Shown here: positions 1-64,000 of the stretch, piece after piece | Position numbering within the stretch: the stretch's first letter is position 1 | How the letters are laid out: the number at the start of each line of letters is the position of its first letter | DNA from: an uncultured Candidatus Saccharibacteria bacterium | GTDB lineage: Bacteria > Patescibacteriota > Minisyncoccia > Phycocordibacterales > UBA5272 | Direction: 5' to 3' | Length of the DNA stretch: 64,000 bases | NCBI GenBank assembly: GCA_964443675.1 | Contig: CAYUDN010000001.1 | Location: 10,862 to 74,861 of the forward strand | Position numbers and translations under genes: made by a program | The notes under the pieces: model-generated | Told to the model about the DNA's origin: nothing | What the model saw: only the letters and a program-made list of their open reading frames with translations | The model's database searches: none

Positions 1-291
1 CAGAAAAAACTTCATCTGCGTCAATACATATGAAGTGTGTTCCACCATGCTTACGTCCTTCTTCCAGAAGAAGCTTCCTTAATTCGTATTCCTGGTAACC
101 CTCAGTAATTTTGGTAGATTTTTCTGCAAAGAGAGCGCCTGCATCTTTAAGTATTTGTACGCTATTATCAGTTGAACCATTGTCGTACACTACCATGTGG
201 TTCGTAATTTTTTTGATAGCGTTGATGTATTCTTGTAAAACCCAGGACTCATTTTTAAAAGTTAACAAGGCGATTATTTTTGGAGATTTCA
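1..291 (-). CDS. Glycosyltransferase family 2 (partial; N-terminus in window, continues past position 1)
   Basis: Reverse-complement translation from the ATG at 291-289 gives MKSPKIIALLTFKNESWVLQEYINAIKKITNHMVVYDNGSTDNS...HFICIDADEVFS. It carries the GT-A 'DNGSTD' and DXD-like 'IDADE' motifs and stays in frame to the window edge. It is absent from the ORF track because it is truncated. Confidence 0.7.
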
Positions 292-294
292 TAG

Positions 295-1203
295 CTATAT
301 CCATGCGTAGAGTGTTTTATTATCAAGAATAATAGTATATTCCGGAACGTATGTTTTTACTAATGTTGAAAGAACCTCTTTATCGTCAGGGAGATGGTAT
401 GTCCTGAGTGCAAGTTTTGGCTTAAAGTGTTTAATGGTGTTTTCTGCTCCTTTGAGCAAATCTCGTTCCGCTCCCTCGATATCTGCTTTAATAAAATCAA
501 TTTTTGGAATATTGTTTTTTGTAACGTAGTCATCTAAAGTAATTTGTTCTAGTTGCACAACTTTATCTCCGGTGTGTTGTATTGTTTTTGAAGAAGCATT
601 GTAGTTTGAATCGAGATTGTAAAAAAAGTTAACAAGTTGACTTTTTTCTCCTAAGATTTTATTTTCTACACAAACATTAGTACAGTTGTTTTTTTCAAGG
701 TTCTCCGTTAAAATTCTACTAATTTCTTGTAAGGGTTCAAATCCAAAAACTTTCCCTTTTTCTCCTACTGCATCGCTTGCAACCACAGAAAACATCCCAA
801 CATTTGCTCCAGCGTCAACAACATAGTCTCCTCGGGATAAGGTAACTCCAAATTTCTCATAAGAACCTTCCGAGACGTAGAACGGATTATCGTAGACAAT
901 CTTTTCTATTGATGTATCTTTGAGGTTTAGTCTTGGGTACAGTATGTCGAAAAAATCAGTTTCGTAAAAACAGCCTTTCGGAAACCGTAAAGAGAATTTT
1001 CCTGCTTTAAGAAGCATGTCTTCAGATCTTTGTAGATGGATATGTTTACTGTTTTTTGTGAGGGCTCTAAAAAAAGTATTCTCCCCAAAGAACTTTTCTC
1101 GAAGTGATCCTGGTAGTAAAAAGAGAAAACTGAAACCATGTTTATAGTTTTTGATATAAAAAATTCTTTGCAGGATTCCATTTTTTATGTTCTTTATCTT
1201 CAT
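295..1203 (-). CDS. FkbM-family SAM-dependent methyltransferase
   Basis: The 302-aa ORF has the 'VVDAGANVGMFSVVAS' glycine-rich SAM-binding motif and a C-terminal region typical of FkbM-domain methyltransferases. It lies in a glycan operon on the minus strand. Confidence 0.65.
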   Translation of the reverse strand: MKIKNIKNGILQRIFYIKNYKHGFSFLFLLPGSLREKFFGENTFFRALTKNSKHIHLQRSEDMLLKAGKFSLRFPKGCFYETDFFDILYPRLNLKDTSIEKIVYDNPFYVSEGSYEKFGVTLSRGDYVVDAGANVGMFSVVASDAVGEKGKVFGFEPLQEISRILTENLEKNNCTNVCVENKILGEKSQLVNFFYNLDSNYNASSKTIQHTGDKVVQLEQITLDDYVTKNNIPKIDFIKADIEGAERDLLKGAENTIKHFKPKLALRTYHLPDDKEVLSTLVKTYVPEYTIILDNKTLYAWI

Positions 1204-1314
1204 TATATCGAGTTAAGATTGGTTAGTAATTATGTGCACGGCTTCTGTAGAGTGTATCATGATTCTGTAGAGTACTTCACTAAGTACAAAAAAGAATGAA
1301 ATTAAACAACTGAT

Positions 1315-2295
1315 TTACTTTTTTGGAAAGAGTAAATCAAGTTCTGTGATGATTGCTTCTAGTGACGTCTGTGTTGGTTTGTATCCAAGTAGTTTTGTAG
1401 CTTTTTTACTTCTGGAAAAATAAGAGCTTTTTGTTATTATTTTTTGAGTATTAGGCATTACCTGGTTAACCTTGTAGCTCATAGTATACTTTTTTGACAA
1501 AGCTTCAATTAAATCGAATTTAGAAATTGGTTTTTTACTGTAAATATCAAAGTAGTCATTAATCTTCTTCTTTTTTGCGATACGTTTAATAAGAGCTATA
1601 ATATCTTTTGCATTTACGTAGTCACGAACAATATTGTCTTTGTTGGTAATGAAGACACTTTTTTCAAGTATTGCTTTGACAATTTCAGACATGAGAAACG
1701 GGGAGTTTGTGTTGACAAGAGATCCAAAAAAACCAAATACACGTATATCGACAATGTTAAAGGTAGAGAGCGCGCGATGTTTTGCTTCTGCATTTATCTT
1801 TGTAATAGCATAAGGTTCTCCTATTTTTAAAAATCCAGAAGGTAGAGTTGTTGTTGTTTCTTCTGTTACAGAAGTTTTAAAATTGTCTCCATATACAACA
1901 CCGCTACTTATGTTGATGTAGAGCGTTTTTGGGTGAAGAAAAAGATTGTTAATAATAAGAGAATCTACTTCTTCTGCAACTTTAAATAGTTCGTAAGGGT
2001 TTTTTTGTGTATCTGGGTTACTACTTACCCCCGTACAATTAAGAACAATATCGTACTCTCCTTGTTTAAAATTACGAAGTGGAAGAGCTTTGTACTTTGT
2101 CTTTTTTTCCATATCTGCAATACAAGAGTATAAAGTCTTTTTTGAGCGATAAAATAAGAAAAGTTCGTAGTTTTCTTTTTCTAAAAAGAGCTCACGCAAA
2201 AGAGATCTTCCGACATACCCAGTAGAGCCAAGTATCGCTATTTTCTTCATAGATTCTAGTATAATAGTTTTACTAGTGTTTTCAAGACTAGACAT
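1315..2295 (-). CDS. NAD(P)-dependent epimerase/reductase (SDR family); paralog of the 13255-14190 gene
   Basis: N-terminal Rossmann motif 'ILGSTGYVGRSLL'. It aligns along its whole length, by eye about 40% identical, with the +strand ORF at 13255-14190 (shared blocks 'YD.V.NCTG...LQKNP', 'NIVD.RVF.FF', 'VRDY'). Confidence 0.65.
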   Translation of the reverse strand: MSSLENTSKTIILESMKKIAILGSTGYVGRSLLRELFLEKENYELFLFYRSKKTLYSCIADMEKKTKYKALPLRNFKQGEYDIVLNCTGVSSNPDTQKNPYELFKVAEEVDSLIINNLFLHPKTLYINISSGVVYGDNFKTSVTEETTTTLPSGFLKIGEPYAITKINAEAKHRALSTFNIVDIRVFGFFGSLVNTNSPFLMSEIVKAILEKSVFITNKDNIVRDYVNAKDIIALIKRIAKKKKINDYFDIYSKKPISKFDLIEALSKKYTMSYKVNQVMPNTQKIITKSSYFSRSKKATKLLGYKPTQTSLEAIITELDLLFPKK

Positions 2296-2420
2296 TATTA
2301 TAAAGTAATGTCAAGTTTATCTGGGGTGAGTTCAAGAAATAAAAAACACATTCATTTTTTTTAACATAGTATAAACATTTTTGGAAATGATTACTGATTC
2401 CATGCTGACGGTTTTACTTT

Positions 2421-3392
2421 TTAGTGTGCCGCTATCTTTTTTTTGAAATCTCTTATCAACACGATGAGTTTGTTAGGAATAAAGAACACAATAGTTAGCA
2501 GAGAGAGATGTACAACACCGAGACTTTTGAGGTTTTTTAACATGAACCATAAATTTTTTTTATTTATTTTTAGGCCGTGTCCTTTTGCGCGAAGCAGAAT
2601 AATGAGAATTTGCTTTCTGTTTTTTGATAACTCTTTTTCTATGGGTTCTTTTTTAAAGCCAAAATACATCATTCGCTCCAGAAGTAAATTTGAGTTAATG
2701 AATGTTGTAAGCTCTGCACCATTTTCTGACCATCTACAGTCTTGCCCAGTGTAAATGAGTGTTTGGAGAATATTAAGCATCTTTTTGTCTGTTTTTAAGA
2801 ACATTTTAAGAGGTGTTTCTGAATAAAGCCAGTACTCTAAATAGTCGGTGAGGTCTACACACTTCATCCAAAGATCTCGATTGAAAATGAGTGTACTAAA
2901 ACCACCAAGGTTGTGATTATTGTGATAAAAAGCATTACCATCTTTTGTTTCAAAAAGATCTTTTTCGTTGTATTCTTTTTTAGTTGCGTAGCTAGTGTTG
3001 CCTACAGATTGAGATCCGACGGAGATAAGGTCATAGAGATTTGTTTCTAATTTTTTTATAACAAAGTCTATAGATCCGTTTACAAGAGTGTCGTCATCAC
3101 CGAGATACCAGCAGTATGTTCCGTGTGCATGAGACACTACATTATATACATTTCGATCAAATCCTATGTTTTGCTCGTTTGCTGTATATACAAAGTGCGT
3201 AAATAGCGAAGAAAAGGATTGAGCGACTTCCTTGGTTGTGTCTGTGCTTGCGTTATCTGAAATAACAACCTCTACAAGGGGGCGGAGATGAGGGTTTTCT
3301 CTGAGCTGTACTTCGATACTTGTTATACAATCTTTGAGATAGTGTGCCCGGTTGTAAGTTGGAATACAGATACTAAGTAATGGTTTTTCCAT
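2421..3392 (-). CDS. Glycosyltransferase family 2
   Basis: Carries 'LSICIPTYNRAHYLKDCITSIEVQ' and 'VVISDNASTDTT', the typical GT2 N-terminal signature. Confidence 0.75.
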   Translation of the reverse strand: MEKPLLSICIPTYNRAHYLKDCITSIEVQLRENPHLRPLVEVVISDNASTDTTKEVAQSFSSLFTHFVYTANEQNIGFDRNVYNVVSHAHGTYCWYLGDDDTLVNGSIDFVIKKLETNLYDLISVGSQSVGNTSYATKKEYNEKDLFETKDGNAFYHNNHNLGGFSTLIFNRDLWMKCVDLTDYLEYWLYSETPLKMFLKTDKKMLNILQTLIYTGQDCRWSENGAELTTFINSNLLLERMMYFGFKKEPIEKELSKNRKQILIILLRAKGHGLKINKKNLWFMLKNLKSLGVVHLSLLTIVFFIPNKLIVLIRDFKKKIAAH

Positions 3393-3460
3393 AAGTAAAA
3401 AGTTTAGGAATCTATAAGAAAAGATCTTTTCAGTATATCGATTTTGTGATTTTGATGCAA

Positions 3461-4384
3461 TTACAGAATATTCTTTTTTCTTTTTAGAATATACCTTTTT
3501 ATGTCATCTCGTATAAAACCAAGAAGAGGAATAAGTCCTTTGTAATACCAGATAATTACCAAAAGAACATGGAAAGCTTTAAGGATATTGCCTACTTTTA
3601 CGTTTGCTTTTGCAATAGCATAATAACTTCCCGGACAATTTTTGTAGTATGTTGCCAAAAACTCCTGGCGTAATGCTTCTGTTGGGTAGTGTGTTGAGAT
3701 GGTCTGATATAAGTTGTCCCAGTCTTTTTTAATTTCCATCACATTACGTTTGATAAGTCCTTCAAAACCGGTAGAGGTTTTACTTATGTGATAAATAACC
3801 GTCGGCTCATCAATAAAACCGACATCATGTTGACTTGCAATGCGAGACCACATTTCAGCGTCAGAAGACAAAGATTCAATAAAGAGACCGAGTTTATCAT
3901 ACACATTCTTTTTCACTAGTACCGCAGAGCAGACACCGTAGTGGCACTTCATTGCTTCTAATCCTGCATTCCAAAAAGGAGCTTGATTTTTTTTATGGTA
4001 TTCCTTAGTCGTATAGCTTCCTTCATTTACAGAGTAAGAGTTGGCATGGATAAGTGCAACGCTAGGATATTTTTTGGAAAAAGTTTCGTAGTGAGAAAGT
4101 GCCCCAGGAACCATCTCATCGTCCGCATGGAATATCATTAACCATTCTGTGTCACAAAGCTCAATACAACGGTTCCAGTTGTTAGCCATTCCGAGGTTGG
4201 TTTCATTTTGATAGCATGTTATTTGTGGTTCATATGCTTTCGCTATTGTGTAGGTTGTATCTGTTGACTTATTGTCAACAAGAATTACCTTTGTAGAGAT
4301 ATCTTTTTCAGCAAGGATACTTTGTAGGCATCGTTGTATAGTCTTTTCTTTATTGTAAGAAGGGATAGCAATAGTAAGGTTCAT
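3461..4384 (-). CDS. Glycosyltransferase family 2
   Basis: Carries 'LTIAIPSYNKEKTIQRCLQSILAE' and 'VILVDNKSTDTT', the GT2 signature. Its stop abuts the next gene's start. Confidence 0.75.
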   Translation of the reverse strand: MNLTIAIPSYNKEKTIQRCLQSILAEKDISTKVILVDNKSTDTTYTIAKAYEPQITCYQNETNLGMANNWNRCIELCDTEWLMIFHADDEMVPGALSHYETFSKKYPSVALIHANSYSVNEGSYTTKEYHKKNQAPFWNAGLEAMKCHYGVCSAVLVKKNVYDKLGLFIESLSSDAEMWSRIASQHDVGFIDEPTVIYHISKTSTGFEGLIKRNVMEIKKDWDNLYQTISTHYPTEALRQEFLATYYKNCPGSYYAIAKANVKVGNILKAFHVLLVIIWYYKGLIPLLGFIRDDIKRYILKRKKNIL

Positions 4385-4386
4385 GG

Positions 4387-5721
4387 TTAGGCTCGTAGTA
4401 TAGCAAGAATTAAAGTTCGTAGTTTTTTAGTAAAAAACATAGAAAAGAACGGAATGGCATATGAGACAAGGCTTGCAAAGGCTGCTCCTTCCATACCGTA
4501 TTTTGGAATCAGAAAGATGTTAAGAGCTACGTTTATTAGCATTCCAAAAAAAAGAGTAAAAGAAATATGTTTTGTGAGGTTCTCAGTGATAAGAATTTGT
4601 TGTGTGAATAGATTTAAAGCTGTACCAATATTACTCCATACATAGATTTTCAAAACACTTACCGCTCCTAGAAATGAAACACCGTAAATAATGAGTGTTA
4701 TATATTTTGCCAAGATAGTTGTTCCTACTGCAACAGCGCCAGAAATAAGTATAAGAAGGATGAGAAGTTTTTTTACTCGTTTAAGGTAGAGTACTTCTGA
4801 GGTGTTTTTTGCATTGACGATTGCAGGGAACAGTCCGGCAACAATTAAATTAGGAATAAAATATGATATCTCTGACATGCGGACCGCTGCATCGTAGAGT
4901 CCAACAGATTGGGTGTCGATCATATTTTTAATCATAATTTGATCGATTCTTGCGTAAATCATAAAAAAAGCAGAAGCAAACATAAGAGGAAATGAATCTT
5001 TGAATAAGTTTTTGGCAATGTCAGCATTAAAACGAAGCTGAGAAAGGGGGCCATACAGAGTGATATGTATGTAGATGTACATTATTGAATAGAGCACTGG
5101 TTCTAGTAAGATAATTGAAGCAAGGTAGATAACACCTTTGTCAAAAAAGATAACAATAATTTTTAATGCATTTAAAAGGAGGGTAATAAGTATTGAAAAT
5201 ATGGAAGGGAGTTTTGACTTTAAGTCGGCCTGAAGTTCATAACTTATAAGTGTAAAAGTGCTTACCACTGGAGATAGTCCTACTATTAAAATAAGATATA
5301 AGGAAACATCTTTTGGAGAAAAAAGAAAAGCAATCAAAGAGCACGCAGTAAAAGAAACGACAGATGCAAGGAACTTTAAAGTGAGCGCACTCCCTAAGTA
5401 TTCATTTCTTTTCTCTGGGTGTTTTACTAGTTCTCTACAAAGAATTTGCTCAATTCCTAAATTTGCAAAAAAAGAAATAACTCCAACAAAACTGATTGCA
5501 TAACTTAACTCCCCATAGTTTTTCGGCCCAAGATTTCTTGCTGTGTACGCAGTTGCTACCAGTGCAATAATCATGGTAGAAATTCTTGCAAAAAACATCC
5601 AGCCTATATTTGAGGCGTATCTTTGAAAACCTTTATTGTGAAGCTTGTTTACAAAAAGACGAAAAATGTCAGAAAAAGAAACCCAGGAGTCTTGTTTTTC
5701 TTTATGTTGCTCATTATTCAT
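4387..5721 (-). CDS. wzx: Wzx-type polysaccharide flippase (multi-pass membrane protein)
   Basis: About 12 predicted TM helices and a polysaccharide-biosynthesis (MOP) family look. The ORF track start at 5781 is upstream of a more plausible ATG (MNNEQHKEK...) at 5721. Confidence 0.65.
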   Translation of the reverse strand: MNNEQHKEKQDSWVSFSDIFRLFVNKLHNKGFQRYASNIGWMFFARISTMIIALVATAYTARNLGPKNYGELSYAISFVGVISFFANLGIEQILCRELVKHPEKRNEYLGSALTLKFLASVVSFTACSLIAFLFSPKDVSLYLILIVGLSPVVSTFTLISYELQADLKSKLPSIFSILITLLLNALKIIVIFFDKGVIYLASIILLEPVLYSIMYIYIHITLYGPLSQLRFNADIAKNLFKDSFPLMFASAFFMIYARIDQIMIKNMIDTQSVGLYDAAVRMSEISYFIPNLIVAGLFPAIVNAKNTSEVLYLKRVKKLLILLILISGAVAVGTTILAKYITLIIYGVSFLGAVSVLKIYVWSNIGTALNLFTQQILITENLTKHISFTLFFGMLINVALNIFLIPKYGMEGAAFASLVSYAIPFFSMFFTKKLRTLILAILRA

Positions 5722-5791
5722 TGTCTTATAGTAGCATTGTTTTTTGCTATAGACTACTTTTCTTTCTTGGCTATGGTACACTTTAGTACAT

Positions 5792-6706
5792 ATGAAGACA
5801 TCATCATACAGTATCGGTATTGTAACCTATCACGCTCGTTTTGAGTCGTATTTTATTCCTCTTATAAAAAATTTATCAAGAATTTTTCCGGATAAAGAAA
5901 TTATTTGTGTAATCAACGGTCACAGTGATAAGACTTTGCAGATTTCTTACTTGGATAAGGTGACAAAATTCATGAAGCAATATCCAAATGTAAGATACCT
6001 CACTTATGATGTCGGACAGTCTCTCTCGAAATGTTGGAATCAATTAATTATTTTGTCTCACACAGAGAAGACCGTCGTGCTTAGTGATGATGTTTTTATC
6101 GGTGATTTTTTTAGAGAGCAATTAGAAGAAAATATTTCTAAGTATGATTTTTTTGCGATTAATCGATCATTCGCCCACTTTGTTATTTCTAAAGATATTG
6201 TACGTAAAGTTGGGTGGTTTGAAGAAAGACTTCCAAGAATTGGTTGGGAAGATACTGACTACCAGTTTAGACTTTTTATGGAAAAGGTTCCGTATCCGAA
6301 TGTGAAGATTCTTGGTTCTCTTAATTTACACACAGATACAGAAGGTTCTGACTGGGTTAATGATCCAACAAAACCAAAGAGTAAATACACATACGCTAAT
6401 GAAGATTTCTTTAAAACTAAATGGGTAACCAAACATTATAATCCAGAAATAAAAGAATTTGATTACAGGGATGGTGATGATTACCATACCTTCTCCTTGC
6501 GAGAAGGTATGGAGACACCTTGTTTTTACGATCTTGAAGTGCTTAATTTTGATACTACAACTGAAGTAGCTGGTGTCTATGAAAAAGACTCAGCTCGTTA
6601 TTTTATTCAAAAGACACTCTTTTTACTCTCTGATTTTATTTTTACTAATTTACGTAAACTTAAGCGTTTTTTGAAGAAAATAAAAGAAACACACCACCCG
6701 ATTTAG
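5792..6706 (+). CDS. Putative glycosyltransferase (GT-A-like), family uncertain
   Basis: A 304-aa ORF divergent from the wzx operon. It has 'IGIVTYHARFESYFIPLIKN' and acidic 'WEDTDY'-type motifs but no strong family signature. Confidence 0.4.
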   Translation: MKTSSYSIGIVTYHARFESYFIPLIKNLSRIFPDKEIICVINGHSDKTLQISYLDKVTKFMKQYPNVRYLTYDVGQSLSKCWNQLIILSHTEKTVVLSDDVFIGDFFREQLEENISKYDFFAINRSFAHFVISKDIVRKVGWFEERLPRIGWEDTDYQFRLFMEKVPYPNVKILGSLNLHTDTEGSDWVNDPTKPKSKYTYANEDFFKTKWVTKHYNPEIKEFDYRDGDDYHTFSLREGMETPCFYDLEVLNFDTTTEVAGVYEKDSARYFIQKTLFLLSDFIFTNLRKLKRFLKKIKETHHPI

Positions 6707-6729
6707 TTTGTCATTTGAAGCAAAAGATA

Positions 6730-7626
6730 TTACTTTTTTTCCTCACCAGCTAACATTTTTTTGAGTGCTTTTTTGATAGTTGTTTTTGGTTTCCATCCGG
6801 GTACAAGAGAATCTTTGTTCCAAGGCTTCATTATTTCTTTATTTCGATAAGGTCTTCCACCCCACACAATAGGAAGCGATTTCTTTGTTACTGATTCATA
6901 GAGTTTTGCAAGTTCTTGCAGTGTCATTCGTTCCCCTGAGCTTACCAGATATGATTTTCCGTTATAAAGATAACCTTTTTTGGTGGTGAGAAGTTTTGCC
7001 ATGTGGATGTATGCATCTACAACATTCCCAACGTAGTTCATATCAAGTATCTGTTTTCCAGGAGACATAGGGAATGGTTCTTTTGTGTTACCGATAGAGG
7101 ACCAGAGATTAAAAATTTTTGGGCGGGTATCTCCTTCACCAAAAGTGTCGAAGAGTTTAAGAGTGACTAGTATAATATCAGATGATTCTCGGTAATAGGT
7201 TGCTATATCTTCAAAGGCTTGTTTTGTTGCAGAGTAAAGGTTGAAAGGGGAATAACGCTTATTGTTACAATGTTGTGTAAAAGTTCCAGTATTGATAAAC
7301 CACTTTGTCTTACTCTTTGTGGTTGCTTCAAGGAGTGTACTTGCAAATAATATATTGGACTGAATAAGAGGTTCTACATCTGTTTCTTTATGTGAAACAA
7401 GAAAAAGAGAGGCGAGGTGTATCACCCCGTCAAATTTTTCTGTATTCATAAACGTTATAAGAGAGCTAACCGAGGTGTACACATGCACTTTTTTTAGGGG
7501 AACAGGAAATTCTTTTTCTAGGGACGTTTCTCGAACAATGATATGTACAGCATTACCCTCTTCAACCAACTTCTTCACGAGATGTTTTCCTATAAAACCA
7601 GTAGCTCCACTAATAAGAATTTTCAT
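6730..7626 (-). CDS. CDP-3,6-dideoxyhexose synthase-like SDR reductase (RfbJ/RfbS family)
   Basis: 'MKILISGATGFIGKHLVKKL' Rossmann motif, 'IHLAS', and a YxxxK-containing core. Its length and blocks resemble the Salmonella RfbJ/RfbS reductases. Confidence 0.55.
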   Translation of the reverse strand: MKILISGATGFIGKHLVKKLVEEGNAVHIIVRETSLEKEFPVPLKKVHVYTSVSSLITFMNTEKFDGVIHLASLFLVSHKETDVEPLIQSNILFASTLLEATTKSKTKWFINTGTFTQHCNNKRYSPFNLYSATKQAFEDIATYYRESSDIILVTLKLFDTFGEGDTRPKIFNLWSSIGNTKEPFPMSPGKQILDMNYVGNVVDAYIHMAKLLTTKKGYLYNGKSYLVSSGERMTLQELAKLYESVTKKSLPIVWGGRPYRNKEIMKPWNKDSLVPGWKPKTTIKKALKKMLAGEEKK

Positions 7627-7632
7627 AGTCGA

Positions 7633-8169
7633 TCAAAAAGGAGAGTTAAACTTTGCAAAAGGAGGCAGAGTGAGGTCTTTTTCTGAAACAATATACTCGT
7701 TAAGTGTGATAGAGAGATCAAAAGAATCGACACGAATACCCGCGTCATGTTCTTTTGAAAACTGTCCTGATTGCAAGTAAAAGGTGCAAGTATTATCTTC
7801 ATGAGTGATAAAGCCGTGCGCGCATCCTTTTGGAATATAGACCATCTTTCCATTGCTTTGACTGAGTTCGACGGTTATATGTTTACCATATGTGGTAGAG
7901 TTTTTTCGTAGATCAAGAATAATGTCAGTAACAGACCCAGAAGAAACACCTATGATTTTGATGTGATCTTTTGGAGGAAGGTGAAAATGCATTCCCCGTA
8001 CTACGTTTTTTTGAGAAACAGAATAAAAACATTCCTCGATGGTAACCCCAAGGTCCATTTTTTCAAAAGCGTCTTTATTAAATGTTTTAACAAAAGTTCC
8101 TCGATGGTCTTTAAAAACAGTTGGTTCTAAAATAAAGACACCCGCTATTTCTGTTTCTGTTTGCTTCAT
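7633..8169 (-). CDS. RmlC-fold (cupin) sugar-nucleotide 3,5/5-epimerase
   Basis: A 178-aa ORF with 'FKDHRGTFVKTF' and 'RGMHFH' blocks, characteristic of dTDP-4-dehydrorhamnose 3,5-epimerase and AscE-type epimerases. Confidence 0.7.
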   Translation of the reverse strand: MKQTETEIAGVFILEPTVFKDHRGTFVKTFNKDAFEKMDLGVTIEECFYSVSQKNVVRGMHFHLPPKDHIKIIGVSSGSVTDIILDLRKNSTTYGKHITVELSQSNGKMVYIPKGCAHGFITHEDNTCTFYLQSGQFSKEHDAGIRVDSFDLSITLNEYIVSEKDLTLPPFAKFNSPF

Positions 8170-9416
8170 TACTTTTTCTTTTTTTCCGATTTTATTTTTT
8201 GTTGTGAAAGAAATTCGTCAAATTTTGATTTAAGATATTCAATCTGCTCATCGTTAAGACCATGGTGACAAGCAACGACAAAGCCATTTTTCATGATCCT
8301 GTCAGTGTTAGGGAAGGCTGTACTGATTTTTCTGTTTTCAATTTTTCTGAACCCTGGTTGCTTAAGAATATTTCCAGCAAAAACTGGCCTTGTTTGAATG
8401 TTGTTGTCTTCAAGGAAGGTGATGATTTCGAGACGGGTAAATGAAGCTTTTGGTTTAATGATAAGAGGGAAGGCAAGCCACGCTGTTTCGGTGTCAGGTG
8501 TTTGTGTTGGAAGGTCAAAGAACTCACTTTTAGTTTTCATAAAAGCAATTAAGGTTTCAAAGTTCTTTTTTCTTTGCTCTAGGAAACCAGGAAGTCTTTT
8601 CATTTGAGCAAGCGCAAAAGCAGAAGAGATTTCGAGGGGAAGGAAGTTATAACCAACTTCACTAAAAATAAATTTGTTATCGTAAGGAATACCTCCAAGT
8701 TTGAAGTTAAAACGATTCTTAAGAAGTTCGGAATTTGCTTTTTCTCCATAAAGAGATGATTGACGTCCCCAACCACGAAGCACTTTGAGACGATTTACCC
8801 ATTTAGGGTCATTAACCATAATCATTCCTCCTCCTCCTGCACCGTTAATTATGTGAGATCCGTAGAAGCTTGTCGTGGTGATATGAGAATAGGTACCTGT
8901 TGGCTTATTGTAGAGCTTGCCTCCAAGAGTGTCACAAGAATCTTCGATAAGGAAAAGCTTGTGTTTTTTTGCAATATCAGCAAGAGCTTTGAGATCAGGA
9001 ATGTTTCCCATAAGAGAAGGGATCATCAAAGCTTTCGTCTTTTTTGTGATTGCTTTTTTAACTTGCTCAATATTTACAATATATGTTGTCGGATCAACGT
9101 CAACAAATACTGGAACAAGTCCTTTCTGAACAATTGGAGCAACCACGGTTGCAAAAGTGAGTGCCGGGGTTATCACCTCAGATCCTTTTGGAAGATTGAG
9201 AAGCTCAAATGCAAGAAGATTTGCTGAAGATCCAGAATTAACCATTGTACCGTATGCCTTACCGAACATTTTTGCAATTTTTGCTTCGAACTCTGTAGTT
9301 TTGTCTCCAAGAGCAGTGTTCCCTTTGAGGACTTCTACCACTGCGTCAATTTCTTCTTGTCCGTGTACAGAGAATCCGTAAGGTACTCGTAATTTTTGTT
9401 CAGTTTTTTTACTCAT
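8169..9416 (-). CDS. DegT/DnrJ/EryC1-family PLP/PMP enzyme, likely CDP-4-keto-6-deoxyglucose 3-dehydrase (RfbH/DdhC, E1-like)
   Basis: The 415-aa ORF is divergent from rfbG-rfbF. It shows the DegT fold blocks 'GSSANLLAFELL' and 'LFLIEDSCDTLG'. Position beside ddhA/ddhB suggests the E1 role rather than an aminotransferase. Confidence 0.65.
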   Translation of the reverse strand: MSKKTEQKLRVPYGFSVHGQEEIDAVVEVLKGNTALGDKTTEFEAKIAKMFGKAYGTMVNSGSSANLLAFELLNLPKGSEVITPALTFATVVAPIVQKGLVPVFVDVDPTTYIVNIEQVKKAITKKTKALMIPSLMGNIPDLKALADIAKKHKLFLIEDSCDTLGGKLYNKPTGTYSHITTTSFYGSHIINGAGGGGMIMVNDPKWVNRLKVLRGWGRQSSLYGEKANSELLKNRFNFKLGGIPYDNKFIFSEVGYNFLPLEISSAFALAQMKRLPGFLEQRKKNFETLIAFMKTKSEFFDLPTQTPDTETAWLAFPLIIKPKASFTRLEIITFLEDNNIQTRPVFAGNILKQPGFRKIENRKISTAFPNTDRIMKNGFVVACHHGLNDEQIEYLKSKFDEFLSQQKIKSEKKKK

Positions 9417-9593
9417 AAAATATATTAAAGTTTAGTGTGACACTACTATTTATAATGTTCTAGTATCCATGATAACAAAGTTTTACGAAAAAGTAACTAG
9501 TTTTGACATTATCACAAATGAGTTGTATTTTGTTGAATTGTTTGCAGTCGTGTCAGTTCTTTATTATAATCGAAAAATAGTTTCCCTTTATTT

Positions 9594-10670
9594 ATGTCCC
9601 TCCACTCGTTTTATAAAAATAAAAAAGTTCTTATCACTGGACATACTGGGTTTAAGGGTTCTTGGTTTACAGAAATCCTCCTCCTTATGGGGGCGCACGT
9701 GTCTGGTATTTCTCTTGTGCCCACATCAACACCTAACCTTTTCACTCTTTTGGGGTTGGAAAAAAGATGTTCAAGTTATATTGCCGATATCCGCAACAGA
9801 GAGGAAATGCTTCGTATTATTAGTAAAGAAAAACCCGAAATCATTTTTCATCTTGCTGCACAACCTATTGTAAGAACAAGTTACGATGATCCTTTGGGTA
9901 CAATTTCGACAAATGTTAACGGTACGGCGAATATTCTTGATGTTGTTCGTGAGGTTGGATTTGTTAAGTCAGTAGTAATTATTACTACCGATAAAGTGTA
10001 CGAAAATAAAGAGTGGCATTATGCGTATCGTGAGAACGATCCTCTTGGTGGGCATGATCCATATAGTTCAAGTAAAGCAGCGGCAGATATTATTTCTTAT
10101 TCGTATATTCAATCTTTTTTCAATCCTGAGAATTTCGAAAAAACACATAACACTCTCGTTGCTATTGCCCGAGCAGGTAATGTTATCGGAGGAGGTGACT
10201 GGTCTGAGTACCGACTTATTCCTGATGTAATTCGTGCTACTTACCATCATGGGAAACATGTAGAAATACGTAACCCTGATTCAGTGAGACCGTGGCAGCA
10301 TGTTCTTGAACCTATTTCTGGATATTTAATGTTAGGAAAAGAATTGTATGAGAAAAAAACACTTGTATCTGGTGCATGGAATTTCGGTCCACACAATGAT
10401 AGCTTTGTAAGTGTGAGAGCTCTTGCAGAGGGTGCGCAGGAGATTCTTGGCAAGGGAGGGTTTATTATTACTCCAGATACCTCTAAACATGAAGCAAACC
10501 TTCTTAAACTCGATATTAATAAAGCCATTGCTCTTCTTGGATGGAAGCCGGTGCTTTCTTTTAAAGAAACGCTTGAGCTTACTTTTTTGTGGTATAAAGA
10601 GTATTATGAGAGTAAAGGGGATATGGTTGCCTTTACAAACAGACAAATTAAACATTTTTTTAAAATATAA
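9594..10670 (+). CDS. rfbG: CDP-glucose 4,6-dehydratase
   Basis: 'KVLITGHTGFKGSWFTEILLLMGAHV' is the hallmark N-terminus of RfbG/DdhB. The length is 358 aa. Confidence 0.8.
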   Translation: MSLHSFYKNKKVLITGHTGFKGSWFTEILLLMGAHVSGISLVPTSTPNLFTLLGLEKRCSSYIADIRNREEMLRIISKEKPEIIFHLAAQPIVRTSYDDPLGTISTNVNGTANILDVVREVGFVKSVVIITTDKVYENKEWHYAYRENDPLGGHDPYSSSKAAADIISYSYIQSFFNPENFEKTHNTLVAIARAGNVIGGGDWSEYRLIPDVIRATYHHGKHVEIRNPDSVRPWQHVLEPISGYLMLGKELYEKKTLVSGAWNFGPHNDSFVSVRALAEGAQEILGKGGFIITPDTSKHEANLLKLDINKAIALLGWKPVLSFKETLELTFLWYKEYYESKGDMVAFTNRQIKHFFKI

Positions 10671-10673
10671 CGT

Positions 10674-11459
10674 ATGAAGGTAGTTATTTTGGCGGGTGGT
10701 TTTGGGACAAGGATAAGTGAGGAAACTGTGGTTAAACCAAAACCAATGGTTGAAATTGGTGGTAAACCAATTCTTTGGCATATCATGAAGATCTACTCAC
10801 ATTACGGATTTAATGATTTTGTGATTTGTCTTGGGTATAAGAGTCATTATGTGAAAGAGTGGTTTAGTGATTATTTTCTACACTCAAGTGACTTTACTGT
10901 TGACTTATCTAAGAACACTATTACTCACCATCGTAACGGTGCAGAGAAATGGAAGGTAACCCTTGTTGATACTGGTGATACTACAATGACTGGTGGACGC
11001 ATCAAAAGAATTAAGAAGTACATCGGTAATAAACCTTTTATGGCTACGTATGGTGATGGTGTTGCAGATATTGATGTTAAAAAACTTGTTGACTTTCATA
11101 AGAAACATAAGAAGATTGCAACGGTTACTTCTGTCTATCCGGAAGGAAGGTTCGGTACTATTTTTATTGATGAAAAGTCTTCAGTAACTGCATTTGGTGA
11201 GAAAAAAGATAATAAAAACAGAGTCAATGGTGGTTTTTTTGTATTTCAACCAGAAGTATTTGATTACATCGAAGGAGATGATACTGTTTTTGAAAAATAC
11301 CCACTTGAAACATTGGCGAAAGAAGGGCAGCTAAAAGCGTACCATCATGACGGTTTTTGGAAACCAATGGATACACTTAATGATAAAAATAAATTAGAGG
11401 AAATGTGGCACAATGATGCTCCGTGGGGTGTTTGGCTTCATTCTGCCAAGAAACGATAG
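10674..11459 (+). CDS. rfbF: Glucose-1-phosphate cytidylyltransferase
   Basis: 'MKVVILAGGFGTRISEETVVKPKPMVEIGGKPILWHIMK' is the classic RfbF/DdhA sequence. The length is 261 aa. Confidence 0.85.
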   Translation: MKVVILAGGFGTRISEETVVKPKPMVEIGGKPILWHIMKIYSHYGFNDFVICLGYKSHYVKEWFSDYFLHSSDFTVDLSKNTITHHRNGAEKWKVTLVDTGDTTMTGGRIKRIKKYIGNKPFMATYGDGVADIDVKKLVDFHKKHKKIATVTSVYPEGRFGTIFIDEKSSVTAFGEKKDNKNRVNGGFFVFQPEVFDYIEGDDTVFEKYPLETLAKEGQLKAYHHDGFWKPMDTLNDKNKLEEMWHNDAPWGVWLHSAKKR

Positions 11460-11463
11460 GTAT

Positions 11464-13251
11464 ATGAAAAAAAACAGTCAACTTCCCACTAAACGGTGTG
11501 CAAGTATTGTGGCTAGTTTTTTAGCAGAAAAAAAAGTTACTCATGTGTTTGATTTAACAGGAGGAATGATTGCGTACCTAGAAGATGCTATCAGCCTTAC
11601 TAAAGGAATCGAATGTCTTCCAATGCATCACGAACAAGCATCTGGGTTTGCTGCGGAGGGGTATGCTAGAAAAAATCAAAACTTTGGTGTTGCTATTGCT
11701 ACCAGTGGTCCAGGGGCAACAAATATGATTACTTCAATCGGGAGCTGTTTTTTTGATTCAGTGCCAACACTCTTTATTACTGGACAGGTGAATACAGAAA
11801 GTATTAAAAAGAATAACAAGGTGAGGCAGGAAGGTTTTCAGGAGACGGATATCGTTTCGATGGTCTCAGGTATTACTAAGTATGCAACGCTTGTGCGGCG
11901 TGCAGAAGATATTCTTTATGAGCTTGAAAAAGCTTGTTTTTTGATGAAAGAAGGGAGACCTGGTCCTGTTCTCCTCGACATTCCTATTGATGTGCAAAGA
12001 ACAGAAGTTTGTATTGCTTCTTGTCGTCATTTTATAGGATCAAAAGAATACCATCGTCTTGTTAAGAAGAGTGATGCGTATAAGAACGTTGCTACAAAAA
12101 AAGTAAAAGCTTTTGAGAAGATGCTCAGCTCTTCCCGTGCACCGCTTATTGTTCTTGGTAACGGTGCTCGTATTTCAGACGCAGGTAAAAAGATTCTCTC
12201 GTTTGCTTCTCGTAACCATATCCCTATCGTTTCTTCTCTTATGGGGTTAGATGTTATTGCTCATGATGAGCTTTTTGTTGGATACATTGGATCAAACGGT
12301 AACCGTGAAGCAAATATTACTTTTGCAAACGCTGATCTGATTATTGCTCTTGGGACACGACTTGATGTACGTCAAATCGGTACCCCAAAATACTTTACTA
12401 CACGAGCAAAGCTTGTGCATGTTGACATTGATAAGAGCTCTATTAACTATATGGTGCCCGCCACACTTGCTTTTGAGAACGATATTAGTGCATTTTTATC
12501 TGCAGTTCTTCATTGTAAAAATTCTAAAAAAGAAACCTGGTTTAGTTTTATTACTTCAGTGAAGCAGTCATTTAAGCGAGAGTTTGTATATGATGGACCC
12601 TTTGTTGATCCGAATACCTTTTTTGACGAACTCTCTTCTTGTTCCAAAGAGAAAACAACCGTTGTTGTTGATGTTGGGCAGAATCAGATGTGGTGCGCTC
12701 AGTCATGGAAGGTAAAAGAAGGCCAAAGACTTCTTTTTTCCGGTGGAATGGGCGCGATGGGTTTTTCTCTTCCTGCCTCTGTTGGCGCATGGTGTGCAGA
12801 CACAAAGGCGCCTCTTGTGGTGATTACAGGGGATGGAGGACTTCAGATTAATATTCAAGAACTGGAAACAGTATCCAGAAATCAGATTCCACTTAAACTA
12901 TTTGTTATCAACAACAAGTCGCTTGGAATGGTACGCGAGTTTCAAGACCTGTATTTTAATAAAAACTACCAGTCCACTGTTCGTGGGTATGGTTGTCCTG
13001 ATCTTAAAAAAGTTGCAGAAGCATATAATTTTCATTATGAAAAAGTTTCTTCTGTTGCAAAAAATGATTTACATTTGAAAAAGATTATGGAAATGACGGT
13101 GCCGGTGCTTATCGAGGTTGATGTTGATATGCATGCACCGCTTCAGCCAAAGATTGTGTATGGTCATGCGCTTGATGATCAGGCTCCATATCTTGATACT
13201 ACACAAAAAGAATTTCTGGAAAATCTTAAGAAGCAACTTCATGAGTCGTAA
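11464..13251 (+). CDS. Thiamine-pyrophosphate-dependent enzyme (acetolactate-synthase-like), YerE-like
   Basis: Three-domain TPP enzyme architecture with a 'GDGGLQINIQELETV' TPP-binding motif. It sits directly after rfbF. The ATG at 11464 follows rfbF's stop; the ORF-track start at 11413 overlaps rfbF. Confidence 0.7.
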   Translation: MKKNSQLPTKRCASIVASFLAEKKVTHVFDLTGGMIAYLEDAISLTKGIECLPMHHEQASGFAAEGYARKNQNFGVAIATSGPGATNMITSIGSCFFDSVPTLFITGQVNTESIKKNNKVRQEGFQETDIVSMVSGITKYATLVRRAEDILYELEKACFLMKEGRPGPVLLDIPIDVQRTEVCIASCRHFIGSKEYHRLVKKSDAYKNVATKKVKAFEKMLSSSRAPLIVLGNGARISDAGKKILSFASRNHIPIVSSLMGLDVIAHDELFVGYIGSNGNREANITFANADLIIALGTRLDVRQIGTPKYFTTRAKLVHVDIDKSSINYMVPATLAFENDISAFLSAVLHCKNSKKETWFSFITSVKQSFKREFVYDGPFVDPNTFFDELSSCSKEKTTVVVDVGQNQMWCAQSWKVKEGQRLLFSGGMGAMGFSLPASVGAWCADTKAPLVVITGDGGLQINIQELETVSRNQIPLKLFVINNKSLGMVREFQDLYFNKNYQSTVRGYGCPDLKKVAEAYNFHYEKVSSVAKNDLHLKKIMEMTVPVLIEVDVDMHAPLQPKIVYGHALDDQAPYLDTTQKEFLENLKKQLHES

Positions 13252-13254
13252 GGT

Positions 13255-14190
13255 ATGAAAAAAGTCGCACTGCTCGGTGTTACAGGGTATATCGGAAAAT
13301 CCCTACTGAATGAATTCTGTGCACATCCGAAAAAGTATTCACTTTTTCTTTTTTCACGTTCAGTAGACGGTATAGCTAAGCACTTGCAAGGTGTTGATCT
13401 TTCGAAAATTCAGTACGCTATGTGTTCGCTTGATGACTTTGATATATATGAATATGACGTAGTTATCAACTGTACTGGTATAGGTGACCCTGGTCAGTTA
13501 CAAAAGAATCCAAGTGCAATTTTCTCTGTAACTGAGAGTGTGGACGAGATGGTGATTAGTTACCTTATGAAGCATAAAAAGTGTCTCTACCTTGCCATGA
13601 GTAGTGGTGCTGTGTATGGTAACGCTTTTACAAAACCAGTTACCAGTGCAACAAAAGTTGTACTTCCTTCTGTTGCGACTACACCGCATGACTTTTATAC
13701 AATTTCTAAAATACACACAGAAGCAAAACATCGTGCATTGAAGGATCTTAATATTGTCGATTTACGAGTTTTTGCGTTTTTTAGCAGATTCGTTGATGGT
13801 AAGGCTGGTTTTTTCATGTCACAAGTTGTTGATTGTTTGCAAAAGAAGAAAGTTTTTAAAACAAGCACTCATGATATGGTTCGAGACTATTGTGTACCGT
13901 CTGATTTGTTTGCACTAGTACAAATGGTTATGAAGAAAAAGAAAGTTAACAATTCTTTTGATGTGTATAGTAAACGGTCAATAACAAAGAAGAAGTTATT
14001 AGCATTCTTAAAAAAGCATTACGGCCTACGTTATGAATATACAAGCGAGCAGGTAATTGGAAAACGTGCCACTGAAAAGAATGCGTATTGTTCTCTTGAT
14101 AAAAAAGCGGAAGAAATCGGGTATACACCAAAATTCACCTCGCTAGAGGGAATTTCGAGTGAGCTCAGCCTATTTTTTAAGCCTAAGTAG
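13255..14190 (+). CDS. NAD(P)-dependent epimerase/reductase (SDR), paralog of the 1315-2295 gene
   Basis: 'MKKVALLGVTGYIGKSLL'. It is collinear with the minus-strand paralog at 1315-2295 and is a YerF-like reductase candidate. Confidence 0.65.
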   Translation: MKKVALLGVTGYIGKSLLNEFCAHPKKYSLFLFSRSVDGIAKHLQGVDLSKIQYAMCSLDDFDIYEYDVVINCTGIGDPGQLQKNPSAIFSVTESVDEMVISYLMKHKKCLYLAMSSGAVYGNAFTKPVTSATKVVLPSVATTPHDFYTISKIHTEAKHRALKDLNIVDLRVFAFFSRFVDGKAGFFMSQVVDCLQKKKVFKTSTHDMVRDYCVPSDLFALVQMVMKKKKVNNSFDVYSKRSITKKKLLAFLKKHYGLRYEYTSEQVIGKRATEKNAYCSLDKKAEEIGYTPKFTSLEGISSELSLFFKPK

Positions 14191-15043
14191 TCTCTTTTTT
14201 GAAGTATCTAGCAGAGTCTGCTTTCATTGCATTAACAATTTCTTTAATGCCGTCTTCTAGCGTTGTGGTTGCTTTCCAGTAGGTATGAATAAATGGGTCT
14301 GGTTCATTTCTTTTATCTTTTTGAACATCATCTTTTGAACTTGCTGGCACAACTGTTGAGCCAGGGAAGTGTGAAGCAATAATCGAAGCAACGTTAAGAA
14401 TGTTAGTCCACTCAAAGTTAGTAATATGCAGCTCTTTGTCACGTGGAATTTCGTTATATTTTTCTGCAAGTGTTAGCAGTGCTTCACAGCAATCATCTGC
14501 ATACAAGAACTGACGCTCTTCTTCACCATTTGTAAGGAGATCAATGGTGCCTGTATCATGAGCCTTAATGATAAGGTCGGTGATTACGTGAGATTTATCG
14601 AGGTCGTGCTCTATACCGTATACGTTCCAAAATTTAACAACAAGCCCGCCAAGAATAGAGGTGTACGATTCGCCAACAGATTTTAGTCGACCGTAGCTAG
14701 AGTATGTCATGTTCGCCATTTGGCTCGATGCAAAAAGAAATGGTTTTTTGGTGGTGTGAAGTACATCAAACGTGTGTGTCATAAGCTTCATATTGTTGCT
14801 TATGAAATCAGGGGTTTGCTGATAAAGTTTTAGGTAACGAGAACCTCCGACATCAAATGCAAGGAAAAATACGAAATCAGCTTCTTTGATATAACGTTCA
14901 AGAAGAGGATTTTTGTAGATTCGAAGATCTTGTTCATCGCTGTTAACGATATCAAATTCCAAAACAGTATGACCTGCTTTTTTTAAAAAACTGGTCAACG
15001 CGGCACCAATTTGCCCTTCAGAACCCAAAACAAGGTATTTCAT
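14183..15043 (-). CDS. NAD-dependent epimerase/dehydratase family protein
   Basis: 'MKYLVLGSEGQIGAALTSFLKKAGHTV' Rossmann motif. The 286-aa ORF is convergent with, and overlaps by 8 nt, the stop of the previous gene. Confidence 0.6.
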   Translation of the reverse strand: MKYLVLGSEGQIGAALTSFLKKAGHTVLEFDIVNSDEQDLRIYKNPLLERYIKEADFVFFLAFDVGGSRYLKLYQQTPDFISNNMKLMTHTFDVLHTTKKPFLFASSQMANMTYSSYGRLKSVGESYTSILGGLVVKFWNVYGIEHDLDKSHVITDLIIKAHDTGTIDLLTNGEEERQFLYADDCCEALLTLAEKYNEIPRDKELHITNFEWTNILNVASIIASHFPGSTVVPASSKDDVQKDKRNEPDPFIHTYWKATTTLEDGIKEIVNAMKADSARYFKKETT

Positions 15044-15246
15044 GTAAAAGTAAAGTTAATGAATATATAAGTAAATGTACAGTACTTTTAATTCTTTGTA
15101 AATGTATTTCACTTAGTAAGATTATAGACACAATGGTTTATATATAAGTCAATATTTTCAAGTCTTTTTTATAATGATAGAGTAAGTTTAGGTTCCTTAT
15201 AGAGACTATATGTCTTATAAGGTTGTTTGTTTTTTTGGGGCAAAAT

Positions 15247-16251
15247 ATGAAGACTGCGCTTGTGCTTGGTGCTGGTGGCTTCATCGGTCATCACATGGTT
15301 AATCAACTGAAGTCGGAAGGGTTCTGGGTCCGCGGTGTTGACATCAAGGATCCAGAATTCGAGCCGACGAAGGCTGATGATTTTCAGATCTTCGACCTTC
15401 GTAACTACTATGGTCTGAATCAGATCATGACGACTCCGCAAGGGGATGTGTTTGATCAGATCTACCAATTTGCTGCCGACATGGGCGGTGCTGGGTATGT
15501 GTTTTCAGGTCATCATGATTACGACATCATGCATAACTCTGGGCAAATCAACCTGAATGTGTCCCGTGTTCAGCTTGCGCTTAATCAGGTTCACAAGACA
15601 AACAAGACTGTTATCTTTTACAGTAGCAGTGCTTGCATGTATCCTGAGTACAACCAACTGGATCCGGATAATCCGAATTGCAGCGAAGACTCAGCATACC
15701 CTGCTAACCCTGATAGCGAGTACGGTTGGGAGAAGCTCTTCAGTGAGCGGATGTATCTCTCTCTTCTGCGTTGCTATGGGGTTCAGGTCCGTATTGCTCG
15801 TTTCCACAACATCTTCGGACCTCTTGGTACCTGGGAAGGTGGCAAGGAAAAGGCTCCAGCTGCCTTCTGTCGCAAGCTTGCGATGGCAAATAACGGTGAC
15901 ACGATTGAAGTGTGGGGAGATGGAATGCAAACGCGTTCTTTCCTCTACATTGATGAGTGCATCAAGGCGGTAAGGCTTTTGGTTGAATCTGACTTCGTTG
16001 GTCCGGTGAATATCGGTTCTGACGAAATGGTTTCGATCAACCAGCTTATCGATATGGTTTCCAAGATCTCCGGTAAGGATGTTGGAAGGAATCACATCCC
16101 TGGTCCTCTTGGTGTTCGTGGTCGCAATTCTGATAACAGGCTGTATCAAGAAAAGATCGGATGGTCTGTCTCTCAACCGCTTGAAGTTGGCCTTCGAGAG
16201 ACCTATAAGTGGATTGCCGAGCAGGTTGCCATGAAGCACTCGACAAAGTGA
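15247..16251 (+). CDS. GDP-mannose 3,5-epimerase-like NAD-dependent epimerase
   Basis: Long blocks almost identical to plant and bacterial GME: 'SSSACMYPE', 'RIARFHNI(F/Y)GP(L/F)GTW.GG.EKAPAAFCRK', 'WGDG.QTRSF..IDEC', 'NIGSDEMVS', 'HIPGP.GVRGRNSDN'. The start is moved to ATG 15247 (MKTALVLGAGGFIGHH). Visibly G+C-rich relative to its neighbours. Confidence 0.75.
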   Translation: MKTALVLGAGGFIGHHMVNQLKSEGFWVRGVDIKDPEFEPTKADDFQIFDLRNYYGLNQIMTTPQGDVFDQIYQFAADMGGAGYVFSGHHDYDIMHNSGQINLNVSRVQLALNQVHKTNKTVIFYSSSACMYPEYNQLDPDNPNCSEDSAYPANPDSEYGWEKLFSERMYLSLLRCYGVQVRIARFHNIFGPLGTWEGGKEKAPAAFCRKLAMANNGDTIEVWGDGMQTRSFLYIDECIKAVRLLVESDFVGPVNIGSDEMVSINQLIDMVSKISGKDVGRNHIPGPLGVRGRNSDNRLYQEKIGWSVSQPLEVGLRETYKWIAEQVAMKHSTK

Positions 16252-16278
16252 TTATGACTCAGTGATGGGTTGTAACAA

Positions 16279-16308
16279 AACCGTAGCACAGCTACGGTTT
16301 TTCTTTTG
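16279..16308 (+). terminator. Rho-independent terminator after the GME-like gene
   Basis: Hairpin ccgtagc-aca-gctacgg followed by a TTTTTCTTTT run. Confidence 0.6.
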
Positions 16309-16311
16309 TTA

Positions 16312-16347
16312 TCAATAATAAATAAAACCCCCGGTATACGCCAGGGG
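16312..16347 (-). terminator. Putative terminator of the NUDIX gene (minus strand)
   Basis: Hairpin cccccgg/ccagggg (6 of 7 bp) followed on the minus strand by TTTTATTTATT. Confidence 0.45.
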
Positions 16348-16361
16348 TTGTTGAACTTCAT

Positions 16362-17096
16362 CTATTCAAACGTGAGTCTTCCAAGTTTTCGGAATGCTAC
16401 GTATGTCGATGCGCGTGCGCAATCCTCGAGACCGAAGTCTGGATTGTCATCAAAGAGCGAATTATCTTCAAGAAGCTTGAGCCATTCATTGCATGGAAAG
16501 AGTACTACAGCAAGATGTTCGGTGCTGTCGAATTTTGCAACACCTCGCTTTGTATACGGTTTTACTTTTCCAAGAAATGCAAAGCAACGCGCTTCACTGT
16601 TGCGCACAGAATGAAACGTGCCATTTTTTGAAGAAAGAGGGGTAACACTTTCGAGTTCAAGCCCTGTTTCTTCATGCCATTCACGTATCGCTGTTGCTTC
16701 CATTTTTTCTGCAAGTGTTGGTAAGTGTGACTCTTCACGACCTGCAACACCACAGACTGGAACAATGGCAATATGATTGTTGCCGTGCTTCCATTCTGCT
16801 GTTACAGCAACATATTTGTCATCGATAAGTGCAATAACAAGAGCGTATGGCTTGAATTCAACACGGAACGCATCGAATACAGAATCATCGAATGGGTTCC
16901 TGTGCTCAATTGCAAACGACTTCGGTGCAAATTTTCGATATGCCGCAAGTTGCCCCTCTTTGGCATTTTTGAGAAAATCTTCAATCGGCACTTGTTCGCT
17001 AATCTTTGGCCATAATTGTATCCCTGTATCACGAATCACTTGGAAACAGTTTTTGGCGGTCACAATCGGCCACCCAAGAACTGGGTGTTTGTTCAT
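16362..17096 (-). CDS. NUDIX hydrolase (possible nucleotide-sugar hydrolase)
   Basis: Nudix box 'REWHEETGLE' within GX5EX7REUXEEXGU. An AAGGA SD sits 7 nt upstream of the ATG at 17096. It is adjacent to the GME-like gene, so GDP-mannose hydrolase is a candidate role. Confidence 0.7.
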   Translation of the reverse strand: MNKHPVLGWPIVTAKNCFQVIRDTGIQLWPKISEQVPIEDFLKNAKEGQLAAYRKFAPKSFAIEHRNPFDDSVFDAFRVEFKPYALVIALIDDKYVAVTAEWKHGNNHIAIVPVCGVAGREESHLPTLAEKMEATAIREWHEETGLELESVTPLSSKNGTFHSVRNSEARCFAFLGKVKPYTKRGVAKFDSTEHLAVVLFPCNEWLKLLEDNSLFDDNPDFGLEDCARASTYVAFRKLGRLTFE

Positions 17097-17235
17097 GTAT
17101 ATTCCTTTACTGGTTTTGTTACAAGTTTAAAGATCTTTTGTAATTATGCCACCATGCTACAGAAATGTCAACACTCTTTTCAGTAGTTCTGCACCATGTT
17201 CGCAAAACGTACTATGCTGTACTATAATTATATAT

Positions 17236-17736
17236 ATGATTATTCAATATAACGATTTACAAAGTATCCGAAAGCAGTTTGAGGATAAAAAAATAGTTTT
17301 CTGTTCAGGAAGTTTTGACCTGCTTCACGCAGGACATGTTCTTTTTTTTGAGGATTGTAAAAAGTATGGTGATGTTCTTGTTGTTGCTATAGGTGATGAT
17401 ACAATCTTGCGAATTAAGGGGCCTGATAGACCAATTCAAAATCAACATATTAGAATAAAAATGGTTGATTCAATAAAAGCAGTTGATTATTGTTTTATCC
17501 ATAAAAATGTCGAAGGTCCATTTCTTAACACCTTTATGGATGAAGTGCTTAGCTTACTTAAGCCTGATGTGTGGGTAGTTAATGGAGATGCCTCTGAGAT
17601 TCCGTATCGAGAGGAGTTGGCAAAAAAACACGCAACCACATTTCATATTCTTGATAGAGAATGTCCACCTGAGTTTGAAGGTATTTCCACTTCAAGTATT
17701 ATTAAAAAGATCCGAAGTGGTATCACAGTTATGTAA
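17236..17736 (+). CDS. Cytidylyltransferase-like nucleotidyltransferase (TagD / RfaE domain II family)
   Basis: 'FCSGSFDLLHAGHVLFFEDCKKYGDVLVVAIGDD' gives the HxGH nucleotidyltransferase motif with TagD-like spacing. The start is placed at an internal ATG (MIIQYN...); the track's longer N-terminus lies in an AT-rich promoter-like region. Confidence 0.6.
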   Translation: MIIQYNDLQSIRKQFEDKKIVFCSGSFDLLHAGHVLFFEDCKKYGDVLVVAIGDDTILRIKGPDRPIQNQHIRIKMVDSIKAVDYCFIHKNVEGPFLNTFMDEVLSLLKPDVWVVNGDASEIPYREELAKKHATTFHILDRECPPEFEGISTSSIIKKIRSGITVM

Positions 17737-17751
17737 TCAAATAAAAATATA

Positions 17752-18540
17752 TTACTTCATGTATCTTTTAAAAGACATTAATTTAATAAGGCGTAACAGT
17801 AGATATAAAGAAAATGTTGCTTTATAGGTTAAAGATTTTGATACCCCTTCATAAAAAAGTTTTGTAAGAGTTTCTATTTGCTCACTTAAGGTTCGTGTAC
17901 GAAAATTAAGACCGTGTGCTGCATCGTACCCATCTGAGATTGTACTATTGTGATCATAATAGTACATACCAGAAAGTAGCCCAAGCTGGTAGAAAAAGAA
18001 CCATTCCTCTCCTTGTTTTACTAACTGAGAAAAAAGGATTTTTTTGGTAGTAATAAGTTTAGATTCGATACAGTGTGTGGCGTCACCTTTACATCGTTTA
18101 AGAAGTAAGTACGACCAAGCATAAGAATATACGTGTTCGTCATGTGGAAATGTGGTCAATGAAGTTCCGTTTGAAAGTGCTCGATTGGTGACGAACCATT
18201 TTTGTTCAGAGTGTTGATGAATAAGTTTTGCAAATGTGGCAAGACAGTCTGGTGCAAGATAATCATCATCATCTAAAAAAATAACCCATCGTGAGTCTGC
18301 TGAAAGAAGACTAAGTGCACGGTTGCGTGAATAGTTAACACCACGATTATCAGTGTTTACATAATAGCGAATTCTTTGATCTTGTATTGTTGCAGCAAAA
18401 AGTTGGTAGGCAGTATCAGTTGGAGAGTCGTTGATAATAATCATCTCCCAGTCTTTGTAGGTTTGTGCAAGTACAGAAGCAACAGCTCGTTCGAGTTTCT
18501 CTTTTCTTCTAAAGGTTGGGGTGATGATGCTAAATTTCAT
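17752..18540 (-). CDS. Glycosyltransferase family 2
   Basis: 'MKFSIITPTFRRKEKLERAVASVLAQTYKDWEMIIINDSPTD' is the GT2 signature. The start is moved to ATG 18540 to avoid overlap with the upstream gene. Confidence 0.7.
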   Translation of the reverse strand: MKFSIITPTFRRKEKLERAVASVLAQTYKDWEMIIINDSPTDTAYQLFAATIQDQRIRYYVNTDNRGVNYSRNRALSLLSADSRWVIFLDDDDYLAPDCLATFAKLIHQHSEQKWFVTNRALSNGTSLTTFPHDEHVYSYAWSYLLLKRCKGDATHCIESKLITTKKILFSQLVKQGEEWFFFYQLGLLSGMYYYDHNSTISDGYDAAHGLNFRTRTLSEQIETLTKLFYEGVSKSLTYKATFSLYLLLRLIKLMSFKRYMK

Positions 18541-18547
18541 AGTATGA

Positions 18548-19240
18548 CTATACAAAACCAAGAATTTTTTTGAGCACTTTTTTAATGCCAAGGGTTTCTG
18601 CAATGTTTGTACCTATGCGATGGATTCCAAGTTTTTTGAATAGTCTGTTAAGTGGATGCCCCCATGAGTAGTTCCATAGATGAACTCCATACACGTCATG
18701 AGGGAGTGTTTGCCCTTTATAGTTTTTGATGGAATGAGCATCGAATGGGTAAAAAGCATGAGGTGGTGTTACCAAGGTGTCTTCAGGTTGTAACTCTTTA
18801 TAAAGTCTTGTCATGATGACTGGGTTAGGGGAAAGAGTGGTCATCGTGTCATATTCTTTTCGCATAGCTTCAATGAATGGGTGGTTTTTTGTTGCGCCGA
18901 TCATTCCACAACTGACGTAGGTATCAGATTCTTTTCCAAGAAGAAGAGAATGGTCGATAAGTGGGGTGAGCGACTGAAGAAGGAGCATGTCTGTATCAAG
19001 ATATATGCCTCCTTCTTGAAGAAGTGCAACAAGGCGTACGTAATCGGCCACAAAGGCATATTTCTTTTCTCCATACATTTTTTTTGTGAAGGGGTGGCTT
19101 GTTACATCAAAAGTTTCTTCATTCCACTCTTGCAAAGAGTAGTCTGGGCATGTTTTTTGCCAACTTTCAATGCAGCGAGTAATTAGTTCGCTCTTAGGTT
19201 TTTTGCCGAACCAGCAATAGTGGATTTTTTTAGGAATCAT
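18548..19240 (-). CDS. Glycosyltransferase (GT32/capsule-type DXD family, tentative)
   Basis: 'MIPKKIHYCWFGKKPKSELITRCIESWQK' resembles the Gly_transf_sug N-terminal motif of mannosyl/capsular transferases. The start codon is ambiguous between 19273 and 19240. Confidence 0.5.
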   Translation of the reverse strand: MIPKKIHYCWFGKKPKSELITRCIESWQKTCPDYSLQEWNEETFDVTSHPFTKKMYGEKKYAFVADYVRLVALLQEGGIYLDTDMLLLQSLTPLIDHSLLLGKESDTYVSCGMIGATKNHPFIEAMRKEYDTMTTLSPNPVIMTRLYKELQPEDTLVTPPHAFYPFDAHSIKNYKGQTLPHDVYGVHLWNYSWGHPLNRLFKKLGIHRIGTNIAETLGIKKVLKKILGFV

Positions 19241-19353
19241 AATGAGTTTGTGAGGATGTATATAGTATAACATTCCTGGGGTCTGTCACTCTAGGATACG
19301 ATACCCACTCTATGGTACACTTTGCCTATTATTCTTGGTAAAAGAAGTATTGT

Positions 19354-21570
19354 ATGCAAAATATCATTAAAAAAGTAGTCTGGGGCTGTTTGCTTATTAT
19401 CCCGTTCATCGCTCTTCATGTGGGAGATATGGGTCTTATTGATGTGTTTAAGTGGTTTGGTTCTTCCGGAATGTTTTTCCCATTTATTTCTGGTAAGAAT
19501 CTTTTGTTTAGAATTTTGGTTGAGGTTGCTTTTGCTGGTTGGGCTGTTCTTGCACTTCATGATTCATCGTATCGTGTAAAAGTGCTTAAATCGCCAATTA
19601 TGATTGCTTACGGTCTCTTTATGATCGTGCTCTTTTTTGCTGACATGTTCGGCGTTGATCGTGAGAAGAGTATGTGGAGTAACTTTGAAAGAATGGAAGG
19701 TTTTGTCGGACATATTCATCTTTTCGCATACTTTTTCGTTCTTACGGTAATGGTTCGTTCTCTTGATGAGTGGAGAAAAGTATGGAAAGTTTTTTTGGCT
19801 GCAGATATTCTCATGCTTATTGTTGGAGCTTTTCAGTTGATTGGCGCAAGAGGTCTCTATTTTTCTAAGCACGCACCTGCTCTTTCTGATTGGTTTAACG
19901 AAAGGTTCCCGATCCATCAGAGTGCTATTCGTGTGGACGGAACTATTGGTAACTCTGCATACTTTGGTGTCTTTTGTCTTATCTATATTTTTATTACGGC
20001 AATGCTTTGGTCACAAGAACGTCAGTTCAAGAAGCATTACGGATATCTTGCGCTTATCATTGCAAACGTGATTGGCGTTCTCTATTCAGGTACTCGTGGA
20101 ACAATGGTTGGTCTTGTGGTTGCAACGTTTATTACCTTGGGTATTTTGGCCTTCAAAGAAAGAGGAGTTCTGCGTAAGCGGTTTATTATTGGTACTGTCA
20201 TTTTTGCGGTACTTATTGGTTCATTGTTTGTGTTTAAGAATACAACTTTTGTACAGTCATACCCGGTACTTGCTCGTATTGCAAGTATTTCCCCAAACGA
20301 TATTACTGGTATGAGTCGTCTCTCTATGTGGAAAATTAGTTACAAGGCATGGTTGGAGAGGCCGATTCTTGGGTATGGCCAAGATAACTTCAGTCATATC
20401 TTTGCACGTAAATTTATCTCAGATAAGATGTGTAATCTTGAGCCTTGGTATGACAGGTCTCATGATGTGTTCTTTGATTGGCTTGTTGCGGCTGGAGCGC
20501 TTGGGTTGCTTACCTACCTCTCTTTGTACGGCGTTACTCTTTGGTTTATGTGGAAGAAGAAAGGGCACGATATGTCTCTTGAAGAAAAGTCTATTCTCAC
20601 CGGACTTATTGCCGGATACTTTGTCCATAATATCTTTGTATTTGATAACCTTACAAGTTACATCCTTTTCTTCGCTATTCTTGCGTACATTACTGTACGT
20701 ACCAGGGAAGCATTTCCTGATAAGAAGCAGCCTCTTTTTGATAACGATCAAATGAATCTTCTTATTGTTCCGTTGATCGCGATCGCTCTTGTGGTGACAC
20801 AATATTTTGTCAATGTGCGACCACTTATTGTTAATAACTTGATTATTAAGGCAATGACTTTAAGCCAGTACATGAAGACAATGCCATTCTCAGATGCGCT
20901 CAAGATGAGTCAGACAGCGTTTACTGATGCTATTGCAATGAATACTCTCGGAAGTATTGAGGCTAGAGAGCAGTTTATGCAAATGTCGGTCCATGTCGGG
21001 CAAATCAAACTGCCAGAATCTCTTGCAGTGGGTGAGAAACAGATTGCGGCTCAGGCAATTAATAATTATCTTCTTGCTGCAAAAGACGAGGTTGAAAAGT
21101 CTCTCCCTCGATACCAAGAAGATGTGAGAATGCTTTCTATCTATGGACTCTTTTTCTTAGGTTTTGGTGACGGTGCTACAGGAGAAAAAATCTTAGGAGA
21201 CGCACATCGTCTTGCTCCGGGTAAGCAGTTAATTTCTTATGACCTTATACGTGCAATGTTACTACAACGAAAAACTGTAGAAGCATATACACTTGCAAAG
21301 GAAACATATGAACTCTCGGATGTATGTCATGATGCTGATCGCTGGCTTTTGATTGGTGCTGCGTATGCAGGGAAATATAAAGAAGGTGAGGCAATGATCC
21401 TTGCAAAAGGAAAAGTCCCTCCTCTTGATGTTGATATTGTTGCAGGGGTGCTCGCGTCTAATCAAACAGGTGTCGCGATTGAACTTCTTAATAAGTTGAA
21501 AGCAAAAGACCCAAGTCTTGCGCCTCAAATTGATCAGTATATTAAGCAGCTCCTTGCAGGAAAGAAATAG
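19354..21570 (+). CDS. O-antigen ligase/polymerase-like (Wzy/WaaL family) membrane protein with C-terminal soluble TPR-like domain
   Basis: More than 10 TM helices. The 'SRLSMWKISYKAWLERPILGYGQDNF' periplasmic loop motif is typical of O-antigen ligase-like proteins. The roughly 250-aa C-terminal helical domain is repeat-like. Confidence 0.6.
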   Translation: MQNIIKKVVWGCLLIIPFIALHVGDMGLIDVFKWFGSSGMFFPFISGKNLLFRILVEVAFAGWAVLALHDSSYRVKVLKSPIMIAYGLFMIVLFFADMFGVDREKSMWSNFERMEGFVGHIHLFAYFFVLTVMVRSLDEWRKVWKVFLAADILMLIVGAFQLIGARGLYFSKHAPALSDWFNERFPIHQSAIRVDGTIGNSAYFGVFCLIYIFITAMLWSQERQFKKHYGYLALIIANVIGVLYSGTRGTMVGLVVATFITLGILAFKERGVLRKRFIIGTVIFAVLIGSLFVFKNTTFVQSYPVLARIASISPNDITGMSRLSMWKISYKAWLERPILGYGQDNFSHIFARKFISDKMCNLEPWYDRSHDVFFDWLVAAGALGLLTYLSLYGVTLWFMWKKKGHDMSLEEKSILTGLIAGYFVHNIFVFDNLTSYILFFAILAYITVRTREAFPDKKQPLFDNDQMNLLIVPLIAIALVVTQYFVNVRPLIVNNLIIKAMTLSQYMKTMPFSDALKMSQTAFTDAIAMNTLGSIEAREQFMQMSVHVGQIKLPESLAVGEKQIAAQAINNYLLAAKDEVEKSLPRYQEDVRMLSIYGLFFLGFGDGATGEKILGDAHRLAPGKQLISYDLIRAMLLQRKTVEAYTLAKETYELSDVCHDADRWLLIGAAYAGKYKEGEAMILAKGKVPPLDVDIVAGVLASNQTGVAIELLNKLKAKDPSLAPQIDQYIKQLLAGKK

Positions 21571-21633
21571 TCTTGCTACACTATACCTTGTGAGCGCACC
21601 ATAAGGTGTGCCCTACAAGATAAATAAATGCCT

Positions 21634-21690
21634 AACGTAAATGAGTCACCTAAAAAGTGACTCTTTACGTTTTGTGGAAAAGTCGTAGTT
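21634..21690 (+). terminator. Rho-independent terminator of the Wzy-like gene
   Basis: 15-bp stem aacgtaaatgagtcac / gtgactctttacgtt with a 7-nt loop, followed by a T-rich run. Confidence 0.55.
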
Positions 21691-21695
21691 TTTTC

Positions 21696-21724
21696 TTGAA
21701 AAATATTTTTATACCTTGTACAAT
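21696..21724 (+). promoter_or_regulatory. Consensus-like sigma70 promoter (TTGAAA-N17-TACAAT) in the intergenic region
   Basis: TTGAAA at 21696-21701, a 17-nt spacer, and TACAAT at 21719-21724. There is no protein-coding ORF downstream before the hairpin at 21826-21870. Confidence 0.4.
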
Positions 21725-21730
21725 AGAGTG

Positions 21731-21872
21731 GTGGTTCTCATCGCGCATAGTTGCGGTGAGCGACTGCGCTCACATAAGGCATTTATCTTTGGAGCATGCC
21801 ACGCTCACCACAACTGGGCGGGAGGCAAAATAAATGACGCATAATTGCATCGCAATTATGCGTCATTTATTT
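21731..21872 (+). ncRNA. Candidate small non-coding RNA (about 140 nt), unknown family
   Basis: Bounded by the promoter above and a perfect 21-bp palindrome with a 3-nt loop at 21826-21870. It contains the internal hairpin gtgagcg-actg-cgctcac. No match to tmRNA, SRP or RNase P motifs was recognised. Confidence 0.25.
21826..21870. terminator. Perfect 21-bp inverted repeat (aaataaatgacgcataattgc-atc-gcaattatgcgtcatttattt), bidirectional terminator-like
   Basis: Read directly from the sequence. It lies between the convergent Wzy-like/sRNA region and the tsaD 3' end. Confidence 0.5.
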
Positions 21873-21924
21873 TATCTCTCGCTTCTAATGTCTGTTACGT
21901 AGCGTCTAACACTTAGTACTCACT

Positions 21925-23106
21925 CTAGCACTCTCCTACAGACCAGCTTCCTTTTGCTTGCAACTTTGCTCTTGGGGTTTCATCGTGTGCGAGATGAAGC
22001 AACCCAGTCGATGCAATCATGAGACCGTTATCAGTAGAGAGGTTACGATTAGGAATGAAGAGACTGAAGCCTTCTGCTTCTGCAAGATTCTTAAGTGCAA
22101 AGCGCAAATGGCTGTTAGCACTTACTCCACCACCAACAATAAGAGTGCTTGCTCGTGTTTCGTACATTGCTTGTTTTACTTTTGCAATAAGTACATCGGT
22201 GACCGCGTTTTCAAATTCAAGGGCAAGCATACGCCTAGTTCTATCGTTAAGAGGGGTTACTTTTTTGGTACGTACAAGCACAGCAGTTTTTAGTCCGCTA
22301 AAAGAAAAGTGAAGATCGCCACTATGAATCATCGGACGAGGAAGGCGAAGCATTTCATCAACCACAAGACCTTCTTTGCGTGCATGTTCTGCAAGACGAG
22401 AAATCTCTGGCCCTCCAGGGTAGGGGAGGTCAAGCATTCGTGCTGCTTTGTCGAAGGCTTCTCCTACGGCGTCATCTTTAGTCTTGCCGATAACTTTGTA
22501 GCTACGAAGTTTTGGGATGTACACGAGTTCAGTGTGTCCACCTGAAACAAGGAGTGCACACGCAGGAAGTTCCGCATCTGATATTTCGTAGACATCGTCA
22601 GAGGCAGAAATAAGCCCCGCAATAATATGACCTTCCATGTGATTAACTGGATAAAGAGGAATATCCCAGATAAGATGCATGGCATGAGCAGCGTTGATAC
22701 CAACCCAGAGTGCTGGCTCAAGACCAGGGCCTTCGGTGACGGCAATAGCGTCCACAAGAGGTTTTTGTATTCCTCCAAAGAGTACTTTCATTGCACTTAA
22801 CATTTCAGGTTCTCGCTCAAGAAGGGTTTCTAGTTTTTTGCGCTCCGCTGCAGGGATATGATAGGTGTTTGTGCGTTCAACAAGGAGTCCTGCTTCTTCG
22901 AGTGCTTCTGCAATAAGTTGGGTAATTGCTTTAGTGTGTTCTCGTTTAGCAAGCGCAGGAAAGACACCCCCATACTCTTTGTGAAGATCAATTTGAGAAA
23001 GCACTTTATGAGAAAGTACTTCGAAGCGAACTTGTTTGCCACGAACACGCTTTACAACCGCTATTGCGGTTTCGTCACAACTGGTTTCGATAGCAAGAAG
23101 AATCAT
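21925..23106 (-). CDS. tsaD: tRNA N6-adenosine threonylcarbamoyltransferase TsaD (Kae1/TsaD family)
   Basis: 'LAIETSCDETAIAVV' N-terminal motif, HxxH metal-binding region and C-terminal 'GGVSAN' block. The ORF-track start at 23139 is a TTG, and the ATG at 23106 (MILLAIETSCDE) is preferred. Longer than typical TsaD because of internal and C-terminal insertions. Confidence 0.85.
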   Translation of the reverse strand: MILLAIETSCDETAIAVVKRVRGKQVRFEVLSHKVLSQIDLHKEYGGVFPALAKREHTKAITQLIAEALEEAGLLVERTNTYHIPAAERKKLETLLEREPEMLSAMKVLFGGIQKPLVDAIAVTEGPGLEPALWVGINAAHAMHLIWDIPLYPVNHMEGHIIAGLISASDDVYEISDAELPACALLVSGGHTELVYIPKLRSYKVIGKTKDDAVGEAFDKAARMLDLPYPGGPEISRLAEHARKEGLVVDEMLRLPRPMIHSGDLHFSFSGLKTAVLVRTKKVTPLNDRTRRMLALEFENAVTDVLIAKVKQAMYETRASTLIVGGGVSANSHLRFALKNLAEAEGFSLFIPNRNLSTDNGLMIASTGLLHLAHDETPRAKLQAKGSWSVGEC

Positions 23107-23215
23107 AAGGGTTAGATAGTAGACGTTAGAGTGTAACAAATACAGGCATTTAGAAGTATACTATTAGTTTTTACAATATACCATATTGCTTATTCTCTAA
23201 TAGTTCGGTAGAGTA

Positions 23216-23671
23216 ATGGGTATGAAAATAGTTGTGGTTACTGTAGGTAAAGAAAAGGATGAAGCAAGTAAAGAACTGCTTAGCTACTATCAAGTGAAAT
23301 TACTCCGTTTCCTCCCCGTCGAGTGGGTGTATATTGAGCATGCTCACACCAAAGAAAAAGAGGCTGAAAAAATTCTCGAGTATATAAAGAAAGAAGACTA
23401 TGTAGTGCTTCTTGACGAAAAGGGGAAAGAGATGAAAAGTGAAATGGTGGCAGAGCTTATCGAGAATAGAATGGTGGACTCTGTAAGAAGAATGGTTTTT
23501 GTGATTGGTGGTGCATACGGTGTATCTGAAAAGGTGTTCGAAAGAGCAAATCATGTATGGAAACTTTCTTTGCTGGTATTCCCTCATATGCTTGTACGTG
23601 TCATTCTTATAGAGCAACTCTATCGCGCGATGACTATACTAAAAGGGGAGAAGTATCATCATGCCGAGTAG
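23216..23671 (+). CDS. rlmH: 23S rRNA (pseudouridine1915-N3)-methyltransferase RlmH (SPOUT)
   Basis: The 151-aa ORF has 'KIVVVTVGKEKD', 'VVLLDEKGKEMKSE' and 'FVIGGAYGVSEKV' blocks typical of RlmH. Confidence 0.85.
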   Translation: MGMKIVVVTVGKEKDEASKELLSYYQVKLLRFLPVEWVYIEHAHTKEKEAEKILEYIKKEDYVVLLDEKGKEMKSEMVAELIENRMVDSVRRMVFVIGGAYGVSEKVFERANHVWKLSLLVFPHMLVRVILIEQLYRAMTILKGEKYHHAE

Positions 23672-23878
23672 CTTGACTACGAAGATATTCGTAAACAGCT
23701 GTTGTAGGAGGTAAATAATTAACCTGAGATATTTTGTGGACTACGGGAACGAGGTTTGGAAATAAGTTGTGAGAGAGATTGAATGTTTGTATGAGATCTT
23801 AAAACAAAAACACGGTGAAGTGGGAAAATGAAAAGGCCGCCACATCGTGACAACCTTTTCGGTTGTTGATGGGCGACA

Positions 23879-24391
23879 CTAGTTGGTACGTGGCTTGTGA
23901 AGGCCTTCATACTGCAGACGAGGAAAAGGATACCGGCCAACAGACTTGGTTGCAACCCTGATGACTTGCTCGAAATTGCCGTCGGCAACCTGGGCTTCGT
24001 CGTAGAGCACTGTCGGGCCGAGCATTTCGATGAAGTCACCAAGGCGGACAACCAGTCTGTATTCGGCAGGCTTGCGCCAGAACCAGAAACCACGACCTTT
24101 GGCGGGATTGCGCCAGAACAGCAGTACTGCGCCCTCACCGATCTGGAAGCCATCCACACGCTCGTGCTCGCTAGAGCCGTCGTTGAACTGCTTTCGCACT
24201 TCCGTTTCGGTCAAGGTTCGCACCTGTTCCAAAGAGGCGAACTCATGACGAACTGTCAGGCCGGTAGCGTGACGAATCTCGATACCTTCCTCGTTGATGG
24301 TGATCTGAATCTCACCCATTGCAATTTTGGATTCATCTGTCGGTGAAAGACCTGTGAAGGTTCCAAAGTAACGCTGAATGCCGTGTTCCAT
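23879..24391 (-). CDS. Hypothetical protein (170 aa) on G+C-rich foreign-looking DNA
   Basis: The ATG at 24391 is preceded by a GGAG SD about 8 nt upstream. Codon third positions are strongly G/C-biased, unlike most genes in the window. It contains the tandem motif 'FWRNPAKGRGFWFWRKPAE'. No family was recognised. Overlapping opposite-strand ORFs (23897-24346, 23719-24159) are judged to be GC-driven artefacts. Confidence 0.5.
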   Translation of the reverse strand: MEHGIQRYFGTFTGLSPTDESKIAMGEIQITINEEGIEIRHATGLTVRHEFASLEQVRTLTETEVRKQFNDGSSEHERVDGFQIGEGAVLLFWRNPAKGRGFWFWRKPAEYRLVVRLGDFIEMLGPTVLYDEAQVADGNFEQVIRVATKSVGRYPFPRLQYEGLHKPRTN

Positions 24392-24460
24392 AGCTGATCT
24401 CCGTGTGTATAAAGAACAAAAGCATTATACAACATATATACTGTATTTGTCAATATATGT

Positions 24461-24481
24461 GGACAGTAGAGGATTCGACGA
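24461..24481 (-). repeat. Exact 20-21 nt copy of the tRNA-Val 3' end (att-like partial tRNA duplication)
   Basis: Plus strand gtggacagtagaggattcga is the reverse complement of TCGAATCCTCTACTGTCCAC, identical to the 3' T-arm and acceptor segment of the tRNA-Val at 24835-24906. No upstream tRNA body is present. Confidence 0.6.
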
Positions 24482-24658
24482 TTGTTAAGGGTTTTCTTTT
24501 TCGTGTTGCACACTCAAACAAAAACTCTTAACTTTCGCCTAAGCTTCGTCGCCACAACTTTTGATTACAAAAGTTGGCTTCGCTTGCGGCTCAGTTCGAA
24601 TCCTCTACATGTCGCACAAAACATAATCACCCGAAGCCTTCGCTTCAGGTTCATTGTT

Positions 24659-24680
24659 TTGTGGACAGTAGAGGTTCGGT
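24659..24680 (-). repeat. Degenerate copy of the tRNA-Val 3' end (att-like scar)
   Basis: Plus strand gtggacagtagaggttcggtcc matches the acceptor 3' strand exactly, but its T-loop is degraded (ACCGAAC in place of TTCGAAT). Confidence 0.4.
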
Positions 24681-24795
24681 CCCAAATCTGCCTCGCTTTG
24701 CCTGCCTAAAGGCAAGGCAGACTCGAAGCAGATTCCTGACCTGTATTCGAATCCTCACGAACATGAAGCAGTTCATGTTCTTACTATCCACGAAC

Positions 24796-24826
24796 AAAAA
24801 CGGCACGGATTACCGTGCTCATTTTT
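24796..24826. terminator. Bidirectional intrinsic terminator downstream of tRNA-Val
   Basis: aaaaa-cggcacgg-atta-ccgtgc-tcattttt: hairpin gcacgg/ccgtgc flanked by an A-run and a T-run. Confidence 0.6.
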
Positions 24827-24834
24827 GTACTCGT

Positions 24835-24906
24835 GGACAGTAGAGGATTCGAACCTCTGACATCTACAACGTCAATGTAGCGCTCTACCAACTGAGCTAA
24901 CCGTCC
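24835..24906 (-). tRNA. tRNA-Val (anticodon GAC)
   Basis: Manual fold of the reverse complement: acceptor GGACGGT/ACTGTCC, D-arm GCTC-AGTTGGTA-GAGC, anticodon stem CTACA/TGTAG with loop TTGACGT (GAC), T-arm AGAGG-TTCGAAT-CCTCT and discriminator A. Confidence 0.85.
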
Positions 24907-25016
24907 CTATGATCTACTAGTATACTATATAACACCAATTTTGAAAAAGTAAAATAATATGGTATTATATCGCGTACCGGTGATACTTTTTATTAAAAGG
25001 GTTTCACTATAAAGAC

Positions 25017-25091
25017 GGCCCCATCGTCTATCGGTTAGGACATCGGCTTTTCATGCCGGTAAGCGGAGTTCGACTCTCCGTAGGGTCACCA
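25017..25091 (+). tRNA. tRNA-Glu (anticodon UUC), CCA encoded
   Basis: Collinear with E. coli tRNA-Glu: acceptor GGCCCCA/TAGGGTC (one C-A mismatch, one G-U), D-stem GTCT/GGAC, anticodon stem TCGGC/GCCGG with loop TTTTCAT (TTC), T-arm CGGAG-TTCGACT-CTCCG and encoded CCA. Confidence 0.75.
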
Positions 25092-25212
25092 ACGAAGATT
25101 TATCTTCACCACATTCGGTTGTTTTTACGTTGTTATAACAACGTAAAAGTAGTTGCAATATTTGCGTCATTTTATCTGTTATTTCTCTGATATAACAGAT
25201 AATGTTAGATAA

Positions 25213-25260
25213 CAAAAAAGACCCCCGCTTCGCATGACAATGTCATTTGATTTGGGGGTC
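25213..25260 (-). terminator. Rho-independent terminator of the SPFH gene
   Basis: gaccccc...gggggtc stem with an internal atgacaatgtcat palindrome, followed on the minus strand by TTTTTTGTT. Confidence 0.6.
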
Positions 25261-25278
25261 TGACCAGCACTGGTCTGG

Positions 25279-26217
25279 TTACTTGAGAGGGACTGTCGCC
25301 GGCACAGCCAGTTCGCCGATGATGGCCGTGCAGTTGGCTTTCGCTCCGCACTTCTCCACCGCTTCGACTTGCTTCTTGGCAACTTCCAGCTTGAGGAACT
25401 GCTCCGGCGTAAAGCCGACGCTGTTGCGGTAGGCGTTGTCCGCATTGGCGCGTTCGGTTTCAGCGCCCTTGCGATTGATTTCCGCTTTCCGGCGCTCGTC
25501 TTCAGTCTTTGCACGCTGTTGTTGCGAAGCAGTTTCAGCGAGAGCTTCGAGAACCTTGCTGGGAGGAGTTGCTTTGCCGACGATGACTTCCATCACTTCG
25601 ACATCGATGCCCTTGGCCTTCACGAACTCGCGCATCTCGGTGAGAACGACACGCTGGATTTCTCCGAGAATGTCTTTCCCTTCCTTGTTGAGCTGGCGGG
25701 TTGTGAGGGCTGTCATCGGCGTCTTGGCCACTTCATCGCGCACCGAGGTACGAAACAGTTCCTTAAGGTTCTGCTTGTACCAGTCAGGGCCGAAAGACGC
25801 ATGCAGTTTCGGGGTCTTGCCGGGGATCGGCCGGACCTTGATGTATGCATTGAAGTCGATCGGGATGTTGTCGACGGTGATCGTGCCATCCTTGACGTCA
25901 TCGAACCCTTCCGTAAACTGGAAAGGGCGCGTGTCGTACATGACGACGTTCGTCGTGTAGAAGAGCCACTTCGAGCCGGTGACATGGGGTTCTTGACGAA
26001 CACCGCCGTCACCGAACATCGTGAAGAACGGCTTGTCGATGAGGACGGCCTCGTGACCGGCCTCGACTTGCACCCGTTGCGTGACCATCACCATGAAGGC
26101 GATGAACAGGACGAACGAGATTGCGCCGATGATGCGCTTCTTGTATTGAGTCCAGAAACTGAACTCGTTTTCATGGCCGTAGCTCATGGGATTTCCTTTC
26201 GTGGGTTGTGTTGTCAA
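25279..26217 (-). CDS. SPFH/band-7 (stomatin/prohibitin-like) membrane protein
   Basis: N-terminal TM helix (IIGAISFVLFIAFMVMV) followed by an SPFH-type domain and an Ala/Glu/Lys-rich coiled-coil tail. An AGGAA SD precedes the ATG at 26217. Strongly G+C-rich codon usage. The three +strand ORFs overlapping it are rejected as antisense artefacts. Confidence 0.75.
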   Translation of the reverse strand: MTTQPTKGNPMSYGHENEFSFWTQYKKRIIGAISFVLFIAFMVMVTQRVQVEAGHEAVLIDKPFFTMFGDGGVRQEPHVTGSKWLFYTTNVVMYDTRPFQFTEGFDDVKDGTITVDNIPIDFNAYIKVRPIPGKTPKLHASFGPDWYKQNLKELFRTSVRDEVAKTPMTALTTRQLNKEGKDILGEIQRVVLTEMREFVKAKGIDVEVMEVIVGKATPPSKVLEALAETASQQQRAKTEDERRKAEINRKGAETERANADNAYRNSVGFTPEQFLKLEVAKKQVEAVEKCGAKANCTAIIGELAVPATVPLK

Positions 26218-26584
26218 AAAAACAGAAAATGTATCAGGAACATATATATCATATTATGATTATTATATTTTGTCAAGGCCGAAATTTTGCTTGATTTTAC
26301 TCACTAATACATAGTTCTATACCAGATACGGTATATAAACTAGAAGAGTTTTTGATGGTTTTTCTATGGAAAGATTGTAAAATATAGATATTATTCATAA
26401 TTAGTTAGTGCTAAAAGTCGATTTGGATACTTATTGAAAACTGTTTTCCATTTTATAATCTCATTTTCAATGGTGTTCCACCCTAGATAGTACTGGCTCA
26501 CCTTCAACAGCTAGCACTAGAAGGGTGCTTAAAGTAGTAAAAACAGTGTCTAAAAAACGCTGTTTTTACTATGCTTTTTTACCT

Positions 26585-26613
26585 TGACTTTTTACTACTT
26601 TCATGCTATTATT
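26585..26613 (+). promoter_or_regulatory. Candidate sigma70 promoter for the 26689 gene (TTGACT-N17-TATTAT)
   Basis: Read from the AT-rich 470-bp spacer between the two G+C-rich genes. A 10-bp hairpin gtaaaaacag...ctgtttttac lies just upstream at 26531-26563. Confidence 0.4.
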
Positions 26614-26688
26614 GTAGGAGTCACAATCTGTGGCAAATTGTTTCGGCAATGTAAACCGAGTTTGAACATTTACAAGGAGAGATAACCC

Positions 26689-27582
26689 ATGAACGGGATT
26701 ACTCAAGTCGTTCCTGCAACCGCAGGTCAACTCAAGCAGATCAATCGCATCATCGCTGATGCCGTCGAAAAGATCGTAACTGAACTCGGTCTCGACAAGG
26801 ACGGTGCACAGCGGGTCATCGAACATGGTGACGAACTCGTTGGCAACATCGGCGAGGTCACCCTGGCGACGCTCAAGGACTTGTCGGTCTCCGACAAGTA
26901 CAAGGACGAAGAAGTGAAGTCGAACTACGGCTACCTGTCGGGCTACAAGAAGCCGAAGGGTATCACTGAGCAGACCAACATCCTCCGTCAGCTGTTCCCT
27001 GGCATCGGCTTCGCTGACGAAAAGCTCGTCGAGCATGAAGTACCGAAGAATGCCGACGGATGGTTCGCCATTCCGAAGTGGCAGTCGCTCGCACCGACCT
27101 ATGGTGAAGCGGTGGAACTGGTGCTGAAGAAGCTGAGCGAAACCCGCAACGGTCGTTTCCAAAACTACCGTGAAAGCGAACTCGGTCCTGATCAGCTCCG
27201 CCAATCGGCGAAAACGGCAAGCGTGTTCCAGGAGCTCGCCGAAGAGCAGAACGGCTACGACATCCTCGTGGTCGCAGCCCAATTTGGTCTGCGTCACCGT
27301 GGTCGCTCAGTTCGCCGTGTGCGTGAGATCCTGCTCGGCAACGAGTTCGGACTCGGAGCGTTTGCTGTCGGCATCATGCTCCTCACCCACCCTGAACGAC
27401 TTGCCCACTACGACGATCTCTGGATCGACTGTGCTGGTGACGAGTTCGCTCCGGATGCGGATGGCGACTTCTGGAGGTCTCCGATCTTCATCTTCAGTGG
27501 CGTCAGGCTCAGGTTCGGCACCGACGGTGTGTCGGATGCGGACGGCTGCTGCGGTTCCGTCTCGGGGTTTCTTCCGCTGTGA
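26689..27582 (+). CDS. Hypothetical protein (297 aa), G+C-rich, unknown family
   Basis: A strong SD (caAGGAGAgataaccc) precedes the ATG. G/C-biased third positions. Acidic Gly/Asp-rich C-terminus. No motif was recognised. Confidence 0.55.
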   Translation: MNGITQVVPATAGQLKQINRIIADAVEKIVTELGLDKDGAQRVIEHGDELVGNIGEVTLATLKDLSVSDKYKDEEVKSNYGYLSGYKKPKGITEQTNILRQLFPGIGFADEKLVEHEVPKNADGWFAIPKWQSLAPTYGEAVELVLKKLSETRNGRFQNYRESELGPDQLRQSAKTASVFQELAEEQNGYDILVVAAQFGLRHRGRSVRRVREILLGNEFGLGAFAVGIMLLTHPERLAHYDDLWIDCAGDEFAPDADGDFWRSPIFIFSGVRLRFGTDGVSDADGCCGSVSGFLPL

Positions 27583-27638
27583 TCCTTGGATCTTGGGAAC
27601 TTGATTCTTTTGTTCCCTTGATTCTTGAATCCTTGAAC

Positions 27639-27666
27639 GGCTCGCTTGCGAGCCCTTTTTCTTTTG
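27639..27666 (+). terminator. Rho-independent terminator of the 297-aa gene
   Basis: ggctcgc-tt-gcgagcc hairpin followed by CTTTTTCTTTT. Confidence 0.55.
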
Positions 27667-28292
27667 GTCGAAGACCTCCGTATATTTTTTATATTTGATA
27701 TACTTTCCCTTGAGTCTAGGTTAGTGCATAGTAGTTCACGGATTACTATCACCGAACTCTTTCTCTATGAGAAATTGTAATCAGTATCATGGTGATCACG
27801 GTTACTATGACAGTGTTGTTGCTCTAGAGATACTGCTTACTACTTTTCAAGACAAATGAGCAATCATGTTGTCAGATAAAATACAGAATTATGAAGAAGA
27901 ACCTAAAAGGCTTTATGAGGCTTGGCCAGAAAAAGACTAGGCTGCCAATGAACATGAATACCCACACAGCCTTGAGCGGCCAAGGGGTTTCTGTGCTAGA
28001 ATTAGACATCTCACTTACTCTCTATGGTTGAGATTAATAAAATGAACAGAAAGTCTCCTTCTCAATTAGTGCCTGTGTTACTATACAACAAAACTATCAG
28101 TTTATCAAACCAATAAAAGACGAACCCAGTTTTGGGGTGAGATACTTAAAACCTTTTAAAACTCATTAAATTCCATTATCTCCTCCACTAACAATTCTCA
28201 ATTCTTTAGCCTCAGGGTTATATTGGTAGAGAGTTTCTACTCACACTTTACCCACATCTGCTTCTTCTGTATTCCATATATACTCTATCAAT

Positions 28293-28475
28293 ATGAAACT
28301 TTTATTTAAATTAATTGGGGTTGTTTTTATTGGTCTTGGGGTATTAGTTAATATGGTCTCAGTAATTGCTATTTTCAAAGGCCAGGAAACCGTTGCTGGT
28401 GTACTTGCTGCTGCTCTTTTTGTAGCACTCGGTGTTGCTATTATTGTTATTAATAAAAAGGGCTACACTTGGTAG
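28293..28475 (+). CDS. Small two-TM membrane protein (60 aa), tentative
   Basis: Two hydrophobic helices (LIGVVFIGLGVLVNMVSVIAIF and VLAAALFVALGVAIIVI). No SD is present. Confidence 0.35.
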   Translation: MKLLFKLIGVVFIGLGVLVNMVSVIAIFKGQETVAGVLAAALFVALGVAIIVINKKGYTW

Positions 28476-28479
28476 CTTA

Positions 28480-28773
28480 CTACACTTCTTGTCCTACTTG
28501 CTCCATTACACGGAGTACTTTTTTTAGACGAAGACCTTTTTTGGTTAGTGAATAGAAAGAATCTTCTTTGGTAAGTATTCCTTCTTGGGTTAGTGTGGTA
28601 AGTTTAAGGGTCAGGGTTCTTGTGCTAATCCCTTGAAGAGATCTTTCTAGTTCACAAAAACGTTTTTTGTGAACAATAAGATCTCGTATGATAAGCATTG
28701 TCCATACATCAGATAAAAGGAGTGCAAGTTTTTGAACTGGACAAAGGCTTTTGTCAGTAAGGGATGGTTTCAT
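28480..28773 (-). CDS. HxlR-family (MarR-like wHTH) transcriptional regulator
   Basis: 'CPVQKLALLLSDVWTMLIIRDL...RFCELERSLQGISTRTLTLKLTTLTQEGIL' follows the HxlR consensus. Confidence 0.75.
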   Translation of the reverse strand: MKPSLTDKSLCPVQKLALLLSDVWTMLIIRDLIVHKKRFCELERSLQGISTRTLTLKLTTLTQEGILTKEDSFYSLTKKGLRLKKVLRVMEQVGQEV

Positions 28774-28867
28774 GAAGACAATCTACCACATTTTTTGTTT
28801 TTTACAATACTTTACAAAGTAAAGTGTTTGCTTTATACTTTATTACTATAGTAATAACAATATAAGT

Positions 28868-29290
28868 ATGATCATCAATTTTCATCCAAAAGAATTAGAA
28901 AGTAAGAAAGGTAAAGAAGTGATTGCTTCTCTTAACCAAGGGGGCGCACATCAAGTGTTCCATTCAACTGATAAGAGCGCAGAGGAGTGGAAGGATGTTA
29001 TTAAGGGAGATGAAAAGCTTGTTCTCGTTGCTCCAACCTACTGGTGGGGGCTTAGTTATGAATTCGATAAGTGGGCGCAAAATGTTCTTAGTTATGGCTT
29101 CGCATATGAGTATAATGCTGAAGGATTCCCGGTTGGTTTACTTAATGGGAGAGAGTTCGAAGTACATACTACACAAGGGACACCTGAAGTGTATGCGTCT
29201 GAACTTCGTGAAAACATGAAGAAGCGTCTTGAAAAAGGAATCTTTGGATTCTGTGGCGGAAAGGTGACAGTACACTTCTATGTGGCGTAG
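28868..29290 (+). CDS. Flavodoxin-like NAD(P)H-dependent oxidoreductase (YwrO/MdaB/NQO-like)
   Basis: A 140-aa ORF with 'LVLVAPTYWWGLSYEFDKWAQNVL' typical of NAD(P)H dehydrogenase (quinone)-family proteins. It is divergent from the HxlR regulator, the usual pairing. Confidence 0.6.
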   Translation: MIINFHPKELESKKGKEVIASLNQGGAHQVFHSTDKSAEEWKDVIKGDEKLVLVAPTYWWGLSYEFDKWAQNVLSYGFAYEYNAEGFPVGLLNGREFEVHTTQGTPEVYASELRENMKKRLEKGIFGFCGGKVTVHFYVA

Positions 29291-29448
29291 AGGGTGGGTA
29301 TTAGAGATTAGACGTTAGACGTTAGACTTTAGAAAATGCAAGATAGAGGCGGCCGCGAAGCGGCTGCCCTCTGTATTTATCTGTTGCCTGAGAGCGCAGG
29401 GATCTGTAGTCCATACTCTAGTGTCTGTCTCTGTGCTATACTTTTTGT
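29291..29448. repeat. Member R1 of the long-hairpin intergenic repeat family (core gaggcggccgc-gaa-gcggctgccctc)
   Basis: Tandem tagacgt motifs on the left and atctgt/gtctgt motifs on the right around a GC-rich GAA-loop hairpin. Related copies are listed below. Confidence 0.55.
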
Positions 29449-29892
29449 ATGCTTATGTATTTAACACCAAGTAATATTATTGTCGCTGCTTTAGTTGCTT
29501 TTGCATATGGTGCACTTTGGTATTCACCAATTCTTTTTATTAACGTGTGGATGAAAGGGGAGGGTATGACAAAAGAAACACTCCCTAAGAGAACGCCTCT
29601 TTATCTTTTGCAAACTAACCTCTATTCTCTTATTTCTTTAGGGGCAATGGCTTCTGTGCTTGCCATTATTTTTGATCTTCTTGCAGTCCCTACGCTTAAA
29701 GCCGCTATTGCTCTTGCGCTTTTGCTTGGTTTTGGTCTTGTGGTAACGACACGTTTTATGGATATGATATATACCGTACATGGCAAGCATTATGAAGCTC
29801 GTTCGCAGATACGCTTCCTCCTCTCTTCTTCCTATTATCTTGGAACTATTGTAGTGCTCACCGTGGTGCTTTTTGCGATGGCTCACAGGTAA
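29449..29892 (+). CDS. Hypothetical membrane protein (147 aa, four TM)
   Basis: Hydrophobicity pattern only. Confidence 0.45.
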   Translation: MLMYLTPSNIIVAALVAFAYGALWYSPILFINVWMKGEGMTKETLPKRTPLYLLQTNLYSLISLGAMASVLAIIFDLLAVPTLKAAIALALLLGFGLVVTTRFMDMIYTVHGKHYEARSQIRFLLSSSYYLGTIVVLTVVLFAMAHR

Positions 29893-29976
29893 TTGTGTAA
29901 AGGGTATATTACTATAGGTTTTTTGGGTATATTGGTATACACTGATAGATATTGAGAGATAATTTCTGTACGTCTA

Positions 29977-30357
29977 ATGAAAGAAATGACACCAAAAAGA
30001 ATTTTGATTATTGAAGATGAAAAGCCGTTAGCGCACGCGCTTTCACTTAAGCTTTCTCATGAAGGTTTTGAAGTTGTTACTGCACTTACTGGAGATGAAG
30101 GGGTGGAGTATCTTTCAAAAGAAAAGTTTGATATGGTGCTCACTGATCTTATTATTCCAGGAGCTGACGGATTCAAGGTACTTGAGTTGATTAAAGAGAA
30201 AAAGATTAAGACACACGTTATTGTTATTACTAATCTTAATCAAGAAGAAGATAAGAAGAGGGTCTTTGATCTTGGTGCAGCAGAGTTTTTTGTGAAGTCG
30301 AATACGCCAATATCCTCTATTGTTGAAAGTGTGAAGAAAAAAATACAATCTTCCTGA
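29977..30357 (+). CDS. Single-domain response regulator (CheY-like receiver)
   Basis: 'ILIIEDEKPLA...DMVLTDLIIPGADGF...' gives the receiver-domain D-D-K pattern. It lies immediately upstream of pilB. Confidence 0.8.
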   Translation: MKEMTPKRILIIEDEKPLAHALSLKLSHEGFEVVTALTGDEGVEYLSKEKFDMVLTDLIIPGADGFKVLELIKEKKIKTHVIVITNLNQEEDKKRVFDLGAAEFFVKSNTPISSIVESVKKKIQSS

Positions 30358-30386
30358 TATACTAAAGGTATCGTTATTTATTTTGT

Positions 30387-32072
30387 ATGAACATTGACAC
30401 TAACAACATAAAAGAAATACTCATCACTGGTAACTACATTAGTGAGGACGACGCAAAGAAAGCAGAAGATATTGCTAAGAAAAGTAATATTAGTTTTATT
30501 GAAGCACTTCGTCGTGATGGTATTGTAAATAGTGACATTGTTGGCCAGGCAACAGCAGAGAGCTTTGGTGTTCCTTATGCTGATCTTAACTCTGCTTCTA
30601 TTAGTGCAGACCAGGTGCGTAAGATTGACGAAGATACTGCTAAGAAACTACGAGTGGTTCTTTTTAACGAAGAGGAAGAAGGGTCAGTTACAGTAACTAC
30701 TGATAACCCAAAACAAGAAGGTCTTGCTAAGGAACTCGGAGCTATTTTTAAAGGAAAGAAAGTAGTGATTACCTATTCTTTGTCTGAAGACATTGATGCA
30801 TTTTTTATTTTTTATGAAAAACCACTTGATACAAGATTTTCAAAAATTATCGAAGAGTCAAGTGATCAAGTTGCTCCAGAAATTCTCGAAGAGATTTTTG
30901 ATGATGCGATTACCTACAAAGCTTCTGATGTGCACTTCGAACCACAAGCACGAGTAGTGGTAATTAGATTCCGTGTTGATGGAGTGCTTCATGAAGCAGG
31001 AAGATTACCAAAAGAATACTATGAGAATGTTCTTAATCGTATCAAAGTTAAGAGTGCTCTTCGTATTGATGAGCACTACGCGGCACAAGATGGTTCGCTT
31101 CATTACGATAGCAAACGAAATGGTGTGGCAGTTGATATGCGTACTTCCATTGTACCTATCGTGGAAGGGGAGAAGGTGGTACTTCGTATTCTTGGTTCGT
31201 ATGTACAAGGACTTACTTTTAATGATCTTGGGTTAACGCCTAAGAATCAAGAGCTTCTTCGAGAAGCTGCGGACAAACCTTTTGGTATGATCCTTGTCGT
31301 TGGACCAACAGGGTCTGGTAAGACCACGACACTGTATTCTTTGCTTAAGATGCTTAATACACCAGATACGAATATTACTACTATTGAAGATCCTGTGGAG
31401 TATAAGGTGCAAGGACTTAATCAAATACAGGTAACACAAGCTACAGGGTTAACGTTTGCGCGAGGACTTCGTGCAATTGTGCGACAAGACCCAGATATTA
31501 TTCTTGTGGGAGAGATTCGCGACTTAGAGACCGTAGAAATATCAGTGAATGCTGCGCTCACTGGACACTTACTTCTTTCTACTTTTCATGCTAATGATGC
31601 TGCAACTGCTATTCCTCGTCTTCTTGATATGGGGACAGAGCCATTTCTTCTTGCGTCAACAATGAATCTTATTATTGCACAACGTCTTGTGCGTAAAATT
31701 TGTGATCACTGTAAAGTAAGTAGCATCAAAAAACCTTCTGACTTCGACACTCCACAATTAAAAGGAGTTATGAAGTTTTTGCCATCCAAAAATCTTACTC
31801 TGTATGAAGGGAAGAAATGCGAGGCATGCGGATTCACTGGGTATAAAGGGAGAACTTCTATTTATGAAGTAATTAAGATCACACCAACTATGCAAGATCT
31901 TATAGTAAAGCGCCCCTCTGCTCAAGAAATTTGGAAACTTGCACGAAAGGAAGGTGCGTTGTCGGTGTTTGAAGATGGTCTCGAAAAAGTAAAGAACGGT
32001 CTTACGACTATTGATGAACTAGTGCGTATTGCACCACCACCAGATAAGCTTTTTGATGAAAAAGAAAAATAA
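30387..32072 (+). CDS. pilB: Type IV pilus assembly ATPase PilB (GspE family)
   Basis: Walker A 'VGPTGSGKTTT', 'ILVGEIRD' and a tetracysteine motif (CDHC...CEAC). Confidence 0.9.
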   Translation: MNIDTNNIKEILITGNYISEDDAKKAEDIAKKSNISFIEALRRDGIVNSDIVGQATAESFGVPYADLNSASISADQVRKIDEDTAKKLRVVLFNEEEEGSVTVTTDNPKQEGLAKELGAIFKGKKVVITYSLSEDIDAFFIFYEKPLDTRFSKIIEESSDQVAPEILEEIFDDAITYKASDVHFEPQARVVVIRFRVDGVLHEAGRLPKEYYENVLNRIKVKSALRIDEHYAAQDGSLHYDSKRNGVAVDMRTSIVPIVEGEKVVLRILGSYVQGLTFNDLGLTPKNQELLREAADKPFGMILVVGPTGSGKTTTLYSLLKMLNTPDTNITTIEDPVEYKVQGLNQIQVTQATGLTFARGLRAIVRQDPDIILVGEIRDLETVEISVNAALTGHLLLSTFHANDAATAIPRLLDMGTEPFLLASTMNLIIAQRLVRKICDHCKVSSIKKPSDFDTPQLKGVMKFLPSKNLTLYEGKKCEACGFTGYKGRTSIYEVIKITPTMQDLIVKRPSAQEIWKLARKEGALSVFEDGLEKVKNGLTTIDELVRIAPPPDKLFDEKEK

Positions 32073-32074
32073 AT

Positions 32075-33496
32075 ATGCCATCCGCTGCTCTTACAAAAAA
32101 GAATAGTGCTAAAGCAACCAAGAAAGTAAGTAAGACTGCCAAGGAAGTACAAGAAGAAAAGAAAGAAGAAAATGTAGCAACACCAAAGACGACACCTAAA
32201 GAAGTGGCGGTATTACAAAGCGTCACACAAGAACACAAAGAAAAAGAGAATGCACAAGAAAAGAAATCATTCTTTTCTTTTTTGAAACGCTACAAAGAGA
32301 CAAAAGAAAAGAAAGAGGATACAAAAGAACCTAACAACTCCCAAGGTGTCACTTCTTTAGAATCAAAAGTTTCTATTTCTGAGCCTGTGCGCGCAACTCC
32401 TGCACCTGAGAGAAAGATTGCAGCACGAGAACACCTATCGACATTTGGTCTTGGGAAAGAAAGAGATCAGTTCATTGAAAACTTAAGTATGCTTGTGCTT
32501 TCTGGAATGACTATTGTTGATGCGCTCACCTCTATCATTAAGCAGACAAAAAATGGAGGAATGAAAAAAATTCTTGAAAGAATGCTTCTTGAGATTGAGT
32601 CTGGATCGACGGTGTGGAAAGCTTTTCTTGCAACAGACCTTTTTAAGGGGTATACTATTTCGCTTATTCGTCTTGGGGAAGAATCTGGTAATTTTGCTGA
32701 GAACTTAAAAGTTGTCGCGCTTGAAGAGGAAAAGGATCGTGAGTTTAAGTCAAAGATTCGTTCAGCACTGATGTATCCAGTGTTTGTGCTTACTCTTACA
32801 GCGGTTGTCGGTATTGGTATTTCTTGGTTTATTCTCCCTAAACTTGCTAAGATTTTTGAGGATCTTAAGCTTACTCTCCCTTTTATTACACGAGTACTTA
32901 TTGGCTTTGGAATGTTTCTTAATAAGCACGGACTTATTGCTGTCCCACTTGGGGTTTTTGTGGTAGGGCTTATCGGGTATGTAGTATTTTTCTACAAAAA
33001 AACAAAATATGTAGGAGAAGTTATTATTTTTTCTATTCCAGGTATTAAGACACTTCTTATGGAGGTTGAGGTTGCTAGGTTCGGGTATCTTCTTGGAACA
33101 TTGCTTGATGCAGGGCTTCCTGTGACAAAAGCTATTGATTCTTTGGCGGGTGCGTCAGATGTGGTACGTTACAAGAGGTTTTATCTTCATTTACGGGAAT
33201 CAATCGAGCTTGGTAACTCTTTTGAAAAAAGTTTTGCGAGTTACAAAAAAATAAACGTACTTATCCCCGAACCAATACAGCAACTCATCGTATCAGGAGA
33301 AAAGTCAGGGAATTTGAACAAGACACTTGTGAAGGTTGGACAAGTACTTGAAGCAAAATCAGACACTACTACGAAAAACCTTACTATTATCATGGAGCCG
33401 ATACTTCTTGTGATTGTGTGGGCAGGTGTGGTATCAGTTGCGTTTGCGGTGATCTTGCCAATTTATAGTTTGGTTGGAGGACTTAATAATGTATAA
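32075..33496 (+). CDS. pilC: Type IV pilus platform protein PilC (GspF family) with about 110-aa Lys/Glu-rich N-terminal extension
   Basis: Two GspF repeats and three TM segments. Residues 1 to about 110 are low-complexity K/E-rich. Confidence 0.85.
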   Translation: MPSAALTKKNSAKATKKVSKTAKEVQEEKKEENVATPKTTPKEVAVLQSVTQEHKEKENAQEKKSFFSFLKRYKETKEKKEDTKEPNNSQGVTSLESKVSISEPVRATPAPERKIAAREHLSTFGLGKERDQFIENLSMLVLSGMTIVDALTSIIKQTKNGGMKKILERMLLEIESGSTVWKAFLATDLFKGYTISLIRLGEESGNFAENLKVVALEEEKDREFKSKIRSALMYPVFVLTLTAVVGIGISWFILPKLAKIFEDLKLTLPFITRVLIGFGMFLNKHGLIAVPLGVFVVGLIGYVVFFYKKTKYVGEVIIFSIPGIKTLLMEVEVARFGYLLGTLLDAGLPVTKAIDSLAGASDVVRYKRFYLHLRESIELGNSFEKSFASYKKINVLIPEPIQQLIVSGEKSGNLNKTLVKVGQVLEAKSDTTTKNLTIIMEPILLVIVWAGVVSVAFAVILPIYSLVGGLNNV

Positions 33497-33956
33497 CTTT
33501 TTTTTGAAAATTACTAAGAGTAGGTCAGTACGAGGGTTCACTCTTCAGGAGATTCTTCTTTCTGTTGCGCTTGTTGCTATTATCGCAGGCATGTCACTGC
33601 CAATGTATCGCACTTTTATTACAAGAGATGATTTAGATACAGCAGTTACTTCATTTGCATACGCCTCACGTCGGGCACAGGCACTTTCATTTTCTTCAGA
33701 TGGGGATACTGGATGGGGTGTACATGTGGGGGTTGGAGGTATACTACTCTTTAAGGGTGCAAGTTATGTCGGAAGAGATGCATCATTTGATGAGGTGACT
33801 TCTATACCAACTACAATTACCATCTCAGGACTTACTGATATTACTTTTGCAAAAGTAACTGGTGAGCCATACGCGACAGGAACAGTGAGCTTTACTTCAC
33901 AAGATAATGAAACACGCACTGCAACAATTAATGAAAAAGGAACAATTGACTACTAG
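33489..33956 (+). CDS. Prepilin-type pseudopilin / minor pilin
   Basis: 'RGFTLQEILLSVALVAIIAGMSLPMY' is a class III signal with G|FTLxE. The start ATG at 33489 overlaps the pilC stop by 8 nt. Confidence 0.7.
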   Translation: MYNFFLKITKSRSVRGFTLQEILLSVALVAIIAGMSLPMYRTFITRDDLDTAVTSFAYASRRAQALSFSSDGDTGWGVHVGVGGILLFKGASYVGRDASFDEVTSIPTTITISGLTDITFAKVTGEPYATGTVSFTSQDNETRTATINEKGTIDY

Positions 33957-36228
33957 ATTAAGGAGAGGGTTTTTTCTAGTAGAGATGCTTCTTACGAGTG
34001 CTATTTTTGTGCTATTTTTGGCTGGATTTTCTGGAGCACTGTACTATGGGCTTCAGTCGTCTTCTCTAGCCGGGGAAAGAGGGAGAGCAATGTCGTATGC
34101 AGAAGAGGGGCAGGAAGCAGTAAGAAGTATTCGTAATGCGAACTTCGCTAACCTGGTCGATGGAACGTATGGATTGTCGTACTCATCAGGAGCTTGGAGT
34201 CTTACAGGGAGTCAAGATACCTCTGGTATTTTTACTAGAACCGTTACCGTAGCGAGTGTGGGGTCTAACAAGAAAAATGTTACCGTTACTGTAACGTGGA
34301 GACAAACACCTTCACGAACAGGAAGTGTGAGTATGGAATCTCGTTTTACTAATTGGAAAACTATTCCTAATCTTGGTGTTGGTATTACTGTCAATGCAAT
34401 TGTGATTAATCATGGTCTCAATAAAGTCGCTACTGATTTTGCTCCTTATAAAGTGGGAACTACTACAGTAACTTTGGCGACATCAACACTTTTTGCTCCT
34501 GGAACATACACGGTTACCGCCGTAACAGATCCAGATTACACAACAACATTTAGTGGTGACTGTAATGCAAGTGGTCAGATCACTGTTGCTACTGGAAGTG
34601 CTAAGTTATGTACTATTACTCATGAGGAGAAGTTGGCCTATGTCACTCTTACTAATACTGTGATTAATCACGGAGGTAATAAAACCGTTACGGACTTTGC
34701 TCCTTACAAAGTAGGTTCGACAACAGTGATACTTAATACTCCTACACCAATTAATTCAGGAAGCTATCAGATTACAGAAGCAACAAGCTCTAACTACACT
34801 CTTACGTTTACAGGGGATTGTTTTACTAACGGAACTATTACTCTTACTTCTAATTCAACAAAGTCATGTGCCCTTACTAATGAAGAAAATATACAAGGTG
34901 GAGGAGGAAGTCAGTCTCTTGCAGGTATTACTATTTATGGTGATGGGTCTAATGTGCCAAAGTATCGTACCTTTAATCAGAATACTAATCAATTTAGTGC
35001 CGAGACAGGAACCTTTACTGCAACCGTTGGCCCAACATGGATTATTCGTGCTTCTCCAACACAACATATTGCACTTGCTGGGTATTACGACAACTCAGCA
35101 ACGTTAACCATTATGTGTTTTGATGGAACTAACTGGACTAAAGAGTTCGCTGCGCAGTCCGGAGGTGTTGGTAATAGGCATCGTTTTGATATTGCATTCG
35201 AGAAGACTTCTGGTAAAGCTATGGTGGTATTCAGTAAAGGAAGTTATGTGTTTGGTGACTTAGGCTACAGAACTAAAACGGGGGGCACAGGGTGTGGTCA
35301 AGGGTGGTCAAATGAAAGTATTCTTGCTCCGACAAGAACTTCTAACGATATTATGTATGTAAAACTTGCACAAGATCGTCGGATTGGGTCTAATCTTTTG
35401 GCGCTTACGTGGGTGGATACAAGTGAGGATATTTCTGCGCGTATATGGGACGGAAGTTCGTGGATGAATGAACCAACCGCAGTTACAGATAATAATCTTG
35501 AGCGAATTACCTCCTCCCATGATATAGAGAATATGGATATAGAGTATGAGTCTCTTTCTGGGGATCTTATGTTGGTGTGGTCTAATGCACTTGGTAACAA
35601 TGGAACAAACGGAGTTCGTTATCGAACATGTACAGGCGGTATTGCGGCGTGTACATGGAATCCGGTAACAACACCACCTTCTTTCCTTGATGATGCAACA
35701 AGCCTAGATATTTCCGCTAATCCAGCTTCTGATGAGATAGTATTTGCATCTATCGGAAACGCAGGCGGTGACCTTCAACTTGGTTATTGGAGTGGTAACG
35801 CATGGACAGATACACCAAATGCAGACACTTCATGCACGGTACCGTACACCGCTTCTAAGTTAGTAACAACGGGATGGCTTATTCTTGGAAGCACTACTCG
35901 TTCTGTTGTTGTGTATTCTGATCTTAATTCAACCAATATTAACTGGTATACCGGTAACGGTGGAGTGTTTACACGTCAATCAGACTTTACTCCTTCAACA
36001 CCGATAGCAAGTCCAAGAGGGTATATGGATATCTATATGAACCCAAGAGATTACGCACAGCTAATGTATTACACTTCGGATAACAATAGTGACTTTTTTG
36101 CGAAACGTCTCATGATGACAGGTACCTCTACACTCACCTGGACTAATTCAGACGGCGGCCCTCCTCTTGAAACAACTCTCCCACAAATCATCTCGTCTCC
36201 TTTTTCGTTTACTTTTTGGCAACAGTAA
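33907..36228 (+). CDS. Large prepilin-type protein (773 aa), candidate tip adhesin with tandem about 85-aa repeats
   Basis: N-terminal 'RRGFFLVEMLLTSAIFVLFLAGF'. Two tandem repeats 'VINHG.NK..TDFAPYKVG.TTV.L.T...GDC...G.IT...S.K.C..T.EE' lie at about nt 34400-34890. The start is ambiguous between 33907 and 33931; both overlap the previous gene. Confidence 0.7.
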   Translation: MKHALQQLMKKEQLTTRLRRGFFLVEMLLTSAIFVLFLAGFSGALYYGLQSSSLAGERGRAMSYAEEGQEAVRSIRNANFANLVDGTYGLSYSSGAWSLTGSQDTSGIFTRTVTVASVGSNKKNVTVTVTWRQTPSRTGSVSMESRFTNWKTIPNLGVGITVNAIVINHGLNKVATDFAPYKVGTTTVTLATSTLFAPGTYTVTAVTDPDYTTTFSGDCNASGQITVATGSAKLCTITHEEKLAYVTLTNTVINHGGNKTVTDFAPYKVGSTTVILNTPTPINSGSYQITEATSSNYTLTFTGDCFTNGTITLTSNSTKSCALTNEENIQGGGGSQSLAGITIYGDGSNVPKYRTFNQNTNQFSAETGTFTATVGPTWIIRASPTQHIALAGYYDNSATLTIMCFDGTNWTKEFAAQSGGVGNRHRFDIAFEKTSGKAMVVFSKGSYVFGDLGYRTKTGGTGCGQGWSNESILAPTRTSNDIMYVKLAQDRRIGSNLLALTWVDTSEDISARIWDGSSWMNEPTAVTDNNLERITSSHDIENMDIEYESLSGDLMLVWSNALGNNGTNGVRYRTCTGGIAACTWNPVTTPPSFLDDATSLDISANPASDEIVFASIGNAGGDLQLGYWSGNAWTDTPNADTSCTVPYTASKLVTTGWLILGSTTRSVVVYSDLNSTNINWYTGNGGVFTRQSDFTPSTPIASPRGYMDIYMNPRDYAQLMYYTSDNNSDFFAKRLMMTGTSTLTWTNSDGGPPLETTLPQIISSPFSFTFWQQ

Positions 36229-36232
36229 TTCT

Positions 36233-36748
36233 ATGCAACACTTTTCTTCACAAAAAGGATTTACTTTAGTTGAAATGGTGCTATATGTTGCTATTTGCTC
36301 ATTGTTTTTGGTTTCCAGTTCTTACTTTTTGTCATTTCTTATGGAGTCCAAAGTTCGTTCTCAGGTGATGAATGAAGTAAATCAACAAGGGGTACAAATA
36401 ACCACACTGCTGACAAGAACTATTCGTGGTGCACGAAGCATCGATGTGCCTCTGGTCGGCACTGCCTCTACTACGCTTTCCTTGACCGTGGTAGATGGTA
36501 CTCGTAGCCCAACGGTATTTACTTCCAGTTCTTCTGTGTTTACAATTCGAGAAGGGGGTAAGAGTTCTGTAGCCCTTACAAATCACCGTATTGTGGTAAC
36601 CGATCTTCTTTTCCAAAATGTATCAGCATCTTCTTCGCTTGAAAAAATAGTACGCTTTTCTTTTGTGCTTCGATACGCAACCACAAGTAGTAGTAATGCT
36701 ACGTATGAATATTCTAAAACATTTTCTGGAAGCGCAATTGTGCGTTAA
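36233..36748 (+). CDS. Prepilin-type pseudopilin
   Basis: 'MQHFSSQKGFTLVEMVLYVAICSLFLV'. The ATG at 36233 directly follows the previous stop. Confidence 0.7.
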   Translation: MQHFSSQKGFTLVEMVLYVAICSLFLVSSSYFLSFLMESKVRSQVMNEVNQQGVQITTLLTRTIRGARSIDVPLVGTASTTLSLTVVDGTRSPTVFTSSSSVFTIREGGKSSVALTNHRIVVTDLLFQNVSASSSLEKIVRFSFVLRYATTSSSNATYEYSKTFSGSAIVR

Positions 36749-36757
36749 TATACTAAT

Positions 36758-37171
36758 ATGAATCTACGTCCTCATGTACAACAACTTACTCGTGGTTACA
36801 TTGCCATGCTCTCCGTTATCCTCATTGCTGCAATAGGTACTGTGGTAATGATGTCTGTCGTTGCTTCTGGTGTTGATTCTGGTAAAACTAATCTTTCTCT
36901 TCAGCTTTCTGGCACAGCAAGGATGATGGCAACTTCTTGTGTTGAAGAAGCGCTTCAAGAGATCATTGATACCGGCACTACTTCTAAAAGGGGCATGTTG
37001 ACACTTGGCTCTAATTCATGTGATTACACAATCAGCACCTCTTCTGGGCAAACAATTCTTGTTAAAGCAACAGGCACAGCAATGACGGTAGTCTCAAAAA
37101 TCCTTGTAATTATAGCTTCTACCACCCCCTCTCTTACGTTATCCTCATGGCAAGAGGTTTCTGACTTCTAA
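36758..37171 (+). CDS. Minor pilin-like protein (PilX-like), tentative
   Basis: N-terminal 'QQLTRGYIAMLSVILIAAIGTVVMM' hydrophobic segment resembling the PilX/minor-pilin leader. No canonical GFxxxE motif. Confidence 0.45.
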   Translation: MNLRPHVQQLTRGYIAMLSVILIAAIGTVVMMSVVASGVDSGKTNLSLQLSGTARMMATSCVEEALQEIIDTGTTSKRGMLTLGSNSCDYTISTSSGQTILVKATGTAMTVVSKILVIIASTTPSLTLSSWQEVSDF

Positions 37172-37339
37172 AGCCTTTTTTGTCTGTTATACTTATATAC
37201 ATAGGTTAGTAAAGGTTATTCCTGTTGTCCGACGGGACAGCAAAATCTTTACAGAGGTTTTTCTTTTTTTAAGAAAAGCTCTATTTAAAAAGTTTAATTA
37301 GTTTCGAATACATTTTTGTGTATTCATAAAATATATTTT

Positions 37340-37795
37340 ATGAAAAACTTTACTCGTAACCAGAAAGGATTTACTCTTATTGAAATCCTTCTCGTGGTTG
37401 CTGCTATTGCTATTCTTGCCGGTATTGTGATCGTTGCTATTAACCCAGCTAAGCAGCTTGGTGATACTCGTAACGCAGACCGTCGTTCCGCAGTTAACAC
37501 TATTCTTAACGCGGTTACTCAGTACGCAATTGATAACAACGGTGTTCTTCCAACTGGTATCTCAACTACCACTACAGAAATCTGTTCTTCATCTGTTGCA
37601 ACAACTTCATGTACAGGTCTTGTAGATCTTTCAGTGCTTACTCTTAATGGTAAGTATCTTGGGGCTGTTCCAGATGAACCTCAGAAGACTAATGCAAATG
37701 GCGCAGGGTATATGATCTCTAAGAATTCTAATGGTCGTGTTACTGTAGCTGCACAGTTCGCAGAGCAGGGGGCAACTATCTCTGTAACCCGCTAA
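37340..37795 (+). CDS. pilA: Type IV major pilin (PilA-like)
   Basis: 'MKNFTRNQKGFTLIEILLVVAAIAILAGIV' is a canonical class III signal and N-methyl-Phe pilin N-terminus. The start is moved to ATG 37340. Confidence 0.75.
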   Translation: MKNFTRNQKGFTLIEILLVVAAIAILAGIVIVAINPAKQLGDTRNADRRSAVNTILNAVTQYAIDNNGVLPTGISTTTTEICSSSVATTSCTGLVDLSVLTLNGKYLGAVPDEPQKTNANGAGYMISKNSNGRVTVAAQFAEQGATISVTR

Positions 37796-37799
37796 TTGT

Positions 37800-38576
37800 A
37801 TGACGCTCTGGTTCCTGCGTAAGGAAGAGAAAAAAGGGAAGAATGATTTTATTTCTATTGCTTCCCACGAACTCCGTTCACCTCTTTCTATTATCAAGTG
37901 GTATACCGAAATATTGCTTGATGGTGATGCAGGGCCACTTACCGAGGATCAGCGTAAGTATCTTACGCTTATTGAATCAAGTAATCAAAGAGCAATAGAC
38001 CTTGTAAGGTCATTACTTAACGTATCCAGGCTCGACCTGGATACGTTTGGTATTTCACCAGAGGTTGTTAGCCTTTCTTCTTGTATCGAGGAAGCGATTT
38101 CTTCTATACAAGAAACCGCTTCACAACATTCTGTCGAAATTGTTACTAAAAGCGTTACTGATAGCACGCTCTCGCTTGATCGTCACTTAACAGTGATGAT
38201 GCTTAGACAGCTTCTTCTTAATGCGGTACTGTACTCTTCTTCTGGTGGCAAGGTTACTCTTGTTGCTCAAGAAGAAAAGAAACATGACAACGAACATCTT
38301 CTTAGTGACAGTGTGGTAATTACTGTTACCGATCAAGGGATGGGGATACCTCTTTCTGAACAGGAACATATATTCGAAAAAATGTTCCGTGCGAAGAATG
38401 TGAAGGATTCTGAGATTCCTGGATCCGGCTTTGCATTGTATGTGATTAAGGAATTACTTACACGTATTGGCGGAGCTATTTGGTTTTCTTCTAGAGAGGG
38501 TGAAGGTTCTACTTTTTCTATTGCTATTCCTCGTACAGGGATGCCAAAGAAAGTAGGAAGAACGACTCTCGATTAA
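37800..38576 (+). CDS. Cytoplasmic sensor histidine kinase (HisKA+HATPase_c only, no TM or sensor domain)
   Basis: H-box 'ISIASHELRSPLSIIKWYTE' and G-boxes 'DQGMGIP' and 'GSGFALYVIK'. It is only 258 aa and starts 5 nt after the pilA stop. Confidence 0.75.
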   Translation: MTLWFLRKEEKKGKNDFISIASHELRSPLSIIKWYTEILLDGDAGPLTEDQRKYLTLIESSNQRAIDLVRSLLNVSRLDLDTFGISPEVVSLSSCIEEAISSIQETASQHSVEIVTKSVTDSTLSLDRHLTVMMLRQLLLNAVLYSSSGGKVTLVAQEEKKHDNEHLLSDSVVITVTDQGMGIPLSEQEHIFEKMFRAKNVKDSEIPGSGFALYVIKELLTRIGGAIWFSSREGEGSTFSIAIPRTGMPKKVGRTTLD

Positions 38577-38609
38577 GAAGGAAGAAACAAGAGAGAAGAT
38601 TCAATGGTC

Positions 38610-38658
38610 AAGAAAAGATGACGACACCTACGGTGTCGTCATCTTTCTTTTGTTTTTC
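38610..38658. terminator. Bidirectional intrinsic terminator (14-bp stem aagatgacgacacc-tac-ggtgtcgtcatctt)
   Basis: Lies between the convergent histidine-kinase and HTH-murA genes, with T-runs on both sides. Confidence 0.6.
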
Positions 38659-38674
38659 AATTTGCGCTGTATTG

Positions 38675-40189
38675 CTATACTCCTCGCACCACAGTGATGC
38701 GCGCACCGATACTGTTGAGGCGTTCTGCGATATCAGCGTAGCCTCGTTTGATGGAATACACATTACGAAGCATTGAGGTTCCTTCTGCTGCAAGCATGGC
38801 AATAAGAATGATTGCAGTAGGACGAAGTGCTGGAGGGGAGACGATTTGAGCGCCACGAAGTTTTTTTACACCATTTATAAGAGCTCGGTGAGGGTCGAGT
38901 AGTTTAATTTCAGCACCAAGACGATTAAGTTCTGTAAAGTAGATCGCGCGATTTTCCCATGTCCAATCATGAATAAGTGTTTGCCCTTCTGCAAAACAGG
39001 TAATCGGTACGAAGAAGGGGAGATTGTCATTGTTAATACCAGGGAATGGTTGTGTATGTATCTTGTCATGAGGTGCAACAAGAGAAGAAGGAAGTACGGT
39101 AATATCGACGAGTTTGGTTTTGGCATTCTTCGAAAGATATTCTTTTGAAGTTTTGTATACAAGTCCCATACGTTTCAATTTTTCGAGTTCAAGGGTGAGG
39201 AATTCAACAGGACATCTTTCTACGGTGAGTTTTGATTTGGTTACGATACCAGCTGCAATAAAGAACATACTCTCGATAGGGTCTTCACTGTTGTAGTGCT
39301 CAACATTACAGGTAATTTCTTTTTTACCGTGGATGGTAAGAGTGGTGGTTCCGATACCCTCGATCTCTACTCCAAAGGATTGAAGTAAAAAACAGACGTC
39401 TTGTACTTGGTAATTAGGTGGAGCAAACTTAATAATCGTTGTTCCTTCGATACGAGACGCAGCAATGAGTGCAGTAATCGCACCAGTGTCAGAGGACTCA
39501 TAAAGAGGGATGATACCAGGGTGGAGTTTTTTGTGGGAGATTTCATAGTAGTGTTCTTTGGTTACGACCGAAGCACCAAGGTATTCAAGTGCGTACTTAT
39601 GGGAAGCAACTGTTCTTTCTCCCATTTTGCAACCACCAGAGTGAGGGAGGGTGCATGATTCTGCGAAGTGGATGAATGCACCAGCAAAGGTGAAGGAGCG
39701 TATCTTTTCTGCAACACTTTTGTTCATTTTGGAAAAGGTGAGCTTCTTTGGTGGAGTAATTTCAAGTGCCGTATCGTTGTGGGTCCATTTGATTTTGACG
39801 CCAAGACTCTCTAAGAGTTCTTTGTAACGGTATACTTCTTCTATATGAGGAATGTCACGAAGCACGGTAGTGCCAGCGTTGACAAGAGAAGCAACCATCA
39901 TATTGATTGCACCGTTTTTGGAAGTGTTTGTTACAATCTTACCGTGTAGTTTGTGTCCACCTTCTACCTTAAAATCAATCGTATCTTGAATACTCACGAT
40001 GTTATGCTTAAGCACACTACTCATTTTGAGGAGTTGTTCTATGGTGACATTTTGGTTACCGGACTCAATGCGAGCCACTGCAGATTGTGAGGTTTTTAGC
40101 TTTTTTGCGAACTCTTCTTGAGTTAATCCTTGTTCTTCACGTAACTTTTTAATAAAAATACCTATTTTTTGCTGATCATTTGGTTCCAT
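38675..40189 (-). CDS. murA: XRE-family HTH domain fused to UDP-N-acetylglucosamine 1-carboxyvinyltransferase (MurA)
   Basis: Residues 1-65 carry 'IGIFIKKLREEQGLTQEEFAKKLKTSQSAVARIESG', an XRE helix-turn-helix. The remainder is MurA: 'SKNGAINMMVASL', a Cys loop 'HSGGCKMGERTVASH', and C-terminal 'IKRGYADIAERLNSIGARI'. It is one uninterrupted 504-aa frame. Confidence 0.75.
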   Translation of the reverse strand: MEPNDQQKIGIFIKKLREEQGLTQEEFAKKLKTSQSAVARIESGNQNVTIEQLLKMSSVLKHNIVSIQDTIDFKVEGGHKLHGKIVTNTSKNGAINMMVASLVNAGTTVLRDIPHIEEVYRYKELLESLGVKIKWTHNDTALEITPPKKLTFSKMNKSVAEKIRSFTFAGAFIHFAESCTLPHSGGCKMGERTVASHKYALEYLGASVVTKEHYYEISHKKLHPGIIPLYESSDTGAITALIAASRIEGTTIIKFAPPNYQVQDVCFLLQSFGVEIEGIGTTTLTIHGKKEITCNVEHYNSEDPIESMFFIAAGIVTKSKLTVERCPVEFLTLELEKLKRMGLVYKTSKEYLSKNAKTKLVDITVLPSSLVAPHDKIHTQPFPGINNDNLPFFVPITCFAEGQTLIHDWTWENRAIYFTELNRLGAEIKLLDPHRALINGVKKLRGAQIVSPPALRPTAIILIAMLAAEGTSMLRNVYSIKRGYADIAERLNSIGARITVVRGV

Positions 40190-40277
40190 ATCTTAATAGT
40201 ATATCACATGTGATATAAAGTACGGTGGAAAACCTGGTATGAGTATGGTAGTAGTATAGTAGACTTTAGGAGAGATC

Positions 40278-40427
40278 ATGAAAGTTCGAACTCATTCCAA
40301 GCGACGTAAGTGGTTTTTGTTTGCAACTACTCCTTCACGGGCACGGTTTTATCTGAACTTCCTGTATAAGCCAGCTCATTTCACTGTCGATCAGATAAGA
40401 AAAGCAGTTCGTTCTGCTACTTGATGA
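40278..40427 (+). CDS. Small basic hypothetical protein (49 aa)
   Basis: A strong SD (ttAGGAGAGatcATG) precedes MKVRTHSKRRKWFLFATTPSRARFYLNFLYKPAHFTVDQIRKAVRSAT. It is below the ORF-track size cutoff. Confidence 0.4.
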
Positions 40428-40476
40428 ACTTATTTGTATACCTTGTACACTTCACTTTTTGTGAGGTGTTCTTGTA

Positions 40477-41739
40477 TTACTGTATCAGTGATTCTATAGT
40501 AAAGAGAGATATAGCCCCCATAAGAACAGTGGTAAGAATAACGAGCATGTTACTTACTCGAGAGTTTACTTTGTCGCCAAGAATTTTTTTGTTATTCGCT
40601 ACAAAAAGAATAATGACAAGCAGTGGTGCTGCTAGTACGCCGTTTACTGCTGCGGCATAATAGAGCATAAGTACAGGGTCAATATGTAAAAAGTTAAGTA
40701 ATACTCCCATCAAAATTGCGATAGTGATCACCAAATAAAAGCGAACTGCTTGAGTGAATGTTTTGTTAAGTCCAAGAGGGAATGAGAACATTTCTGCAAC
40801 TGAGTAGGCAACAGATCCAGCGAGCACAGGGATTGCAAGTAGACCTGTTCCTAATATTCCAAAAGAAAAGAGGTATACCGCAAAGTCTCCAGCAAGAGGG
40901 CGGAGCGATTCTGCAAATTGCGCAGCAGAAGTAATCGCGGTACCTGAGCCACCAATAGTTCCATGAGCTGTGATAATGATAAAGAAAGCAATAAGATTAG
41001 AAAGGAACATTCCAATCACCGTGTCGATGCGCATTTGAACAAGGTCATTCTTGGTAATAGCCGGAGTTCCTTTACCAAAAGCAGTAAGTTTTTTGTGTTC
41101 GATTTCTTCCTCTACTTCTTCATCTGCTTGCCAGAAAAAAAGATATGGGGAGATGGTGGTTCCTAAAAATGCTGTAATATTAAGGAGATATTCTTTGTTC
41201 CATTCAAAATGGGGTGCAAATGTAGCAAAAGTAATGGCTTGCCAGTCTTGGGTAATAAAAAATGCAGTAACGATATATGCAAGTACTGTTGCAGCAAAAT
41301 ATTTCAAAATTTTTGCATATTTATGGTAAGGGATATAGATAACTGAAAATATAGTAAAGAGGGTGATAATTATTATCCCCACCCCAGAAGGAACAGAAGG
41401 AGTCATTAAGGTAATAGCTTGACCCATTGCACCAAGGTCAGCTCCGATGTTGATTACATTTGCAAGAGTAAGGAGTGTTACCGCGATAACGAGTACATAA
41501 TGGGGATAGTGACCTTTGATGACACCAGCAATTCCTTTTCCAGTAACAATACCAATGCGAGCACACATTTCTTGTACTGCGACCATTAATGGAAAGGAGT
41601 AGAGTGTCATCCATAACTGTGAAAGCCCAAATATAGCGCCTGTTTGTGCGTAGGTTGCAATTCCTGAAGGGTCATCATCAGCAATACCTGTAACAATTCC
41701 TGGTCCAAGCGACTTTTTGATTTTTTTAAAAAGTGTCAT
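40477..41739 (-). CDS. mntH: NRAMP-family divalent metal (Mn2+/Fe2+) transporter
   Basis: 'GPGIVTGIADDDPSGIATYAQTGAIFGLSQLW...MVAVQEMCARIGIVTGKG' is the NRAMP consensus. The start is chosen at MTLFKK (41739); the track start at 41913 is far upstream. Confidence 0.8.
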   Translation of the reverse strand: MTLFKKIKKSLGPGIVTGIADDDPSGIATYAQTGAIFGLSQLWMTLYSFPLMVAVQEMCARIGIVTGKGIAGVIKGHYPHYVLVIAVTLLTLANVINIGADLGAMGQAITLMTPSVPSGVGIIIITLFTIFSVIYIPYHKYAKILKYFAATVLAYIVTAFFITQDWQAITFATFAPHFEWNKEYLLNITAFLGTTISPYLFFWQADEEVEEEIEHKKLTAFGKGTPAITKNDLVQMRIDTVIGMFLSNLIAFFIIITAHGTIGGSGTAITSAAQFAESLRPLAGDFAVYLFSFGILGTGLLAIPVLAGSVAYSVAEMFSFPLGLNKTFTQAVRFYLVITIAILMGVLLNFLHIDPVLMLYYAAAVNGVLAAPLLVIILFVANNKKILGDKVNSRVSNMLVILTTVLMGAISLFTIESLIQ

Positions 41740-41799
41740 ATGGGAAAAGTATAGCATGAAGAAGGTTGACGGCTTCTTGGTAGAGAGTGGAAAGTTGCG

Positions 41800-42168
41800 A
41801 TGAGAAAAGTGTATACTTTCTGTATGAAAACAACACCCTTTCTTGAATATGTGCTTTATGATATATTCGGTGAACAAGAGCCAATCACTGCAAGGTATAT
41901 GATGGGCGCACACATGCTTTACTATGAAGGGAAGCCTTTTGCGATTGTTGAAAATGATGAACTCTACTTCAAAGGATCAAAAGAGGTAGCAGGGTGGTAT
42001 CTATATCGTGGAAGCAAACAGTTCACCTACACTAAGGAGGGAAAGGAGGCACATCTTTATTACTTTTTTGTTCCACCTGAAGTGTATGAAGAAAGAGAGA
42101 GTCGTGAGGAGTGGTTAGAGGTAGCACTTAGTGTTTCAAAGAAGAAACAAGTAAAAAGCAATAAGTAA
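41800..42168 (+). CDS. TfoX N-terminal-domain-like protein (tentative)
   Basis: 'ARYMMGAHMLYYEGKPFAIVENDELYFKGSKE' resembles the TfoX_N (Sxy) domain pattern. Weak call. Confidence 0.35.
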   Translation: MRKVYTFCMKTTPFLEYVLYDIFGEQEPITARYMMGAHMLYYEGKPFAIVENDELYFKGSKEVAGWYLYRGSKQFTYTKEGKEAHLYYFFVPPEVYEERESREEWLEVALSVSKKKQVKSNK

Positions 42169-42312
42169 AAAGTAACAAGGAAGAGATATAGAGCGCAGAC
42201 AACAGATAACAGACAATGGGCACATACAATACCCATTACTTATTGCTAGTTGCTGTTTGCTCGCGTTTTCTCCGCGTTTGTTCTGCAACTGTCCGCGTCC
42301 AGTCTGTGTCTG
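42169..42312. repeat. Member R2 of the intergenic hairpin repeat family (gcagacaacagataacagacaa ... tccgcgt/ctgtccgcgtcc motifs)
   Basis: Shares the acagataacagac arm with R4 and R6, and the 'ttctgc...tccgcgt...ctgtccgcgtcc' segment with R3 (45110-45163). Confidence 0.5.
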
Positions 42313-44055
42313 TCAGACTTGGTGTGCCACCAAATTCTTATACACCTCATTATTTTCCATGAGCTCGTCATGAGTACCTTCGCCAACAATATGCCCTTTA
42401 TCCATGACAATAATTTTGTCGGCATCTTTTACTGTAGAGAGTCGGTGAGCAATAATAATGGTGGTTTTCCCCTGAGAGACTTCATTAATTGCTTCCATCA
42501 CTTTTGCTTCATTTTCGGTATCAAGAGAAGCGGTTGCTTCATCGAAGATGAGGATATCCGGGTCTTTGATAATCGCACGTGCAATACCGATGCGTTGTCG
42601 TTCACCACCGGAGAGCTTCACACCACGTTCTCCAATAAAGGTGTCTAACTTTGTCTCTCCGAGACGGTGGTAAAATTCTGTAATACGTGCATGACGTGCT
42701 ACTTCTTCAAGTTTTTTCTCAGCCTCTTTCTTTTCTTTTGTGTTAAGACCTATCAATATGTTTTCTCGTATTGTTTCATCAAAAAGATCAACATGTTGCT
42801 CGACATATCCAACTTTTTTTCTTAAAAAAGTACTGTCGATACTGTTTAGTTCAGCGCCGTTAATAGTTATTGTTCCTTGTGTGTAGGTGTACATACGAAG
42901 AAGAAGTTTGACAATAGAAGATTTCCCTGACCCGGAAGCGCCGACGAAGGCAGTTTTTTTGCCGTAAGGAATAACTGTTGAAATGTTTTCAAAAAGTGGT
43001 TTTATCCCGTGTGGGTAACGGAAGGTAAGGTTGGTAATGAGGATGTCGCCAAGAAAAGAAGACTGTACTCCCTTTTCGCTAAAGTTCGGTTCTTTGTCGA
43101 TGATGTTAAGATACTTTTCAAGTTCACTGAAGCGAAGTGGCATTTGTCGTATTGTGTGAATAATAGAAAATATCTGATTGTTTGCTTCATTAATGTAGGA
43201 CCAGATTGCATAAATTGCTCCCACAGTAAGAGAACCAAGTGATGCAAAATAGATAATTGCAAGCGAGCTTATTGCTCGAGAGGTGGTAAATGAAGCGTAT
43301 CGTTTGTGGCCATGACGAGCTGCTTTATTCCAGACGAACTTTTTATAGTCCATGAACTTTTGTCTATTTTTAAGGTATTTATCAAGATAAAAGTGTTCAG
43401 CGCCAAGTGTGCGAATAAGACTTAGATGTTGAAATGATTCTGCCCGTATCCTTTTTTGTTTGTCACTGTTATCAATATCTTGCTTAATAAATGGTCGGTG
43501 ATATTTTGCAAACCGATTACTCCACCAAATAACGGTGACGAGAGTAGCAAAAGACCAAAGTGCAATTGCTTTTGAATAGAAAGCAATTGCGGTAAGGGCA
43601 AAAAGTATTTGTAGTATCGTTGGAAGCATGGTGAGAACAATATTTGAAATAATGTTTTCAACAGCATTTTCTCCACGATTAATTACCTGTTCTTTGATTG
43701 CGGAGTGGTCTTCTGTATATTGAGAAATATTAAGCGCGAAGATCTTTTTAAAAGAATATTCTTCTAGATGTTGCTGTATCGCATATCCTATATTATTTTG
43801 AGCATGAATTTCTGTGTAGTAGCTAATTACGACCTTTGTGAGGAGAATTCCAAGGTTGTAAAGAATAAAAGTAGTTGCTTGATGGTAATTTTGATGAATA
43901 ACAGAATCAAGAATTTTTGCCGATAGATAAATACTTGCAATGGTTATACCTTGTTGTACGACAGAAGAAAGAAGTTGTAAGTAGAAATCTTTATGGAAAG
44001 GTTTAAGAATTTTCCAAAGTCGGAAAATGAGAGAGAAATATTTGAGCATACTCAT
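42313..44055 (-). CDS. ABC transporter, fused permease/ATPase (MsbA-like exporter)
   Basis: Six-TM N-terminal half, Walker A 'GASGSGKSS' and signature 'LSGGERQRIGIARAI'. The start is moved to MSMLKYF (44055). Confidence 0.8.
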   Translation of the reverse strand: MSMLKYFSLIFRLWKILKPFHKDFYLQLLSSVVQQGITIASIYLSAKILDSVIHQNYHQATTFILYNLGILLTKVVISYYTEIHAQNNIGYAIQQHLEEYSFKKIFALNISQYTEDHSAIKEQVINRGENAVENIISNIVLTMLPTILQILFALTAIAFYSKAIALWSFATLVTVIWWSNRFAKYHRPFIKQDIDNSDKQKRIRAESFQHLSLIRTLGAEHFYLDKYLKNRQKFMDYKKFVWNKAARHGHKRYASFTTSRAISSLAIIYFASLGSLTVGAIYAIWSYINEANNQIFSIIHTIRQMPLRFSELEKYLNIIDKEPNFSEKGVQSSFLGDILITNLTFRYPHGIKPLFENISTVIPYGKKTAFVGASGSGKSSIVKLLLRMYTYTQGTITINGAELNSIDSTFLRKKVGYVEQHVDLFDETIRENILIGLNTKEKKEAEKKLEEVARHARITEFYHRLGETKLDTFIGERGVKLSGGERQRIGIARAIIKDPDILIFDEATASLDTENEAKVMEAINEVSQGKTTIIIAHRLSTVKDADKIIVMDKGHIVGEGTHDELMENNEVYKNLVAHQV

Positions 44056-44215
44056 AATTGTATCATTTTTATGAGAGTGAAGGAACGAAAGTCTAAAAGG
44101 GTACGTTAGAAAAAGTGAAGAGTAGGGGGTGTGATAATCAATACAGCGGGGCGGAACTGAAGGTTTCGTCCCTGTATTTTGTATTTTCTTCACCGTCTTT
44201 TTCTTCTCCTTGTAA

Positions 44216-45109
44216 CTACACCTTTTCTTCTTGGTAAATCGATGCTAGAAGAGGAAAGTTATTCTTTACTTCAGAAAGTATAAAACGTTTCTCTTCTTCC
44301 GGAAGAAGAGAATCTCTAACAATATCTTCGTAGTGCTTCATATAGGTTTCTTTAGAAAGTGATGAAGGTAAGTAACGGAGAGCAAGCTTAAGCATCCTTA
44401 TAATACACCCTTCTCTTGTTGCGCACACGGCAAGCAATGAGTCTTCCGGCAAAGAATCAAGTTTTGTGGAGTAGGTTTTCCAAGAACCTTCCGGTGTAAG
44501 TTCTTTAGGCTCAAAGAAATCGACAAAGTGTAGTTCGCCTCGAGCGTCTAAAATAATGTTTGCTAGCTTAAGATCTATGCCATAAGGAAGTGAAGAAAGC
44601 GTAACAGCGCCATATTTCTTTCGTACAAGAGACTGATGCTTGTTGTTAGTAAGTGTTGCGACAACTTTTTGAAGTACTGCAAGTCGTTCGAAATGAGCAG
44701 TGTTTTCATCTTTAAACATTCTCTCCGCAGCGATGGCCTCGACAAGTTCTTCGTAGGAAAAAATAACATGCCCACTATCAAAATGGACTACATGAGAGTA
44801 AAAAATTGAAGGAACATTCCAGCCAAATTGTTGCAGTGATTCTCGGTAGTGTGGAATGTGTTTTGCAAGAAGTGTTGCCTCTTCTTTTGTGAGACCTTTT
44901 TCTACACCGCAGCGCTTCCATATTACTTTTCTTGTTGAGTCAGCTTTAATAATTTCAAGGGCGCTTACTCGAGATTGTCTACCTTCTCCGAAAGTAATCT
45001 TAGGGGTTGCAAAGCGAATTCCTGGGTTTTCTTGTATAAAAACAAGTTTTTCTTCTTCACGTATATCATTACGCTCTAGAGTAGTGTGAAGTTTAAATTC
45101 TTGTTGCAT
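44216..45109 (-). CDS. Hypothetical protein with protein-kinase-like (PKL/APH) catalytic motifs
   Basis: 'YGIDLKLANIILDARGELHFVDFFEP' resembles the kinase catalytic loop (D-L-K-x-x-N) followed by a DFG-like 'VDF'. Otherwise unrecognised. Confidence 0.45.
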   Translation of the reverse strand: MQQEFKLHTTLERNDIREEEKLVFIQENPGIRFATPKITFGEGRQSRVSALEIIKADSTRKVIWKRCGVEKGLTKEEATLLAKHIPHYRESLQQFGWNVPSIFYSHVVHFDSGHVIFSYEELVEAIAAERMFKDENTAHFERLAVLQKVVATLTNNKHQSLVRKKYGAVTLSSLPYGIDLKLANIILDARGELHFVDFFEPKELTPEGSWKTYSTKLDSLPEDSLLAVCATREGCIIRMLKLALRYLPSSLSKETYMKHYEDIVRDSLLPEEEKRFILSEVKNNFPLLASIYQEEKV

Positions 45110-45163
45110 AGTGGGTTTACTTTCTGCGATCTTCCGCGTCTATTCCGCATCTGTCCGCGTCCC
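45110..45163. repeat. Member R3 (short) of the intergenic repeat family
   Basis: cttccgcgtctattccgcatctgtccgcgtcc is near-identical in motif content to the right arm of R2. Confidence 0.45.
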
Positions 45164-46072
45164 TTAGGCATGGAGATGAAGATAAATATCTTCTAGTGCT
45201 CGAACCGCATCGCCTGCTGCAATGTTGTTCTGATGATAGAGCACATCGGTACAGTCTCCTGCTGCCCAGACACCCTTTACTGATGTCTCTTGGGTGCGAG
45301 GATTGGTAACGATATTGTTAGTAGGGGTCATTTCTACGAATCCATTCGCAAATCCCGTTGCTGGAAGTTGGCCGATTTCGACGAAGACAGCAGAGACTGG
45401 AAGGGTGATTTCTTCACCGGAATCTTTTTTATAGGAAAGTGACTCAACGAATACTTGTCCTTCCACTTTAGTTGGAAGTACGTTTTCGATGAGGGTGAAC
45501 TTCGGATTTTGTTTTAGTTTTTCGACAGTGATTGCGTCTGCTCTTGGTGCACTTCGTGACAAAAGGGTAACATGACTACAGTATGCAAGAAGCTGTGCTG
45601 CGGACTCAAAACCAGCATTACCTCCACCAACTACCACTACATCCATTCCAGAGAAGAGTGGTCCATCACATGATGCACAATAGGTGAGCCCTTTGTGTTC
45701 GAGTGTATCTGCTCCAGGAACATCAAGTCTTCTTCTGGCTGATCCTGTGCCAATAAGAACGGTTTTCGAAGTGTGTGCTCCCTTGTTGGTGGTGACAGTG
45801 AAGTCTCCTTCAGTTCCCGCAAGCGAAGTCACTTCTTCTTCAAGAATAGTGAGGTTATCTCCTTTATATTCTTCTACGTGAGCACGAAATGACTGAGCAA
45901 GATGTGCACCGCTAATATGAGGGGTGCCGATCCAGTTCTGAATATCTTCAGAAACAATTGATTGCCCACCCCATTCTTTTACAAGAAGAAGTGTCTTTAA
46001 TTGCTTGCGTGCAGCATAGACTGCTGCTGCTGATCCTGCTGGTCCTCCGCCGATGATGATAAGGTCGTACAT
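45164..46072 (-). CDS. trxB: Thioredoxin-disulfide reductase
   Basis: 'MYDLIIIGGGPAGSAAAVYAARK' FAD motif, 'CASCDG' redox-active disulfide and a second GxGxxG for NADPH. Confidence 0.85.
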   Translation of the reverse strand: MYDLIIIGGGPAGSAAAVYAARKQLKTLLLVKEWGGQSIVSEDIQNWIGTPHISGAHLAQSFRAHVEEYKGDNLTILEEEVTSLAGTEGDFTVTTNKGAHTSKTVLIGTGSARRRLDVPGADTLEHKGLTYCASCDGPLFSGMDVVVVGGGNAGFESAAQLLAYCSHVTLLSRSAPRADAITVEKLKQNPKFTLIENVLPTKVEGQVFVESLSYKKDSGEEITLPVSAVFVEIGQLPATGFANGFVEMTPTNNIVTNPRTQETSVKGVWAAGDCTDVLYHQNNIAAGDAVRALEDIYLHLHA

Positions 46073-46181
46073 AAATAGTGTATAGTAGTTAGATGTTAGT
46101 AATGACTAAGATGAAAAAAGTATACCATAGTGAGTGATATATAAAGACACACTACAAAGTCGGCACCGTAGTGCCGACTTT

Positions 46182-46691
46182 TTAATGAGAGAGTACAAAC
46201 TTCTTTGGGTTTCTTTTAATCATTAAAATCCCAAGAATATAAGGAACTACTGACCAGACGACACTGAGAAGTGTCATCCCTACTTCTAGGAAGTGGTTCA
46301 AGAATTGATGTTCTGGTAACGATGTCCAGTAATACCATCCAGCAGTAACCACCACACCACCAAGAAGAGAGGGGAAGAAAAGTATTTTAAATTTATCTCC
46401 TTTTGTCCATTCTTGTGTGTGAAGTGCAAGTGTTCCAAATCCTGTGACAATTCCAAAGGTTAAGAAAGTAATACCAAGCATTACAAGAAAAAGAATTTCA
46501 ATGACAAAGTGAAGTATCTTTTCTGGGTAGAAGGTGTCGATTTTGAGAAAAAAACACACTACCGAAAAAAGAAATCCAGTAAACAAGCTGAAAACATAGA
46601 TTGACTTGAGCTCATTTCCATTTACTACCCCTGTTTTGTTTTCTTTTGGAGTGTTCTTTATCACTGTTTCTTTTCTTTGGTAAGTAAACAT
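46182..46691 (-). CDS. Hypothetical membrane protein (169 aa, 4 TM)
   Basis: Hydrophobicity only. Confidence 0.45.
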   Translation of the reverse strand: MFTYQRKETVIKNTPKENKTGVVNGNELKSIYVFSLFTGFLFSVVCFFLKIDTFYPEKILHFVIEILFLVMLGITFLTFGIVTGFGTLALHTQEWTKGDKFKILFFPSLLGGVVVTAGWYYWTSLPEHQFLNHFLEVGMTLLSVVWSVVPYILGILMIKRNPKKFVLSH

Positions 46692-46799
46692 TTGTTGCCT
46701 TTCTTTGGCGAAGTGCGTCTTTGCTTATCCTACACGAATTTATGTACTTTGTAAAAACACCCGCACTACTTACTAGTGTGGGCGTTTTTGTAAAGATTA

Positions 46800-48095
46800 C
46801 TATTTCTTTCTTCTTAGGAATGGTGGAAGTGCCTCCCAATCATCATCGTCATCTTCATCTTCAAATTTAAAAACAGGTTTTTTTGTAGCTGGAAGAGGTT
46901 GAGTTTTTTTCACATCTTCTATCACTTTAGTTTCTCCTTCTTGAAGTTCGTGATCGATACGTTTGTCTTCTTTTGTTTCCGTGACTGATTCACGAACGGT
47001 TTCTGTTTTTTCTGTGCGAGGTTCTGGTTTTGTATGTTCTTCTCTATAGTGAACTTTTGGTGTAGGAATTTCTTCTTCCTCTTCCTTTTCAATGCGTGAA
47101 GGTGAAGAAAGGGAAGCGCCTGCTTTTAGTTGAGTGTAGCCACTTGGAAAGCCTGTTGCGATAACAGTAACTTTGATTTCATCTTTTTTGAGTGAGGAGT
47201 CTGTAGCGATACCAAAAATAATTTTTGCATCTTTGTCCACTGATTCAGTGATGATCTTCGCAGCTTCTTGTACTTCAAACATTCCAAGATCTTCTGCACC
47301 GTAAATTGCAAAGAGTACTCCTTTTGCTCCATGAATAGATACATCAAGAAGAGGGGAATTAACTGCAGATGTCGCCGCTTCTCTTGCGCGATTTTCTCCC
47401 ATACCACGACCGACACCCATAAGTGCCGTTCCTGAGTCTTTGAGGATTCTCTTGATATCTGCGAAGTCGAGGTTAATTGTTCCTGCGGTTCGGATAATAT
47501 CCGAAATACCTTCAACTGCTTGCTTGAGTACTTCGTCACACATTTCAAATGCTTGCTTAACGGTGGTATTCTTATCAATCACTGATAGAAGTCTATCGTT
47601 AGGAATAACGATGAGTGCGTCGACTTCCTTCTCAAGCTCTTCGAGACCTTTTTCTGCGAGCTTCATGCGAGATGCTCCTTCGAAGAAGAATGGCTTTGTT
47701 ACTACACCGATTGTAAGTATTCCTTCATTCTTTGCAATCGACGCAACAATAGGAGCAGCGCCTGTGCCTGTACCTCCACCCATTCCTCCCGCGATAAACA
47801 CCATGTCAGCCCCTTTGATGACATCTTGAATTTCTTCGCGAGTTTCTTCTGCGGAACGCTTGCCTACTTCTGGATCCATTCCTGCTCCTAGACCTTTGGT
47901 GAGATTTTTTCCAATGTGGATTTTTTTCTCTGCAAGTGAATGATGAAGATCTTGTGTGTCGGTATTCATTGCAACGAACTCAACTCCTTGCAACTTGGAG
48001 TTGATCATGTGATTAAGTGCACCTTTTCCTGATCCTCCAATTCCGATTACTTTAATGCGTGCGAAACTTTCGATTTCTGGGTTTACTTTTGCCAT
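46800..48095 (-). CDS. ftsZ: Cell division GTPase FtsZ
   Basis: 'GIGGSGKGALNHM' and tubulin signature 'FIAGGMGGGTGTGAAP'. It has a long acidic C-terminal linker. Confidence 0.9.
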   Translation of the reverse strand: MAKVNPEIESFARIKVIGIGGSGKGALNHMINSKLQGVEFVAMNTDTQDLHHSLAEKKIHIGKNLTKGLGAGMDPEVGKRSAEETREEIQDVIKGADMVFIAGGMGGGTGTGAAPIVASIAKNEGILTIGVVTKPFFFEGASRMKLAEKGLEELEKEVDALIVIPNDRLLSVIDKNTTVKQAFEMCDEVLKQAVEGISDIIRTAGTINLDFADIKRILKDSGTALMGVGRGMGENRAREAATSAVNSPLLDVSIHGAKGVLFAIYGAEDLGMFEVQEAAKIITESVDKDAKIIFGIATDSSLKKDEIKVTVIATGFPSGYTQLKAGASLSSPSRIEKEEEEEIPTPKVHYREEHTKPEPRTEKTETVRESVTETKEDKRIDHELQEGETKVIEDVKKTQPLPATKKPVFKFEDEDDDDDWEALPPFLRRKK

Positions 48096-48203
48096 AAAGG
48101 GTGTAAGGGGTTACCTGGTTATTAGTACTAGTACTATACCAACTTGGAGACATTTTTGCAAAGGCAATAAAAGTGACTAGAAATAGGAAAAAAGTATTGA
48201 AAA

Positions 48204-49352
48204 TTAAGGCAAAAAACGAACTACCATCTTTTTGACATGAGCAAAAAAAGATGTTACAAGTTCTTTAAGAACATCTTTTTCTGTATCAAATGGTGCAAGG
48301 AAAGTAAGGCCGTAACTTCTTGCCCATCCACTATCACGTAACACATCACCGGTGATGCGTACTAGTTCTCCAGATGCAATCTTTACAGGAAGACGTAGTT
48401 CGTTACGAAATACAAACTCAAGACGTGGTACAAGTGAAGTAGATCCACAGACTACGATCCCTGCTGGAAGAAGTTCTGCACGTTGTATACGAGTGAGTTC
48501 TTTTGTAATTTTTTGGCAAAGGTCTTCTAGTCTTGCTTCGATGATTTCTTCCACCCTTCTTTTTGAGTAAGGAGACAGTGTGCGCCCACATTTTATTTCT
48601 TCTGCTTCTTCGAGGGTGACTTTCATTCCAAGTGCGATATCTTTGGTAATGTCTTCTCCTCCAACAGGGATAGTAGAGACAAGAAGTGGTGTATTTTTTT
48701 CATACACAAGAAGAGAGGTTACCGCTTGTCCAATGTTAACAAGAGCAACGCCTGCAACTTTTTGTTTTTTGGTGAGAAGGGGAATGCTTTCTGCAATTGG
48801 GCCAGCAACAATATCAGTAACACGTACACCGGCCTGGTCGAGGGTTTTTCGGAGTGTGTTCATACACTGTAGTGGGTAGGTCACAAAGAGAGTTCTTGCT
48901 TCAAGTTTGTTGCCACGTACTCCTACGACTGTGCCTTGCACTTTTCCTCCATCAACTTTGTAATCAATAGGGATTGCATGAATAATAGATTTGTTACGAA
49001 CATCAGGAATAGTTCGATTACCGTCTTTGATTGCATTTTCTATATCAAGATCAGTAACAGAAGCATCACCTCTTGAAACCTGTGCATATCCAACAGTATG
49101 ATTCGATGAGAGGCCGATCGCTCCAATAGAGATAAGCGTATGAAGTGTTCCACACCCAGATTCTTCCTCAAGAGAAAGAATAGCATCGGTAATAGCATGA
49201 GCAACTTCCTTTTCATCGGTAATGGTGCCGCGATCCATCCCGTCAAGCGATTTTTTGTAGGTAGCTACTACGACAGGATATTTAGAATCTTCATGTCGAA
49301 TTGCACCGACCGCACGCAAGTTGCCGGATCCTAAGTCTATTCCCACAATCAT
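48204..49352 (-). CDS. ftsA: Cell division protein FtsA (actin-like ATPase)
   Basis: 'MIVGIDLGSGNLRAVG' phosphate-1 motif and an FtsA domain pattern. The start at 49352 is chosen to avoid a 62-nt overlap with ybeY; 49424 (with an AAAGG SD) is an alternative. Confidence 0.8.
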   Translation of the reverse strand: MIVGIDLGSGNLRAVGAIRHEDSKYPVVVATYKKSLDGMDRGTITDEKEVAHAITDAILSLEEESGCGTLHTLISIGAIGLSSNHTVGYAQVSRGDASVTDLDIENAIKDGNRTIPDVRNKSIIHAIPIDYKVDGGKVQGTVVGVRGNKLEARTLFVTYPLQCMNTLRKTLDQAGVRVTDIVAGPIAESIPLLTKKQKVAGVALVNIGQAVTSLLVYEKNTPLLVSTIPVGGEDITKDIALGMKVTLEEAEEIKCGRTLSPYSKRRVEEIIEARLEDLCQKITKELTRIQRAELLPAGIVVCGSTSLVPRLEFVFRNELRLPVKIASGELVRITGDVLRDSGWARSYGLTFLAPFDTEKDVLKELVTSFFAHVKKMVVRFLP

Positions 49353-49362
49353 GTCTTTTCTG

Positions 49363-49761
49363 TTATTTGCCACGGAAAAATTGTTTATGATATTTTGTTT
49401 CCAATGATTCCATTGTACTCCCATGATCGTAACCTTTCAAATGGAGACATCCATGAATAAAAAGAAGATAAAGGAAAGAAAGGTAGGACATGTTGAAATT
49501 CTTTGCGTCGTTGCGTGCAGTTGCAAGAGAAATATAAATTTCTCCTTCTTTTTCGGAAAGAGGAAAAGAAAGAATATTGGTCGGATAGTCTTTTCCTCTG
49601 TAGGCGTTGTTTCGTTCTTTAGACTCTTGAGGTGTACAGAAAATAACAGTCAAGTTGTATCTTGTGCCTAAGATTTTTTCTTTGATAGAAATAAAAGGAA
49701 TTTCTGGAAGTTTCCCATTTTTTCGAATAACGGTAAGGTTGTGTGTTTCGGAGAGTGTCAT
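49363..49761 (-). CDS. ybeY: Endoribonuclease YbeY (rRNA maturation factor)
   Basis: Zinc-binding 'FIHGCLHLKGYDH' (H..H.....H) motif. The alternative start at 49794 would lie inside the hairpin at 49795-49822. Confidence 0.7.
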   Translation of the reverse strand: MTLSETHNLTVIRKNGKLPEIPFISIKEKILGTRYNLTVIFCTPQESKERNNAYRGKDYPTNILSFPLSEKEGEIYISLATARNDAKNFNMSYLSFLYLLFIHGCLHLKGYDHGSTMESLETKYHKQFFRGK

Positions 49762-49826
49762 ACTCTTGTTGTCTTTTTCTAAAGAAGCGCTCACCGGGTT
49801 ACGGTGAGCGCTTCTTGATCGTACTT

Positions 49827-50072
49827 TTAGCGACGCTTCTTTCGCTCAACTACTTTGCCCATACGTTTATCTTCTTCGTACTTTGCGATGTTGGCAAGCT
49901 TCTTTAATTTTGCTCGCTTAGTCTTTAGTACGGAGAGTGGTCGTTCGTTGTAACGAATACCTCGAACACGAGGGAGTACACCTGATTCCTGAACACGCTT
50001 CTGGAAACGGCGGACAAGCGAGAGTGCGTTCTCACTTCCATTTTTCTTGACTTCTACATTTACGTTTGACAT
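49827..50072 (-). CDS. rpsU: 30S ribosomal protein S21
   Basis: Small basic protein with 'ALSLVRRFQKRVQESGVLPRVRGIRYNERP' and a KR-rich tail, the bS21 pattern. The start is ATG 50072 (MSNVNVEV). Confidence 0.75.
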   Translation of the reverse strand: MSNVNVEVKKNGSENALSLVRRFQKRVQESGVLPRVRGIRYNERPLSVLKTKRAKLKKLANIAKYEEDKRMGKVVERKKRR

Positions 50073-50228
50073 ATATAGGCGCAATTATAGCACAAGAGAA
50101 AGCGATTAGCAACTAGTAAAAGTAGCCAAGAATACCTATTGCCTACAGAAAACGGTTATAAAAATATAACCACTTTCGTAACGATAATTTGGTTACTACG
50201 AGTATATAGGTTGCTAAGTTTTTAGAGA

Positions 50229-50256
50229 TTAAAAAAGCTCGCCGGAGTGGCGAGCT
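50229..50256 (-). terminator. Rho-independent terminator of the 50284-50631 gene
   Basis: gctcgcc-ggagt-ggcgagc hairpin followed on the minus strand by TTTTTT. Confidence 0.6.
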
Positions 50257-50283
50257 CCCCCTAGGGAAGTGTTGACTGACCAG

Positions 50284-50631
50284 TTAGTCAACAGGAAGCA
50301 AACTTTTGAAGTAGTCAGATAATGCTGTCCCGAGCGCTTCTGCACCGTTGTCTCGTGCATAGTCCCACAGATCAACAAAAGTGCTATTAGTCTTGATGCG
50401 GATGAGTCTGGCATACAGGTCGTTAAAGACGAATGGAATCATCCCGGAGCCATGTCCGTGGTCGGTAAGAGGTTTTGAATTCCGTAGAAGAGTTTCTGCC
50501 TCTTTGATACTCATTACATGACCAGGTCGCTCTCCAATACGACCAAGCGAACATGCTGTTGCATTATTATATAGTGCAGCAAGCAGATTTGGTCGTGACT
50601 TGAAAGGGACATTAAAAACTAGTCTGTGCAT
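50284..50631 (-). CDS. Orphan hypothetical protein (115 aa) with its own consensus promoter and terminator
   Basis: An AAGGAG SD sits 6 nt upstream of the ATG at 50631. Protein MHRLVFNVPFKSRPNLL...HGHGSGMIPFVFNDLY...; no family recognised. Moderately G+C-enriched. Confidence 0.5.
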   Translation of the reverse strand: MHRLVFNVPFKSRPNLLAALYNNATACSLGRIGERPGHVMSIKEAETLLRNSKPLTDHGHGSGMIPFVFNDLYARLIRIKTNSTFVDLWDYARDNGAEALGTALSDYFKSLLPVD

Positions 50632-50682
50632 GACATGCTCCTTGCAAATATCTAACACTGCAGTGGGTCAGACGCAGGACTT

Positions 50683-50711
50683 ACTATACTATAATACTGT
50701 ATACATGTCAA
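50683..50711 (-). promoter_or_regulatory. Sigma70-type promoter TTGACA-N17-TATAGT (minus strand)
   Basis: -35 at 50706-50711 and -10 at 50683-50688, both read as reverse complements. It drives the orphan gene. Confidence 0.45.
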
Positions 50712-50908
50712 CAACTTTTTTTGGGGTGGATAATTTGGTTTTGGTGCTAGCCTTTACACAGGTCACTATCAAGCTTTTCATGAGAAAAAGCTCACCGCAG
50801 GCTGACGAGCCGAGGTGGAGGAAAATTTTTAGCAAAAAATTATTCCGTCTTTTTCGATGAAAAGCTTAAAAAAGAAAACTTTATTGAAAAAATGGCCTGT
50901 AGTATCAA

Positions 50909-52216
50909 TTACTTCAAATGCTTAATATAATCCGTAAGCGCATCAATCTTTACTGTATCTTGCGAACGTGTTGCCATTGTTCGTACAATCACTGTATTGT
51001 CCATTGCTTCTTTTTGGCCGAAGATGATTACATAAGGAACGTCCATCTTTTCTGCTTGAGAAAGTTGTGTTGCGAGGGAGTCTTTTGAAATTGATTGATA
51101 CACAGGAATGCGGTTCTTACGAAGTGTTTCCATAATGCAGAGACTCTTTAGTTTTGCTTCAAAACCAAGTTGAATGAAGTACACTTTAGGGGTCTTCATA
51201 ATGCGAGGACTAAGAGACTTACATTCAGGGAACATCATGATGCGTTCCATGCTAAGTCCTGTACCTACTGCGTGTACATCTTTTTTGCTCCCCATCATTT
51301 TTGCGAGATTATCATAACGACCTCCTCCAGTAATAGTTATTTCTTTTTCTTTACCATTTTCGTCAACATCAACTTTTATTACTTCGAAAACAGTTCTTGT
51401 GTAGTAACTTTGACCACGAACAAGTGCGTTGTTAACTCGATACGGAATACCCATTTCTTCGAGATATTGGAGTACTTCTTTGAAGTGTGTGCGAGCATCA
51501 TTAGAAAGATAGGAAAGAGAAGAAGGTGCACCTTCTTTATACGGCTGACAACTTTCTTGTTTGCAATCAAGAAGACGAAGAGGATTATTTTTGAGTCGCT
51601 CTACACAATCCTTACAAAGAGAGTCGATGTGTTTTTTGTAATAATTGGTGAGGTCTTTTATAAATGCGGGACGGGTTTCTTTGTCTCCCATGGAGTTAAG
51701 ATCAACAATAAGATCTTTGAAGCCGTACTCTTCAAGTATTGTGGTGAGTGTTCGAATGATAAGCGCATCAGCAATAGATTTGCTTGTTCCGAGAATTTCC
51801 ATATTAAATTGACGGAACTGTCGCCAACGTCCACGTTGTGGTTTGTCATGACGGAATGTTTGACCATAGGAGTAGAGCATTACTGGCTGAGGAAGTGTTT
51901 GCATGCCGTGTTCAAGATATGCACGCATCACACTTGCGGTGTATTCTGGACGAAGTGCAAGTTTGTCACCTCCTTTTGTTCGAAGTGTGTACATTTCTTT
52001 ATCGATAATATCCGTACCTTCACCAATTGCAGACACGAATACTTCTTCATGTTCAAGAACAGGGGTTTCGATCGGCTTGAACCCATAGTACACCGCAACC
52101 TCTTGAGCTTTTTCAAAGAGACCCTGGAAAGAGTAATAGGTGTCTCCTATAAGATCATCCATTCCTTTGAGAGAGGTTGGGGTTTCTTTTTTTGGTTGTT
52201 TTTCATTTTCATTCAT
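50909..52216 (-). CDS. hisS: Histidine--tRNA ligase
   Basis: Class II aaRS motifs ('LRPEYTASVMRAY', 'FRHDKPQRGRWRQFRQFNMEILG', 'GGGRYD') and a C-terminal anticodon-binding domain. Confidence 0.9.
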   Translation of the reverse strand: MNENEKQPKKETPTSLKGMDDLIGDTYYSFQGLFEKAQEVAVYYGFKPIETPVLEHEEVFVSAIGEGTDIIDKEMYTLRTKGGDKLALRPEYTASVMRAYLEHGMQTLPQPVMLYSYGQTFRHDKPQRGRWRQFRQFNMEILGTSKSIADALIIRTLTTILEEYGFKDLIVDLNSMGDKETRPAFIKDLTNYYKKHIDSLCKDCVERLKNNPLRLLDCKQESCQPYKEGAPSSLSYLSNDARTHFKEVLQYLEEMGIPYRVNNALVRGQSYYTRTVFEVIKVDVDENGKEKEITITGGGRYDNLAKMMGSKKDVHAVGTGLSMERIMMFPECKSLSPRIMKTPKVYFIQLGFEAKLKSLCIMETLRKNRIPVYQSISKDSLATQLSQAEKMDVPYVIIFGQKEAMDNTVIVRTMATRSQDTVKIDALTDYIKHLK

Positions 52217-52257
52217 ACTAGTGTGGTGAAGGCTATGTAATATACTATTACGTGATG

Positions 52258-52986
52258 TTATTTACTAAAGGTGTACTTGCCTGGTTCATACCCGATTTGT
52301 TTGAAGGGGTAGATACGGAAAAGCACTTGTCCTCGTATGTGTAGTTGATCAAGCGCGCCCCAATCTCGACTATCATAACTTTGTGCGCGGTTGTCTCCCA
52401 TCACAAAATAGTGGTGATCGTCTAAAGTAATGTCGACATCTTTATTTTCATCTTTGTAGATCACATAAGGTTCATCAAGGATAAAGCCTTCTCGATTATC
52501 AACATTGTAAATAGTGGTGACACCGTTATGAACTACTACTCTCTCCCCAGGAAGCCCAATTACTCGCTTAATGAGATGCTTCCCTTCATAGGGGTTATTG
52601 TTGTTTTCATAGAGTTTAAAAATCATAACATCTCCACGTTCTGGTTTTACAAGATGGTAGCTAAGTTTGTCCACAAGAAGAAAATCTTGATTGTGGTAGG
52701 TATTAAGCATTGATGCTCCATCAACAATGAATGGTTGAATCAAGAATCCTTGTACAAGCTTCACTAAAATAATGATACCAATAATCCAAAGAAGAAGTGA
52801 TGCAGGAGCTTCATCTTCTTCGAGAAGTTTGATACGCACAAGGAGGTCGCGCATTCGTGGAGAAAGAATGGCAATACTTAGACAAATAATAATGAGCGTA
52901 AGAATTCCAAAGATAGTTATCGAAACTGGATTTTGTGTCATGTCTGAAATGGAATTCAAGACAACATCAGTGATAGAAGAAAACAT
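52258..52986 (-). CDS. lepB: Signal peptidase I
   Basis: N-terminal TM, catalytic Ser box 'IVDGASMLNTY', Lys box 'KRVIGLPGE' and 'GDNRAQSYDSRDWG'. Confidence 0.85.
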   Translation of the reverse strand: MFSSITDVVLNSISDMTQNPVSITIFGILTLIIICLSIAILSPRMRDLLVRIKLLEEDEAPASLLLWIIGIIILVKLVQGFLIQPFIVDGASMLNTYHNQDFLLVDKLSYHLVKPERGDVMIFKLYENNNNPYEGKHLIKRVIGLPGERVVVHNGVTTIYNVDNREGFILDEPYVIYKDENKDVDITLDDHHYFVMGDNRAQSYDSRDWGALDQLHIRGQVLFRIYPFKQIGYEPGKYTFSK

Positions 52987-53155
52987 TGTGACTCTCAGTA
53001 TATAGATTCATAATGAGTTGCGCAACTTTTTGGAATACAATGATGGTCACTGTCTTGTGCGATACGGTGCGCGACGCCTACGGCGTCGCGCACACCTCTT
53101 TACTCATCATCTTTTGCACCCCATTTTTCATATATATTCATGCTACACTTACTGT

Positions 53156-53689
53156 ATGTACACACTTGTTCCGCTCGGTAATCCTGGGAGTAGATATGCT
53201 CACACTCGTCACAATGTTGCTCGAGTGTTGCTTGCGATGATCAAAGATGAAGTGATGAATCTTCCGTCTTGTGAGATTATGACGCCGTCAACATTTATGA
53301 ATGAAAGTGGTCTTGCAGTGAAAGAATACCTTCGTTATCACGAAGGGAGAGAGTTGATTGTGATGTATGATGACAAAGATTTACCATATGGAACTTTTCG
53401 TATTTCGTATGATAGAGGAGATGGTGGGCACAACGGAGTAAAGAGTATTATCGATACACTTGGCACCAAAGAGTTCATCCGTATTCGTATCGGTATTGCC
53501 CCAAAAGATGTTGATGGTAAAGAAGTAAAAGCACCTCACGGCACCCTTGTGCACAAATATGTACTTGATCCTATTTTGGAAGAGGAGGAGGAATTGTTGC
53601 GAACGATCGCATCTCGAGTGCTCGGCGCACTCCAAACGATCGTCAAAGATGGTTACATAAAAGCCATGGAGGTGTATAATGGAAAGTAA
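53156..53689 (+). CDS. pth: Peptidyl-tRNA hydrolase
   Basis: 'LVPLGNPGSRYAHTRHNVARVLL' is the Pth signature. The start is moved to ATG 53156; the track's extra 46 aa upstream are unlikely to be coding. Confidence 0.85.
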   Translation: MYTLVPLGNPGSRYAHTRHNVARVLLAMIKDEVMNLPSCEIMTPSTFMNESGLAVKEYLRYHEGRELIVMYDDKDLPYGTFRISYDRGDGGHNGVKSIIDTLGTKEFIRIRIGIAPKDVDGKEVKAPHGTLVHKYVLDPILEEEEELLRTIASRVLGALQTIVKDGYIKAMEVYNGK

Positions 53690-53709
53690 TTAACTTAAAA
53701 GAACTATAT

Positions 53710-54603
53710 ATGCCACCGTCATCAGACAAAAGAATTATCAATCCAAATCCACAAGAAGTTAAAGGGGTAGATCCTGTACCCCAGGTGGTTCATTCGCGTA
53801 TTGAGATTCCTGATCTTCATCCAGTGTTTCAACAGGCATATGAGCGTGCGGTGGCTATTTTTAGTGAACGTATACAAATGGATCTTTTTACGGACAGGCG
53901 TTCGTATATCACGGATGTTGCTCGTGTTAATGAGAGATTAAAACAAATTTCCAACGAATGTAAAAGTGGCGGACCAGACAGACAGATGGCGTACGTGCAA
54001 TCAGATGTATTTGAGGCAATGCTGTTTGATTATGTTTCAGTTGGAAAGTGGTTTGGTGATAAAGTTACCGGAATATTACCATCAATCTACGATGATCTTT
54101 TTAATGGTGTTGATCTTATTTTGGAACAGGATCTTGGTCCTGGAGCATTCTCGTATGCTGCGCTTGCAATTGATGCTACATTTAGCTCAGAAGGTGCAGT
54201 TAAAAAAATTGCTAAAGATAAAGCTTTCATTGCAGAAGGAAGATTGAGTCGTATTAAATATTTTTCTTCAGAACAAGCTAATTTTAGGGGGAACGTTGAC
54301 CAGATACCTCATTTTGTTGTTGGTGTGGATCGCCCTACACTATTTTCTTCGGCCCTTGAATACGTTCAAAAAGGTCCTGAAGAGAAGGGTTGTGCTTCAC
54401 TACGTCGATTGGTTCTTGAACAAATATGCAAACAAGCTATTTACTACAACAAACTTCTTTCTGAAAAAGGGTTTGTTGATGAAGCCTTTCAGTATGAAAG
54501 AGTTTTGTCAGTACTTAAACCTGTTCTTGATTCACTTCCACCAATTGATGCAAGGTATGCCAGTGATCAGGTGCATGCACTTATTATGCAAAACCTAAGA
54601 TAG
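53710..54603 (+). CDS. Hypothetical protein (297 aa)
   Basis: Long ORF with ordinary codon usage. No motif recognised. Confidence 0.5.
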   Translation: MPPSSDKRIINPNPQEVKGVDPVPQVVHSRIEIPDLHPVFQQAYERAVAIFSERIQMDLFTDRRSYITDVARVNERLKQISNECKSGGPDRQMAYVQSDVFEAMLFDYVSVGKWFGDKVTGILPSIYDDLFNGVDLILEQDLGPGAFSYAALAIDATFSSEGAVKKIAKDKAFIAEGRLSRIKYFSSEQANFRGNVDQIPHFVVGVDRPTLFSSALEYVQKGPEEKGCASLRRLVLEQICKQAIYYNKLLSEKGFVDEAFQYERVLSVLKPVLDSLPPIDARYASDQVHALIMQNLR

Positions 54604-54621
54604 TTTTAAGTCACTGAACAA

Positions 54622-54668
54622 AAAACAAAGAGCGGGACGCCGAAGGCGTCCCGCTCTTATCTTATTTG
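54622..54668. terminator. Bidirectional intrinsic terminator (aagagcgggacgcc-gaa-ggcgtcccgctctt)
   Basis: 14-bp GC stem with a GAA loop and T-runs on both strands. It lies between convergent genes. Confidence 0.6.
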
Positions 54669-54696
54669 CTTATCGCTCACTGCAATCTGCTCTTCT

Positions 54697-55779
54697 TTAC
54701 GCCTTCTTCTCTCCAAACGAAAGTGTCATGCGTTCTTCTTGTGCGTCGAAGAGAGTGATCGCGAACTTGTAACTCTTTCCAAGAGAAAGGGTGTCACGAA
54801 GCTTTGCTTCATCACCAAATTCAGATACATGTACAAGTCCCGCAACTCCTTCTTCAATAGAAACGAGTGCGCCGTGCTTGTTGAACTTGATCACGACACC
54901 TTGTACTTCATCACCCTTTTTATACTTCTTCGCAGCTTCTTTCCAAGGATTCTCCTTGAGCGCCTTAAGAGAAAGGGAGATCTTGTTGTCCTTCACTTCG
55001 ATTACCTTAGCGCGAACCTTATCACCAACACGAGCGTGAGCCTTAGTGTCTTCTACGAGACCCCAATCAATTTCACTCTTGTGAACGAGTCCTTCAACGC
55101 CGTCGTTTAGCTTCACGAAGATACCGAACTCAACTACACCGGTTACAGTTCCTTCTACTTCGTCACCAACACTGTAGGTGCCAAGAGAAACTTCTTTAAC
55201 TTCCTTGTGAGATCCTCCACCATCCTTGTCTGAGAAAGTAAGTTTGCCTGCCTTAGGAATAGCAGAAATGATAGTAACGGAAATACGCTTACCGATAAGC
55301 TTCTTGAGTTCACGAAGAATCTTATCCTTGTCACCATCTTCAATACGTGGATATTTGTCTTCCTTAAGTTGTGAAGCAGGAAGGAATCCAGACATACCTT
55401 GCCATTCGATGATAAGGCCACCTTTGTTAGCGTCTTTGACCACAAGGTCCATAATACGCTTTTCTTTAATTGCTTGTTCTGCATCATTCCACATGAGTGC
55501 CTGACGAGCTTCTTTAAGAGAAAGTTCGACATAGCCATTCTTGTTCTCACGAAGTACAATCTTTGCAGAGATAGTGTCACCAATATTGATACGTTTGATT
55601 ACGTCACGTGCATTCATGAACTCGATACCATAAATGATACCGGTTCCTGCGATACCAAGGTCAACATAGAGTGCTGACTTCTCGATCGCAACGATGATAC
55701 CTTCTACGATATCTTCTTCTTTAAATATAACTGCATCTTTAGCAAAAGGTGCAATCACTTCTGTAGTAGTTGTTGTCAT
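54697..55779 (-). CDS. rpsA: 30S ribosomal protein S1 (four S1 domains)
   Basis: Repeated S1 motifs ('GDEVEGTVTGVVEFGIFVKL', 'DGVEGLVHKSEI', 'GLVHVSEF'). The start is moved to ATG 55779 (MTTTTTEV). Confidence 0.8.
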   Translation of the reverse strand: MTTTTTEVIAPFAKDAVIFKEEDIVEGIIVAIEKSALYVDLGIAGTGIIYGIEFMNARDVIKRINIGDTISAKIVLRENKNGYVELSLKEARQALMWNDAEQAIKEKRIMDLVVKDANKGGLIIEWQGMSGFLPASQLKEDKYPRIEDGDKDKILRELKKLIGKRISVTIISAIPKAGKLTFSDKDGGGSHKEVKEVSLGTYSVGDEVEGTVTGVVEFGIFVKLNDGVEGLVHKSEIDWGLVEDTKAHARVGDKVRAKVIEVKDNKISLSLKALKENPWKEAAKKYKKGDEVQGVVIKFNKHGALVSIEEGVAGLVHVSEFGDEAKLRDTLSLGKSYKFAITLFDAQEERMTLSFGEKKA

Positions 55780-56012
55780 AAAAATAATAATGCTCCAACA
55801 CGAAAGTGGGGGAGCTGCCACATCGGTCTGGTTTCTTACGAGCACTATCACTAAGCGGATAGATCTTTCGAAAGGGTTACGCCAGAACGGTATCTATTAA
55901 ATAGATGGTTGCTATTCTACAATACAAACGTTTCTAATGCAAGAATTGTGAGTAGTAGCTGGAGGGTAAAAAGTAGAAAGAGATGCGAAGGAGGAAGAGA
56001 AGAGGAGAACGG

Positions 56013-56041
56013 TGAGGAACTGAAAAAGCCACAACAGGTGT
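56013..56041. terminator. Bidirectional terminator hairpin aaagccaca-acag-gtgtggcttt
   Basis: T-run on the plus strand (TTTTG) and T-run on the minus strand. It likely ends the minus-strand transcript of the 56170-56358 gene. Confidence 0.5.
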
Positions 56042-56169
56042 GGCTTTTGTCAGGATATGACCTGACCCCGGCTAAGCGGGCTTACACAATCGAGCAACAA
56101 AGATCGGTTACTCAAAACTGTGCGTACTGATGTCTTACTTCTTCAGTATCCTATGGGGTGGCATGCTGT

Positions 56170-56358
56170 TTAGTTGATGCCGTACTCCTTCAGAAGTTGG
56201 TTGATTTCCTCGTCGTCATTGTATCCAATATCCTCTTTGATAAGAGGGTCCAGATACGTATCGAACGAGAACGGTTGTCCAGGTGGAATTTCTTCCACTC
56301 TGGTCACTACTCCCCGGAAGGGGAATGCCCTCATGTGGGCGTCGACTGATATGATCAT
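56170..56358 (-). CDS. Small acidic hypothetical protein (62 aa)
   Basis: An AAAGGA SD sits 5 nt before the ATG. Protein MIISVDAHMRAFPFRGVVTRVEEIPPGQPFSFDTYLDPLIKEDIGYNDDEEINQLLKEYGIN. A promoter-like TATACT and a 5' UTR hairpin gtgagac/gtctcac lie upstream. Confidence 0.4.
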   Translation of the reverse strand: MIISVDAHMRAFPFRGVVTRVEEIPPGQPFSFDTYLDPLIKEDIGYNDDEEINQLLKEYGIN

Positions 56359-56693
56359 CAGAAGTATCCTTTCAAAAAAAGTTGAAGAACAGTGTGAGAC
56401 CCTTCTGTCTCACAGGTATTAGTATAGCACGGGTAGTGTGATTGTGGAAGGTGAAAGGTGGGCCACTTCGCTTGTAGAGAGTGGAAGGGAGGGAAGAATG
56501 AAGAGTGAAAAGGAAAACAAAAAACCGCGGCGACTCCCGTCGTAGCGGCTTCCTGATCAAGTTGTCTTTTTTTGACTTCGTACACACGCTGTGTACCAAG
56601 AGTCTTGATCGCGGAGTTGCGAGCTCCTACTCTTGTGACCTTCTCAGGTCTCTAGATCTTCAACTCAAGGGTTTCTCCTTGTTGAGGTTTTTC

Positions 56694-56861
56694 TTACCGT
56701 TGCCAGGGGGCAGCGGCTTGAGGGCGGCGGGGGATGAACTTCTGCCGGATGGTCTTCGACCGCGCAGTGTGGGTCTTCCGCAGCGCATCGAAGCGTTCCC
56801 GCTTCTTACGCCGCTCCTCTTCTGCGAAGAACTCGCAGAAAGTCTTGTCCCAGTCGGTCAA
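56694..56861 (-). CDS. Small Arg/Lys-rich protein (55 aa), TTG start, translationally coupled to the upstream gene
   Basis: The upstream gene's TAA stop is embedded in an SD (cTAAGGAGAacca), followed by TTG. Frame: (M)TDWDKTFCEFFAEEERRKKRERFDALRKTHTARSKTIRQKFIPRRPQAAAPWQR. G+C-rich. Not in the ORF track. Confidence 0.35.
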   Translation of the reverse strand: MTDWDKTFCEFFAEEERRKKRERFDALRKTHTARSKTIRQKFIPRRPQAAAPWQR

Positions 56862-56870
56862 TGGTTCTCC

Positions 56871-57476
56871 TTAGATGAGTTGTCCCATGAAGTAGAGAGG
56901 GGTCTTGTCGACCGCGCGGAATTGCGAGGAGCGAATGTCCTTATAGCGAGGCATCCGCGGGTCACGCTTTTGCATGCTCTTGTTGTGGTGACCCTTGCAC
57001 TCCAGGACTGTGGTTTGTTCACCGGTATTCGACCGGTAAACCAGCACAGGTTGTCGCTTGCCGATACCTGTGCGACGGTTGAGGTGCAAGCGGCGGCTAC
57101 CACTCCGGTCCTTGTCCTTCTCATTGAAGGTCTCCCGCTCGAACGAACCGGCAGTAGGCTGCCACAAGTCGTGGTCGAAGTGCCACAGTTGCTCGCGGAT
57201 CTTGTTGATCCGCTTGCGCTCTTCGGCGCGGGCGTGCGCGGCAGCGATCTTCTGGTTGATCTCGGCGCGACGCGCCTCGACCAGGGCCTGGTTGTCGGCG
57301 AGCCAGTCATCCATCGAAACCACGACATCTTTCCGCTGGACACGGTAGGCGAGCCAGCCAGGGCCGGATGCCAAGGAAGTCTTCGGCGCCTTCTGTTCCA
57401 TCATCATCCCGACGAAGCCGGGAACGAAGTCGAACGAAACGCGCGGAGAAACTTGTTCCGAAAAAGTCGCAAACAT
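56871..57476 (-). CDS. Hypothetical protein (201 aa) on a G+C-rich islet
   Basis: A perfect SD (tAAGGAGGgtttgaATG) precedes the ATG. G/C-biased codons. The longer +strand ORF 56505-57491 and the nested minus-strand ORF are rejected as GC artefacts. Confidence 0.55.
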   Translation of the reverse strand: MFATFSEQVSPRVSFDFVPGFVGMMMEQKAPKTSLASGPGWLAYRVQRKDVVVSMDDWLADNQALVEARRAEINQKIAAAHARAEERKRINKIREQLWHFDHDLWQPTAGSFERETFNEKDKDRSGSRRLHLNRRTGIGKRQPVLVYRSNTGEQTTVLECKGHHNKSMQKRDPRMPRYKDIRSSQFRAVDKTPLYFMGQLI

Positions 57477-57567
57477 TCAAACCCTCCTTAGGGTATTGCG
57501 TTGAAAGAAATTTGAGAGATCTAATACAACGAACTCTTAGGTATAAGCATAGCATATCTTAGTATTT

Positions 57568-57589
57568 TTGTCAAGTATTTACTTGACAA
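57568..57589. promoter_or_regulatory. Perfect 10-bp inverted repeat operator ttgtcaagta-ttt-acttgacaa overlapping divergent -35 elements
   Basis: Each arm contains TTGACA. Candidate -10 elements are TGaTATTAT downstream on the plus strand and TATGCT on the minus strand. Confidence 0.45.
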
Positions 57590-57646
57590 AGTAATTGTGA
57601 TATTATTAGATAAATTGTTGTTTTTAACCATGAAAGGAACCCTAAA

Positions 57647-57925
57647 ATGGCGTTGTTTGATGTTGCCATTGCAGAAGAAAAGAAGATGAAGATTGTGTTG
57701 CTCGGAGAAGATGAATATTTCCCTGGCATAGCTAGACCCGGAGACAAAGTTGTTGTCGGGGGTCGTGAGACTCCTATCGAAGTATTCAAAGAGTACGCTA
57801 TGAAGAATGGGGCAATGCTCAGAGATCTGGGTGAACGACCTTATTTTTTGATGGCATACCACAATCTTGGTCTCTTTGCTCGACAAGAGTTCTTTGGTTC
57901 TCCTTTGAAACATTTTCTGAACTGA
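57647..57925 (+). CDS. Hypothetical small protein (92 aa)
   Basis: An AAAGGAA SD sits 7 nt upstream. It lies downstream of the palindromic operator and is followed by a strong terminator. Confidence 0.5.
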   Translation: MALFDVAIAEEKKMKIVLLGEDEYFPGIARPGDKVVVGGRETPIEVFKEYAMKNGAMLRDLGERPYFLMAYHNLGLFARQEFFGSPLKHFLN

Positions 57926-57954
57926 TTTCAAGGGTAGGGTTTGGTTTTTTTGGG

Positions 57955-57987
57955 GCGGCGCACGAAGTGCGCCGCTTTTGCTTTTTT
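57955..57987 (+). terminator. Rho-independent terminator (ggcggcgcac-gaa-gtgcgccgc + TTTTGCTTTTTT)
   Basis: Read directly from the sequence. Confidence 0.6.
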
Positions 57988-58004
57988 AGAGGTTTGGTAC
58001 TGTT

Positions 58005-58712
58005 GTGGAAGTTTTGTTTCGTAGTGCTATTTTGTTGCGATGGAAAAATTACTTCTTTTTTGTTACACTAGGTGCCATGATTATTTCGTATTATGGACGG
58101 CAACATTTCAAATTACAAGTAGGTGACTTAACGGTCGCGGTTAACCCTGTTTCTAAGGATGGCAAGGGCAAGGTGTCTAAGTATGGGGCTGATATTACTC
58201 TTATCACTACTAACCATCCTGACTATAACGGTAGTGAACAAACAGAACTTGGTGCGAAGGTTCCTTTTGTGGTTCGTGGTGCAGGGGAGTATGAGGTGAA
58301 TAATATTTTTATTCGTGGATTTGCTACACCTGTTACTCTTAAAGAGGGGAAGACGGAGAAAACATATCAGAATACAAGCTATGTTTTTACTATCGACGGT
58401 ATTCGGGTTACGTTCCTTGGAGCCCTTCATGAAATGTTAAAACCTGAGCATAAGGAGATTATTGATGAGACTGATGTGCTTTTTGTTCCTGTGGGACGTG
58501 ATGGGTTCCTACTTAACCCTTACGAAGCTCATAAACTCGCAGTATCACTTGAGCCGAAACTTATTATTCCTATTGATTATGATGAGCAATCACTCCCAAT
58601 CTTTTTGAAAGAAGCTGGCTCTGAAAAGGTAGAACCAGTAGAAAAGCTTACCATTAAGAAAAAAGACATTGAAGGTAAGTTAGGAGAAGTGGTGCTTTTC
58701 CATGAGATGTAG
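58005..58712 (+). CDS. Hypothetical protein (235 aa; possible metallo-hydrolase-like fold)
   Basis: The GTG at 58005 is the track start; an in-frame ATG lies at 58077. 'ADITLITTNHPDYNG' is weakly reminiscent of an MBL-fold motif. Low-confidence function. Confidence 0.4.
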   Translation: MEVLFRSAILLRWKNYFFFVTLGAMIISYYGRQHFKLQVGDLTVAVNPVSKDGKGKVSKYGADITLITTNHPDYNGSEQTELGAKVPFVVRGAGEYEVNNIFIRGFATPVTLKEGKTEKTYQNTSYVFTIDGIRVTFLGALHEMLKPEHKEIIDETDVLFVPVGRDGFLLNPYEAHKLAVSLEPKLIIPIDYDEQSLPIFLKEAGSEKVEPVEKLTIKKKDIEGKLGEVVLFHEM

Positions 58713-58881
58713 GAAAAAAGAGATAAGACGACAGGATGCAGATAACAGAGTACAGACAACAGAACACAGACAGATAGATGACAGATAAATACAAGGGCGG
58801 CCGCGAAGCGGCCGCCCTTCTGTTATCTGTAAGCGGAGTGAATCTGCTATCTGTTATCTATTCTGTTGTATACTATCTTTA
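58713..58881. repeat. Member R4 of the hairpin repeat family (acagataaatacaagggcggccgc-gaa-gcggccgcccttctgttatctgt)
   Basis: A near-perfect imperfect palindrome of about 130 bp: the left arm has cagataacagagtacagacaacagaacacagacagatagatgacagataa, and the right arm has ctgttatctgt...ctgctatctgttatct. Confidence 0.6.
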
Positions 58882-59250
58882 ATGAAACATCATATCAGGA
58901 ACTACGAGAAGTATTTTAGTGTTTATCATTATATTGAAGTGCTTAAGAAGAAGCCTGTGCATGTTCGTCATATATATGCACTTGTTATTGCAGGGACAAT
59001 TACTGCTCTTATTGCTGCTTTTATTTTGTATGTTGATTATGGTTTTTGGCATGACCGTTACATACGAACAGAAGAGGTTGAGGTGACGACCGGAGAAGAA
59101 GATCAGATGATTACTGTGCGATCTCCTAGGGAGATGATAGACGGGTTCTTTGATGAGGCAAGAAAAAAGGTAAAAACAATTCAGTTTTCTAACCCTGCAC
59201 GTGTACTTGAAGGTAAAGAGAAGTATTCAAAAGATAGTGATGTACAGTAA
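58882..59250 (+). CDS. Hypothetical single-TM protein (122 aa)
   Basis: One TM helix (IYALVIAGTITALIAAFILYV) and a charged C-terminus. Confidence 0.45.
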   Translation: MKHHIRNYEKYFSVYHYIEVLKKKPVHVRHIYALVIAGTITALIAAFILYVDYGFWHDRYIRTEEVEVTTGEEDQMITVRSPREMIDGFFDEARKKVKTIQFSNPARVLEGKEKYSKDSDVQ

Positions 59251-59340
59251 GGATAAGTAAGAGAGATCTCCCCGCATCTTTTCCTGCAAAGATTCTCTTT
59301 TTGTGCTATACTGTAGACCTATTATATTTCTTTATAATGT

Positions 59341-61812
59341 ATGGCAAAAAAGACTATCGCACAAGAAGAACCAATCAAAGAGAATAGACCGTCAGGACTT
59401 TTTCCTGTGAGCATCGCAGAAGAAATGCGTACCGCATATCTTGACTATGCAATGAGTGTGATTACTGCTCGTGCGTTACCGGATGCACGCGATGGGCTTA
59501 AGCCAGTACATCGCCGTATTCTTTTTGCGATGAACAATATGGGGCTTACTGCTGGCGCGAAGTTCCGCAAGTCTGCAACAGTGGTTGGTGAAGTACTTGG
59601 TAACTATCACCCACACGGTGATGCGTCTGTGTATGATGCTATGGTAAAAGCTGCGCAGGACTTTTCTTTTAGGTATCCTCTTGTGCTTGGTCAAGGTAAC
59701 TTCGGATCAATTGATGGTGATGGTGCTGCGGCAATGCGTTATACCGAAGCAAAAATGAGTCGTGTATCGATGGAAATGCTTCGTGATATTGAGAAAGACA
59801 CTGTACAAATGGTGCCTAACTATGATGGGCGATTACGAGAACCAAGCGTGCTCCCTACTGCGGTACCTAATCTTCTTCTTAATGGAACACTTGGTATTGC
59901 GGTTGGTATGGCAACGAATATTCCACCACATAATCTTCGCGAAGTGGTTGATGCAACAGTACACTTAATTGATAACCCTCAAGCAACCACAGAAGAACTT
60001 TGTGAATATGTGAAAGGCCCCGACTTTCCACTTGGTGGTGTTGCGTTCGGTCAATCAGATATTCGTTCTGCATACGCAACAGGTCGCGGCGGTGTAGTGG
60101 TACGAGGAGAAGCAGAAATCGTCGAAAACAAGAATGGTCAATTCCAGATTATTATTACTTCTATTCCATTCCGTGTTCTCAAAAGCAACTTGATTGAAAA
60201 TATTGCGGATCTTGTTCGCGATAAGAAGATCGAAGGGATTAAAGGCCTCCGTGATGAATCAACCAAAGATATTCGTGTTGTGATTGATCTCAAGAGTAAT
60301 ACTCAACCTCAGAAGGTACTTAATTATCTTTATAAGCATACAGAACTCGAGTCTACATTCCACTATAACCTTGTTGCGCTTGTTGACGGTGTGCCACAAA
60401 CACTTGCTCTTAAAGGTGCGCTTGAATCATTCGTAGGACACCGAAGAGAAGTGGTACGCAGGAGGACAGAGTTTGATCTTGCTCGTGCACTTGAACGTGA
60501 ACATATTCTTCTTGGTCTCAAAAAAGCACTTGATCATATTGATGAAATTATTCAGACGATTAAGAAAAGTAAGGATACTTCTGATGCACACGCGCAACTC
60601 ATGAAGAAGTTTAAGTTCTCAGAGATTCAAGCAACTGCGATCCTCGAAATGAAGCTTCAGCGTTTGGCGGGGCTTGAGCGTAAGAAGATTGAAGATGATT
60701 TGAAGGCGGTACAAGCACTCATTGCGGAACTTCAGGCTATTCTTAAGTCAGAGAAGAAGATGCTTGCTATTATCAAAGGAGAACTTAATGATATTAGGGA
60801 ACGATACGGTGATGATCGTCGTACCAAGATCGTAAAGCATAAAGCAAAGGAGTTTAATCCTGAAGACTTGATTGCAGATACTGAGCAGGTGCTTGTGTAT
60901 ACATCAGGCGGATATGTGAAGCGAACCGATCCATCAGAGTTCCGAACACAGAAGCGTGGAGGGGTTGGTGTTGTGGATCTTTCTACCAAGGAAGAAGATT
61001 TTGTTACGATGTCACTTACGACATCTACACATTCTGATCTTCTTTTCTTCACTGACAAAGGTAAGGCGTATCAGATCAAGATGTATGATCTTCCAGAAGG
61101 GAAGCGTGCAACTCGTGGTAAGAGTATTATGAACTTCCTTCAGCTTAATGAAGGAGAGCGTGTAACCTCGATACTTCCAATGCCAAAGGATGTCAAAGAA
61201 ATGAAAGGTATGTCACTTATGATGATCACTAAAGATGGCACTACGAAGAAATCATCCGCAGAAAGCTTCAAGGATGTTCGTCGTAACGGCCTTATTGCTA
61301 TTAGACTCGAAGAAGGAGATGAGCTTCTTGCTGCGCTCTTTGTGTCAGGGGATGATACTGTGATTTTGACAACAGAACATGGTCAATCGATTAGATTCCA
61401 TCATGACGACGTTCGTGAGATGGGTCGTACTGCCGCAGGGGTGATTGGCATGAAGCTCGATAAGGGTGATGTGATCGTTGCTGCAGACAAAGTCCTTCAT
61501 GGGGTGAAAGGGCAGGAACTTCTCATTATGACTGCAAATGGCTATGGTAAGAAAACTAAGCTTACCGAATATAAGACGCAGAAGCGTGGTGGGTCAGGTA
61601 TCAAGACGGTAAAGGTGACCGAGAAGACCGGTAAGCTGATTGTTGCACGTGTAGTCACTGAAGAAAGTGAAGAACTTCTCGCGGTGTCTAAGGATTCTCA
61701 AGTGATTCGTACCGAAGTGTCATCAATTCCAACTCTTGGACGTGATACTCAAGGAGTGAGAATTATGAAGTTGAGGGATGGGGACTCGGTTGCATCCTTC
61801 AATCTTCTCTAA
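59341..61812 (+). CDS. gyrA: DNA gyrase subunit A
   Basis: '[26 protein letters not shown]', active-site region '[11 protein letters not shown]', a GyrA-box-containing C-terminal beta-pinwheel. The length is 823 aa. Confidence 0.95.
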
Positions 61813-62088
61813 AGACGCAGACCACGCAGACTAAAGCAGACCACGCAGACTAAGGATGCAGACGGCAGAACACAGATAGACAGACAACAGACAGATGCAG
61901 ATTGTAGATGTTAGAAATTAAGAAGAGCGGCGCCGTAGGCGCCGCTCTCTCGTATTTCTAACATCTAAAGTCTAACATCTAAAATCTGTGTTTGTTTGTA
62001 TTCCTTCCGCGATCTGTAGCGAAGCGGTCTGTGCTCTGTTGTCTGTTTTCCACTATTACCTGCCACCTATTACCTGTATACTATCTGT
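61813..62088. repeat. Member R5 (largest) of the hairpin repeat family with tandem 20-mer (gcagaccacgcagactaa x2) and core aagagcggcgcc-gtag-gcgccgctct
   Basis: The central palindrome gatgttagaaattaag...cttaatttctaacatc has flanking acagacaacagacag and ctgtgctctgttgtctgt arms, about 275 bp in total. Confidence 0.6.
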
Positions 62089-62613
62089 ATGTCATTCCTT
62101 ACCCCAGAACATCTTGTACGTGAGTTATATTTAAAAGCAGGTGACCGAGTTGCAGATATTGGATGTGGTACTGGTGTGTATACTATGGCCCTTGCTCATA
62201 ATGTTGGTGCGATGGGTATTGTATATGCGGTTGATGTACATCGTGAAGCATTGCATACTCTTGCAGGTACACTTGATAAGCGCGGTATCGTGAACGTCGA
62301 GATGCTCTGGGCTAACGCTGAAGAAAGAATCCCAATCGATGCCTATAGTCTTGATGCGGTGGTGCTTTCTAATGTGCTTTTCCAGTTTGAGGATCCTGAT
62401 AAAGCACTGTCTCTTGTTGCGAAGCTTATCAAGCCAGAAGGAATGCTTTTGGTGGTTGATTGGAGTGATTCGCACGGCGGAATAGGCCCACATACAAAGC
62501 ATGTTATCACTGAAGATAAAGCAATTTCGCTTGTACAATCGCATGGATTTAGAATCCAGAAAAGGCTTCCTGCGGGCGATTTTCATTATGCATTCCTAGC
62601 GATAAGTTCGTAG
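62089..62613 (+). CDS. Class I SAM-dependent methyltransferase
   Basis: Motif I 'VADIGCGTGVYTMALA' and acidic motif II 'VLSNVLFQFEDPD'. Confidence 0.75.
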   Translation: MSFLTPEHLVRELYLKAGDRVADIGCGTGVYTMALAHNVGAMGIVYAVDVHREALHTLAGTLDKRGIVNVEMLWANAEERIPIDAYSLDAVVLSNVLFQFEDPDKALSLVAKLIKPEGMLLVVDWSDSHGGIGPHTKHVITEDKAISLVQSHGFRIQKRLPAGDFHYAFLAISS

Positions 62614-62790
62614 GGGTGGAGGGGTAGAATACAGATAACAGACAACAGATGACAGATGAATACACAAGGGCGGCCGCGAAGCGGCCGCCCCCTTCGTCTA
62701 TCTGTAAATGAGGCGATCTGTCATTTGTACTCTTTTAGTTATCTTTTGTCCCTAGCGTCTCTCGTATAATCTTTATATACTTTCTGGTAT
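62614..62790. repeat. Member R6 of the hairpin repeat family (acagataacagacaacagatgacagatgaatacacaagggcggccgc-gaa-gcggccgccccctt...)
   Basis: Its core hairpin is identical to that of R4. Confidence 0.6.
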
Positions 62791-64000
62791 ATGGACTCGA
62801 ATATTCTTTCCCTTCGCAATATTATTTTAGGTGTAGGTATTTTTGCAACACTGGCTTCAGTAATTGTTTTTTCTCATCCAAGTAAAAAAACAGAATCAGG
62901 TGCGCAAGGTAATGTAACGATTTGGGGAACCGTTCCTCAAGAGATTATCAGTGATTCTTTGCAACGATTTAATCCAACTGCAAAAAATTACGGCCTTACC
63001 TATATCTACATACCTGAGGAAAAGTTTAACCAAAAACTTCTTGAAGGGTTGGCAAACAACAATGGACCTGATCTTATTCTTGCCCCGTATCAGATGATAC
63101 TTACACAAGCTCAAAGACTACAACCATTTCCAATTACTGCAACAGAGTACAAAAATATTTATGTTGATGGAGCAGGTGTTTTGTATGCAAAAGACGGAGC
63201 CCTTGCTCTTCCTGTATCTATTGAACCAATGGTTCTCTTTTATAACAGGTCTTTCCTCTCCAAACACTCGATTGTAAAACCTCCTGAGACTTGGGATGAA
63301 CTTAGTGATATAACATCAACACTTACTCTTCAAAAAGGGAACAAGATTGTCGAGTCTGCGATACCTCTTGGTACGCCTGACACCCCTTACGCAAAAGATA
63401 TTATCATGGCAATAGTAAGTCAGCTCGGACAAGTTCCTGTTCTTTTAGAAACAGGCAGAGACGGAAAGGTTGTCTACACTGTTACTGCAAACACTCCGGT
63501 TACTGAGGATAGTCAGGTCTTTCCTCTTGCCACTACAATGAGGTTTTTTACTCAGTTTTCTGACTCGGGGCAGTCCTCGTATACATGGAACACCTCTTTA
63601 GGAGATCCTATTACTGCATTTATTGCAGAGAAAGTTGCTATGTATATTGGATATGCGGGAGAGTATGAAGAACTTAAGGCAAGGAACCCTCGAGCTGACT
63701 TCGGAATGACATATTTTCCTCAAACAAAAGGATACAACACCTTCAAAACAGGTATGCGTATGTATGCTATCGCTTCACTTAAAGCAAGTAAAAATCCTAC
63801 CACTGCCTTTGTGGTTGAGTCACAGCTCGCTGGTGCAGATTTTGCTCCTGGAATCGCATCGACTTTAGGAGGTGTAGCACCACTTCGTTCAGTGCTTAAT
63901 TCATCGAACTTAGATCCAGTGCTTATGCGTAGCGCTCTTGTTGCTTATGGTTGGTATGACTCTCATCCAACAGAAACTTCGATGAGAACCACTTCTATGA
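62791..64000 (+). CDS. ABC transporter substrate-binding protein (family 1, sugar-type), partial; C-terminus beyond window
   Basis: ATG 62791. N-terminal signal/anchor 'ILGVGIFATLASVIVF' and SBP-like 'GNVTIWGTVPQE...GPDLILAPY' pattern. The frame stays open to the window end. Confidence 0.7.
   Translation, partial: MDSNILSLRNIILGVGIFATLASVIVFSHPSKKTESGAQGNVTIWGTVPQEIISDSLQRFNPTAKNYGLTYIYIPEEKFNQKLLEGLANNNGPDLILAPYQMILTQAQRLQPFPITATEYKNIYVDGAGVLYAKDGALALPVSIEPMVLFYNRSFLSKHSIVKPPETWDELSDITSTLTLQKGNKIVESAIPLGTPDTPYAKDIIMAIVSQLGQVPVLLETGRDGKVVYTVTANTPVTEDSQVFPLATTMRFFTQFSDSGQSSYTWNTSLGDPITAFIAEKVAMYIGYAGEYEELKARNPRADFGMTYFPQTKGYNTFKTGMRMYAIASLKASKNPTTAFVVESQLAGADFAPGIASTLGGVAPLRSVLNSSNLDPVLMRSALVAYGWYDSHPTETSMRTTSM

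Follow-up and report, generated by a model that had tools for sequence, protein, structure and literature searches.

The 3′ end of a tRNA-Val gene recurs twice downstream of the gene in the stretch of DNA analysed here (64 kb, referred to as the window). This raises the question whether the copies are scars of elements which once integrated at the tRNA, or borders of units which are still organised. As claimed in the original prediction, one copy is exact and the other degenerate; they are located at 24459-24478 and 24661-24680, the coordinates first given (24461-24481 and 24659-24680, with a tRNA-Val start at 24835) being about 2 nt off. Three units are stacked directly 3′ of the intact tRNA-Val, two of them hairpin-rich and non-coding, the third a self-contained unit with a foreign gene.

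24833/24834-24906, minus strand: anchor tRNA-Val(GAC), from 24833 according to ARAGORN and from 24834 according to the Rfam tRNA model (69.7 bits)
24833-24853, minus strand: site O1, the last 20-21 nt of tRNA-Val
24661-24832: non-coding unit 1, with O2 as its border
24661-24680, minus strand: O2, degenerate direct copy (16/20), distal border of non-coding unit 1
24459-24660: non-coding unit 2, with O3 as its border
24459-24478, minus strand: O3, exact 20-nt direct copy, distal border of non-coding unit 2, adjoining the cassette promoter
23746-24458, minus strand: unit 3, the gene cassette, consisting of promoter, ORF, terminator and hybrid border site

The 20-mer of the tRNA-Val end (GTGGACAGTAGAGGATTCGA, plus strand) has two exact occurrences in the 64 kb, at the tRNA end itself (24833-24852) and at O3. 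None of 100 shuffles had a match, even at 3 mismatches, and the chance expectation is 0. In O2, 13 contiguous bases match the tRNA end at 24662-24674. O1, O2 and O3 share one orientation, with the extra copies 3′ of the tRNA-Val gene, as had been described.

The copies might be additional or degenerate tRNA genes from a former tRNA cluster, and unit 1, read in the tRNA sense, allows a drawing with an acceptor-like stem, a hairpin and a T-arm-like stem with a large insertion. In locus L033 a pseudo-tRNA-Val can be recognised, into which a hairpin has been inserted at the T-loop. However, ARAGORN and Rfam (E≤10) recover only tRNA-Val and tRNA-Glu, both intact, and in the region 23600-25300 neither a further tRNA nor any other Rfam family was found (ARAGORN; Rfam at the gathering threshold and at E≤10). 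Furthermore, what looks like a 5′ acceptor strand complements the 3′ end exactly, discriminator included, instead of copying a tRNA 5′ end; in Ala-type units an A is opposite U70. We thus agree with the original view that the repeats are not bona fide tRNA genes and consider a former tRNA cluster highly improbable.

The region is not conserved in the relatives L004 and L005; here and throughout, comparisons are to metagenomic contigs, most of them from an unknown taxon. In L004, where RlmH is 87% identical, about 257 bp separate rlmH from tRNA-Val and hold one non-coding unit and no gene. In L005 (RlmH 68% identical), other content is found between the two genes. Unit 1 and the G+C-rich cassette gene are missing in both. 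Upon BLASTN comparison, window positions 24674-24543, which represent O2 and unit 2, align with the tRNA end and the first unit of L004 and L005, which makes unit 1 an additional insertion located precisely at the end of the tRNA. This supports the interpretation that the direct copies are att-type borders of DNA inserted at the tRNA 3′ end. Another pair, L056 and L057 (identical RlmH), is one and the same sequence. The organism analysed here is present in the read sets SRR12487045 and SRR12487046.

The outermost unit, which adjoins rlmH, is a compact gene cassette with the following features.

24424-24453, minus strand: cassette promoter, TTGACA-18 nt-TATAAT, a 12/12 match to the sigma-70 consensus (promoter scan)
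24398-24402, minus strand: RBS GGAGA
23879-24391, minus strand: cargo ORF of 170 aa, 54% G+C versus 40.4% in the window
23820-23877, minus strand: cassette terminator, a long hairpin (GTCGCC...GGCGGC) with a T-run, seen in the sequence
23736-23761, minus strand: O4, hybrid border site adjoining rlmH, TTCCAAACCTCGTTCC followed by CGTAGTCCAC (minus strand)

The promoter starts 5 nt past O3. An equivalent junction, where a tRNA end is followed by a short A/T-rich stretch and TTGACA, is also found in L023, L024, L029, L031, L032, L053 and L054, and an element resembling the cassette terminator follows the gene in L023, L024, L025, L029, L031, L052 and L054. The cargo protein is predicted to be a small beta-barrel and not a recombination enzyme.

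The cassette recurs behind other anchors. The block 24455-23746 is 80% identical to positions 4939-5640 of L023, located behind tRNA-Ala(TGC). Identity to L054 and L052/L053 is 84-88%, and in L053 and L054 tRNA-Ala-type ends (...CTAGGGTCCAC) are immediately upstream of the cassette. Homologues of the cargo protein (53-60%) are encoded downstream of tmRNA (L024, L025-27, L030), tRNA-Ala(GGC) (L031) and tRNA-Tyr (L029, L032). Together with its G+C content, this recurrence supports the claim that the gene is foreign, and shows it to be mobile as well. Cargo exchange across the tRNA pair was considered for a 297-aa G+C-rich protein from the window and a 297-aa protein from L060, but the two are unrelated.

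Homology between the cassettes of different loci begins 3-5 nt past O3 and stops inside O4. The left 16 nt of O4 are found unchanged in the site that follows the L023 cassette; its distal part, about 10 nt, varies between loci. These right-hand 10 nt resemble the tRNA-Val end only weakly (about 10/12, with two gaps), the tRNA-Ala end being equally close. In every case the copy preceding the promoter of a cassette is of the local anchor type, and this argues against a simple fixed-point exchange between arrays that have different anchors.

In related as well as unclassified genomes, units of this kind follow genes for tRNA-Val, -Glu, -Ala, -Tyr or tmRNA; they are 170-720 bp in length and hold one gene or none. 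The array in the window has a single gene cassette and two non-coding units only. In L029, nine tRNA-end-like junctions, which end in ...GCGCAC or a close variant, follow tRNA-Tyr; a near-identical promoter (ACTTGACAATACACTAT..TAGTGTATTGT) is found after six of these, and the genes are co-directional ORFans. Anchor-end copies occur on both sides of gene cassettes in L031 and L024. When all loci were searched with a regular expression for a tRNA end plus TTGACA, a permissive pattern that missed the L029 sites, its frequency was as in shuffles.

We found no recombinase in the window, in agreement with the original prediction of a missing integrase (Pfam for the ORFs around the locus and for others of the window; inspection of the first 70 residues for the remainder). 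Neither was one found beside the arrays of the window and 62 other loci, part of which were scanned for domains, and intI was found neither in the window nor next to the anchors in L023-L032. A phage or plasmid vector was rejected, as IMG/VR, INPHARED and PLSDB contain no phage, plasmid or viral contig that carries the cassette or a relative of it. Viral, phage and plasmid collections yielded no parental ICE or IME for the units, nor did the literature searched contain a description of such arrays in Saccharibacteria or CPR bacteria.

These data bear on the possibility that the copies are dead attL/attR scars of classical islands or prophages which carried an integrase, left by integration and excision or by decay, with junk in between. 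Duplication of a tRNA 3′ end is the classical signature of such elements, and O2 and O4 are degenerate. Tycheposons show stacked integrations and scattered partial tRNAs (10.1101/2020.12.28.424599). In L005, a 575-aa ORF adjoining the neighbouring tRNA-Glu reads, by eye, like a large serine recombinase, and so integrase-bearing elements probably visit this locus. However, we see compact units which are still intact: their promoter matches at 12/12, ORF and terminator are conserved, and a border site is present. One and the same single-gene block, with the same borders, is found behind different anchors, L029 is a regular array of single genes with near-identical promoters adjoining the sites, and fragments of an integrase occur in none of the arrays. 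Of the earlier interpretation as att-like scars, the att-type borders are retained, while remnants of a decayed element seem unlikely to us.

The non-coding units, described earlier as hairpin-rich DNA, have an internal order of their own. In each of them a terminator hairpin is accompanied by an inverted tRNA-end copy, additional hairpins and a direct copy.

24800-24822, no strand assigned: bidirectional intrinsic terminator T1, an A-run, a G+C-rich hairpin of 6-7 bp and a T-run (scan hits on both strands)
24780-24791, minus strand: first half of the first inverted copy, GTGGATAGTAAG (minus strand)
24760-24779, minus strand: hairpin P2, which interrupts the inverted copy (folds)
24746-24758, minus strand: second half of the first inverted copy, GTGAGGATTCGAA (minus strand; repeat search)
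24678-24741, minus strand: long imperfect hairpin between inverted copy and O2 (repeat search and folds)
24629-24650, minus strand: terminator-like hairpin T2 with A-rich and T-rich flanks (terminator scan, fold)
24594-24617, minus strand: second inverted copy, plus-strand sequence GTTCGAATCCTCTACATGTCGCAC (repeat search)
about 24484-24531 and about 24555-24576, minus strand: two hairpins of non-coding unit 2 (folds)

The two inverted copies (24594-24617; 24746-24758 plus 24780-24791), like the hybrid site O4, are absent from the original prediction. The predicted terminator between the copies is present: the hairpin proper of T1 is at 24803-24818, with a T-run on either strand (terminator scan), and a T1 homologue opens the non-coding units in L029 and L031. 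Starting from the tRNA, the order is O1, T1, inverted copy, long hairpin, O2, T2, inverted copy, hairpins and O3, so that the orientation of the tRNA-end copies alternates and a hairpin separates every neighbouring pair. T1 lies in the middle of a palindrome whose arms are O1 and the first inverted half-copy; the arms of the palindrome around T2 are O2 and the second inverted copy. The first half of the first inverted copy complements the acceptor 3′ strand and discriminator of tRNA-Val, the second half the T-stem 3′ strand and T-loop; together they agree at 19/21 positions with the reverse complement of the local tRNA end when one hairpin is skipped. The second inverted copy has 15 exact bases and an acceptor part with two 1-nt insertions (also 19/21).

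The predicted richness in hairpins is confirmed by folding. Compared to shuffles, the 381-nt stretch 24455-24835 has a z of -16 for the tRNA-sense strand and -12 for the other strand; for the non-coding units z is -3.3 and -5.8 (-5.8 for 24659-24795 folded as DNA). The tRNA-sense strand has the more stable fold in 7 of 8 loci, the strand asymmetry being modest.

In ten non-coding units the inverted, hairpin-interrupted copy was compared over 21 nt with the reverse-complemented end of the local tRNA, one hairpin being skipped. Agreement with the unit's own anchor is 15-21 of 21 nt, and 19-21 in nine of the ten units. The match to the local tRNA holds even for the orthologous units of the window and L004, where the tRNA-Val acceptor strands differ (ACTGTCC versus ATCGCCC). 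A hairpin at the position of P2, with compensatory changes, is present in five aligned units, for which the automatic alignment and consensus fold apply to the terminator and the interrupting hairpin only, as the 3′ parts misalign. Whether the anchor is Val, Glu, Ala or Tyr, the interrupting hairpin is found at one and the same place, and the hairpin at 24555-24576 covaries with its counterparts in L004 and L005. In a test for an inverted copy past the terminator, four of five anchors with an adjacent non-coding unit were significant (Val in L004 and L005, Ala in L023, Tyr in L032), and none was found at the Glu, Leu, His, Trp, Pro and Gly tRNAs of the tested loci, which makes the feature anchor-specific. 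The split copy in the window was not significant in that test (p = 0.12) and is detected once the hairpin is skipped.

The non-coding DNA is an organised family of units. A simple attL/attR duplication does not predict inverted, hairpin-interrupted and anchor-matched copies, and these are not a classical att feature. Also, decay into dead scars would not give units that are conserved across species with this degree of anchor match. The match of the inverted copy to the local tRNA may be kept by selection, or may result from hairpin-templated correction within the palindrome.

Such correction is part of another explanation, according to which the non-coding repeats arose not by recombination but by fold-back or template-switch (quasi-palindrome) growth of terminator hairpins next to the tRNA. 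Quasi-palindrome correction, or arm-to-arm conversion, is a hairpin-templated mutational process and not an element. It would yield alternating direct and inverted tRNA-end copies, as observed here with a hairpin between each neighbouring pair, and would prevent the inverted copy from diverging from the tRNA end on the other side of the terminator hairpin, in line with the match to the local tRNA in all cases, the orthologous units of window and L004 included. The greater stability of the tRNA-sense strand fits as well, although the asymmetry is small, and the structures may have an RNA or DNA role, e.g. as insulating terminators or in trapping read-through transcripts. However, the gene cassette, its recurrence behind other anchors and the hybrid site O4 are left unaccounted for. 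An interrupting hairpin at the same place behind Val, Glu, Ala and Tyr anchors speaks for a conserved design and not for repeated accidents, and array-less tRNAs with terminators have no inverted copy. On balance, we doubt that hairpin growth explains the repeats.

We favour the interpretation, to which we assign a probability of roughly 55%, that site-specific recombination has stacked the units at the tRNA 3′ end as cassettes without an integrase, and that the recombinase gene lies at another location. Units would enter at the tRNA 3′ end, each entry would regenerate the tRNA and shift older units outward, and the enzyme would be supplied from elsewhere in the genome or by a helper element. 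The sequences themselves show the borders, the presence or absence among relatives, the recurrence of the cassette behind other tRNA-type ends, the hybrid border site and the arrays of other genomes; the recombinase, its type and the crossover point are what we infer here.

Several known systems share part of these properties. Tycheposons, which have cargo remnants in Prochlorococcus islands, insert at tRNA or tmRNA 3′ ends, are flanked by partial-tRNA repeats, are pushed outward by new arrivals and have a foreign composition within a streamlined genome (10.1101/2020.12.28.424599). Insertion at the 3′ end, a regenerated tRNA, partial-tRNA direct repeats, outward stacking, presence/absence among relatives and atypical composition (54% versus 40% G+C) connect the array with these and other tRNA-targeted elements. 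In contrast to them, there is no integrase or hallmark gene in or near the units; gene units carry a near-consensus promoter adjoining the site, and non-coding units an anchor-matched inverted copy, which distinguishes them from tycheposons.

Integrons, too, line up cassettes at one docking site, mostly single ORFan genes that all point the same way as in L029; their border sites are diverse except at their ends, and a given cassette occurs in different arrays. However, the docking site is a tRNA end here, intI is not found at it, and the cassettes have their own promoters and terminators instead of being promoterless and served by a common Pc. Folded attC sites of the integron type were rejected, as the border regions of the gene cassettes showed no folding beyond that of shuffles (z -0.07 to +1.2), in contrast to the non-coding units.

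CIMEs, known from Streptococcus, are integrase-less, att-flanked deletion derivatives of ICEs, kilobases in size and mobilisable in cis. They resemble the units in having att sites on both sides and no genes for recombination or transfer, and, as proposed here, in depending on the enzyme of another element, but they differ from the units, which are of minimal size and recur as a family, and a parental ICE was not seen. Xer-dependent modules include IMEX such as the CTX phage and the pdif modules of Acinetobacter plasmids; these lack a recombinase of their own, use the host enzyme and stack in tandem. In CTX, attP forms when single-stranded DNA folds and brings together two target-like sites in inverted orientation, an arrangement reminiscent of the paired direct and inverted copies described here. 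Unlike in Xer systems, the target is a tRNA 3′ end and not dif, which it does not resemble by eye, and no 11-6-11 site of the XerC/D type is evident.

A wider interpretation, which we propose tentatively and hold to be less probable than the stacking of cassettes itself, is that Saccharibacteria and related Patescibacteria possess a gene-capture platform, in which tRNA and tmRNA 3′ ends dock self-promoted cassettes and palindromic units with an enzyme acting in trans. Single-gene cassettes may move between arrays with different anchors, while the inverted arm of the non-coding units may be kept anchor-matched. The enzyme would be a site-specific recombinase, or possibly be RNA- or structure-guided.

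Patescibacteria have tiny genomes with few recognised mobile elements, and to our knowledge strain-specific gene acquisition is poorly understood in this group. Natural transformation has been reported for Saccharibacteria. The anchor-matched inverted copies raise the separate question of what maintains antisense tRNA-end identity across species. If the proposal is true, minimal cassettes equipped with a promoter would dock at tRNA and tmRNA ends without a linked recombinase, which would give these epibionts a compact means of gene flux and provide the emerging genetics of Saccharibacteria with a ready place for insertions and a design for expression cassettes.

The original prediction that the end of tRNA-Val is repeated beside the gene is borne out as to the existence of the repeats, while their coordinates had been about 2 nt out. 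The plus-strand 20-mer GTGGACAGTAGAGGATTCGA, the complement of tRNA-Val from T-loop position 55 to the base after the discriminator, has two exact occurrences in the window (24833-24852 and 24459-24478) and none in 100 shuffled sequences. A third copy in the same orientation, at 24661-24680, is identical at 16 of 20 positions. Inverted copies had been overlooked: one lies at 24594-24617, and another is split into halves (24746-24758 and 24780-24791) which are parted by a 20-nt hairpin. For the region 24455-24835, folding z-scores are -16 (tRNA-sense strand) and -12 (opposite strand), and neither an Rfam family nor an additional tRNA (ARAGORN, Rfam) explains this fold. O1-O4 denote the direct copies of the tRNA end, T1 and T2 terminator or terminator-like hairpins, and P2 the hairpin within the split inverted copy.

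25017-25091: tRNA-Glu(TTC), divergent from tRNA-Val (ARAGORN and Rfam)
24834-24906, minus: tRNA-Val(GAC) (ARAGORN and Rfam)
Minus-strand order, proximal: tRNA-Val/O1, T1 (bidirectional terminator), inverted half 1, P2, inverted half 2, long hairpin, O2
Minus-strand order, middle: O2, T2 (terminator-like hairpin), contiguous inverted copy, two hairpins, O3
Minus-strand order, distal: O3, promoter, RBS, 170-aa ORF, long-stem terminator, O4, 64 nt, rlmH stop codon
24453-24424, minus: sigma-70 cassette promoter (12/12), beginning 5 nt after O3, RBS downstream
24391-23879, minus: 170-aa ORF, 54% G+C in a window of 40.4% G+C
23761-23736, minus: O4, the fourth site, beyond the long-stem terminator of the cassette

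Direct and inverted copies thus alternate, with a hairpin between each neighbouring pair.

Comparison with relatives, which had been proposed as a check, revealed that unit 1 (24661-24832, non-coding) and the gene cassette (23746-24458) are missing from L004 and L005. L004, a MAG titled Candidatus Saccharibacteria, has an RlmH 87% identical to that of the window; its rlmH-tRNA-Val gap of about 257 bp holds a terminator and a single non-coding unit, in which the tRNA-Val end of L004 itself recurs inverted over 19 nt. Two non-coding units and an unrelated low-G+C gene occupy the gap in L005 (RlmH 68%), and neither relative has the gene cassette. By BLASTN, window 24674-24543 (O2 and the start of unit 2) aligns to the tRNA end and first unit of both, and therefore unit 1 is an extra insertion precisely at the tRNA end, which has been duplicated.

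The cassette recurs behind other anchors (the tRNA or tmRNA genes behind which units sit). Over 711 nt, window 24455-23746 shares 80% identity with L023 4939-5640, where the anchor is tRNA-Ala(TGC), and its identity to L054 and L052/L053 is 84-88%. Ends of tRNA-Ala type (...CTAGGGTCCAC) immediately precede the promoter in L053 and L054, and in L052 this end is shortened to GGGTCCAC. Homologues at 53-60% protein identity occur 3′ of tmRNA genes (L025-27, L030, and L024 with several tmRNA-end copies) and behind tRNA-Ala(GGC) in L031 and tRNA-Tyr in L032 and L029; those below 38% mostly have no tRNA close by. Homology of the cassette starts 3-5 nt past O3 and ends within O4, the left 16 nt of which (TTCCAAACCTCGTTCC) are the same in L023, whereas the last ~10 nt read CGTAGTCCAC in the window and ATAGGGGTCAAC in L023. 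Such a pattern would be expected for a hybrid recombination site, the right half of which bears a weak resemblance to the tRNA-Val end. At least seven assemblies end 75-150 nt 5′ of the cassette gene, where a multi-copy repeat is expected to break assemblies. Judged from these comparisons, the cassette is evidently mobile. In L033 (~960-1095), a pseudo-tRNA-Val (D-stem to T-stem), which carries at its T-loop an inserted perfect hairpin of ~60 nt, lies between an intact tRNA-Val and a 38%-identical cargo-gene homologue with a signal peptide.

The 170-aa protein, a predicted beta-barrel, has no match in Pfam, PHROG or PADLOC, and no relative was found in viral, phage and plasmid collections. A word-indexed search gave 24 homologues, none of them named; when 1.84 billion representatives were searched with a profile, 220 clusters matched, many of them N-terminally extended. 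The ORF is a passenger gene rather than a recombinase. In each cassette promoter (window 24424-24453; L023, L029, L031, L032), an inverted repeat spans the -35 and -10 hexamers or lies between them, e.g. AATACACTA-TTTT-TAGTGTATT in L029; this repeat could be an operator or else a component of the recombination site.

Elsewhere, cassettes form longer arrays. On the 360-kb contig L029, nine junctions (anchor-end copies at unit borders) follow tRNA-Tyr, all ending in ...GCGCAC or a close variant; a near-identical promoter (ACTTGACAATACACTAT..TAGTGTATTGT) comes directly after six of them and hairpins after three. Its genes are single, co-directional ORFans with terminators, the beta-barrel gene being one cassette of the array, which also holds one non-coding unit of the same type as unit 1. 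In L031, tRNA-Ala is followed by a 75-aa cassette, a non-coding unit, the beta-barrel cassette and, once more, that non-coding unit; sites separate these four units from one another. In L024, tmRNA-end copies with an additional left flank of ~12 nt in common border the beta-barrel cassette and one of 87 aa. None of 20 array genes tested reached the Pfam gathering score (three had weak sub-threshold matches). Border regions of gene cassettes fold no better than shuffles and are therefore not attC-like.

Non-coding units of one design (A-run, hairpin and T-run, inverted anchor end, hairpins, direct copy) occur behind tRNA-Val (window, L004, L005, L060), tRNA-Glu (L056), tRNA-Ala (L023, L031) and tRNA-Tyr (L029, L032), with a degenerate one behind tRNA-Val(TAC) in L007. 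The inverted end is usually interrupted by a hairpin where acceptor and T-stem parts meet. When inverted copies were scored against the reverse complement of the last 21 nt of their own anchor, with one segment of 14-33 nt skippable, the ten scored units matched at 15-21 positions (19-21 in nine, 15 in L060); non-cognate anchors scored 7-17 of 21 by the same procedure. The L056 (tRNA-Glu) and L060 (tRNA-Val) units align over their full length at 72.5%, with the anchor-derived parts swapped, and the orthologous units of the window and L004 each follow their own tRNA-Val acceptor sequence. No inverted copy after the terminator was found at Glu (window, L005), Leu, His, Trp, Pro and Gly tRNAs. 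Stability is higher on the tRNA-sense strand in seven of eight loci, with a modest G-U asymmetry.

Several observations concern the tRNA-Glu side. Directly 3′ of tRNA-Glu, a G+C-rich SPFH/Band_7 gene block (25118-26276) is 90% identical to L056 5612-6765, whereas the flanking core genes tsaD and rlmH reach just 72-75%; it appears to be a second foreign block that was exchanged recently. Compared with window 23216-26276, L056/L057 have the divergent tRNA pair and SPFH block inverted relative to rlmH (rlmH, SPFH, tRNA-Glu(-), tRNA-Val(+)). Between tRNA-Glu and the SPFH block, L056 (7040-7297, minus) carries a complete non-coding unit (terminator, split inverted copy of Glu type, hairpins, direct copy) where the window has 26 nt. 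Palindromes lie 3′ of tRNA-Glu at 25123-25148 (perfect, 13+13) and 25172-25202 (near-perfect, 14+14), with similar 'TTGTTATAACAA' palindromes in L056 (~6690-6830). GGTCACC/GTGACC, the tRNA-Glu 3′-terminal bases or their complement, stands beside Val-type T-arm sequence in Val-side units (L004 ~6470-6490, L005 ~7735-7750 and ~7905-7925, window 24676-24683); these spots are possible hybrid Glu/Val sites, perhaps left by inversions between the two anchors. L004 6831-6882 is a partial, diverged duplicate of the tRNA-Glu 5′ part, followed by a ~130-nt insert, upstream of the intact gene. In L005, a 575-aa ORF (8494-10221, minus), by eye a putative large serine recombinase, overlaps the tRNA-Glu 3′ end and is followed by phage-like ORFs; the neighbouring anchor would then be occupied by an element with an integrase. 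A further compositional islet is a 297-aa ORF (26689-27582, plus; 58% G+C within a 30% G+C spacer) with its own promoter (TTGACT-17-TATTAT) and no match in Pfam, PHROG or PADLOC. Another G+C-rich stretch (56500-57500, up to 62%) has a plausible 201-aa ORF (56871-57476, minus).

In summary, the proposal of att-type duplications left by foreign DNA inserted at a tRNA holds, as does the lack of an integrase, no recombinase having been found in the window. Scars of decayed elements do not fit, because the units are intact, recurrent and regular. In the best-supported model, recombinase-less cassettes would stack at the tRNA end through site-specific recombination by an enzyme provided in trans. 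We infer this mechanism, its crossover point included: a recombinase was found neither in the window nor adjoining any array examined. The anchor-matched, hairpin-interrupted inverted copies fall outside classical att recombination; candidate explanations are hairpin-templated correction inside the palindrome that the tRNA end forms with the terminator and the inverted copy, a symmetric site with the palindromic T-loop TTCGAA at its centre, or a guide-like role.

The closest known systems are integrons, CIMEs, Xer-dependent modules and tRNA-targeted islands such as tycheposons, for which stacked integrations and partial-tRNA remnants have been described (10.1101/2020.12.28.424599). In contrast to the islands there is no integrase of its own here, and in contrast to integrons there are no intI, attC folding or promoterless cassettes; the locus thus resembles these systems in its working and is probably a member of none. 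In the part of the literature searched, we found no published description of such arrays in Saccharibacteria. With roughly one chance in three, the locus might represent a dedicated, previously undescribed gene-capture platform.

Follow-up and report, generated by a model that had tools for sequence, protein, structure and literature searches.

Why are two divergently oriented genes beside a tRNA gene so much richer in G+C than the ordinary genes around them, and do they belong together? The stretch analysed here (the window) is 64 kb long and has an overall G+C content of 40.4%. The initial annotation had described a G+C-rich, compositionally foreign segment located at a tRNA gene, in which an SPFH gene and an unannotated 297-aa gene each possess their own promoter and terminator, and these points all hold. 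In 200-nt windows, G+C reaches 53-61% across 25200-26200 and 26700-27600, with an AT-rich spacer at 26200-26600 (27-34%). The SPFH gene (GC 56%) has a GC3 of 0.73 (z=11.2) and the 297-aa gene (GC 58%) a GC3 of 0.70 (z=10.2), far above the host reference, which consists of 42 ordinary genes of the window (GC3 mean 0.318, sd 0.037, maximum 0.40). The tRNA gene is tRNA-Glu(ttc) at 25017-25091 on the plus strand (ARAGORN; Rfam RF00005); tRNA-Val(gac) lies at 24833-24906 on the minus strand (ARAGORN, Rfam), and the Rfam scan returned these two tRNAs and no other match.

Compositional steps as sharp as these, together with the frequent breakage of relatives' short-read contigs near such cassettes, could mean that G+C-rich pieces of another organism were joined into a low-GC contig. 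This worry about a mis-join was not borne out. Independent Logan assemblies from SRR12487045 and SRR12487046 are 100% identical to the window: the SRR12487045 contig corresponds to 25052-26906, spanning the tRNA-Glu gene, the SPFH gene and the start of the 297-aa gene, and so crosses both the tRNA-Glu/SPFH join and the join between the SPFH and 297-aa genes, while the SRR12487046 contig corresponds to 25062-26476 and covers tRNA-Glu and the SPFH gene. Furthermore, the G+C-richness is confined to the ORFs, the flanks are host-like and the promoters conserved, and the same G+C-rich cassette recurs in an AT-rich frame in four related loci (L006, L007, L008 and L010). An assembly artefact is therefore barely credible.

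The 297-aa gene (26689-27582, plus strand) encodes a protein without a match among the Pfam, NCBIfam, PHROG and PADLOC models; a Pfam search with 138 diverse members of its family and a profile comparison with PDB sequences also found nothing. The family is confined to Patescibacteria, where it forms approximately 1950 clusters at 50% identity, and it is the genomic context of the relatives that reveals its nature. In L001, whose target protein is 68% identical to the window protein, a 132-nt inverted TR/VR pair lies beside an RVT_1 gene, and 20/20 mismatches between the repeats fall at TR adenines. L007 and L008, with 89% and 88% protein identity to the window, have 18/18 and 19/19 of their TR/VR mismatches at TR adenines, and bAvd (PF22296, 1.3e-17) and RVT_1 (5.9e-28) genes are adjacent. 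Among 80 family loci, 41 have a TR and 37 an RT. In the family alignment the C-terminal ~40 residues are hypervariable and the remainder is 65-92% identical. By sequence kinship, then, the 297-aa protein is a DGR variable protein, and its gene a DGR target. Its structure, predicted with high confidence, has a helical bundle at the N-terminus and, after it, a C-type-lectin-fold domain at the C-terminus that contains the variable repeat (VR); in the model, the protein thus has a C-type-lectin fold. The Bordetella phage protein Mtd is a structurally characterized DGR variable protein with this fold. Compared with the Treponema denticola TvpA protein (PDB 2y3c), also of C-type-lectin fold, sequence identity is only ~8%, and unlike TvpA/Mtd-type variable proteins the 297-aa protein has no FGE-sulfatase Pfam match and carries a short helical bundle at its N-terminus in place of a phage-tail or lipoprotein module.

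Alignment with the TRs of L007 and L008 places the window VR in the last ~43 codons of the gene (27449-27579, plus strand). It is 78-79% identical to those TRs without gaps, or about 80% by BLAST, and 20 of the 27-28 mismatches lie at TR adenines, although adenines make up 25% of TR positions; the comparison is heterologous, and eight differences from the L007 TR are at positions other than adenine. The dN/dS ratio is 1.5-1.7 in the VR versus 0.12 in the body of the gene. Between the window and its closest relative, L006, VR dN is 0.23, whereas body dS is only 0.12.

A CPR-restricted DGR clade whose targets lack recognizable domains has been described (Roux et al. 2021, PMC8144416). The window gene resembles this lineage ('DGR clade 2', PMC8144416; the 'CPR set' of Wu et al. 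2018, PMC5758913) in several ways: its family is found only in Patescibacteria, the target is single and small, with no transmembrane segment and no recognizable domain, the VR is at the extreme C-terminus, and the relatives possess a TR that contains AAC codons, mismatches at adenines only, bAvd and RT. The likeness is one of traits; it does not equate the 297-aa family with any named cluster or VR class in the surveys. What sets the window copy apart from that lineage is a cassette cut just ahead of the TR, leaving it with neither TR nor bAvd nor RT. Among phage records, none carrying the DGR target was found.

The gene is part of a conserved cassette (26495-27894, plus strand, defined by homology) that runs from an upstream hairpin through the promoter and gene to the 3' cis elements and spacer, with nucleotide identities of 94% to L006, 90% to L007 (474-1876 of that locus), 89% to L008 and 82% to L010. 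The promoter found by motif scan and inspection (26584-26612, plus strand), TTGACT-17-TATTAT with an extended -10 TG, is identical in all four, and an AAGGAG ribosome-binding site is located ~8 nt upstream of the ATG. Cassette homology stops at 27894; in L007, L008 and L010 the TR follows immediately, the window cassette ending ~35 nt short of the relatives' TR position. Within the 64-kb window there is no TR-like copy of the VR (best match 52%) and no RT, a tblastn search with the L001 RT that found 40 loci giving a best E value of 1.6 in the window. An Avd gene is likewise missing from the window: the L001 ORF covering the TR and the sequence upstream of the RT, used as a tblastn query, matched only the VR itself; bAvd is present in L007. 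The window is not alone in this condition, for 18 of 46 fully flanked family loci (~39%) lack both TR and RT with their genes intact.

Downstream of the stop codon, scanning and alignment of the relatives delineated 3' cis elements at 27583-27654 (plus strand). Six CTTG motifs, or seven counting the hairpin loop, are spaced 7-8 nt apart and are followed at 27639-27654 by the hairpin GGCTCG-CTTG-CGAGCC, with a 6-bp G+C stem and 4-nt loop, and then a T-run. The CTTG density here is the highest in the window and unique to the site. Most of 42 homologous loci have this arrangement after the stop codon, L010 keeps the hairpin stem with a different sequence, and no TR copy is followed by it. In the Bordetella phage DGR, a hairpin/cruciform inverted repeat downstream of the VR is needed for homing (PMC3240598). 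We regard 27583-27654 as the terminator and a candidate VR-side recognition element, and the CTTG repeat with its hairpin may be the target-recognition signal of this lineage; however, the window hairpin is 57 nt past the stop and is followed by a T-run, and it may be only a terminator.

The SPFH gene has a different history. The SPFH/Band_7 assignment was confirmed (PF01145, E=3.8e-17; 63.3 bits against a gathering cut-off of 23.6, residues 50-246), but the start first placed at a TTG at 26217 is likelier to be the ATG at 26187, which gives the length of the homologues, 302 aa (25279-26187, minus strand). The protein matches phrog_200, and Xanthomonadaceae phages encode relatives with 30-37% identity. 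Its comparison with PADLOC gave no significant match, only a marginal one to JAB (E=0.029). The gene has a sigma-70-like promoter identified by motif scan, TTGACA-17-TATGAT (26276->26248, minus strand), and a terminator read from the sequence at 25214-25260 (minus strand), a GACCCCC...GGGGGTC hairpin at 25220-25260 with a minus-strand T-run, which is missing from the hairpin scan list owing to its long loop. There are 76 homologues, the sole lineage-named one being from Kaiserbacteria (Parcubacteria), and they stand alone in unrelated contexts with no conserved neighbours.

Comparison with L010 suggests what carried this gene. In L010, a 4.3-kb element has another, small and G+C-rich ORF at its right end, whose flanks match window segments 25118-25223 (80%) and 26285-26502 (95%); the SPFH -35 box lies at one edge of the shared sequence, and homology resumes at the T-run of the SPFH terminator. 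The L010 element is tandemly duplicated, encodes a large serine recombinase (Resolvase, Recombinase and Zn_ribbon_recom domains) and begins directly after the same tRNA-Glu end. In the window, the tRNA-Glu 3' end (..GGGTCACCA) is the probable attachment point of the element to its right. No recombinase gene was found between 25092 and 26502, but because the related L010 element has both a recombinase and the same junctions, we interpret this 1.4-kb interval, which contains the SPFH unit only, as the remnant of a mobile element integrating at tRNA-Glu. It ends in the tRNA-like octamer GGCTCACC (26495-26502), and this 8-nt end (GGCTCACC versus GGGTCACC) is all that marks the far boundary. The SPFH gene is thus, on comparative grounds, most likely moron-like cargo in a decayed serine-recombinase element. 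Like phage morons and the cargo genes of integrative elements, with which we compare it, it consists of one ORF furnished with a near-consensus promoter and a terminator of its own, and it differs in composition from the DNA around it. The element sequences on either side of it are conserved and enclose another ORF in L010, and the same SPFH subfamily is also found in phages; unlike phage morons, it is carried by a decayed, tRNA-integrated serine-recombinase element and by no demonstrable prophage. Retro-insertion of transcript-bounded cargo ORFs was considered and rejected, since the untranscribed -10 region belongs to the unit that is swapped. In L008 the tRNA-Glu end leads straight into the upstream and promoter region of the DGR target and the SPFH module is absent; the SPFH module is therefore a later insertion.

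Are the two genes nonetheless a functional pair, as the initial annotation proposed, acquired recently as one island of scaffold and partner from a high-GC donor outside the CPR, for instance an actinobacterium? They are adjacent, divergent, both high in G+C and beside a tRNA gene. Against a pair, an SPFH homologue is absent from beside the 297-aa family in all 80 species-level loci (0/80), the homologues of the SPFH protein keep no conserved neighbour, and alignments of relatives put the two genes in separately bounded modules. The suggestion that the 297-aa protein might be an NfeD-like or protease partner also fails, as it has no such domain and is a DGR variable protein instead. The SPFH protein shares with SPFH-NfeD operons (stomatin/NfeD, HflK/C-FtsH) the Band_7 domain, a hydrophobic anchor at the N-terminus and a coiled-coil-like tail at the C-terminus; in contrast to them, no NfeD or protease gene adjoins it in the window or adjoins its homologues, its neighbour is divergently rather than co-oriented, and its match to HflK is far under threshold (19.7 versus 159.4 bits). 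Named homologues of both proteins all belong to Patescibacteria/Parcubacteria, and an actinobacterial donor is not indicated. A single imported island is very improbable. We favour instead, with a probability of roughly 0.85, the view that single genes were inserted independently at a tRNA hot spot, giving a mosaic of an orphan DGR target and an SPFH cargo gene. Direct support comes from family membership, the adenine signature of the relatives' TR/VR pairs, the truncation point, the fold, the failure of the two genes to co-occur and the reproducible assembly.

In intact relatives, RT and bAvd would copy the ~130-nt TR into cDNA, misreading adenines, and the cDNA would replace the last ~43 codons of the target, randomizing the ligand-binding face of the C-type-lectin fold. 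In the window, with the cassette truncated at 27894, TR, bAvd and RT are missing. The target gene retains its promoter, its 3' cis elements, a VR that has already been diversified and an intact ORF on which purifying selection acts; the serine-recombinase element carrying SPFH would have inserted between tRNA-Glu and this DGR cassette. We infer that the gene is most likely expressed and its product a frozen variant of a binding protein, barring service in trans by a DGR elsewhere. Such service, from a complete DGR elsewhere in the genome using the retained VR end and 3' hairpin, is possible though not the likelier state: purifying selection maintains an intact ORF, the VR has diverged from that of L006 well beyond the body of the gene, the CTTG repeat and hairpin are fully retained, some two-fifths of family loci are intact with neither TR nor RT nearby, and non-adjacent targets are known among DGRs generally (PMC5758913). 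On the other hand, neither RT nor TR was found within the 64 kb covered of a 125,748-bp contig, and the way the cassette ends at 27894 suggests that the machinery, which the relatives carry at that very spot, has been deleted. Orphan copies may be functional in some other way, or trans-served.

The mosaic reading would attribute the high G+C of both genes to gene flow from higher-GC Patescibacteria into a 40% GC genome, followed by slow AT-ward decay. The four-fold-site codon signature of both genes matches Patescibacteria of 57% GC, and by this signature and the closest relatives the donors were likely other, higher-GC CPR bacteria; the direction and timing of transfer are inferred. SPFH G+C is 50% in a 52% GC Kaiserbacteria host, thus at host level there, and 53-56% in hosts of 33-40% GC. 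Polarized changes on the window branch number 12 GC->AT versus 3 AT->GC, and substitutions on four tip branches 40 versus 17. This AT-ward drift argues against the idea that high G+C is an intrinsic, selected property of these genes, such as high-expression codon bias or a DGR-target requirement, with no trace of transfer, as do the ordinary GC3 (0.39) of the window's ribosomal protein S1 gene, the host-level G+C of SPFH in Kaiserbacteria and third-position adenine that is not specifically depleted relative to non-DGR cargo genes. Yet the intrinsic explanation, which we consider unlikely, draws on a sharp contrast. Target GC exceeds host GC in 73/74 loci, by a mean of 15.7 points, and having a TR nearby makes no difference to this offset; the RT of that cassette stays close to its host (-3 points; correlation with host GC r=0.85), and in 29/29 loci examined the RT adjoining the target is host-like or even AT-richer. 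L007 and L008 inherited both genes together (target 94.6% identity, RT 95.4%), yet the target is 58% GC and the RT 30%. All three G+C-rich genes of the region, including the cassette described below, have near-consensus promoters. Transfer of a whole cassette from a high-GC donor does not explain the host-like RT alongside. That the excess is a family-wide, gene-specific property of Patescibacteria DGR targets and no transfer scar at all seems to us improbable; if true, an unrecognized force tied to DGR-target status would hold the target ~16 points above its host and above an RT 1 kb away, candidates being a target module that is replaced again and again, a GC bias arising from recombination, or something that the homing reaction requires. 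Depletion of synonymous-site adenine across the target by RT mutagenesis was rejected as a cause, since T is also depleted and cargo genes have the same A/T ratio.

A stand-alone SPFH insert and a DGR target are both ordinary for this bacterial group. The annotation changes from an unknown acidic protein in a foreign island to a DGR variable protein with a C-type-lectin fold, and a compositional island in a CPR genome can be a patchwork of single-gene cassettes traded among members of the radiation and not an import from host bacteria. The 18 orphan members bear on how often CPR bacteria retain frozen variants of hypervariable binding proteins, and the sharp contrast in composition between target and RT and the conserved CTTG-repeat element are leads for DGR specialists.

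Two further G+C-rich tracts had escaped earlier notice. One, at 56.5-57.5 kb, includes an ORF (56505-57491) that was compared with the DGR target and rejected as a paralogue. None of the three G+C-rich proteins near the tRNA genes significantly matched the PADLOC defence-system models. The third of these is encoded on the opposite side of the tRNA pair, by a single-gene cassette at 23879-24478 (minus strand) with a 170-aa ORF (23879-24391, GC3 0.60); the protein has no Pfam, NCBIfam, PHROG or PADLOC match, and the cassette is context, outside the DGR. Its promoter is a perfect TTGACA-18-TATAAT (24453->24424, minus strand), homology to L093 (87.5%) stops at 24456, and the cassette adjoins a 20-nt copy of the tRNA-Val 3' end at 24459-24478, a further copy of which is found at 24661-24680.

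What might explain why two neighbouring genes beside a tRNA-Glu gene are so much richer in G+C than the genome around them? The window has 40.4% GC, and in 200-nt steps it reaches 53-61% over 25200-26200 and 26700-27600, whereas the spacer between the SPFH gene (25279-26187, minus strand) and the 297-aa gene (26689-27582, plus strand) falls to 27-34%. GC3 is 0.318 ± 0.037 (maximum 0.40) in 42 ordinary window genes taken from a greedy gene set, against 0.73 (z=11.2) in the SPFH gene and 0.70 (z=10.2) in the 297-aa gene. The high G+C is confined to the ORFs, because the intergenic pieces 25092-25278, 26188-26688 and 27583-27894 have only 32-38% GC. Near-consensus sigma-70 promoters lie 5' of both genes, a terminator-like hairpin is found 3' of the 297-aa gene, and the SPFH gene has a terminator, read from the sequence, at 25220-25260. 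The adjoining tRNA-Glu(ttc) gene (25017-25091, plus strand) stands back-to-back with tRNA-Val(gac) (24833-24906, minus strand). The initial annotation, which had proposed a recently acquired two-gene island abutting tRNA-Glu, thus stands in its foreign composition, its tRNA association, the promoter-bearing AT-rich spacer and a terminator for each gene; its two-gene system, its SPFH partner and its donor do not stand. Nor is the G+C-rich segment an assembly artefact, a concern raised there as a possible chimera, because two Logan assemblies match the window at 100%: that of SRR12487045 is identical to 25052-26906 and crosses both the tRNA-Glu/SPFH and the SPFH/target joins, and that of SRR12487046 is identical to 25062-26476, ending before the target cassette.

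Searches of Pfam, NCBIfam, PHROGs and PADLOC gave no match for the 297-aa protein. In a set of 5.8 billion proteins it has 2464 homologues of 65-92% identity, every named one from Parcubacteria/Patescibacteria, and by profile search the family amounts to 1950 clusters at 50% identity. The body of the protein is strongly conserved across the family alignment and the last ~40 residues are hypervariable, ending in a conserved G-S-[AV]-S-G-F, usually with x-P next. In a homologous locus of a relative, L001, whose target protein is 68% identical to that of the window, the last 132 nt of the gene are an 85% inverted repeat of a segment adjoining a reverse transcriptase (RT, RVT_1) gene, and 20/20 mismatches between this template repeat (TR) and the variable repeat (VR) fall on adenines in the non-coding copy. 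Among complete relatives, L007 and L008 are the closest, with target proteins 88-89% identical to the window's; they have after the target gene a TR full of AAC codons, the accessory protein bAvd (PF22296, 1.3e-17) and RVT_1 (5.9e-28), in that order, and their own TR/VR mismatches are at TR adenines in 18/18 and 19/19 cases. Among species-representative loci, a TR-type repeat is present in 41/80 and an RT within ~2 kb in 37/80. These features of the relatives mark a diversity-generating retroelement (DGR), and the 297-aa gene encodes its variable protein. A DGR clade restricted to Patescibacteria has targets without a recognisable domain (Roux et al. 2021, PMC8144416), as do DGR targets of a CPR set (Wu et al. 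2018, PMC5758913). An AF2 model from close homologues only reached a pLDDT of 59, and one from a diverse 138-sequence alignment a pLDDT of 95.9 and a pTM of 0.90; the latter predicts that residues 12-66 form an N-terminal helical bundle and that the VR lies on the final strands of an alpha/beta domain, and its structural matches, modest in score and consistent, include many animal C-type-lectin domains. The protein has no signal peptide.

The family members P0055, P0056, P0031 and P0084 (478-482 aa) have the conserved core domain in two copies or internal duplications, and the closest relative, L006 (1-3100), has two tandem target-like genes with identical promoter regions upstream, the second differing in its N-terminal part and homologous in its C-terminal half and VR. 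In L001 (1-20888), the DGR has as neighbours restriction-modification genes, a Shedu-type SduA gene, a LexA/S24-methyltransferase fusion and, of phage type, genes for terminase GpA and an SU10-type portal and capsid, a setting that is either a prophage or a defence island.

The window copy is an orphaned member of this known, very large CPR DGR-target family. Its conserved cassette (26495-27894: upstream hairpin, promoter, gene, 3' UTR and spacer) has nucleotide identities of 94% to L006, 90% to L007, 89% to L008 and 82% to L010, and the homology stops at 27894, ~35 nt before the TR start in L007, L008 and L010. Across the 64 kb of the window, part of a 125,748-bp contig, nothing resembling a TR for this VR turned up (the closest stretch has 52% identity), and searches for RT and Avd were negative (best E=1.6). 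Compared with the heterologous TR of L007, the window VR (27449-27579) has 28 differences. Of these, 20 fall on TR adenines (~33 positions), although adenines are only 25% of the TR, and the window VR has therefore been diversified by an element of this kind. Relative to L006, L007 and L008, the target body is under purifying selection (dN/dS 0.12), versus a dN/dS of 1.5-1.7 in the VR. A DGR elsewhere in the genome may serve the window gene in trans. Orphan target copies are common in the family: among 46 loci flanked by 3.5 kb or more on each side, 23 have a nearby TR and RT, three only a TR, two only an RT, and 18 neither.

The SPFH gene has a separate history. Its Band_7/SPFH domain is confirmed (PF01145, 3.8e-17), and the likely start, judging by the lengths of its homologues and by a ribosome-binding site, is the ATG at 26187, giving 302 aa. 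Its 76 homologues, of which the sole one named to lineage is from Kaiserbacteria (Parcubacteria), are stand-alone genes in contexts that all differ, such as beside dnaB, between an M13 peptidase gene and DHFR, or beside an IS transposase. An SPFH homologue occurs in 0/80 DGR-target loci, and there is neither an NfeD nor a protease partner beside the SPFH gene in the window or beside its homologues; this and the DGR evidence in relatives rule out the 297-aa protein as the partner that had been proposed. In L008, the DGR-target upstream region begins directly at the tRNA-Glu 3' end, whereas 1.4 kb (25092-26502) separates the two in the window. The two ends of this segment, 25118-25223 (80%) and 26285-26502 (95%), match the flanks of another ORF, small and G+C-rich, which in L010 occupies the right end of a tandemly duplicated 4.3-kb element. 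Besides this ORF the element carries two unknown genes and one for a large serine recombinase, and it is inserted at the same tRNA-Glu end; the element junctions read ..GGGTCACCA|ACAGG.. and ..GGCTCACC|TTCAACAGC... Given these matches and the shared site, 25092-26502 is a recombinase-less remnant of the L010-type element family, with SPFH in cargo position. The unit swapped between the window and L010 spans the -10 region through the terminator hairpin, making SPFH a moron-like transcription unit, and relatives of the SPFH protein with 30-37% identity, aligned over 82-99% of its length, occur in Xanthomonadaceae phages. SPFH is thus a moron-like cargo gene in a decayed integrative element, next to a DGR target. 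In L010 (1078-9816), the two tandem copies, with identical ORF translations, separate tRNA-Glu from the DGR target, and the locus has kept its TR and has no RT.

Where does the high G+C come from? SPFH genes have 50% GC in a 52% GC Kaiserbacteria host and 53-56% in 33-40% GC hosts. Four-fold sites of SPFH (A.06, C.46, G.30, T.17) and of the DGR target (A.10, C.40, G.24, T.26) resemble those of 57% GC Patescibacteria genes (A.11-.14, C.43-.44) and are quite unlike those of the window's own genes (A.30, C.14, G.13, T.43). In the target body, substitutions polarised onto tip branches favour AT, by 12:3 for the window branch and by 40:17 for four branches combined. Together these observations fit transfer from higher-GC Patescibacteria with ongoing amelioration; the actinobacterial donor suggested initially finds no support, the named homologues of both proteins being patescibacterial and the four-fold signature resembling that of 57% GC Patescibacteria. 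Whole-cassette transfer, however, does not explain the family-wide contrast between target and RT. In 73/74 loci the target has more GC than the remainder of its locus (mean +15.7 points), an offset unchanged with or without a nearby TR, whereas the adjoining RT is host-like, with an offset of -3 points and a correlation with the host of r=0.85. Between L007 and L008, target and RT are co-inherited (94.6% and 95.4% identity), yet the target has 58% GC and the RT 30%. Over 29 loci with both genes (L007-L085), the target averages 58.6% GC (GC3 0.73), versus 39.3% (GC3 0.41) for the RT and 42.4% for host flanks; the most extreme contrast is in L062 (target GC3 0.84, RT 0.21).

This compositional contrast is one of two remaining leads, and the other is a conserved repeat and hairpin right after the VR. 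The 3' UTR directly after the stop codon (27583-27654) has six CTTG motifs 7-8 nt apart (seven with the hairpin loop), followed by a G+C hairpin and a T-run; nowhere in the window is this motif denser (6 per 60 nt here versus a mean of 0.37). Most of 42 homologous loci likewise show a YCTTGR-repeat and hairpin 3' of the stop codon, and no such arrangement follows the TR copies.

Other parts of the window are atypical too. An NAD-dependent epimerase/dehydratase gene (15223-16251) has a GC3 of 0.52 (z=5.5), and a patch of ~57% GC at 56500-57500 has long ORFs on both strands (328 aa, plus; 201 aa, minus) with no match in Pfam and no homologue in any fetched locus. Left of the tRNAs is a third G+C-rich single-gene cassette (23879-24478, minus strand), overlooked in the initial annotation. 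Its 170-aa ORF (23879-24391; GC3 0.60) has a perfect sigma-70 consensus promoter, TTGACA-18-TATAAT, and its product has 24 homologues and no domain; contigs of three other assemblies end ~120 nt upstream of a homologue of this gene. The tRNA-Val 3' end (24833-24852) recurs within 400 nt as two direct copies (24459-24478 and 24661-24680) and one inverted copy (24594-24608), with small hairpin/terminator units between them, a pattern that suggests scarring by one integration after another at tRNA-Val.

Follow-up and report, generated by a model that had tools for sequence, protein, structure and literature searches.

What are the long imperfect palindromes that fill six of the intergenic spacers in this window (the whole stretch of DNA analysed, 64,000 nucleotides long)? 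The sequence-only reading had taken them for a dispersed family built on one GC-rich hairpin, and had proposed composite terminators, REP/BIME-like elements or non-autonomous MITEs. The dispersed family and the terminator-like cores survive the present analysis; the REP/BIME elements with a REP-associated tyrosine transposase (RAYT) and the classical MITE do not. The palindromes, built of YAGA plus three further bases, are a new form of seven-base arrays already known in other bacteria. On balance we favour lineage-specific heptameric intergenic repeats, comparable to STRR or to the GGGAATC arrays of Xanthomonas. They would have nucleated on intrinsic terminators, probably grown by slippage together with copying templated by the palindrome, and served as terminator and insulator spacers without a transposase.

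Periodicity and layout of the elements

The earlier observation is partly confirmed. The six intervals (R1 to R6) exist as given, each being one whole intergenic spacer of 54-276 nt (978 nt together), and they share a 7-nt periodicity. Self-identity at lag 7 is 0.419, compared with 0.254 in shuffles (z=12), with harmonics at lag 14 (z=6.4) and lag 21 (z=3.5). TRF finds period-7 or period-14 arrays in R1, R2, R4, R5 and R6, and CAGA-N3-CAGA-N3-CAGA occurs 8 times against 0.01 expected. The remaining 27 spacers of the window have no strong 7-nt periodicity (lag-7 identity 0.289). The host belongs to a tiny-genome, Parcubacteria-type lineage of Patescibacteria with about 40% GC. The periodicity, which is the defining trait, and the overlap of the right arm with a promoter were both absent from the earlier description. 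The elements are as follows; no strand is assigned unless stated.

29291..29448: R1; left array TTAGACG x3.7 (29308-29333, TRF), hairpin GAGGCGGCCGC-GAA-GCGGCTGCCCTC (29346-29371), TCTG-type right arm, TATACT at 29437-29442, ATG of the next gene at 29449; element fold z -3.5
42169..42312: R2, between a convergent TfoX_N gene (plus) and ABC transporter gene (minus); AAGTAAA x4.4 ahead (42149-42179), CAGACAA x3 (42196-42216), weak 6-bp AT-rich stem AATGGG..CCCATT (42215-42237), right arm of TCCGCGT/TCTG units; fold z -1.3
45110..45163, minus strand: R3, a solo arm of one arm type between two minus-strand genes; units TCCGCGTCTAT of 10-11 nt, which read GACGCGGACAGATGCGGAATAGACGCGGAAGATCGCAGAA on the transcribed (minus) strand
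58713..58881: R4; AGAnnnn heptads on the left, including CAGACAA x4.9 (58739-58772), hairpin GGGCGGCCGC-GAA-GCGGCCGCCC (58795-58817), right arm TCTGTTA TCTGTAA .. TCTGCTA TCTGTTA, TATACT at 58869-58874, ATG of the next gene at 58882; MFE -73.5, z -10.4
61813..62053: R5, a nested element; perfect 19-mer GCAGACCACGCAGACTAAA x1.9 (61817-61853, TRF), CAGA arrays (61853-61900), a specific inner inverted repeat whose halves (61899-61934 and 61938-61973) flank the hairpin AGAGCGGCGCC-GTA-GGCGCCGCTCT (61924-61948), TCTAACATCTAAAA x2.2 (61957-61987), outer TCTG arm with the family segment ATCTGTAGCGAAGCGGTCTGTG (~62012-62033); MFE -107.3, z -8.7
62050..62088, plus strand: promoter of a methyltransferase gene; CCACTA 62050-62055, TATACT 62077-62082, ATG 62089
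62614..62749: R6; ACAGATA x3.9 (62631-62657), then at 62668-62690 the hairpin that R4 also has, right arm TCGTCTATCTGTAAATGAGGCGATCTGTCATTTGT; fold z -5.3; followed by a conserved promoter with CCCTAG (62750) and TATACT (62776-62781), and ATG at 62791

The usual order runs from the stop codon through a YAGAnnn array, a GC hairpin with a GAA or GTA triloop and a TCTRnnn array to a TATACT -10 box, which lies 6-9 nt from the next ATG, the right arm reaching into the promoter of the following gene. R2, read on the minus strand, again has a CAGA/GCGGA arm, a stem and a TCTG arm. R3 has neither a hairpin nor a visible promoter, and its TCCGCGT units, like those in the right arm of R2, are 10-11 nt long and not heptads. 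All copies had been placed in 3' flanks or between convergent genes; only R2 has convergent neighbours, four copies lie between co-directional plus-strand genes and R3 lies inside a probable minus-strand operon. The tandem repeat reported in R5 is present, with a unit of 19 nt and not 20. The methyltransferase promoter has a spacer of CTATTAC-type heptads (TRF 14-mer array, 62052-62084); it is kept in five relatives, and lies outside the gained R5 element.

The units are degenerate, with array matches of 70-94%, and the mismatches are unevenly distributed: 12/176 positions in the YAGA core compared with 44/132 in the 3-nt spacer (p=3.6e-9). The register of YAGA is identical in 11 of 12 arrays, the motif having played no part in their choice. 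Fewer mismatches in the core are not what neutral decay predicts, and point to constraint on the YAGA sequence.

Hairpin cores

The stem GGCGGCCGC-GAA-GCGGCCGCC, on which the whole family was said to be built, is present only in R1, R4 and R6. R5 has a different stem, GCGGCGCC-GTA-GGCGCCGC, R2 has its weak AT-rich stem, and R3 has none. The GGCGGCCGC-GAA-GCGGCCGCC hairpin is a generic terminator stem and not a family-specific one: it is found in more than 113 places over many phyla, and the 21-nt stem of the elements with its A-run and T-run flanks is a routine terminator in many Patescibacteria. The proposal that the cores are transcription terminators is upheld at the level of prediction, both strands of the R4 and R5 hairpins being scored as terminators, while the hairpin of R6 lacks a T-run. 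The expected folding into long hairpins is seen in R4, R5 and R6, whose predicted folds span the spacer.

Simpler GC hairpins in the window had been suggested as the minimal ancestral unit. Three of them serve for comparison:

38610..38658, no strand assigned: TAC triloop and T-run; an ordinary terminator without heptad arms
54628..54658, no strand assigned: GAA triloop; a plain bidirectional terminator without heptad arms
57952..57978, plus strand: GAA triloop; a plain terminator without heptad arms

A fourth, at 53067-53093, is not in a 3' flank: the genes on its two sides are divergent, and it precedes the Pth core. R5 may plausibly descend from a plain hairpin, since the relative L004 has one with a GTA loop at the orthologous site; R4 and R6 do not fit this idea, their orthologous sites being hairpin-free.

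Relationships among the copies

R4 and R6 are 84.6% identical over 78 nt (E 5e-20) and, as had been noted, have the same 23-nt hairpin. R1 is 84-87% identical to them over 37-38 nt, and R3 matches the right arm of R2 at 86.7% over 30 nt. A non-periodic right-arm segment, ATCTGTAAGCGnAGnGATCTGT, is common to R1, R4 and R6 and by eye is also seen in the outer right arm of R5, and a profile made from R1, R4 and R6 matches R5 at 61861-62054 (E 4e-7), with an inner insertion. This likeness exceeds the motif, and R1, R4, R5 and R6 are true paralogues. The complementarity of the arms, by comparison, is mostly at the level of the motif: cognate arms pair with -67.3 kcal/mol and non-cognate arms with -62.5 kcal/mol, and only the inner arms of R5 pair specifically.

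Paralogy beyond the motif, together with related copies in relatives and other MAGs, confirms a dispersed repeat family as opposed to a local duplication. Among other Patescibacteria MAGs, L167 has a copy with 76% identity over 105 nt and L154 one with E 5e-11, both at unrelated loci. The close relative L306 has one at a different site; a relative that carries a related copy has a GyrA 91% identical to that of the host.

The orthologous spacers of close relatives are empty, and the elements have been gained here. The R4 spacer is 169 nt long, compared with 53 nt and no hairpin in L308, and the R6 spacer is 177 nt, compared with 9-107 nt in L003, L004, L307 and L308. Orthology was established from the flanks (85% and 43% amino acid identity, with stops and starts aligned), and the relatives' sites are short, element-free and hairpin-free. 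L306, at the site of the plain hairpin 57952..57978, has an asymmetric element consisting of a TTAGAnn x5 array and a GC hairpin. Period-7 arrays in relatives use other units, namely CTATTAC x3.3, TATTAAC x5.1, AATAACG x4, TGAAGAA and TAGATAT x4.9. The region itself was found in two other samples only, both 100% identical, with no copy-number polymorphism.

Comparison with known heptameric repeats

Heptameric SSRs are overrepresented in the intergenic DNA of bacteria, and one proposal attributes them to polymerase slippage (PMC4692102). The GGGAATC arrays of Xanthomonas form 70-75 convergent inverted pairs per genome, have stem-loop or cruciform potential, and differ in length and sequence from one close relative to another, with the flanking genes conserved (Rehm et al. 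2015, PMC4692102). The present elements resemble them in having tandem 7-nt units limited to intergenic DNA, in two convergent arrays on opposite strands. They differ in that the Xanthomonas unit is G-rich and quadruplex-capable, whereas here it is YAGAnnn with a free 3-nt spacer and is much more degenerate, and in that the elements surround a GC terminator hairpin, extend into the promoter of the following gene and belong to a small-genome patescibacterium of about 40% GC.

In the cyanobacterial STRR of Calothrix and Nostoc, as cited in PMC4692102, different heptamers are amplified in tandem in spacers; the likeness is one of period and location only, the STRR arrays being long, near-perfect and not typically two-armed palindromes on a terminator. 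The TAACTGA direct repeats have a patchy spread over Beggiatoaceae, Cyanobacteria and Bacteroidetes, where, in Bacteroidetes, the corresponding spacers of relatives that keep the neighbouring genes are shorter and free of heptamer repeats, and a heptamer-binding protein has been proposed for them (MacGregor 2015, PMC4679880). They share with our elements the patchy distribution of intergenic arrays and the shorter, repeat-free spacers in close relatives, but they are direct repeats of an essentially constant unit, placed immediately ahead of start codons, which suggests translational control, whereas here inverted pairs surround a terminator and 3 nt of the unit are variable.

With bidirectional intrinsic (Rho-independent) terminators the elements share the GC stem, the triloop and the A-rich and T-rich flanks, but not the periodic arms of 50-110 nt or the stem without a T-run of R6. 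Like MITEs, REP/BIME and Correia-type elements they are small, dispersed, extragenic palindromes that may carry terminator or promoter activity and are present or absent at a site between relatives. Unlike these, they have internal tandem 7-nt structure but no defined inverted termini, target-site duplication or uniform length, and no cognate transposase or RAYT in the window.

Origin and possible function

We suggest that YAGAnnn units on the side of the upstream gene and their complement on the far side make an imperfect palindrome around the terminator hairpin, which would occupy the interval from terminator to the -10 box of the next gene. The arrays would lengthen by replication slippage of 7-nt units. 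The terminator palindrome would allow the nascent strand, by quasipalindrome template switching, to use one arm as template for the other, and the arrays would therefore be two-armed. Recombination or gene conversion between shared hairpins and arms could spread them, whole or in part, from spacer to spacer without a dedicated transposase. The GC hairpin would stop transcription in both directions, and the arms, by extending the potential stem, might catch read-through and stabilise the 3' end, as well as spacing and insulating the downstream, apparently leaderless promoter. Several observations count against this explanation: the degenerate arrays are unlike the near-perfect ones expected of active slippage, the YAGA core is conserved while its spacer is free, R6 lacks a T-run, and the two other samples of the region show no difference in copy number.

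The mode of gain also bears on the matter. Relatives have no terminator at the R4 and R6 sites, so the hairpin and arms would have come jointly, and by this comparison R4 and R6 look more like an inserted unit than in-place growth. It is possible, though unlikely, that left array, GC hairpin and right array form a MITE-like terminator cassette moved by a transposase encoded elsewhere, with the inverted heptad arrays as multiple subterminal binding sites. The short, hairpin-free counterparts of those sites between orthologous flanks in relatives, the close identity of R4 and R6, the homologues at unrelated loci and at another site in L306, and the nested appearance of R5 all agree with this. 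However, a check across the copies shows no common or defined termini and no visible target-site duplication at any of them, lengths are widely spread, R3 is one arm alone, non-cognate arms pair about as well as cognate ones, and there is no transposase, RAYT or integrase among the approximately 58 proteins of the window. The classical non-autonomous MITE of the first interpretation fails on its undefined termini, missing duplications, variable length and nested copy. The unlike 7-nt units that relatives carry at comparable positions fit in-place growth better than a single mobile sequence.

A more doubtful alternative is a periodic binding platform, in which an oligomeric protein reads YAGA every 7 nt and tunes termination, read-through or the adjacent promoter. 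The omega repressor of pSM19035 is a ribbon-helix-helix (RHH) protein that reads heptad arrays, and HutP binds (NAG-N4)3 RNA sites adjoining a terminator. The duplex might be read in the first manner, or the 3' UTR RNA in the second, or by one cold-shock protein per heptamer. Both systems have a conserved 3-5-nt core every 7 nt, in direct and converging orientation for omega and directly upstream of a terminator for HutP; their core sequences differ from YAGA, and here many chromosomal spacers are involved and not one regulon. The invariant core with its nearly constant register favours such a protein, as does the orientation: in all copies, including the asymmetric R3, the strand of YAGA type has the same sense as the 3' UTR of the upstream gene, the asymmetric L306 element is oriented likewise, and the YAGA strand stops 9-11 nt ahead of the hairpin in R4 and R6. 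Binding of CspB, one protein per heptamer, is discussed in PMC4679880. However, a symmetric element cannot fail the orientation rule, which leaves two cases only as independent support; the variable positions are pyrimidines, and strand-biased C-to-T mutation could give part of the pattern; the relatives' units are unrelated, so a single protein cannot account for the clade-wide habit; and no RHH, HutP, TRAP or Csp family match occurs among the ~58 window proteins.

REP/BIME-like elements mobilised by a RAYT are very improbable: the elements are extragenic imperfect palindromes, present in several copies and in 3' flanks, but the palindromic core is a generic stem of many phyla, there is no conserved REP head motif, tandem-heptad copies of 54-276 nt are not 20-40-nt units in REPIN doublets, and no Y1 transposase is encoded in the window. 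We give equally little credence to DNA-uptake-like motifs that, as in Neisseria, accumulate inside terminators in inverted pairs. The window encodes the type IV pilus proteins PilB, PilC and pilins and a TfoX_N protein, identical GC hairpins occur many times over inside single Patescibacteria genomes, and GTCTG is similar to a portion of the Neisseria uptake sequence; yet CAGAC and GTCTG occur 47 and 45 times window-wide against about 46 expected, and the longer motifs cluster within the elements (978 nt) instead of being dispersed over coding DNA.

It is worth adding that convergent CAGAyrA arrays are also found on unrelated GC-rich metagenome contigs (L197, L226, L250 and L295), and that cyanobacterium-like metagenome contigs mix CAGACAA, CAGATAA and CAACAGT-type heptads.

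Heptad arrays in the intergenic spacers

The sequence-only reading had reported six long imperfect palindromes between genes. The observation is real: all six intervals are whole intergenic spacers, and no array reaches past the stop codon on one side or the next start or stop codon on the other.

Intergenic elements of the window, with length and the tandem units (x copies) found by TRF
R1, 29291-29448, + strand layout, 158 nt: TTAGACG x3.7
R2, 42169-42312, between convergent genes, 144 nt: CAGACAA x3, after AAGTAAA x4.4
R3, 45110-45163, solo arm in a probable operon, 54 nt
R4, 58713-58881, + strand layout, 169 nt: CAGACAA x4.9
R5, 61813-62088, + strand layout, 276 nt: TCTAACATCTAAAA x2.2; perfect 19-mer x1.9
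R6, 62614-62790, + strand layout, 177 nt: ACAGATA x3.9

The period of seven nucleotides was measured by autocorrelation, which assumes no motif, comparing the R1-R6 spacers with shuffles and with the 27 other spacers of the window. Identity at lag 7 is 0.419 in the six spacers against 0.254 in shuffles (z=12), and 0.289 in the remaining 27. In the six spacers, lags 14 and 21 give harmonics (z=6.4 and 3.5). The pattern CAGA-N3-CAGA-N3-CAGA occurs eight times in the window, compared to an expected 0.01. TRF match levels inside the arrays are 70–94%; beyond the elements, TRF lists nothing at period 7 apart from trivial T-rich rows of 2.1–2.3 copies. R3, like the right arm of R2, contains TCCGCGT units of 10–11 nt, which are not heptads.

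R1, R4, R5 and R6 have the same layout. Read on the + strand, the upstream stop codon is followed by an A/G-rich YAGAnnn arm, a GC hairpin whose triloop is GAA or GTA, a TCTRnnn arm, and then TATACT, located 6–9 nt 5' of the ATG of the next gene. This short distance implies leaderless or nearly leaderless mRNAs. R2 has convergent genes on either side, and its order is alike from both strands. The solo arm R3 is of the YAGA/GCGGA type on the transcribed strand.

The promoters of the methyltransferase and solute-binding-protein genes share a layout of CCACTA, TATACT and an ATG 6–9 nt past the -10 box, in which the first bases of CCACTA and TATACT are exactly 27 nt apart (26 in R6). The short distance to the ATG implies leaderless mRNAs for these two genes. 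In several related genomes the promoter spacer is built of CTATTAC-type heptads.

Positions of the conserved promoter (L numbers are loci in relatives of the source)
Window, 62050-62082 and 62750-62781
L003, ~14620-14675
L004, ~12540-12583
L306, ~12210-12257
L307, ~13390-13430
L308, ~6955-6998

The YAGA unit

Runs were chosen solely by an identity of at least 4/7 at lag 7, and the resulting 45 heptads were stacked. Their consensus is Y-A-G-A-n-n-n, with information contents of 0.85, 1.34, 1.42 and 1.57 bits at positions 1–4 and 0.21, 0.28 and 0.44 bits at positions 5–7. Mismatches to each array's own consensus are unevenly placed (12/176 in the core against 44/132 in the 3-nt spacer; Fisher p=3.6e-9), which is not the pattern predicted by uniform neutral decay of a slipped unit. 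This suggests that the YAGA core is under constraint, or else that the mutation process is position-biased, the latter being considered because much of the variation is C versus T. A conserved core at exact 7-nt spacing, in at least three units, is also characteristic of protein-bound heptad arrays such as the omega-type RHH operators and HutP-type RNA sites, and is present here too.

The central hairpin

As RNA, R4, R5 and R6 are predicted to form spacer-spanning hairpins (-73.5, -107.3 and -64.7 kcal/mol; z -10.4, -8.7 and -5.3). The fold of R1 is weaker (z -3.5), and that of R2 is indistinguishable from shuffles (z -1.3). When the arms were swapped between elements, cognate pairs of left and right arms gave a mean of -67.3 kcal/mol and non-cognate pairs -62.5 kcal/mol, so that most of the arm pairing comes from the motif itself. 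Only R5 has a clear preference for its own partner arm, its inner arms (61899-61934 and 61938-61973) being a specific inverted repeat. A long perfect hairpin or cruciform was rejected, since the complementarity is mostly at the level of the motif and arms with so many imperfections would not readily extrude as a cruciform.

The earlier suggestion that the elements act as transcription terminators gains support from the GC stems with a T-run in R1, R4 and R5, which are probable terminators. Both strands of the R4 and R5 stems are listed in a simple terminator scan, and R1 has TCTGTATTTATCTGTT 3' of its stem. The R6 stem lacks a T-run and fails the scan; a terminator stem is weak in R2 and absent from R3.

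The GC hairpin, around which the sequence-only reading had described the family as built, is not the signature of the family. The stem GGCGGCCGC-GAA-GCGGC(C/T)GCC is carried by R1, R4 and R6 only. In a genome collection with one genome per species, the 21-mer stem occurs at more than 113 places among the matches listed, which come from Actinomycetota, Acidobacteriota, Proteobacteria, Planctomycetota and many Patescibacteria and do not include the source genome. Low-GC Patescibacteria have it as an ordinary terminator between AAAAG and CTTTT. A stem so generic across many phyla is unfit as a marker. In practical terms, a common GC hairpin of this kind should be treated as a generic terminator and avoided when defining a repeat family.

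One identical 21-nt stem, GGCGGCCGCGAAGCGGCCGCC, is present in at least 11 copies on a single 733-kb contig, CAWCTC010000001.1 (loci L099, L105, L112, L119, L122, L128, L133, L141, L149 and L151), and in many other Patescibacteria MAGs (loci in the range L076-L185). Its usual flanks are an A-rich run (often ..ATACAAAAG) and the T-rich complement of that run (CTTTTGTAT..). Such reuse of one stem is far above expectation for independent terminators. C-GNA-G triloops (GAA, GTA) are the house style.

A simpler hairpin at 53067-53093 (ggtgcgcgacgcc-tac-ggcgtcgcgcac) had been proposed as a minimal terminator. It lies between divergent genes, 5' of the start of a Pth Pfam match that begins at residue 50 of an ORF called from TTG, and it is more likely to be a 5' element than a 3' terminator.

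Relatedness of the elements and copies elsewhere

The family is genuine, and it is dispersed, with paralogous copies in the window and related elements at three other loci (L154, L167 and L306). The best pairwise identity is between R4 and R6 (84.6% over 78 nt, E 5e-20). R1 matches both at 84–87% over 37–38 nt, R2 matches R3 at 86.7% over 30 nt, and the left arms of R4 and R5 are about 80% identical over 44 nt. Alignment of R1, R4 and R6 reveals a common non-periodic right-arm segment, ATCTGTAAGCGnAGnGA-TCTGT, and R5 has this segment again in its outer right arm. The profile of these three elements aligns to R5 (61861-62054, E 4e-7) across a large internal insertion, which indicates that R5 is an R4-like element with its centre occupied by a different palindrome.

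Profile and BLAST searches identified two related elements at L154 and one at L167 that matches the R4 left arm and hairpin (76% over 105 nt), both loci being in Patescibacteria MAGs. By tblastx, L154, L167 and a further locus, L109, have no genes in common with the window. L306, where GyrA is 91% identical, has an element made up of TTAGAnn x5 and a AATACAAG-GC-hairpin, in a different spacer. The region itself was found in two other samples only, as short Logan contigs that are both 100% identical, and the collections contain no close strains.

A scan of about 3 million viral contigs gave 66 scattered matches, mostly single. Metagenomes were scanned with a pattern of three CAGAYRA heptads. 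Among the matches listed, most are apparently eukaryotic CAGACGA satellite or SINE-like repeats, contigs resembling cyanobacteria that mix several heptamers, and chance matches; none is a contig of the source lineage. Dozens of the contigs (among L186-L305; for example L205, L207, L214, L223 and L254) share ..cctgagtagggygcacsaacgtya(CAGACGA)n..cgacatatagcgaacrtgaac..gttcacgttcgctaaaaa; this repeat looks like a SINE-like eukaryotic element with a CAGACGA microsatellite, and a contaminant of the pattern scan. Four GC-rich bacterial contigs (L197, L226, L250 and L295; 51–62% GC) carry clean convergent arrays just 5' of start codons, for example (CAGATGA)4-5, 14–70 nt, (TCTGnnn)4-5. The YAGA-type heptad palindrome therefore also arises in unrelated bacteria outside the Patescibacteria.

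Comparison with related genomes

GyrA is encoded at 59341-61812. An exactly matching protein is absent from the records; its best matches (86–91% identity) are in metagenome-assembled genomes, and the few bearing a source name are Candidatus Parcubacteria or Pacebacteria. Five syntenic loci with GyrA identities of 89–91% were read. The genes flanking R4 have orthologues in L308 (85% and 43% amino acid identity, with C-terminus and N-terminus aligned), where the spacer is 53 nt long and without a hairpin, compared to 169 nt in the window. The R6 spacer, of 177 nt in the window, is 9, 66, 53 and 107 nt in L003, L004, L308 and L307, again without the GC hairpin. These short hairpin-free orthologous sites identify R4 and R6 as gains of hairpin plus arms. 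At the R5 site, where the window has 276 nt, the spacer of L004 is 108 nt long and contains a plain GTA-loop hairpin, and the centre of R5 looks like a retained ancestral terminator.

CAGA arrays are absent from the loci of the five syntenic relatives. Their spacers contain period-7 arrays of other units, namely CTATTAC x3.3 (directly 5' of TATACT), TATTAAC x5.1, AATAACG x4, TGAAGAA x3.4, AACTATT x3.7 and GATATTA x2.7. Heptad arrays are thus a habit of the clade, in which the unit turns over.

Origin and possible function

Heptameric simple-sequence repeats are over-represented in bacterial intergenic DNA: Calothrix has tandem heptanucleotides, and Xanthomonas has GGGAATC arrays in 70–75 convergent inverted pairs per genome, which vary in length among close relatives and for which polymerase slippage is the proposed cause (PMC4692102). 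TAACTGA repeats are found in Beggiatoaceae, Cyanobacteria and Bacteroidetes; the spacers of relatives that share the neighbouring genes are shorter and repeat-free, and heptamer-binding proteins such as CspB have been discussed for them (PMC4679880). The elements described here share with the STRR, GGGAATC and TAACTGA class a tandem 7-nt unit (in R1, R2, R4, R5 and R6), restriction to intergenic DNA, and turnover of length and sequence between close relatives at conserved flanking genes. Near-perfect units would be expected of that class; here they match at 70–94%, with a nearly invariant YAGA core and a variable 3-nt spacer. The elements are a variant of the heptameric intergenic repeats known from other bacteria; for their own phylum, the 12 top-ranked of 770 papers matched by a full-text literature search gave no report of such repeats.

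The best-supported reading, to which we incline, is that the elements are heptameric-repeat palindromes nucleated on intrinsic terminators. Periodicity, intergenic restriction, paralogy, gain relative to other genomes, the clade habit and a lack of transposon hallmarks in the window are all observed directly. The arrays would grow by slippage, be made symmetrical by template switching across the terminator palindrome, and spread by recombination between common hairpins and arms. Template switching at quasipalindromes is an established mutational route. The product would act as a bidirectional terminator, insulator and promoter spacer.

Two other readings can draw on the joint gain of hairpin and arms in R4 and R6, on the presence of homologous copies at unrelated loci, and on the conserved YAGA core. 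That the elements are MITE-like mobile cassettes we regard as unlikely. The presence or absence at orthologous sites expected of MITEs is seen here, the R4 and R6 sites being empty in L308 and L004; growth in place or deletion would also produce empty sites. MITEs have defined terminal inverted repeats, a target-site duplication, uniform length and many near-identical copies. Here the copy alignments and the empty orthologous sites show neither common ends nor duplications, the lengths are 54–276 nt, and even the best copies are only 84.6% identical over 78 nt, so that the MITE framing of the sequence-only reading is not supported. That the arrays form a periodic binding platform for a putative protein we regard as somewhat less likely still; ribbon-helix-helix, HutP, TRAP and cold-shock (Csp) families have no Pfam match among the ~58 window proteins. 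There is also a small chance that the arms are a periodic code, with YAGA every 7 nt in the 3'-UTR directly before the terminator and a mirror on the promoter side, wrapped by a putative oligomeric protein of the clade that would set read-through into the leaderless gene. If this is true, the code would tune terminators and promoters across the genome like a rheostat.

The proposed REP/BIME elements and their RAYT are disfavoured: REP/BIME units are family-specific imperfect palindromes of 20–40 nt with a conserved head motif, in contrast to the 54–276 nt, tandem heptads and generic stem, common to many phyla, found here, and the search for a mobilising enzyme found no Pfam match to a transposase (Y1 included), integrase or RAYT among the ~58 proteins of the 64-kb window. 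DNA uptake sequences are enriched genome-wide, coding DNA included, whereas here enrichment is confined to the elements, and k-mer counts of CAGAC/GTCTG (47 and 45, against about 46 expected) disfavour that reading also. A known RNA family was rejected: only two tRNAs in the whole window reach the Rfam gathering score, the elements match no family, and a search of 58600-62900 gave no credible match at E<=1.

Patescibacteria (CPR) genomes are usually called streamlined and repeat-poor and have very few classical regulators; to our knowledge, their non-coding signals have barely been charted. Here a Parcubacteria-type lineage devotes up to 276 nt per spacer to a structured, paralogous repeat family, with arrays placed exactly at the junction of terminator and leaderless promoter. 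Heptameric intergenic repeats, for which bacteria have an unexplained preference, are thereby extended to a new phylum. Because the elements are short and few, and have clear empty sites in relatives, they provide a compact system in which to ask whether such repeats arise as replication by-products or have a regulatory role.

Other features of the window and related loci

Pfam analysis of the ~58 window proteins identified a polysaccharide cluster, type IV pilus genes, a TfoX-domain protein, FtsZ/FtsA, HisRS, ribosomal protein S1, GyrA and others. The overall GC content is ~40%. The polysaccharide/O-antigen-type cluster at 1-21570 (glycosyltransferases, epimerases, Wzx/Wzy-like proteins, a DegT aminotransferase and an RmlC-type epimerase) is lower, at 34–39%, and has heptad elements in none of its spacers. 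A nearly perfect hairpin at 21818-21882 (31-nt arms, 90% complementary, 3-nt loop) lies inside a 354-nt spacer 3' of the Wzy_C gene and is without heptad arms.

The 3' end (24833-24852) of tRNA-Val (24833-24906, - strand) is repeated over 20 nt at 24459-24478 and 24661-24680 (100% and 80% identity). GC content in the adjacent DNA at 24–28 kb (region ~23.7–28.8 kb) is 47–49%, against ~40% elsewhere, and the ORFs there are sparse and mostly unannotatable, apart from one Band_7 protein and one HxlR regulator. The repeats and the high-GC tract look like tandem att-site remnants of DNA integrated at the tRNA gene.

In L306, inverted ~30-nt copies (CCAATTACGAATAACTAATAACGAATTACG) with AATAACG-type heptads lie at 7420-7456 and 8172-8205, either side of an MBL-fold hydrolase gene, so that the right arm of one terminator element complements the left arm of the next. 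Immediately 5' of this MBL-gyrA locus, L306 1-6832 contains phage-type genes (capsid, head-tail connector, tail tube), which suggest that this Parcubacteria-type genome carries a prophage or phage-derived island.

In the window and in relatives, a conserved block, ..GCCAGAACG(C/G)TATCTATTAA(A/T)TAGATGG.., lies 5' of the gene for ribosomal protein S1.

Positions of the block upstream of the S1 gene
Window, 55852-55908, - strand
L003, 4522-4813
L004, 5774-6195
L307, 7678-7800

The block has no Rfam match, and it may be an rpsA leader or other structured RNA. A related 22-mer, TTCGGCAGGCTTGCGCCAGAAC, is present in two copies at 24062-24119 of the window.
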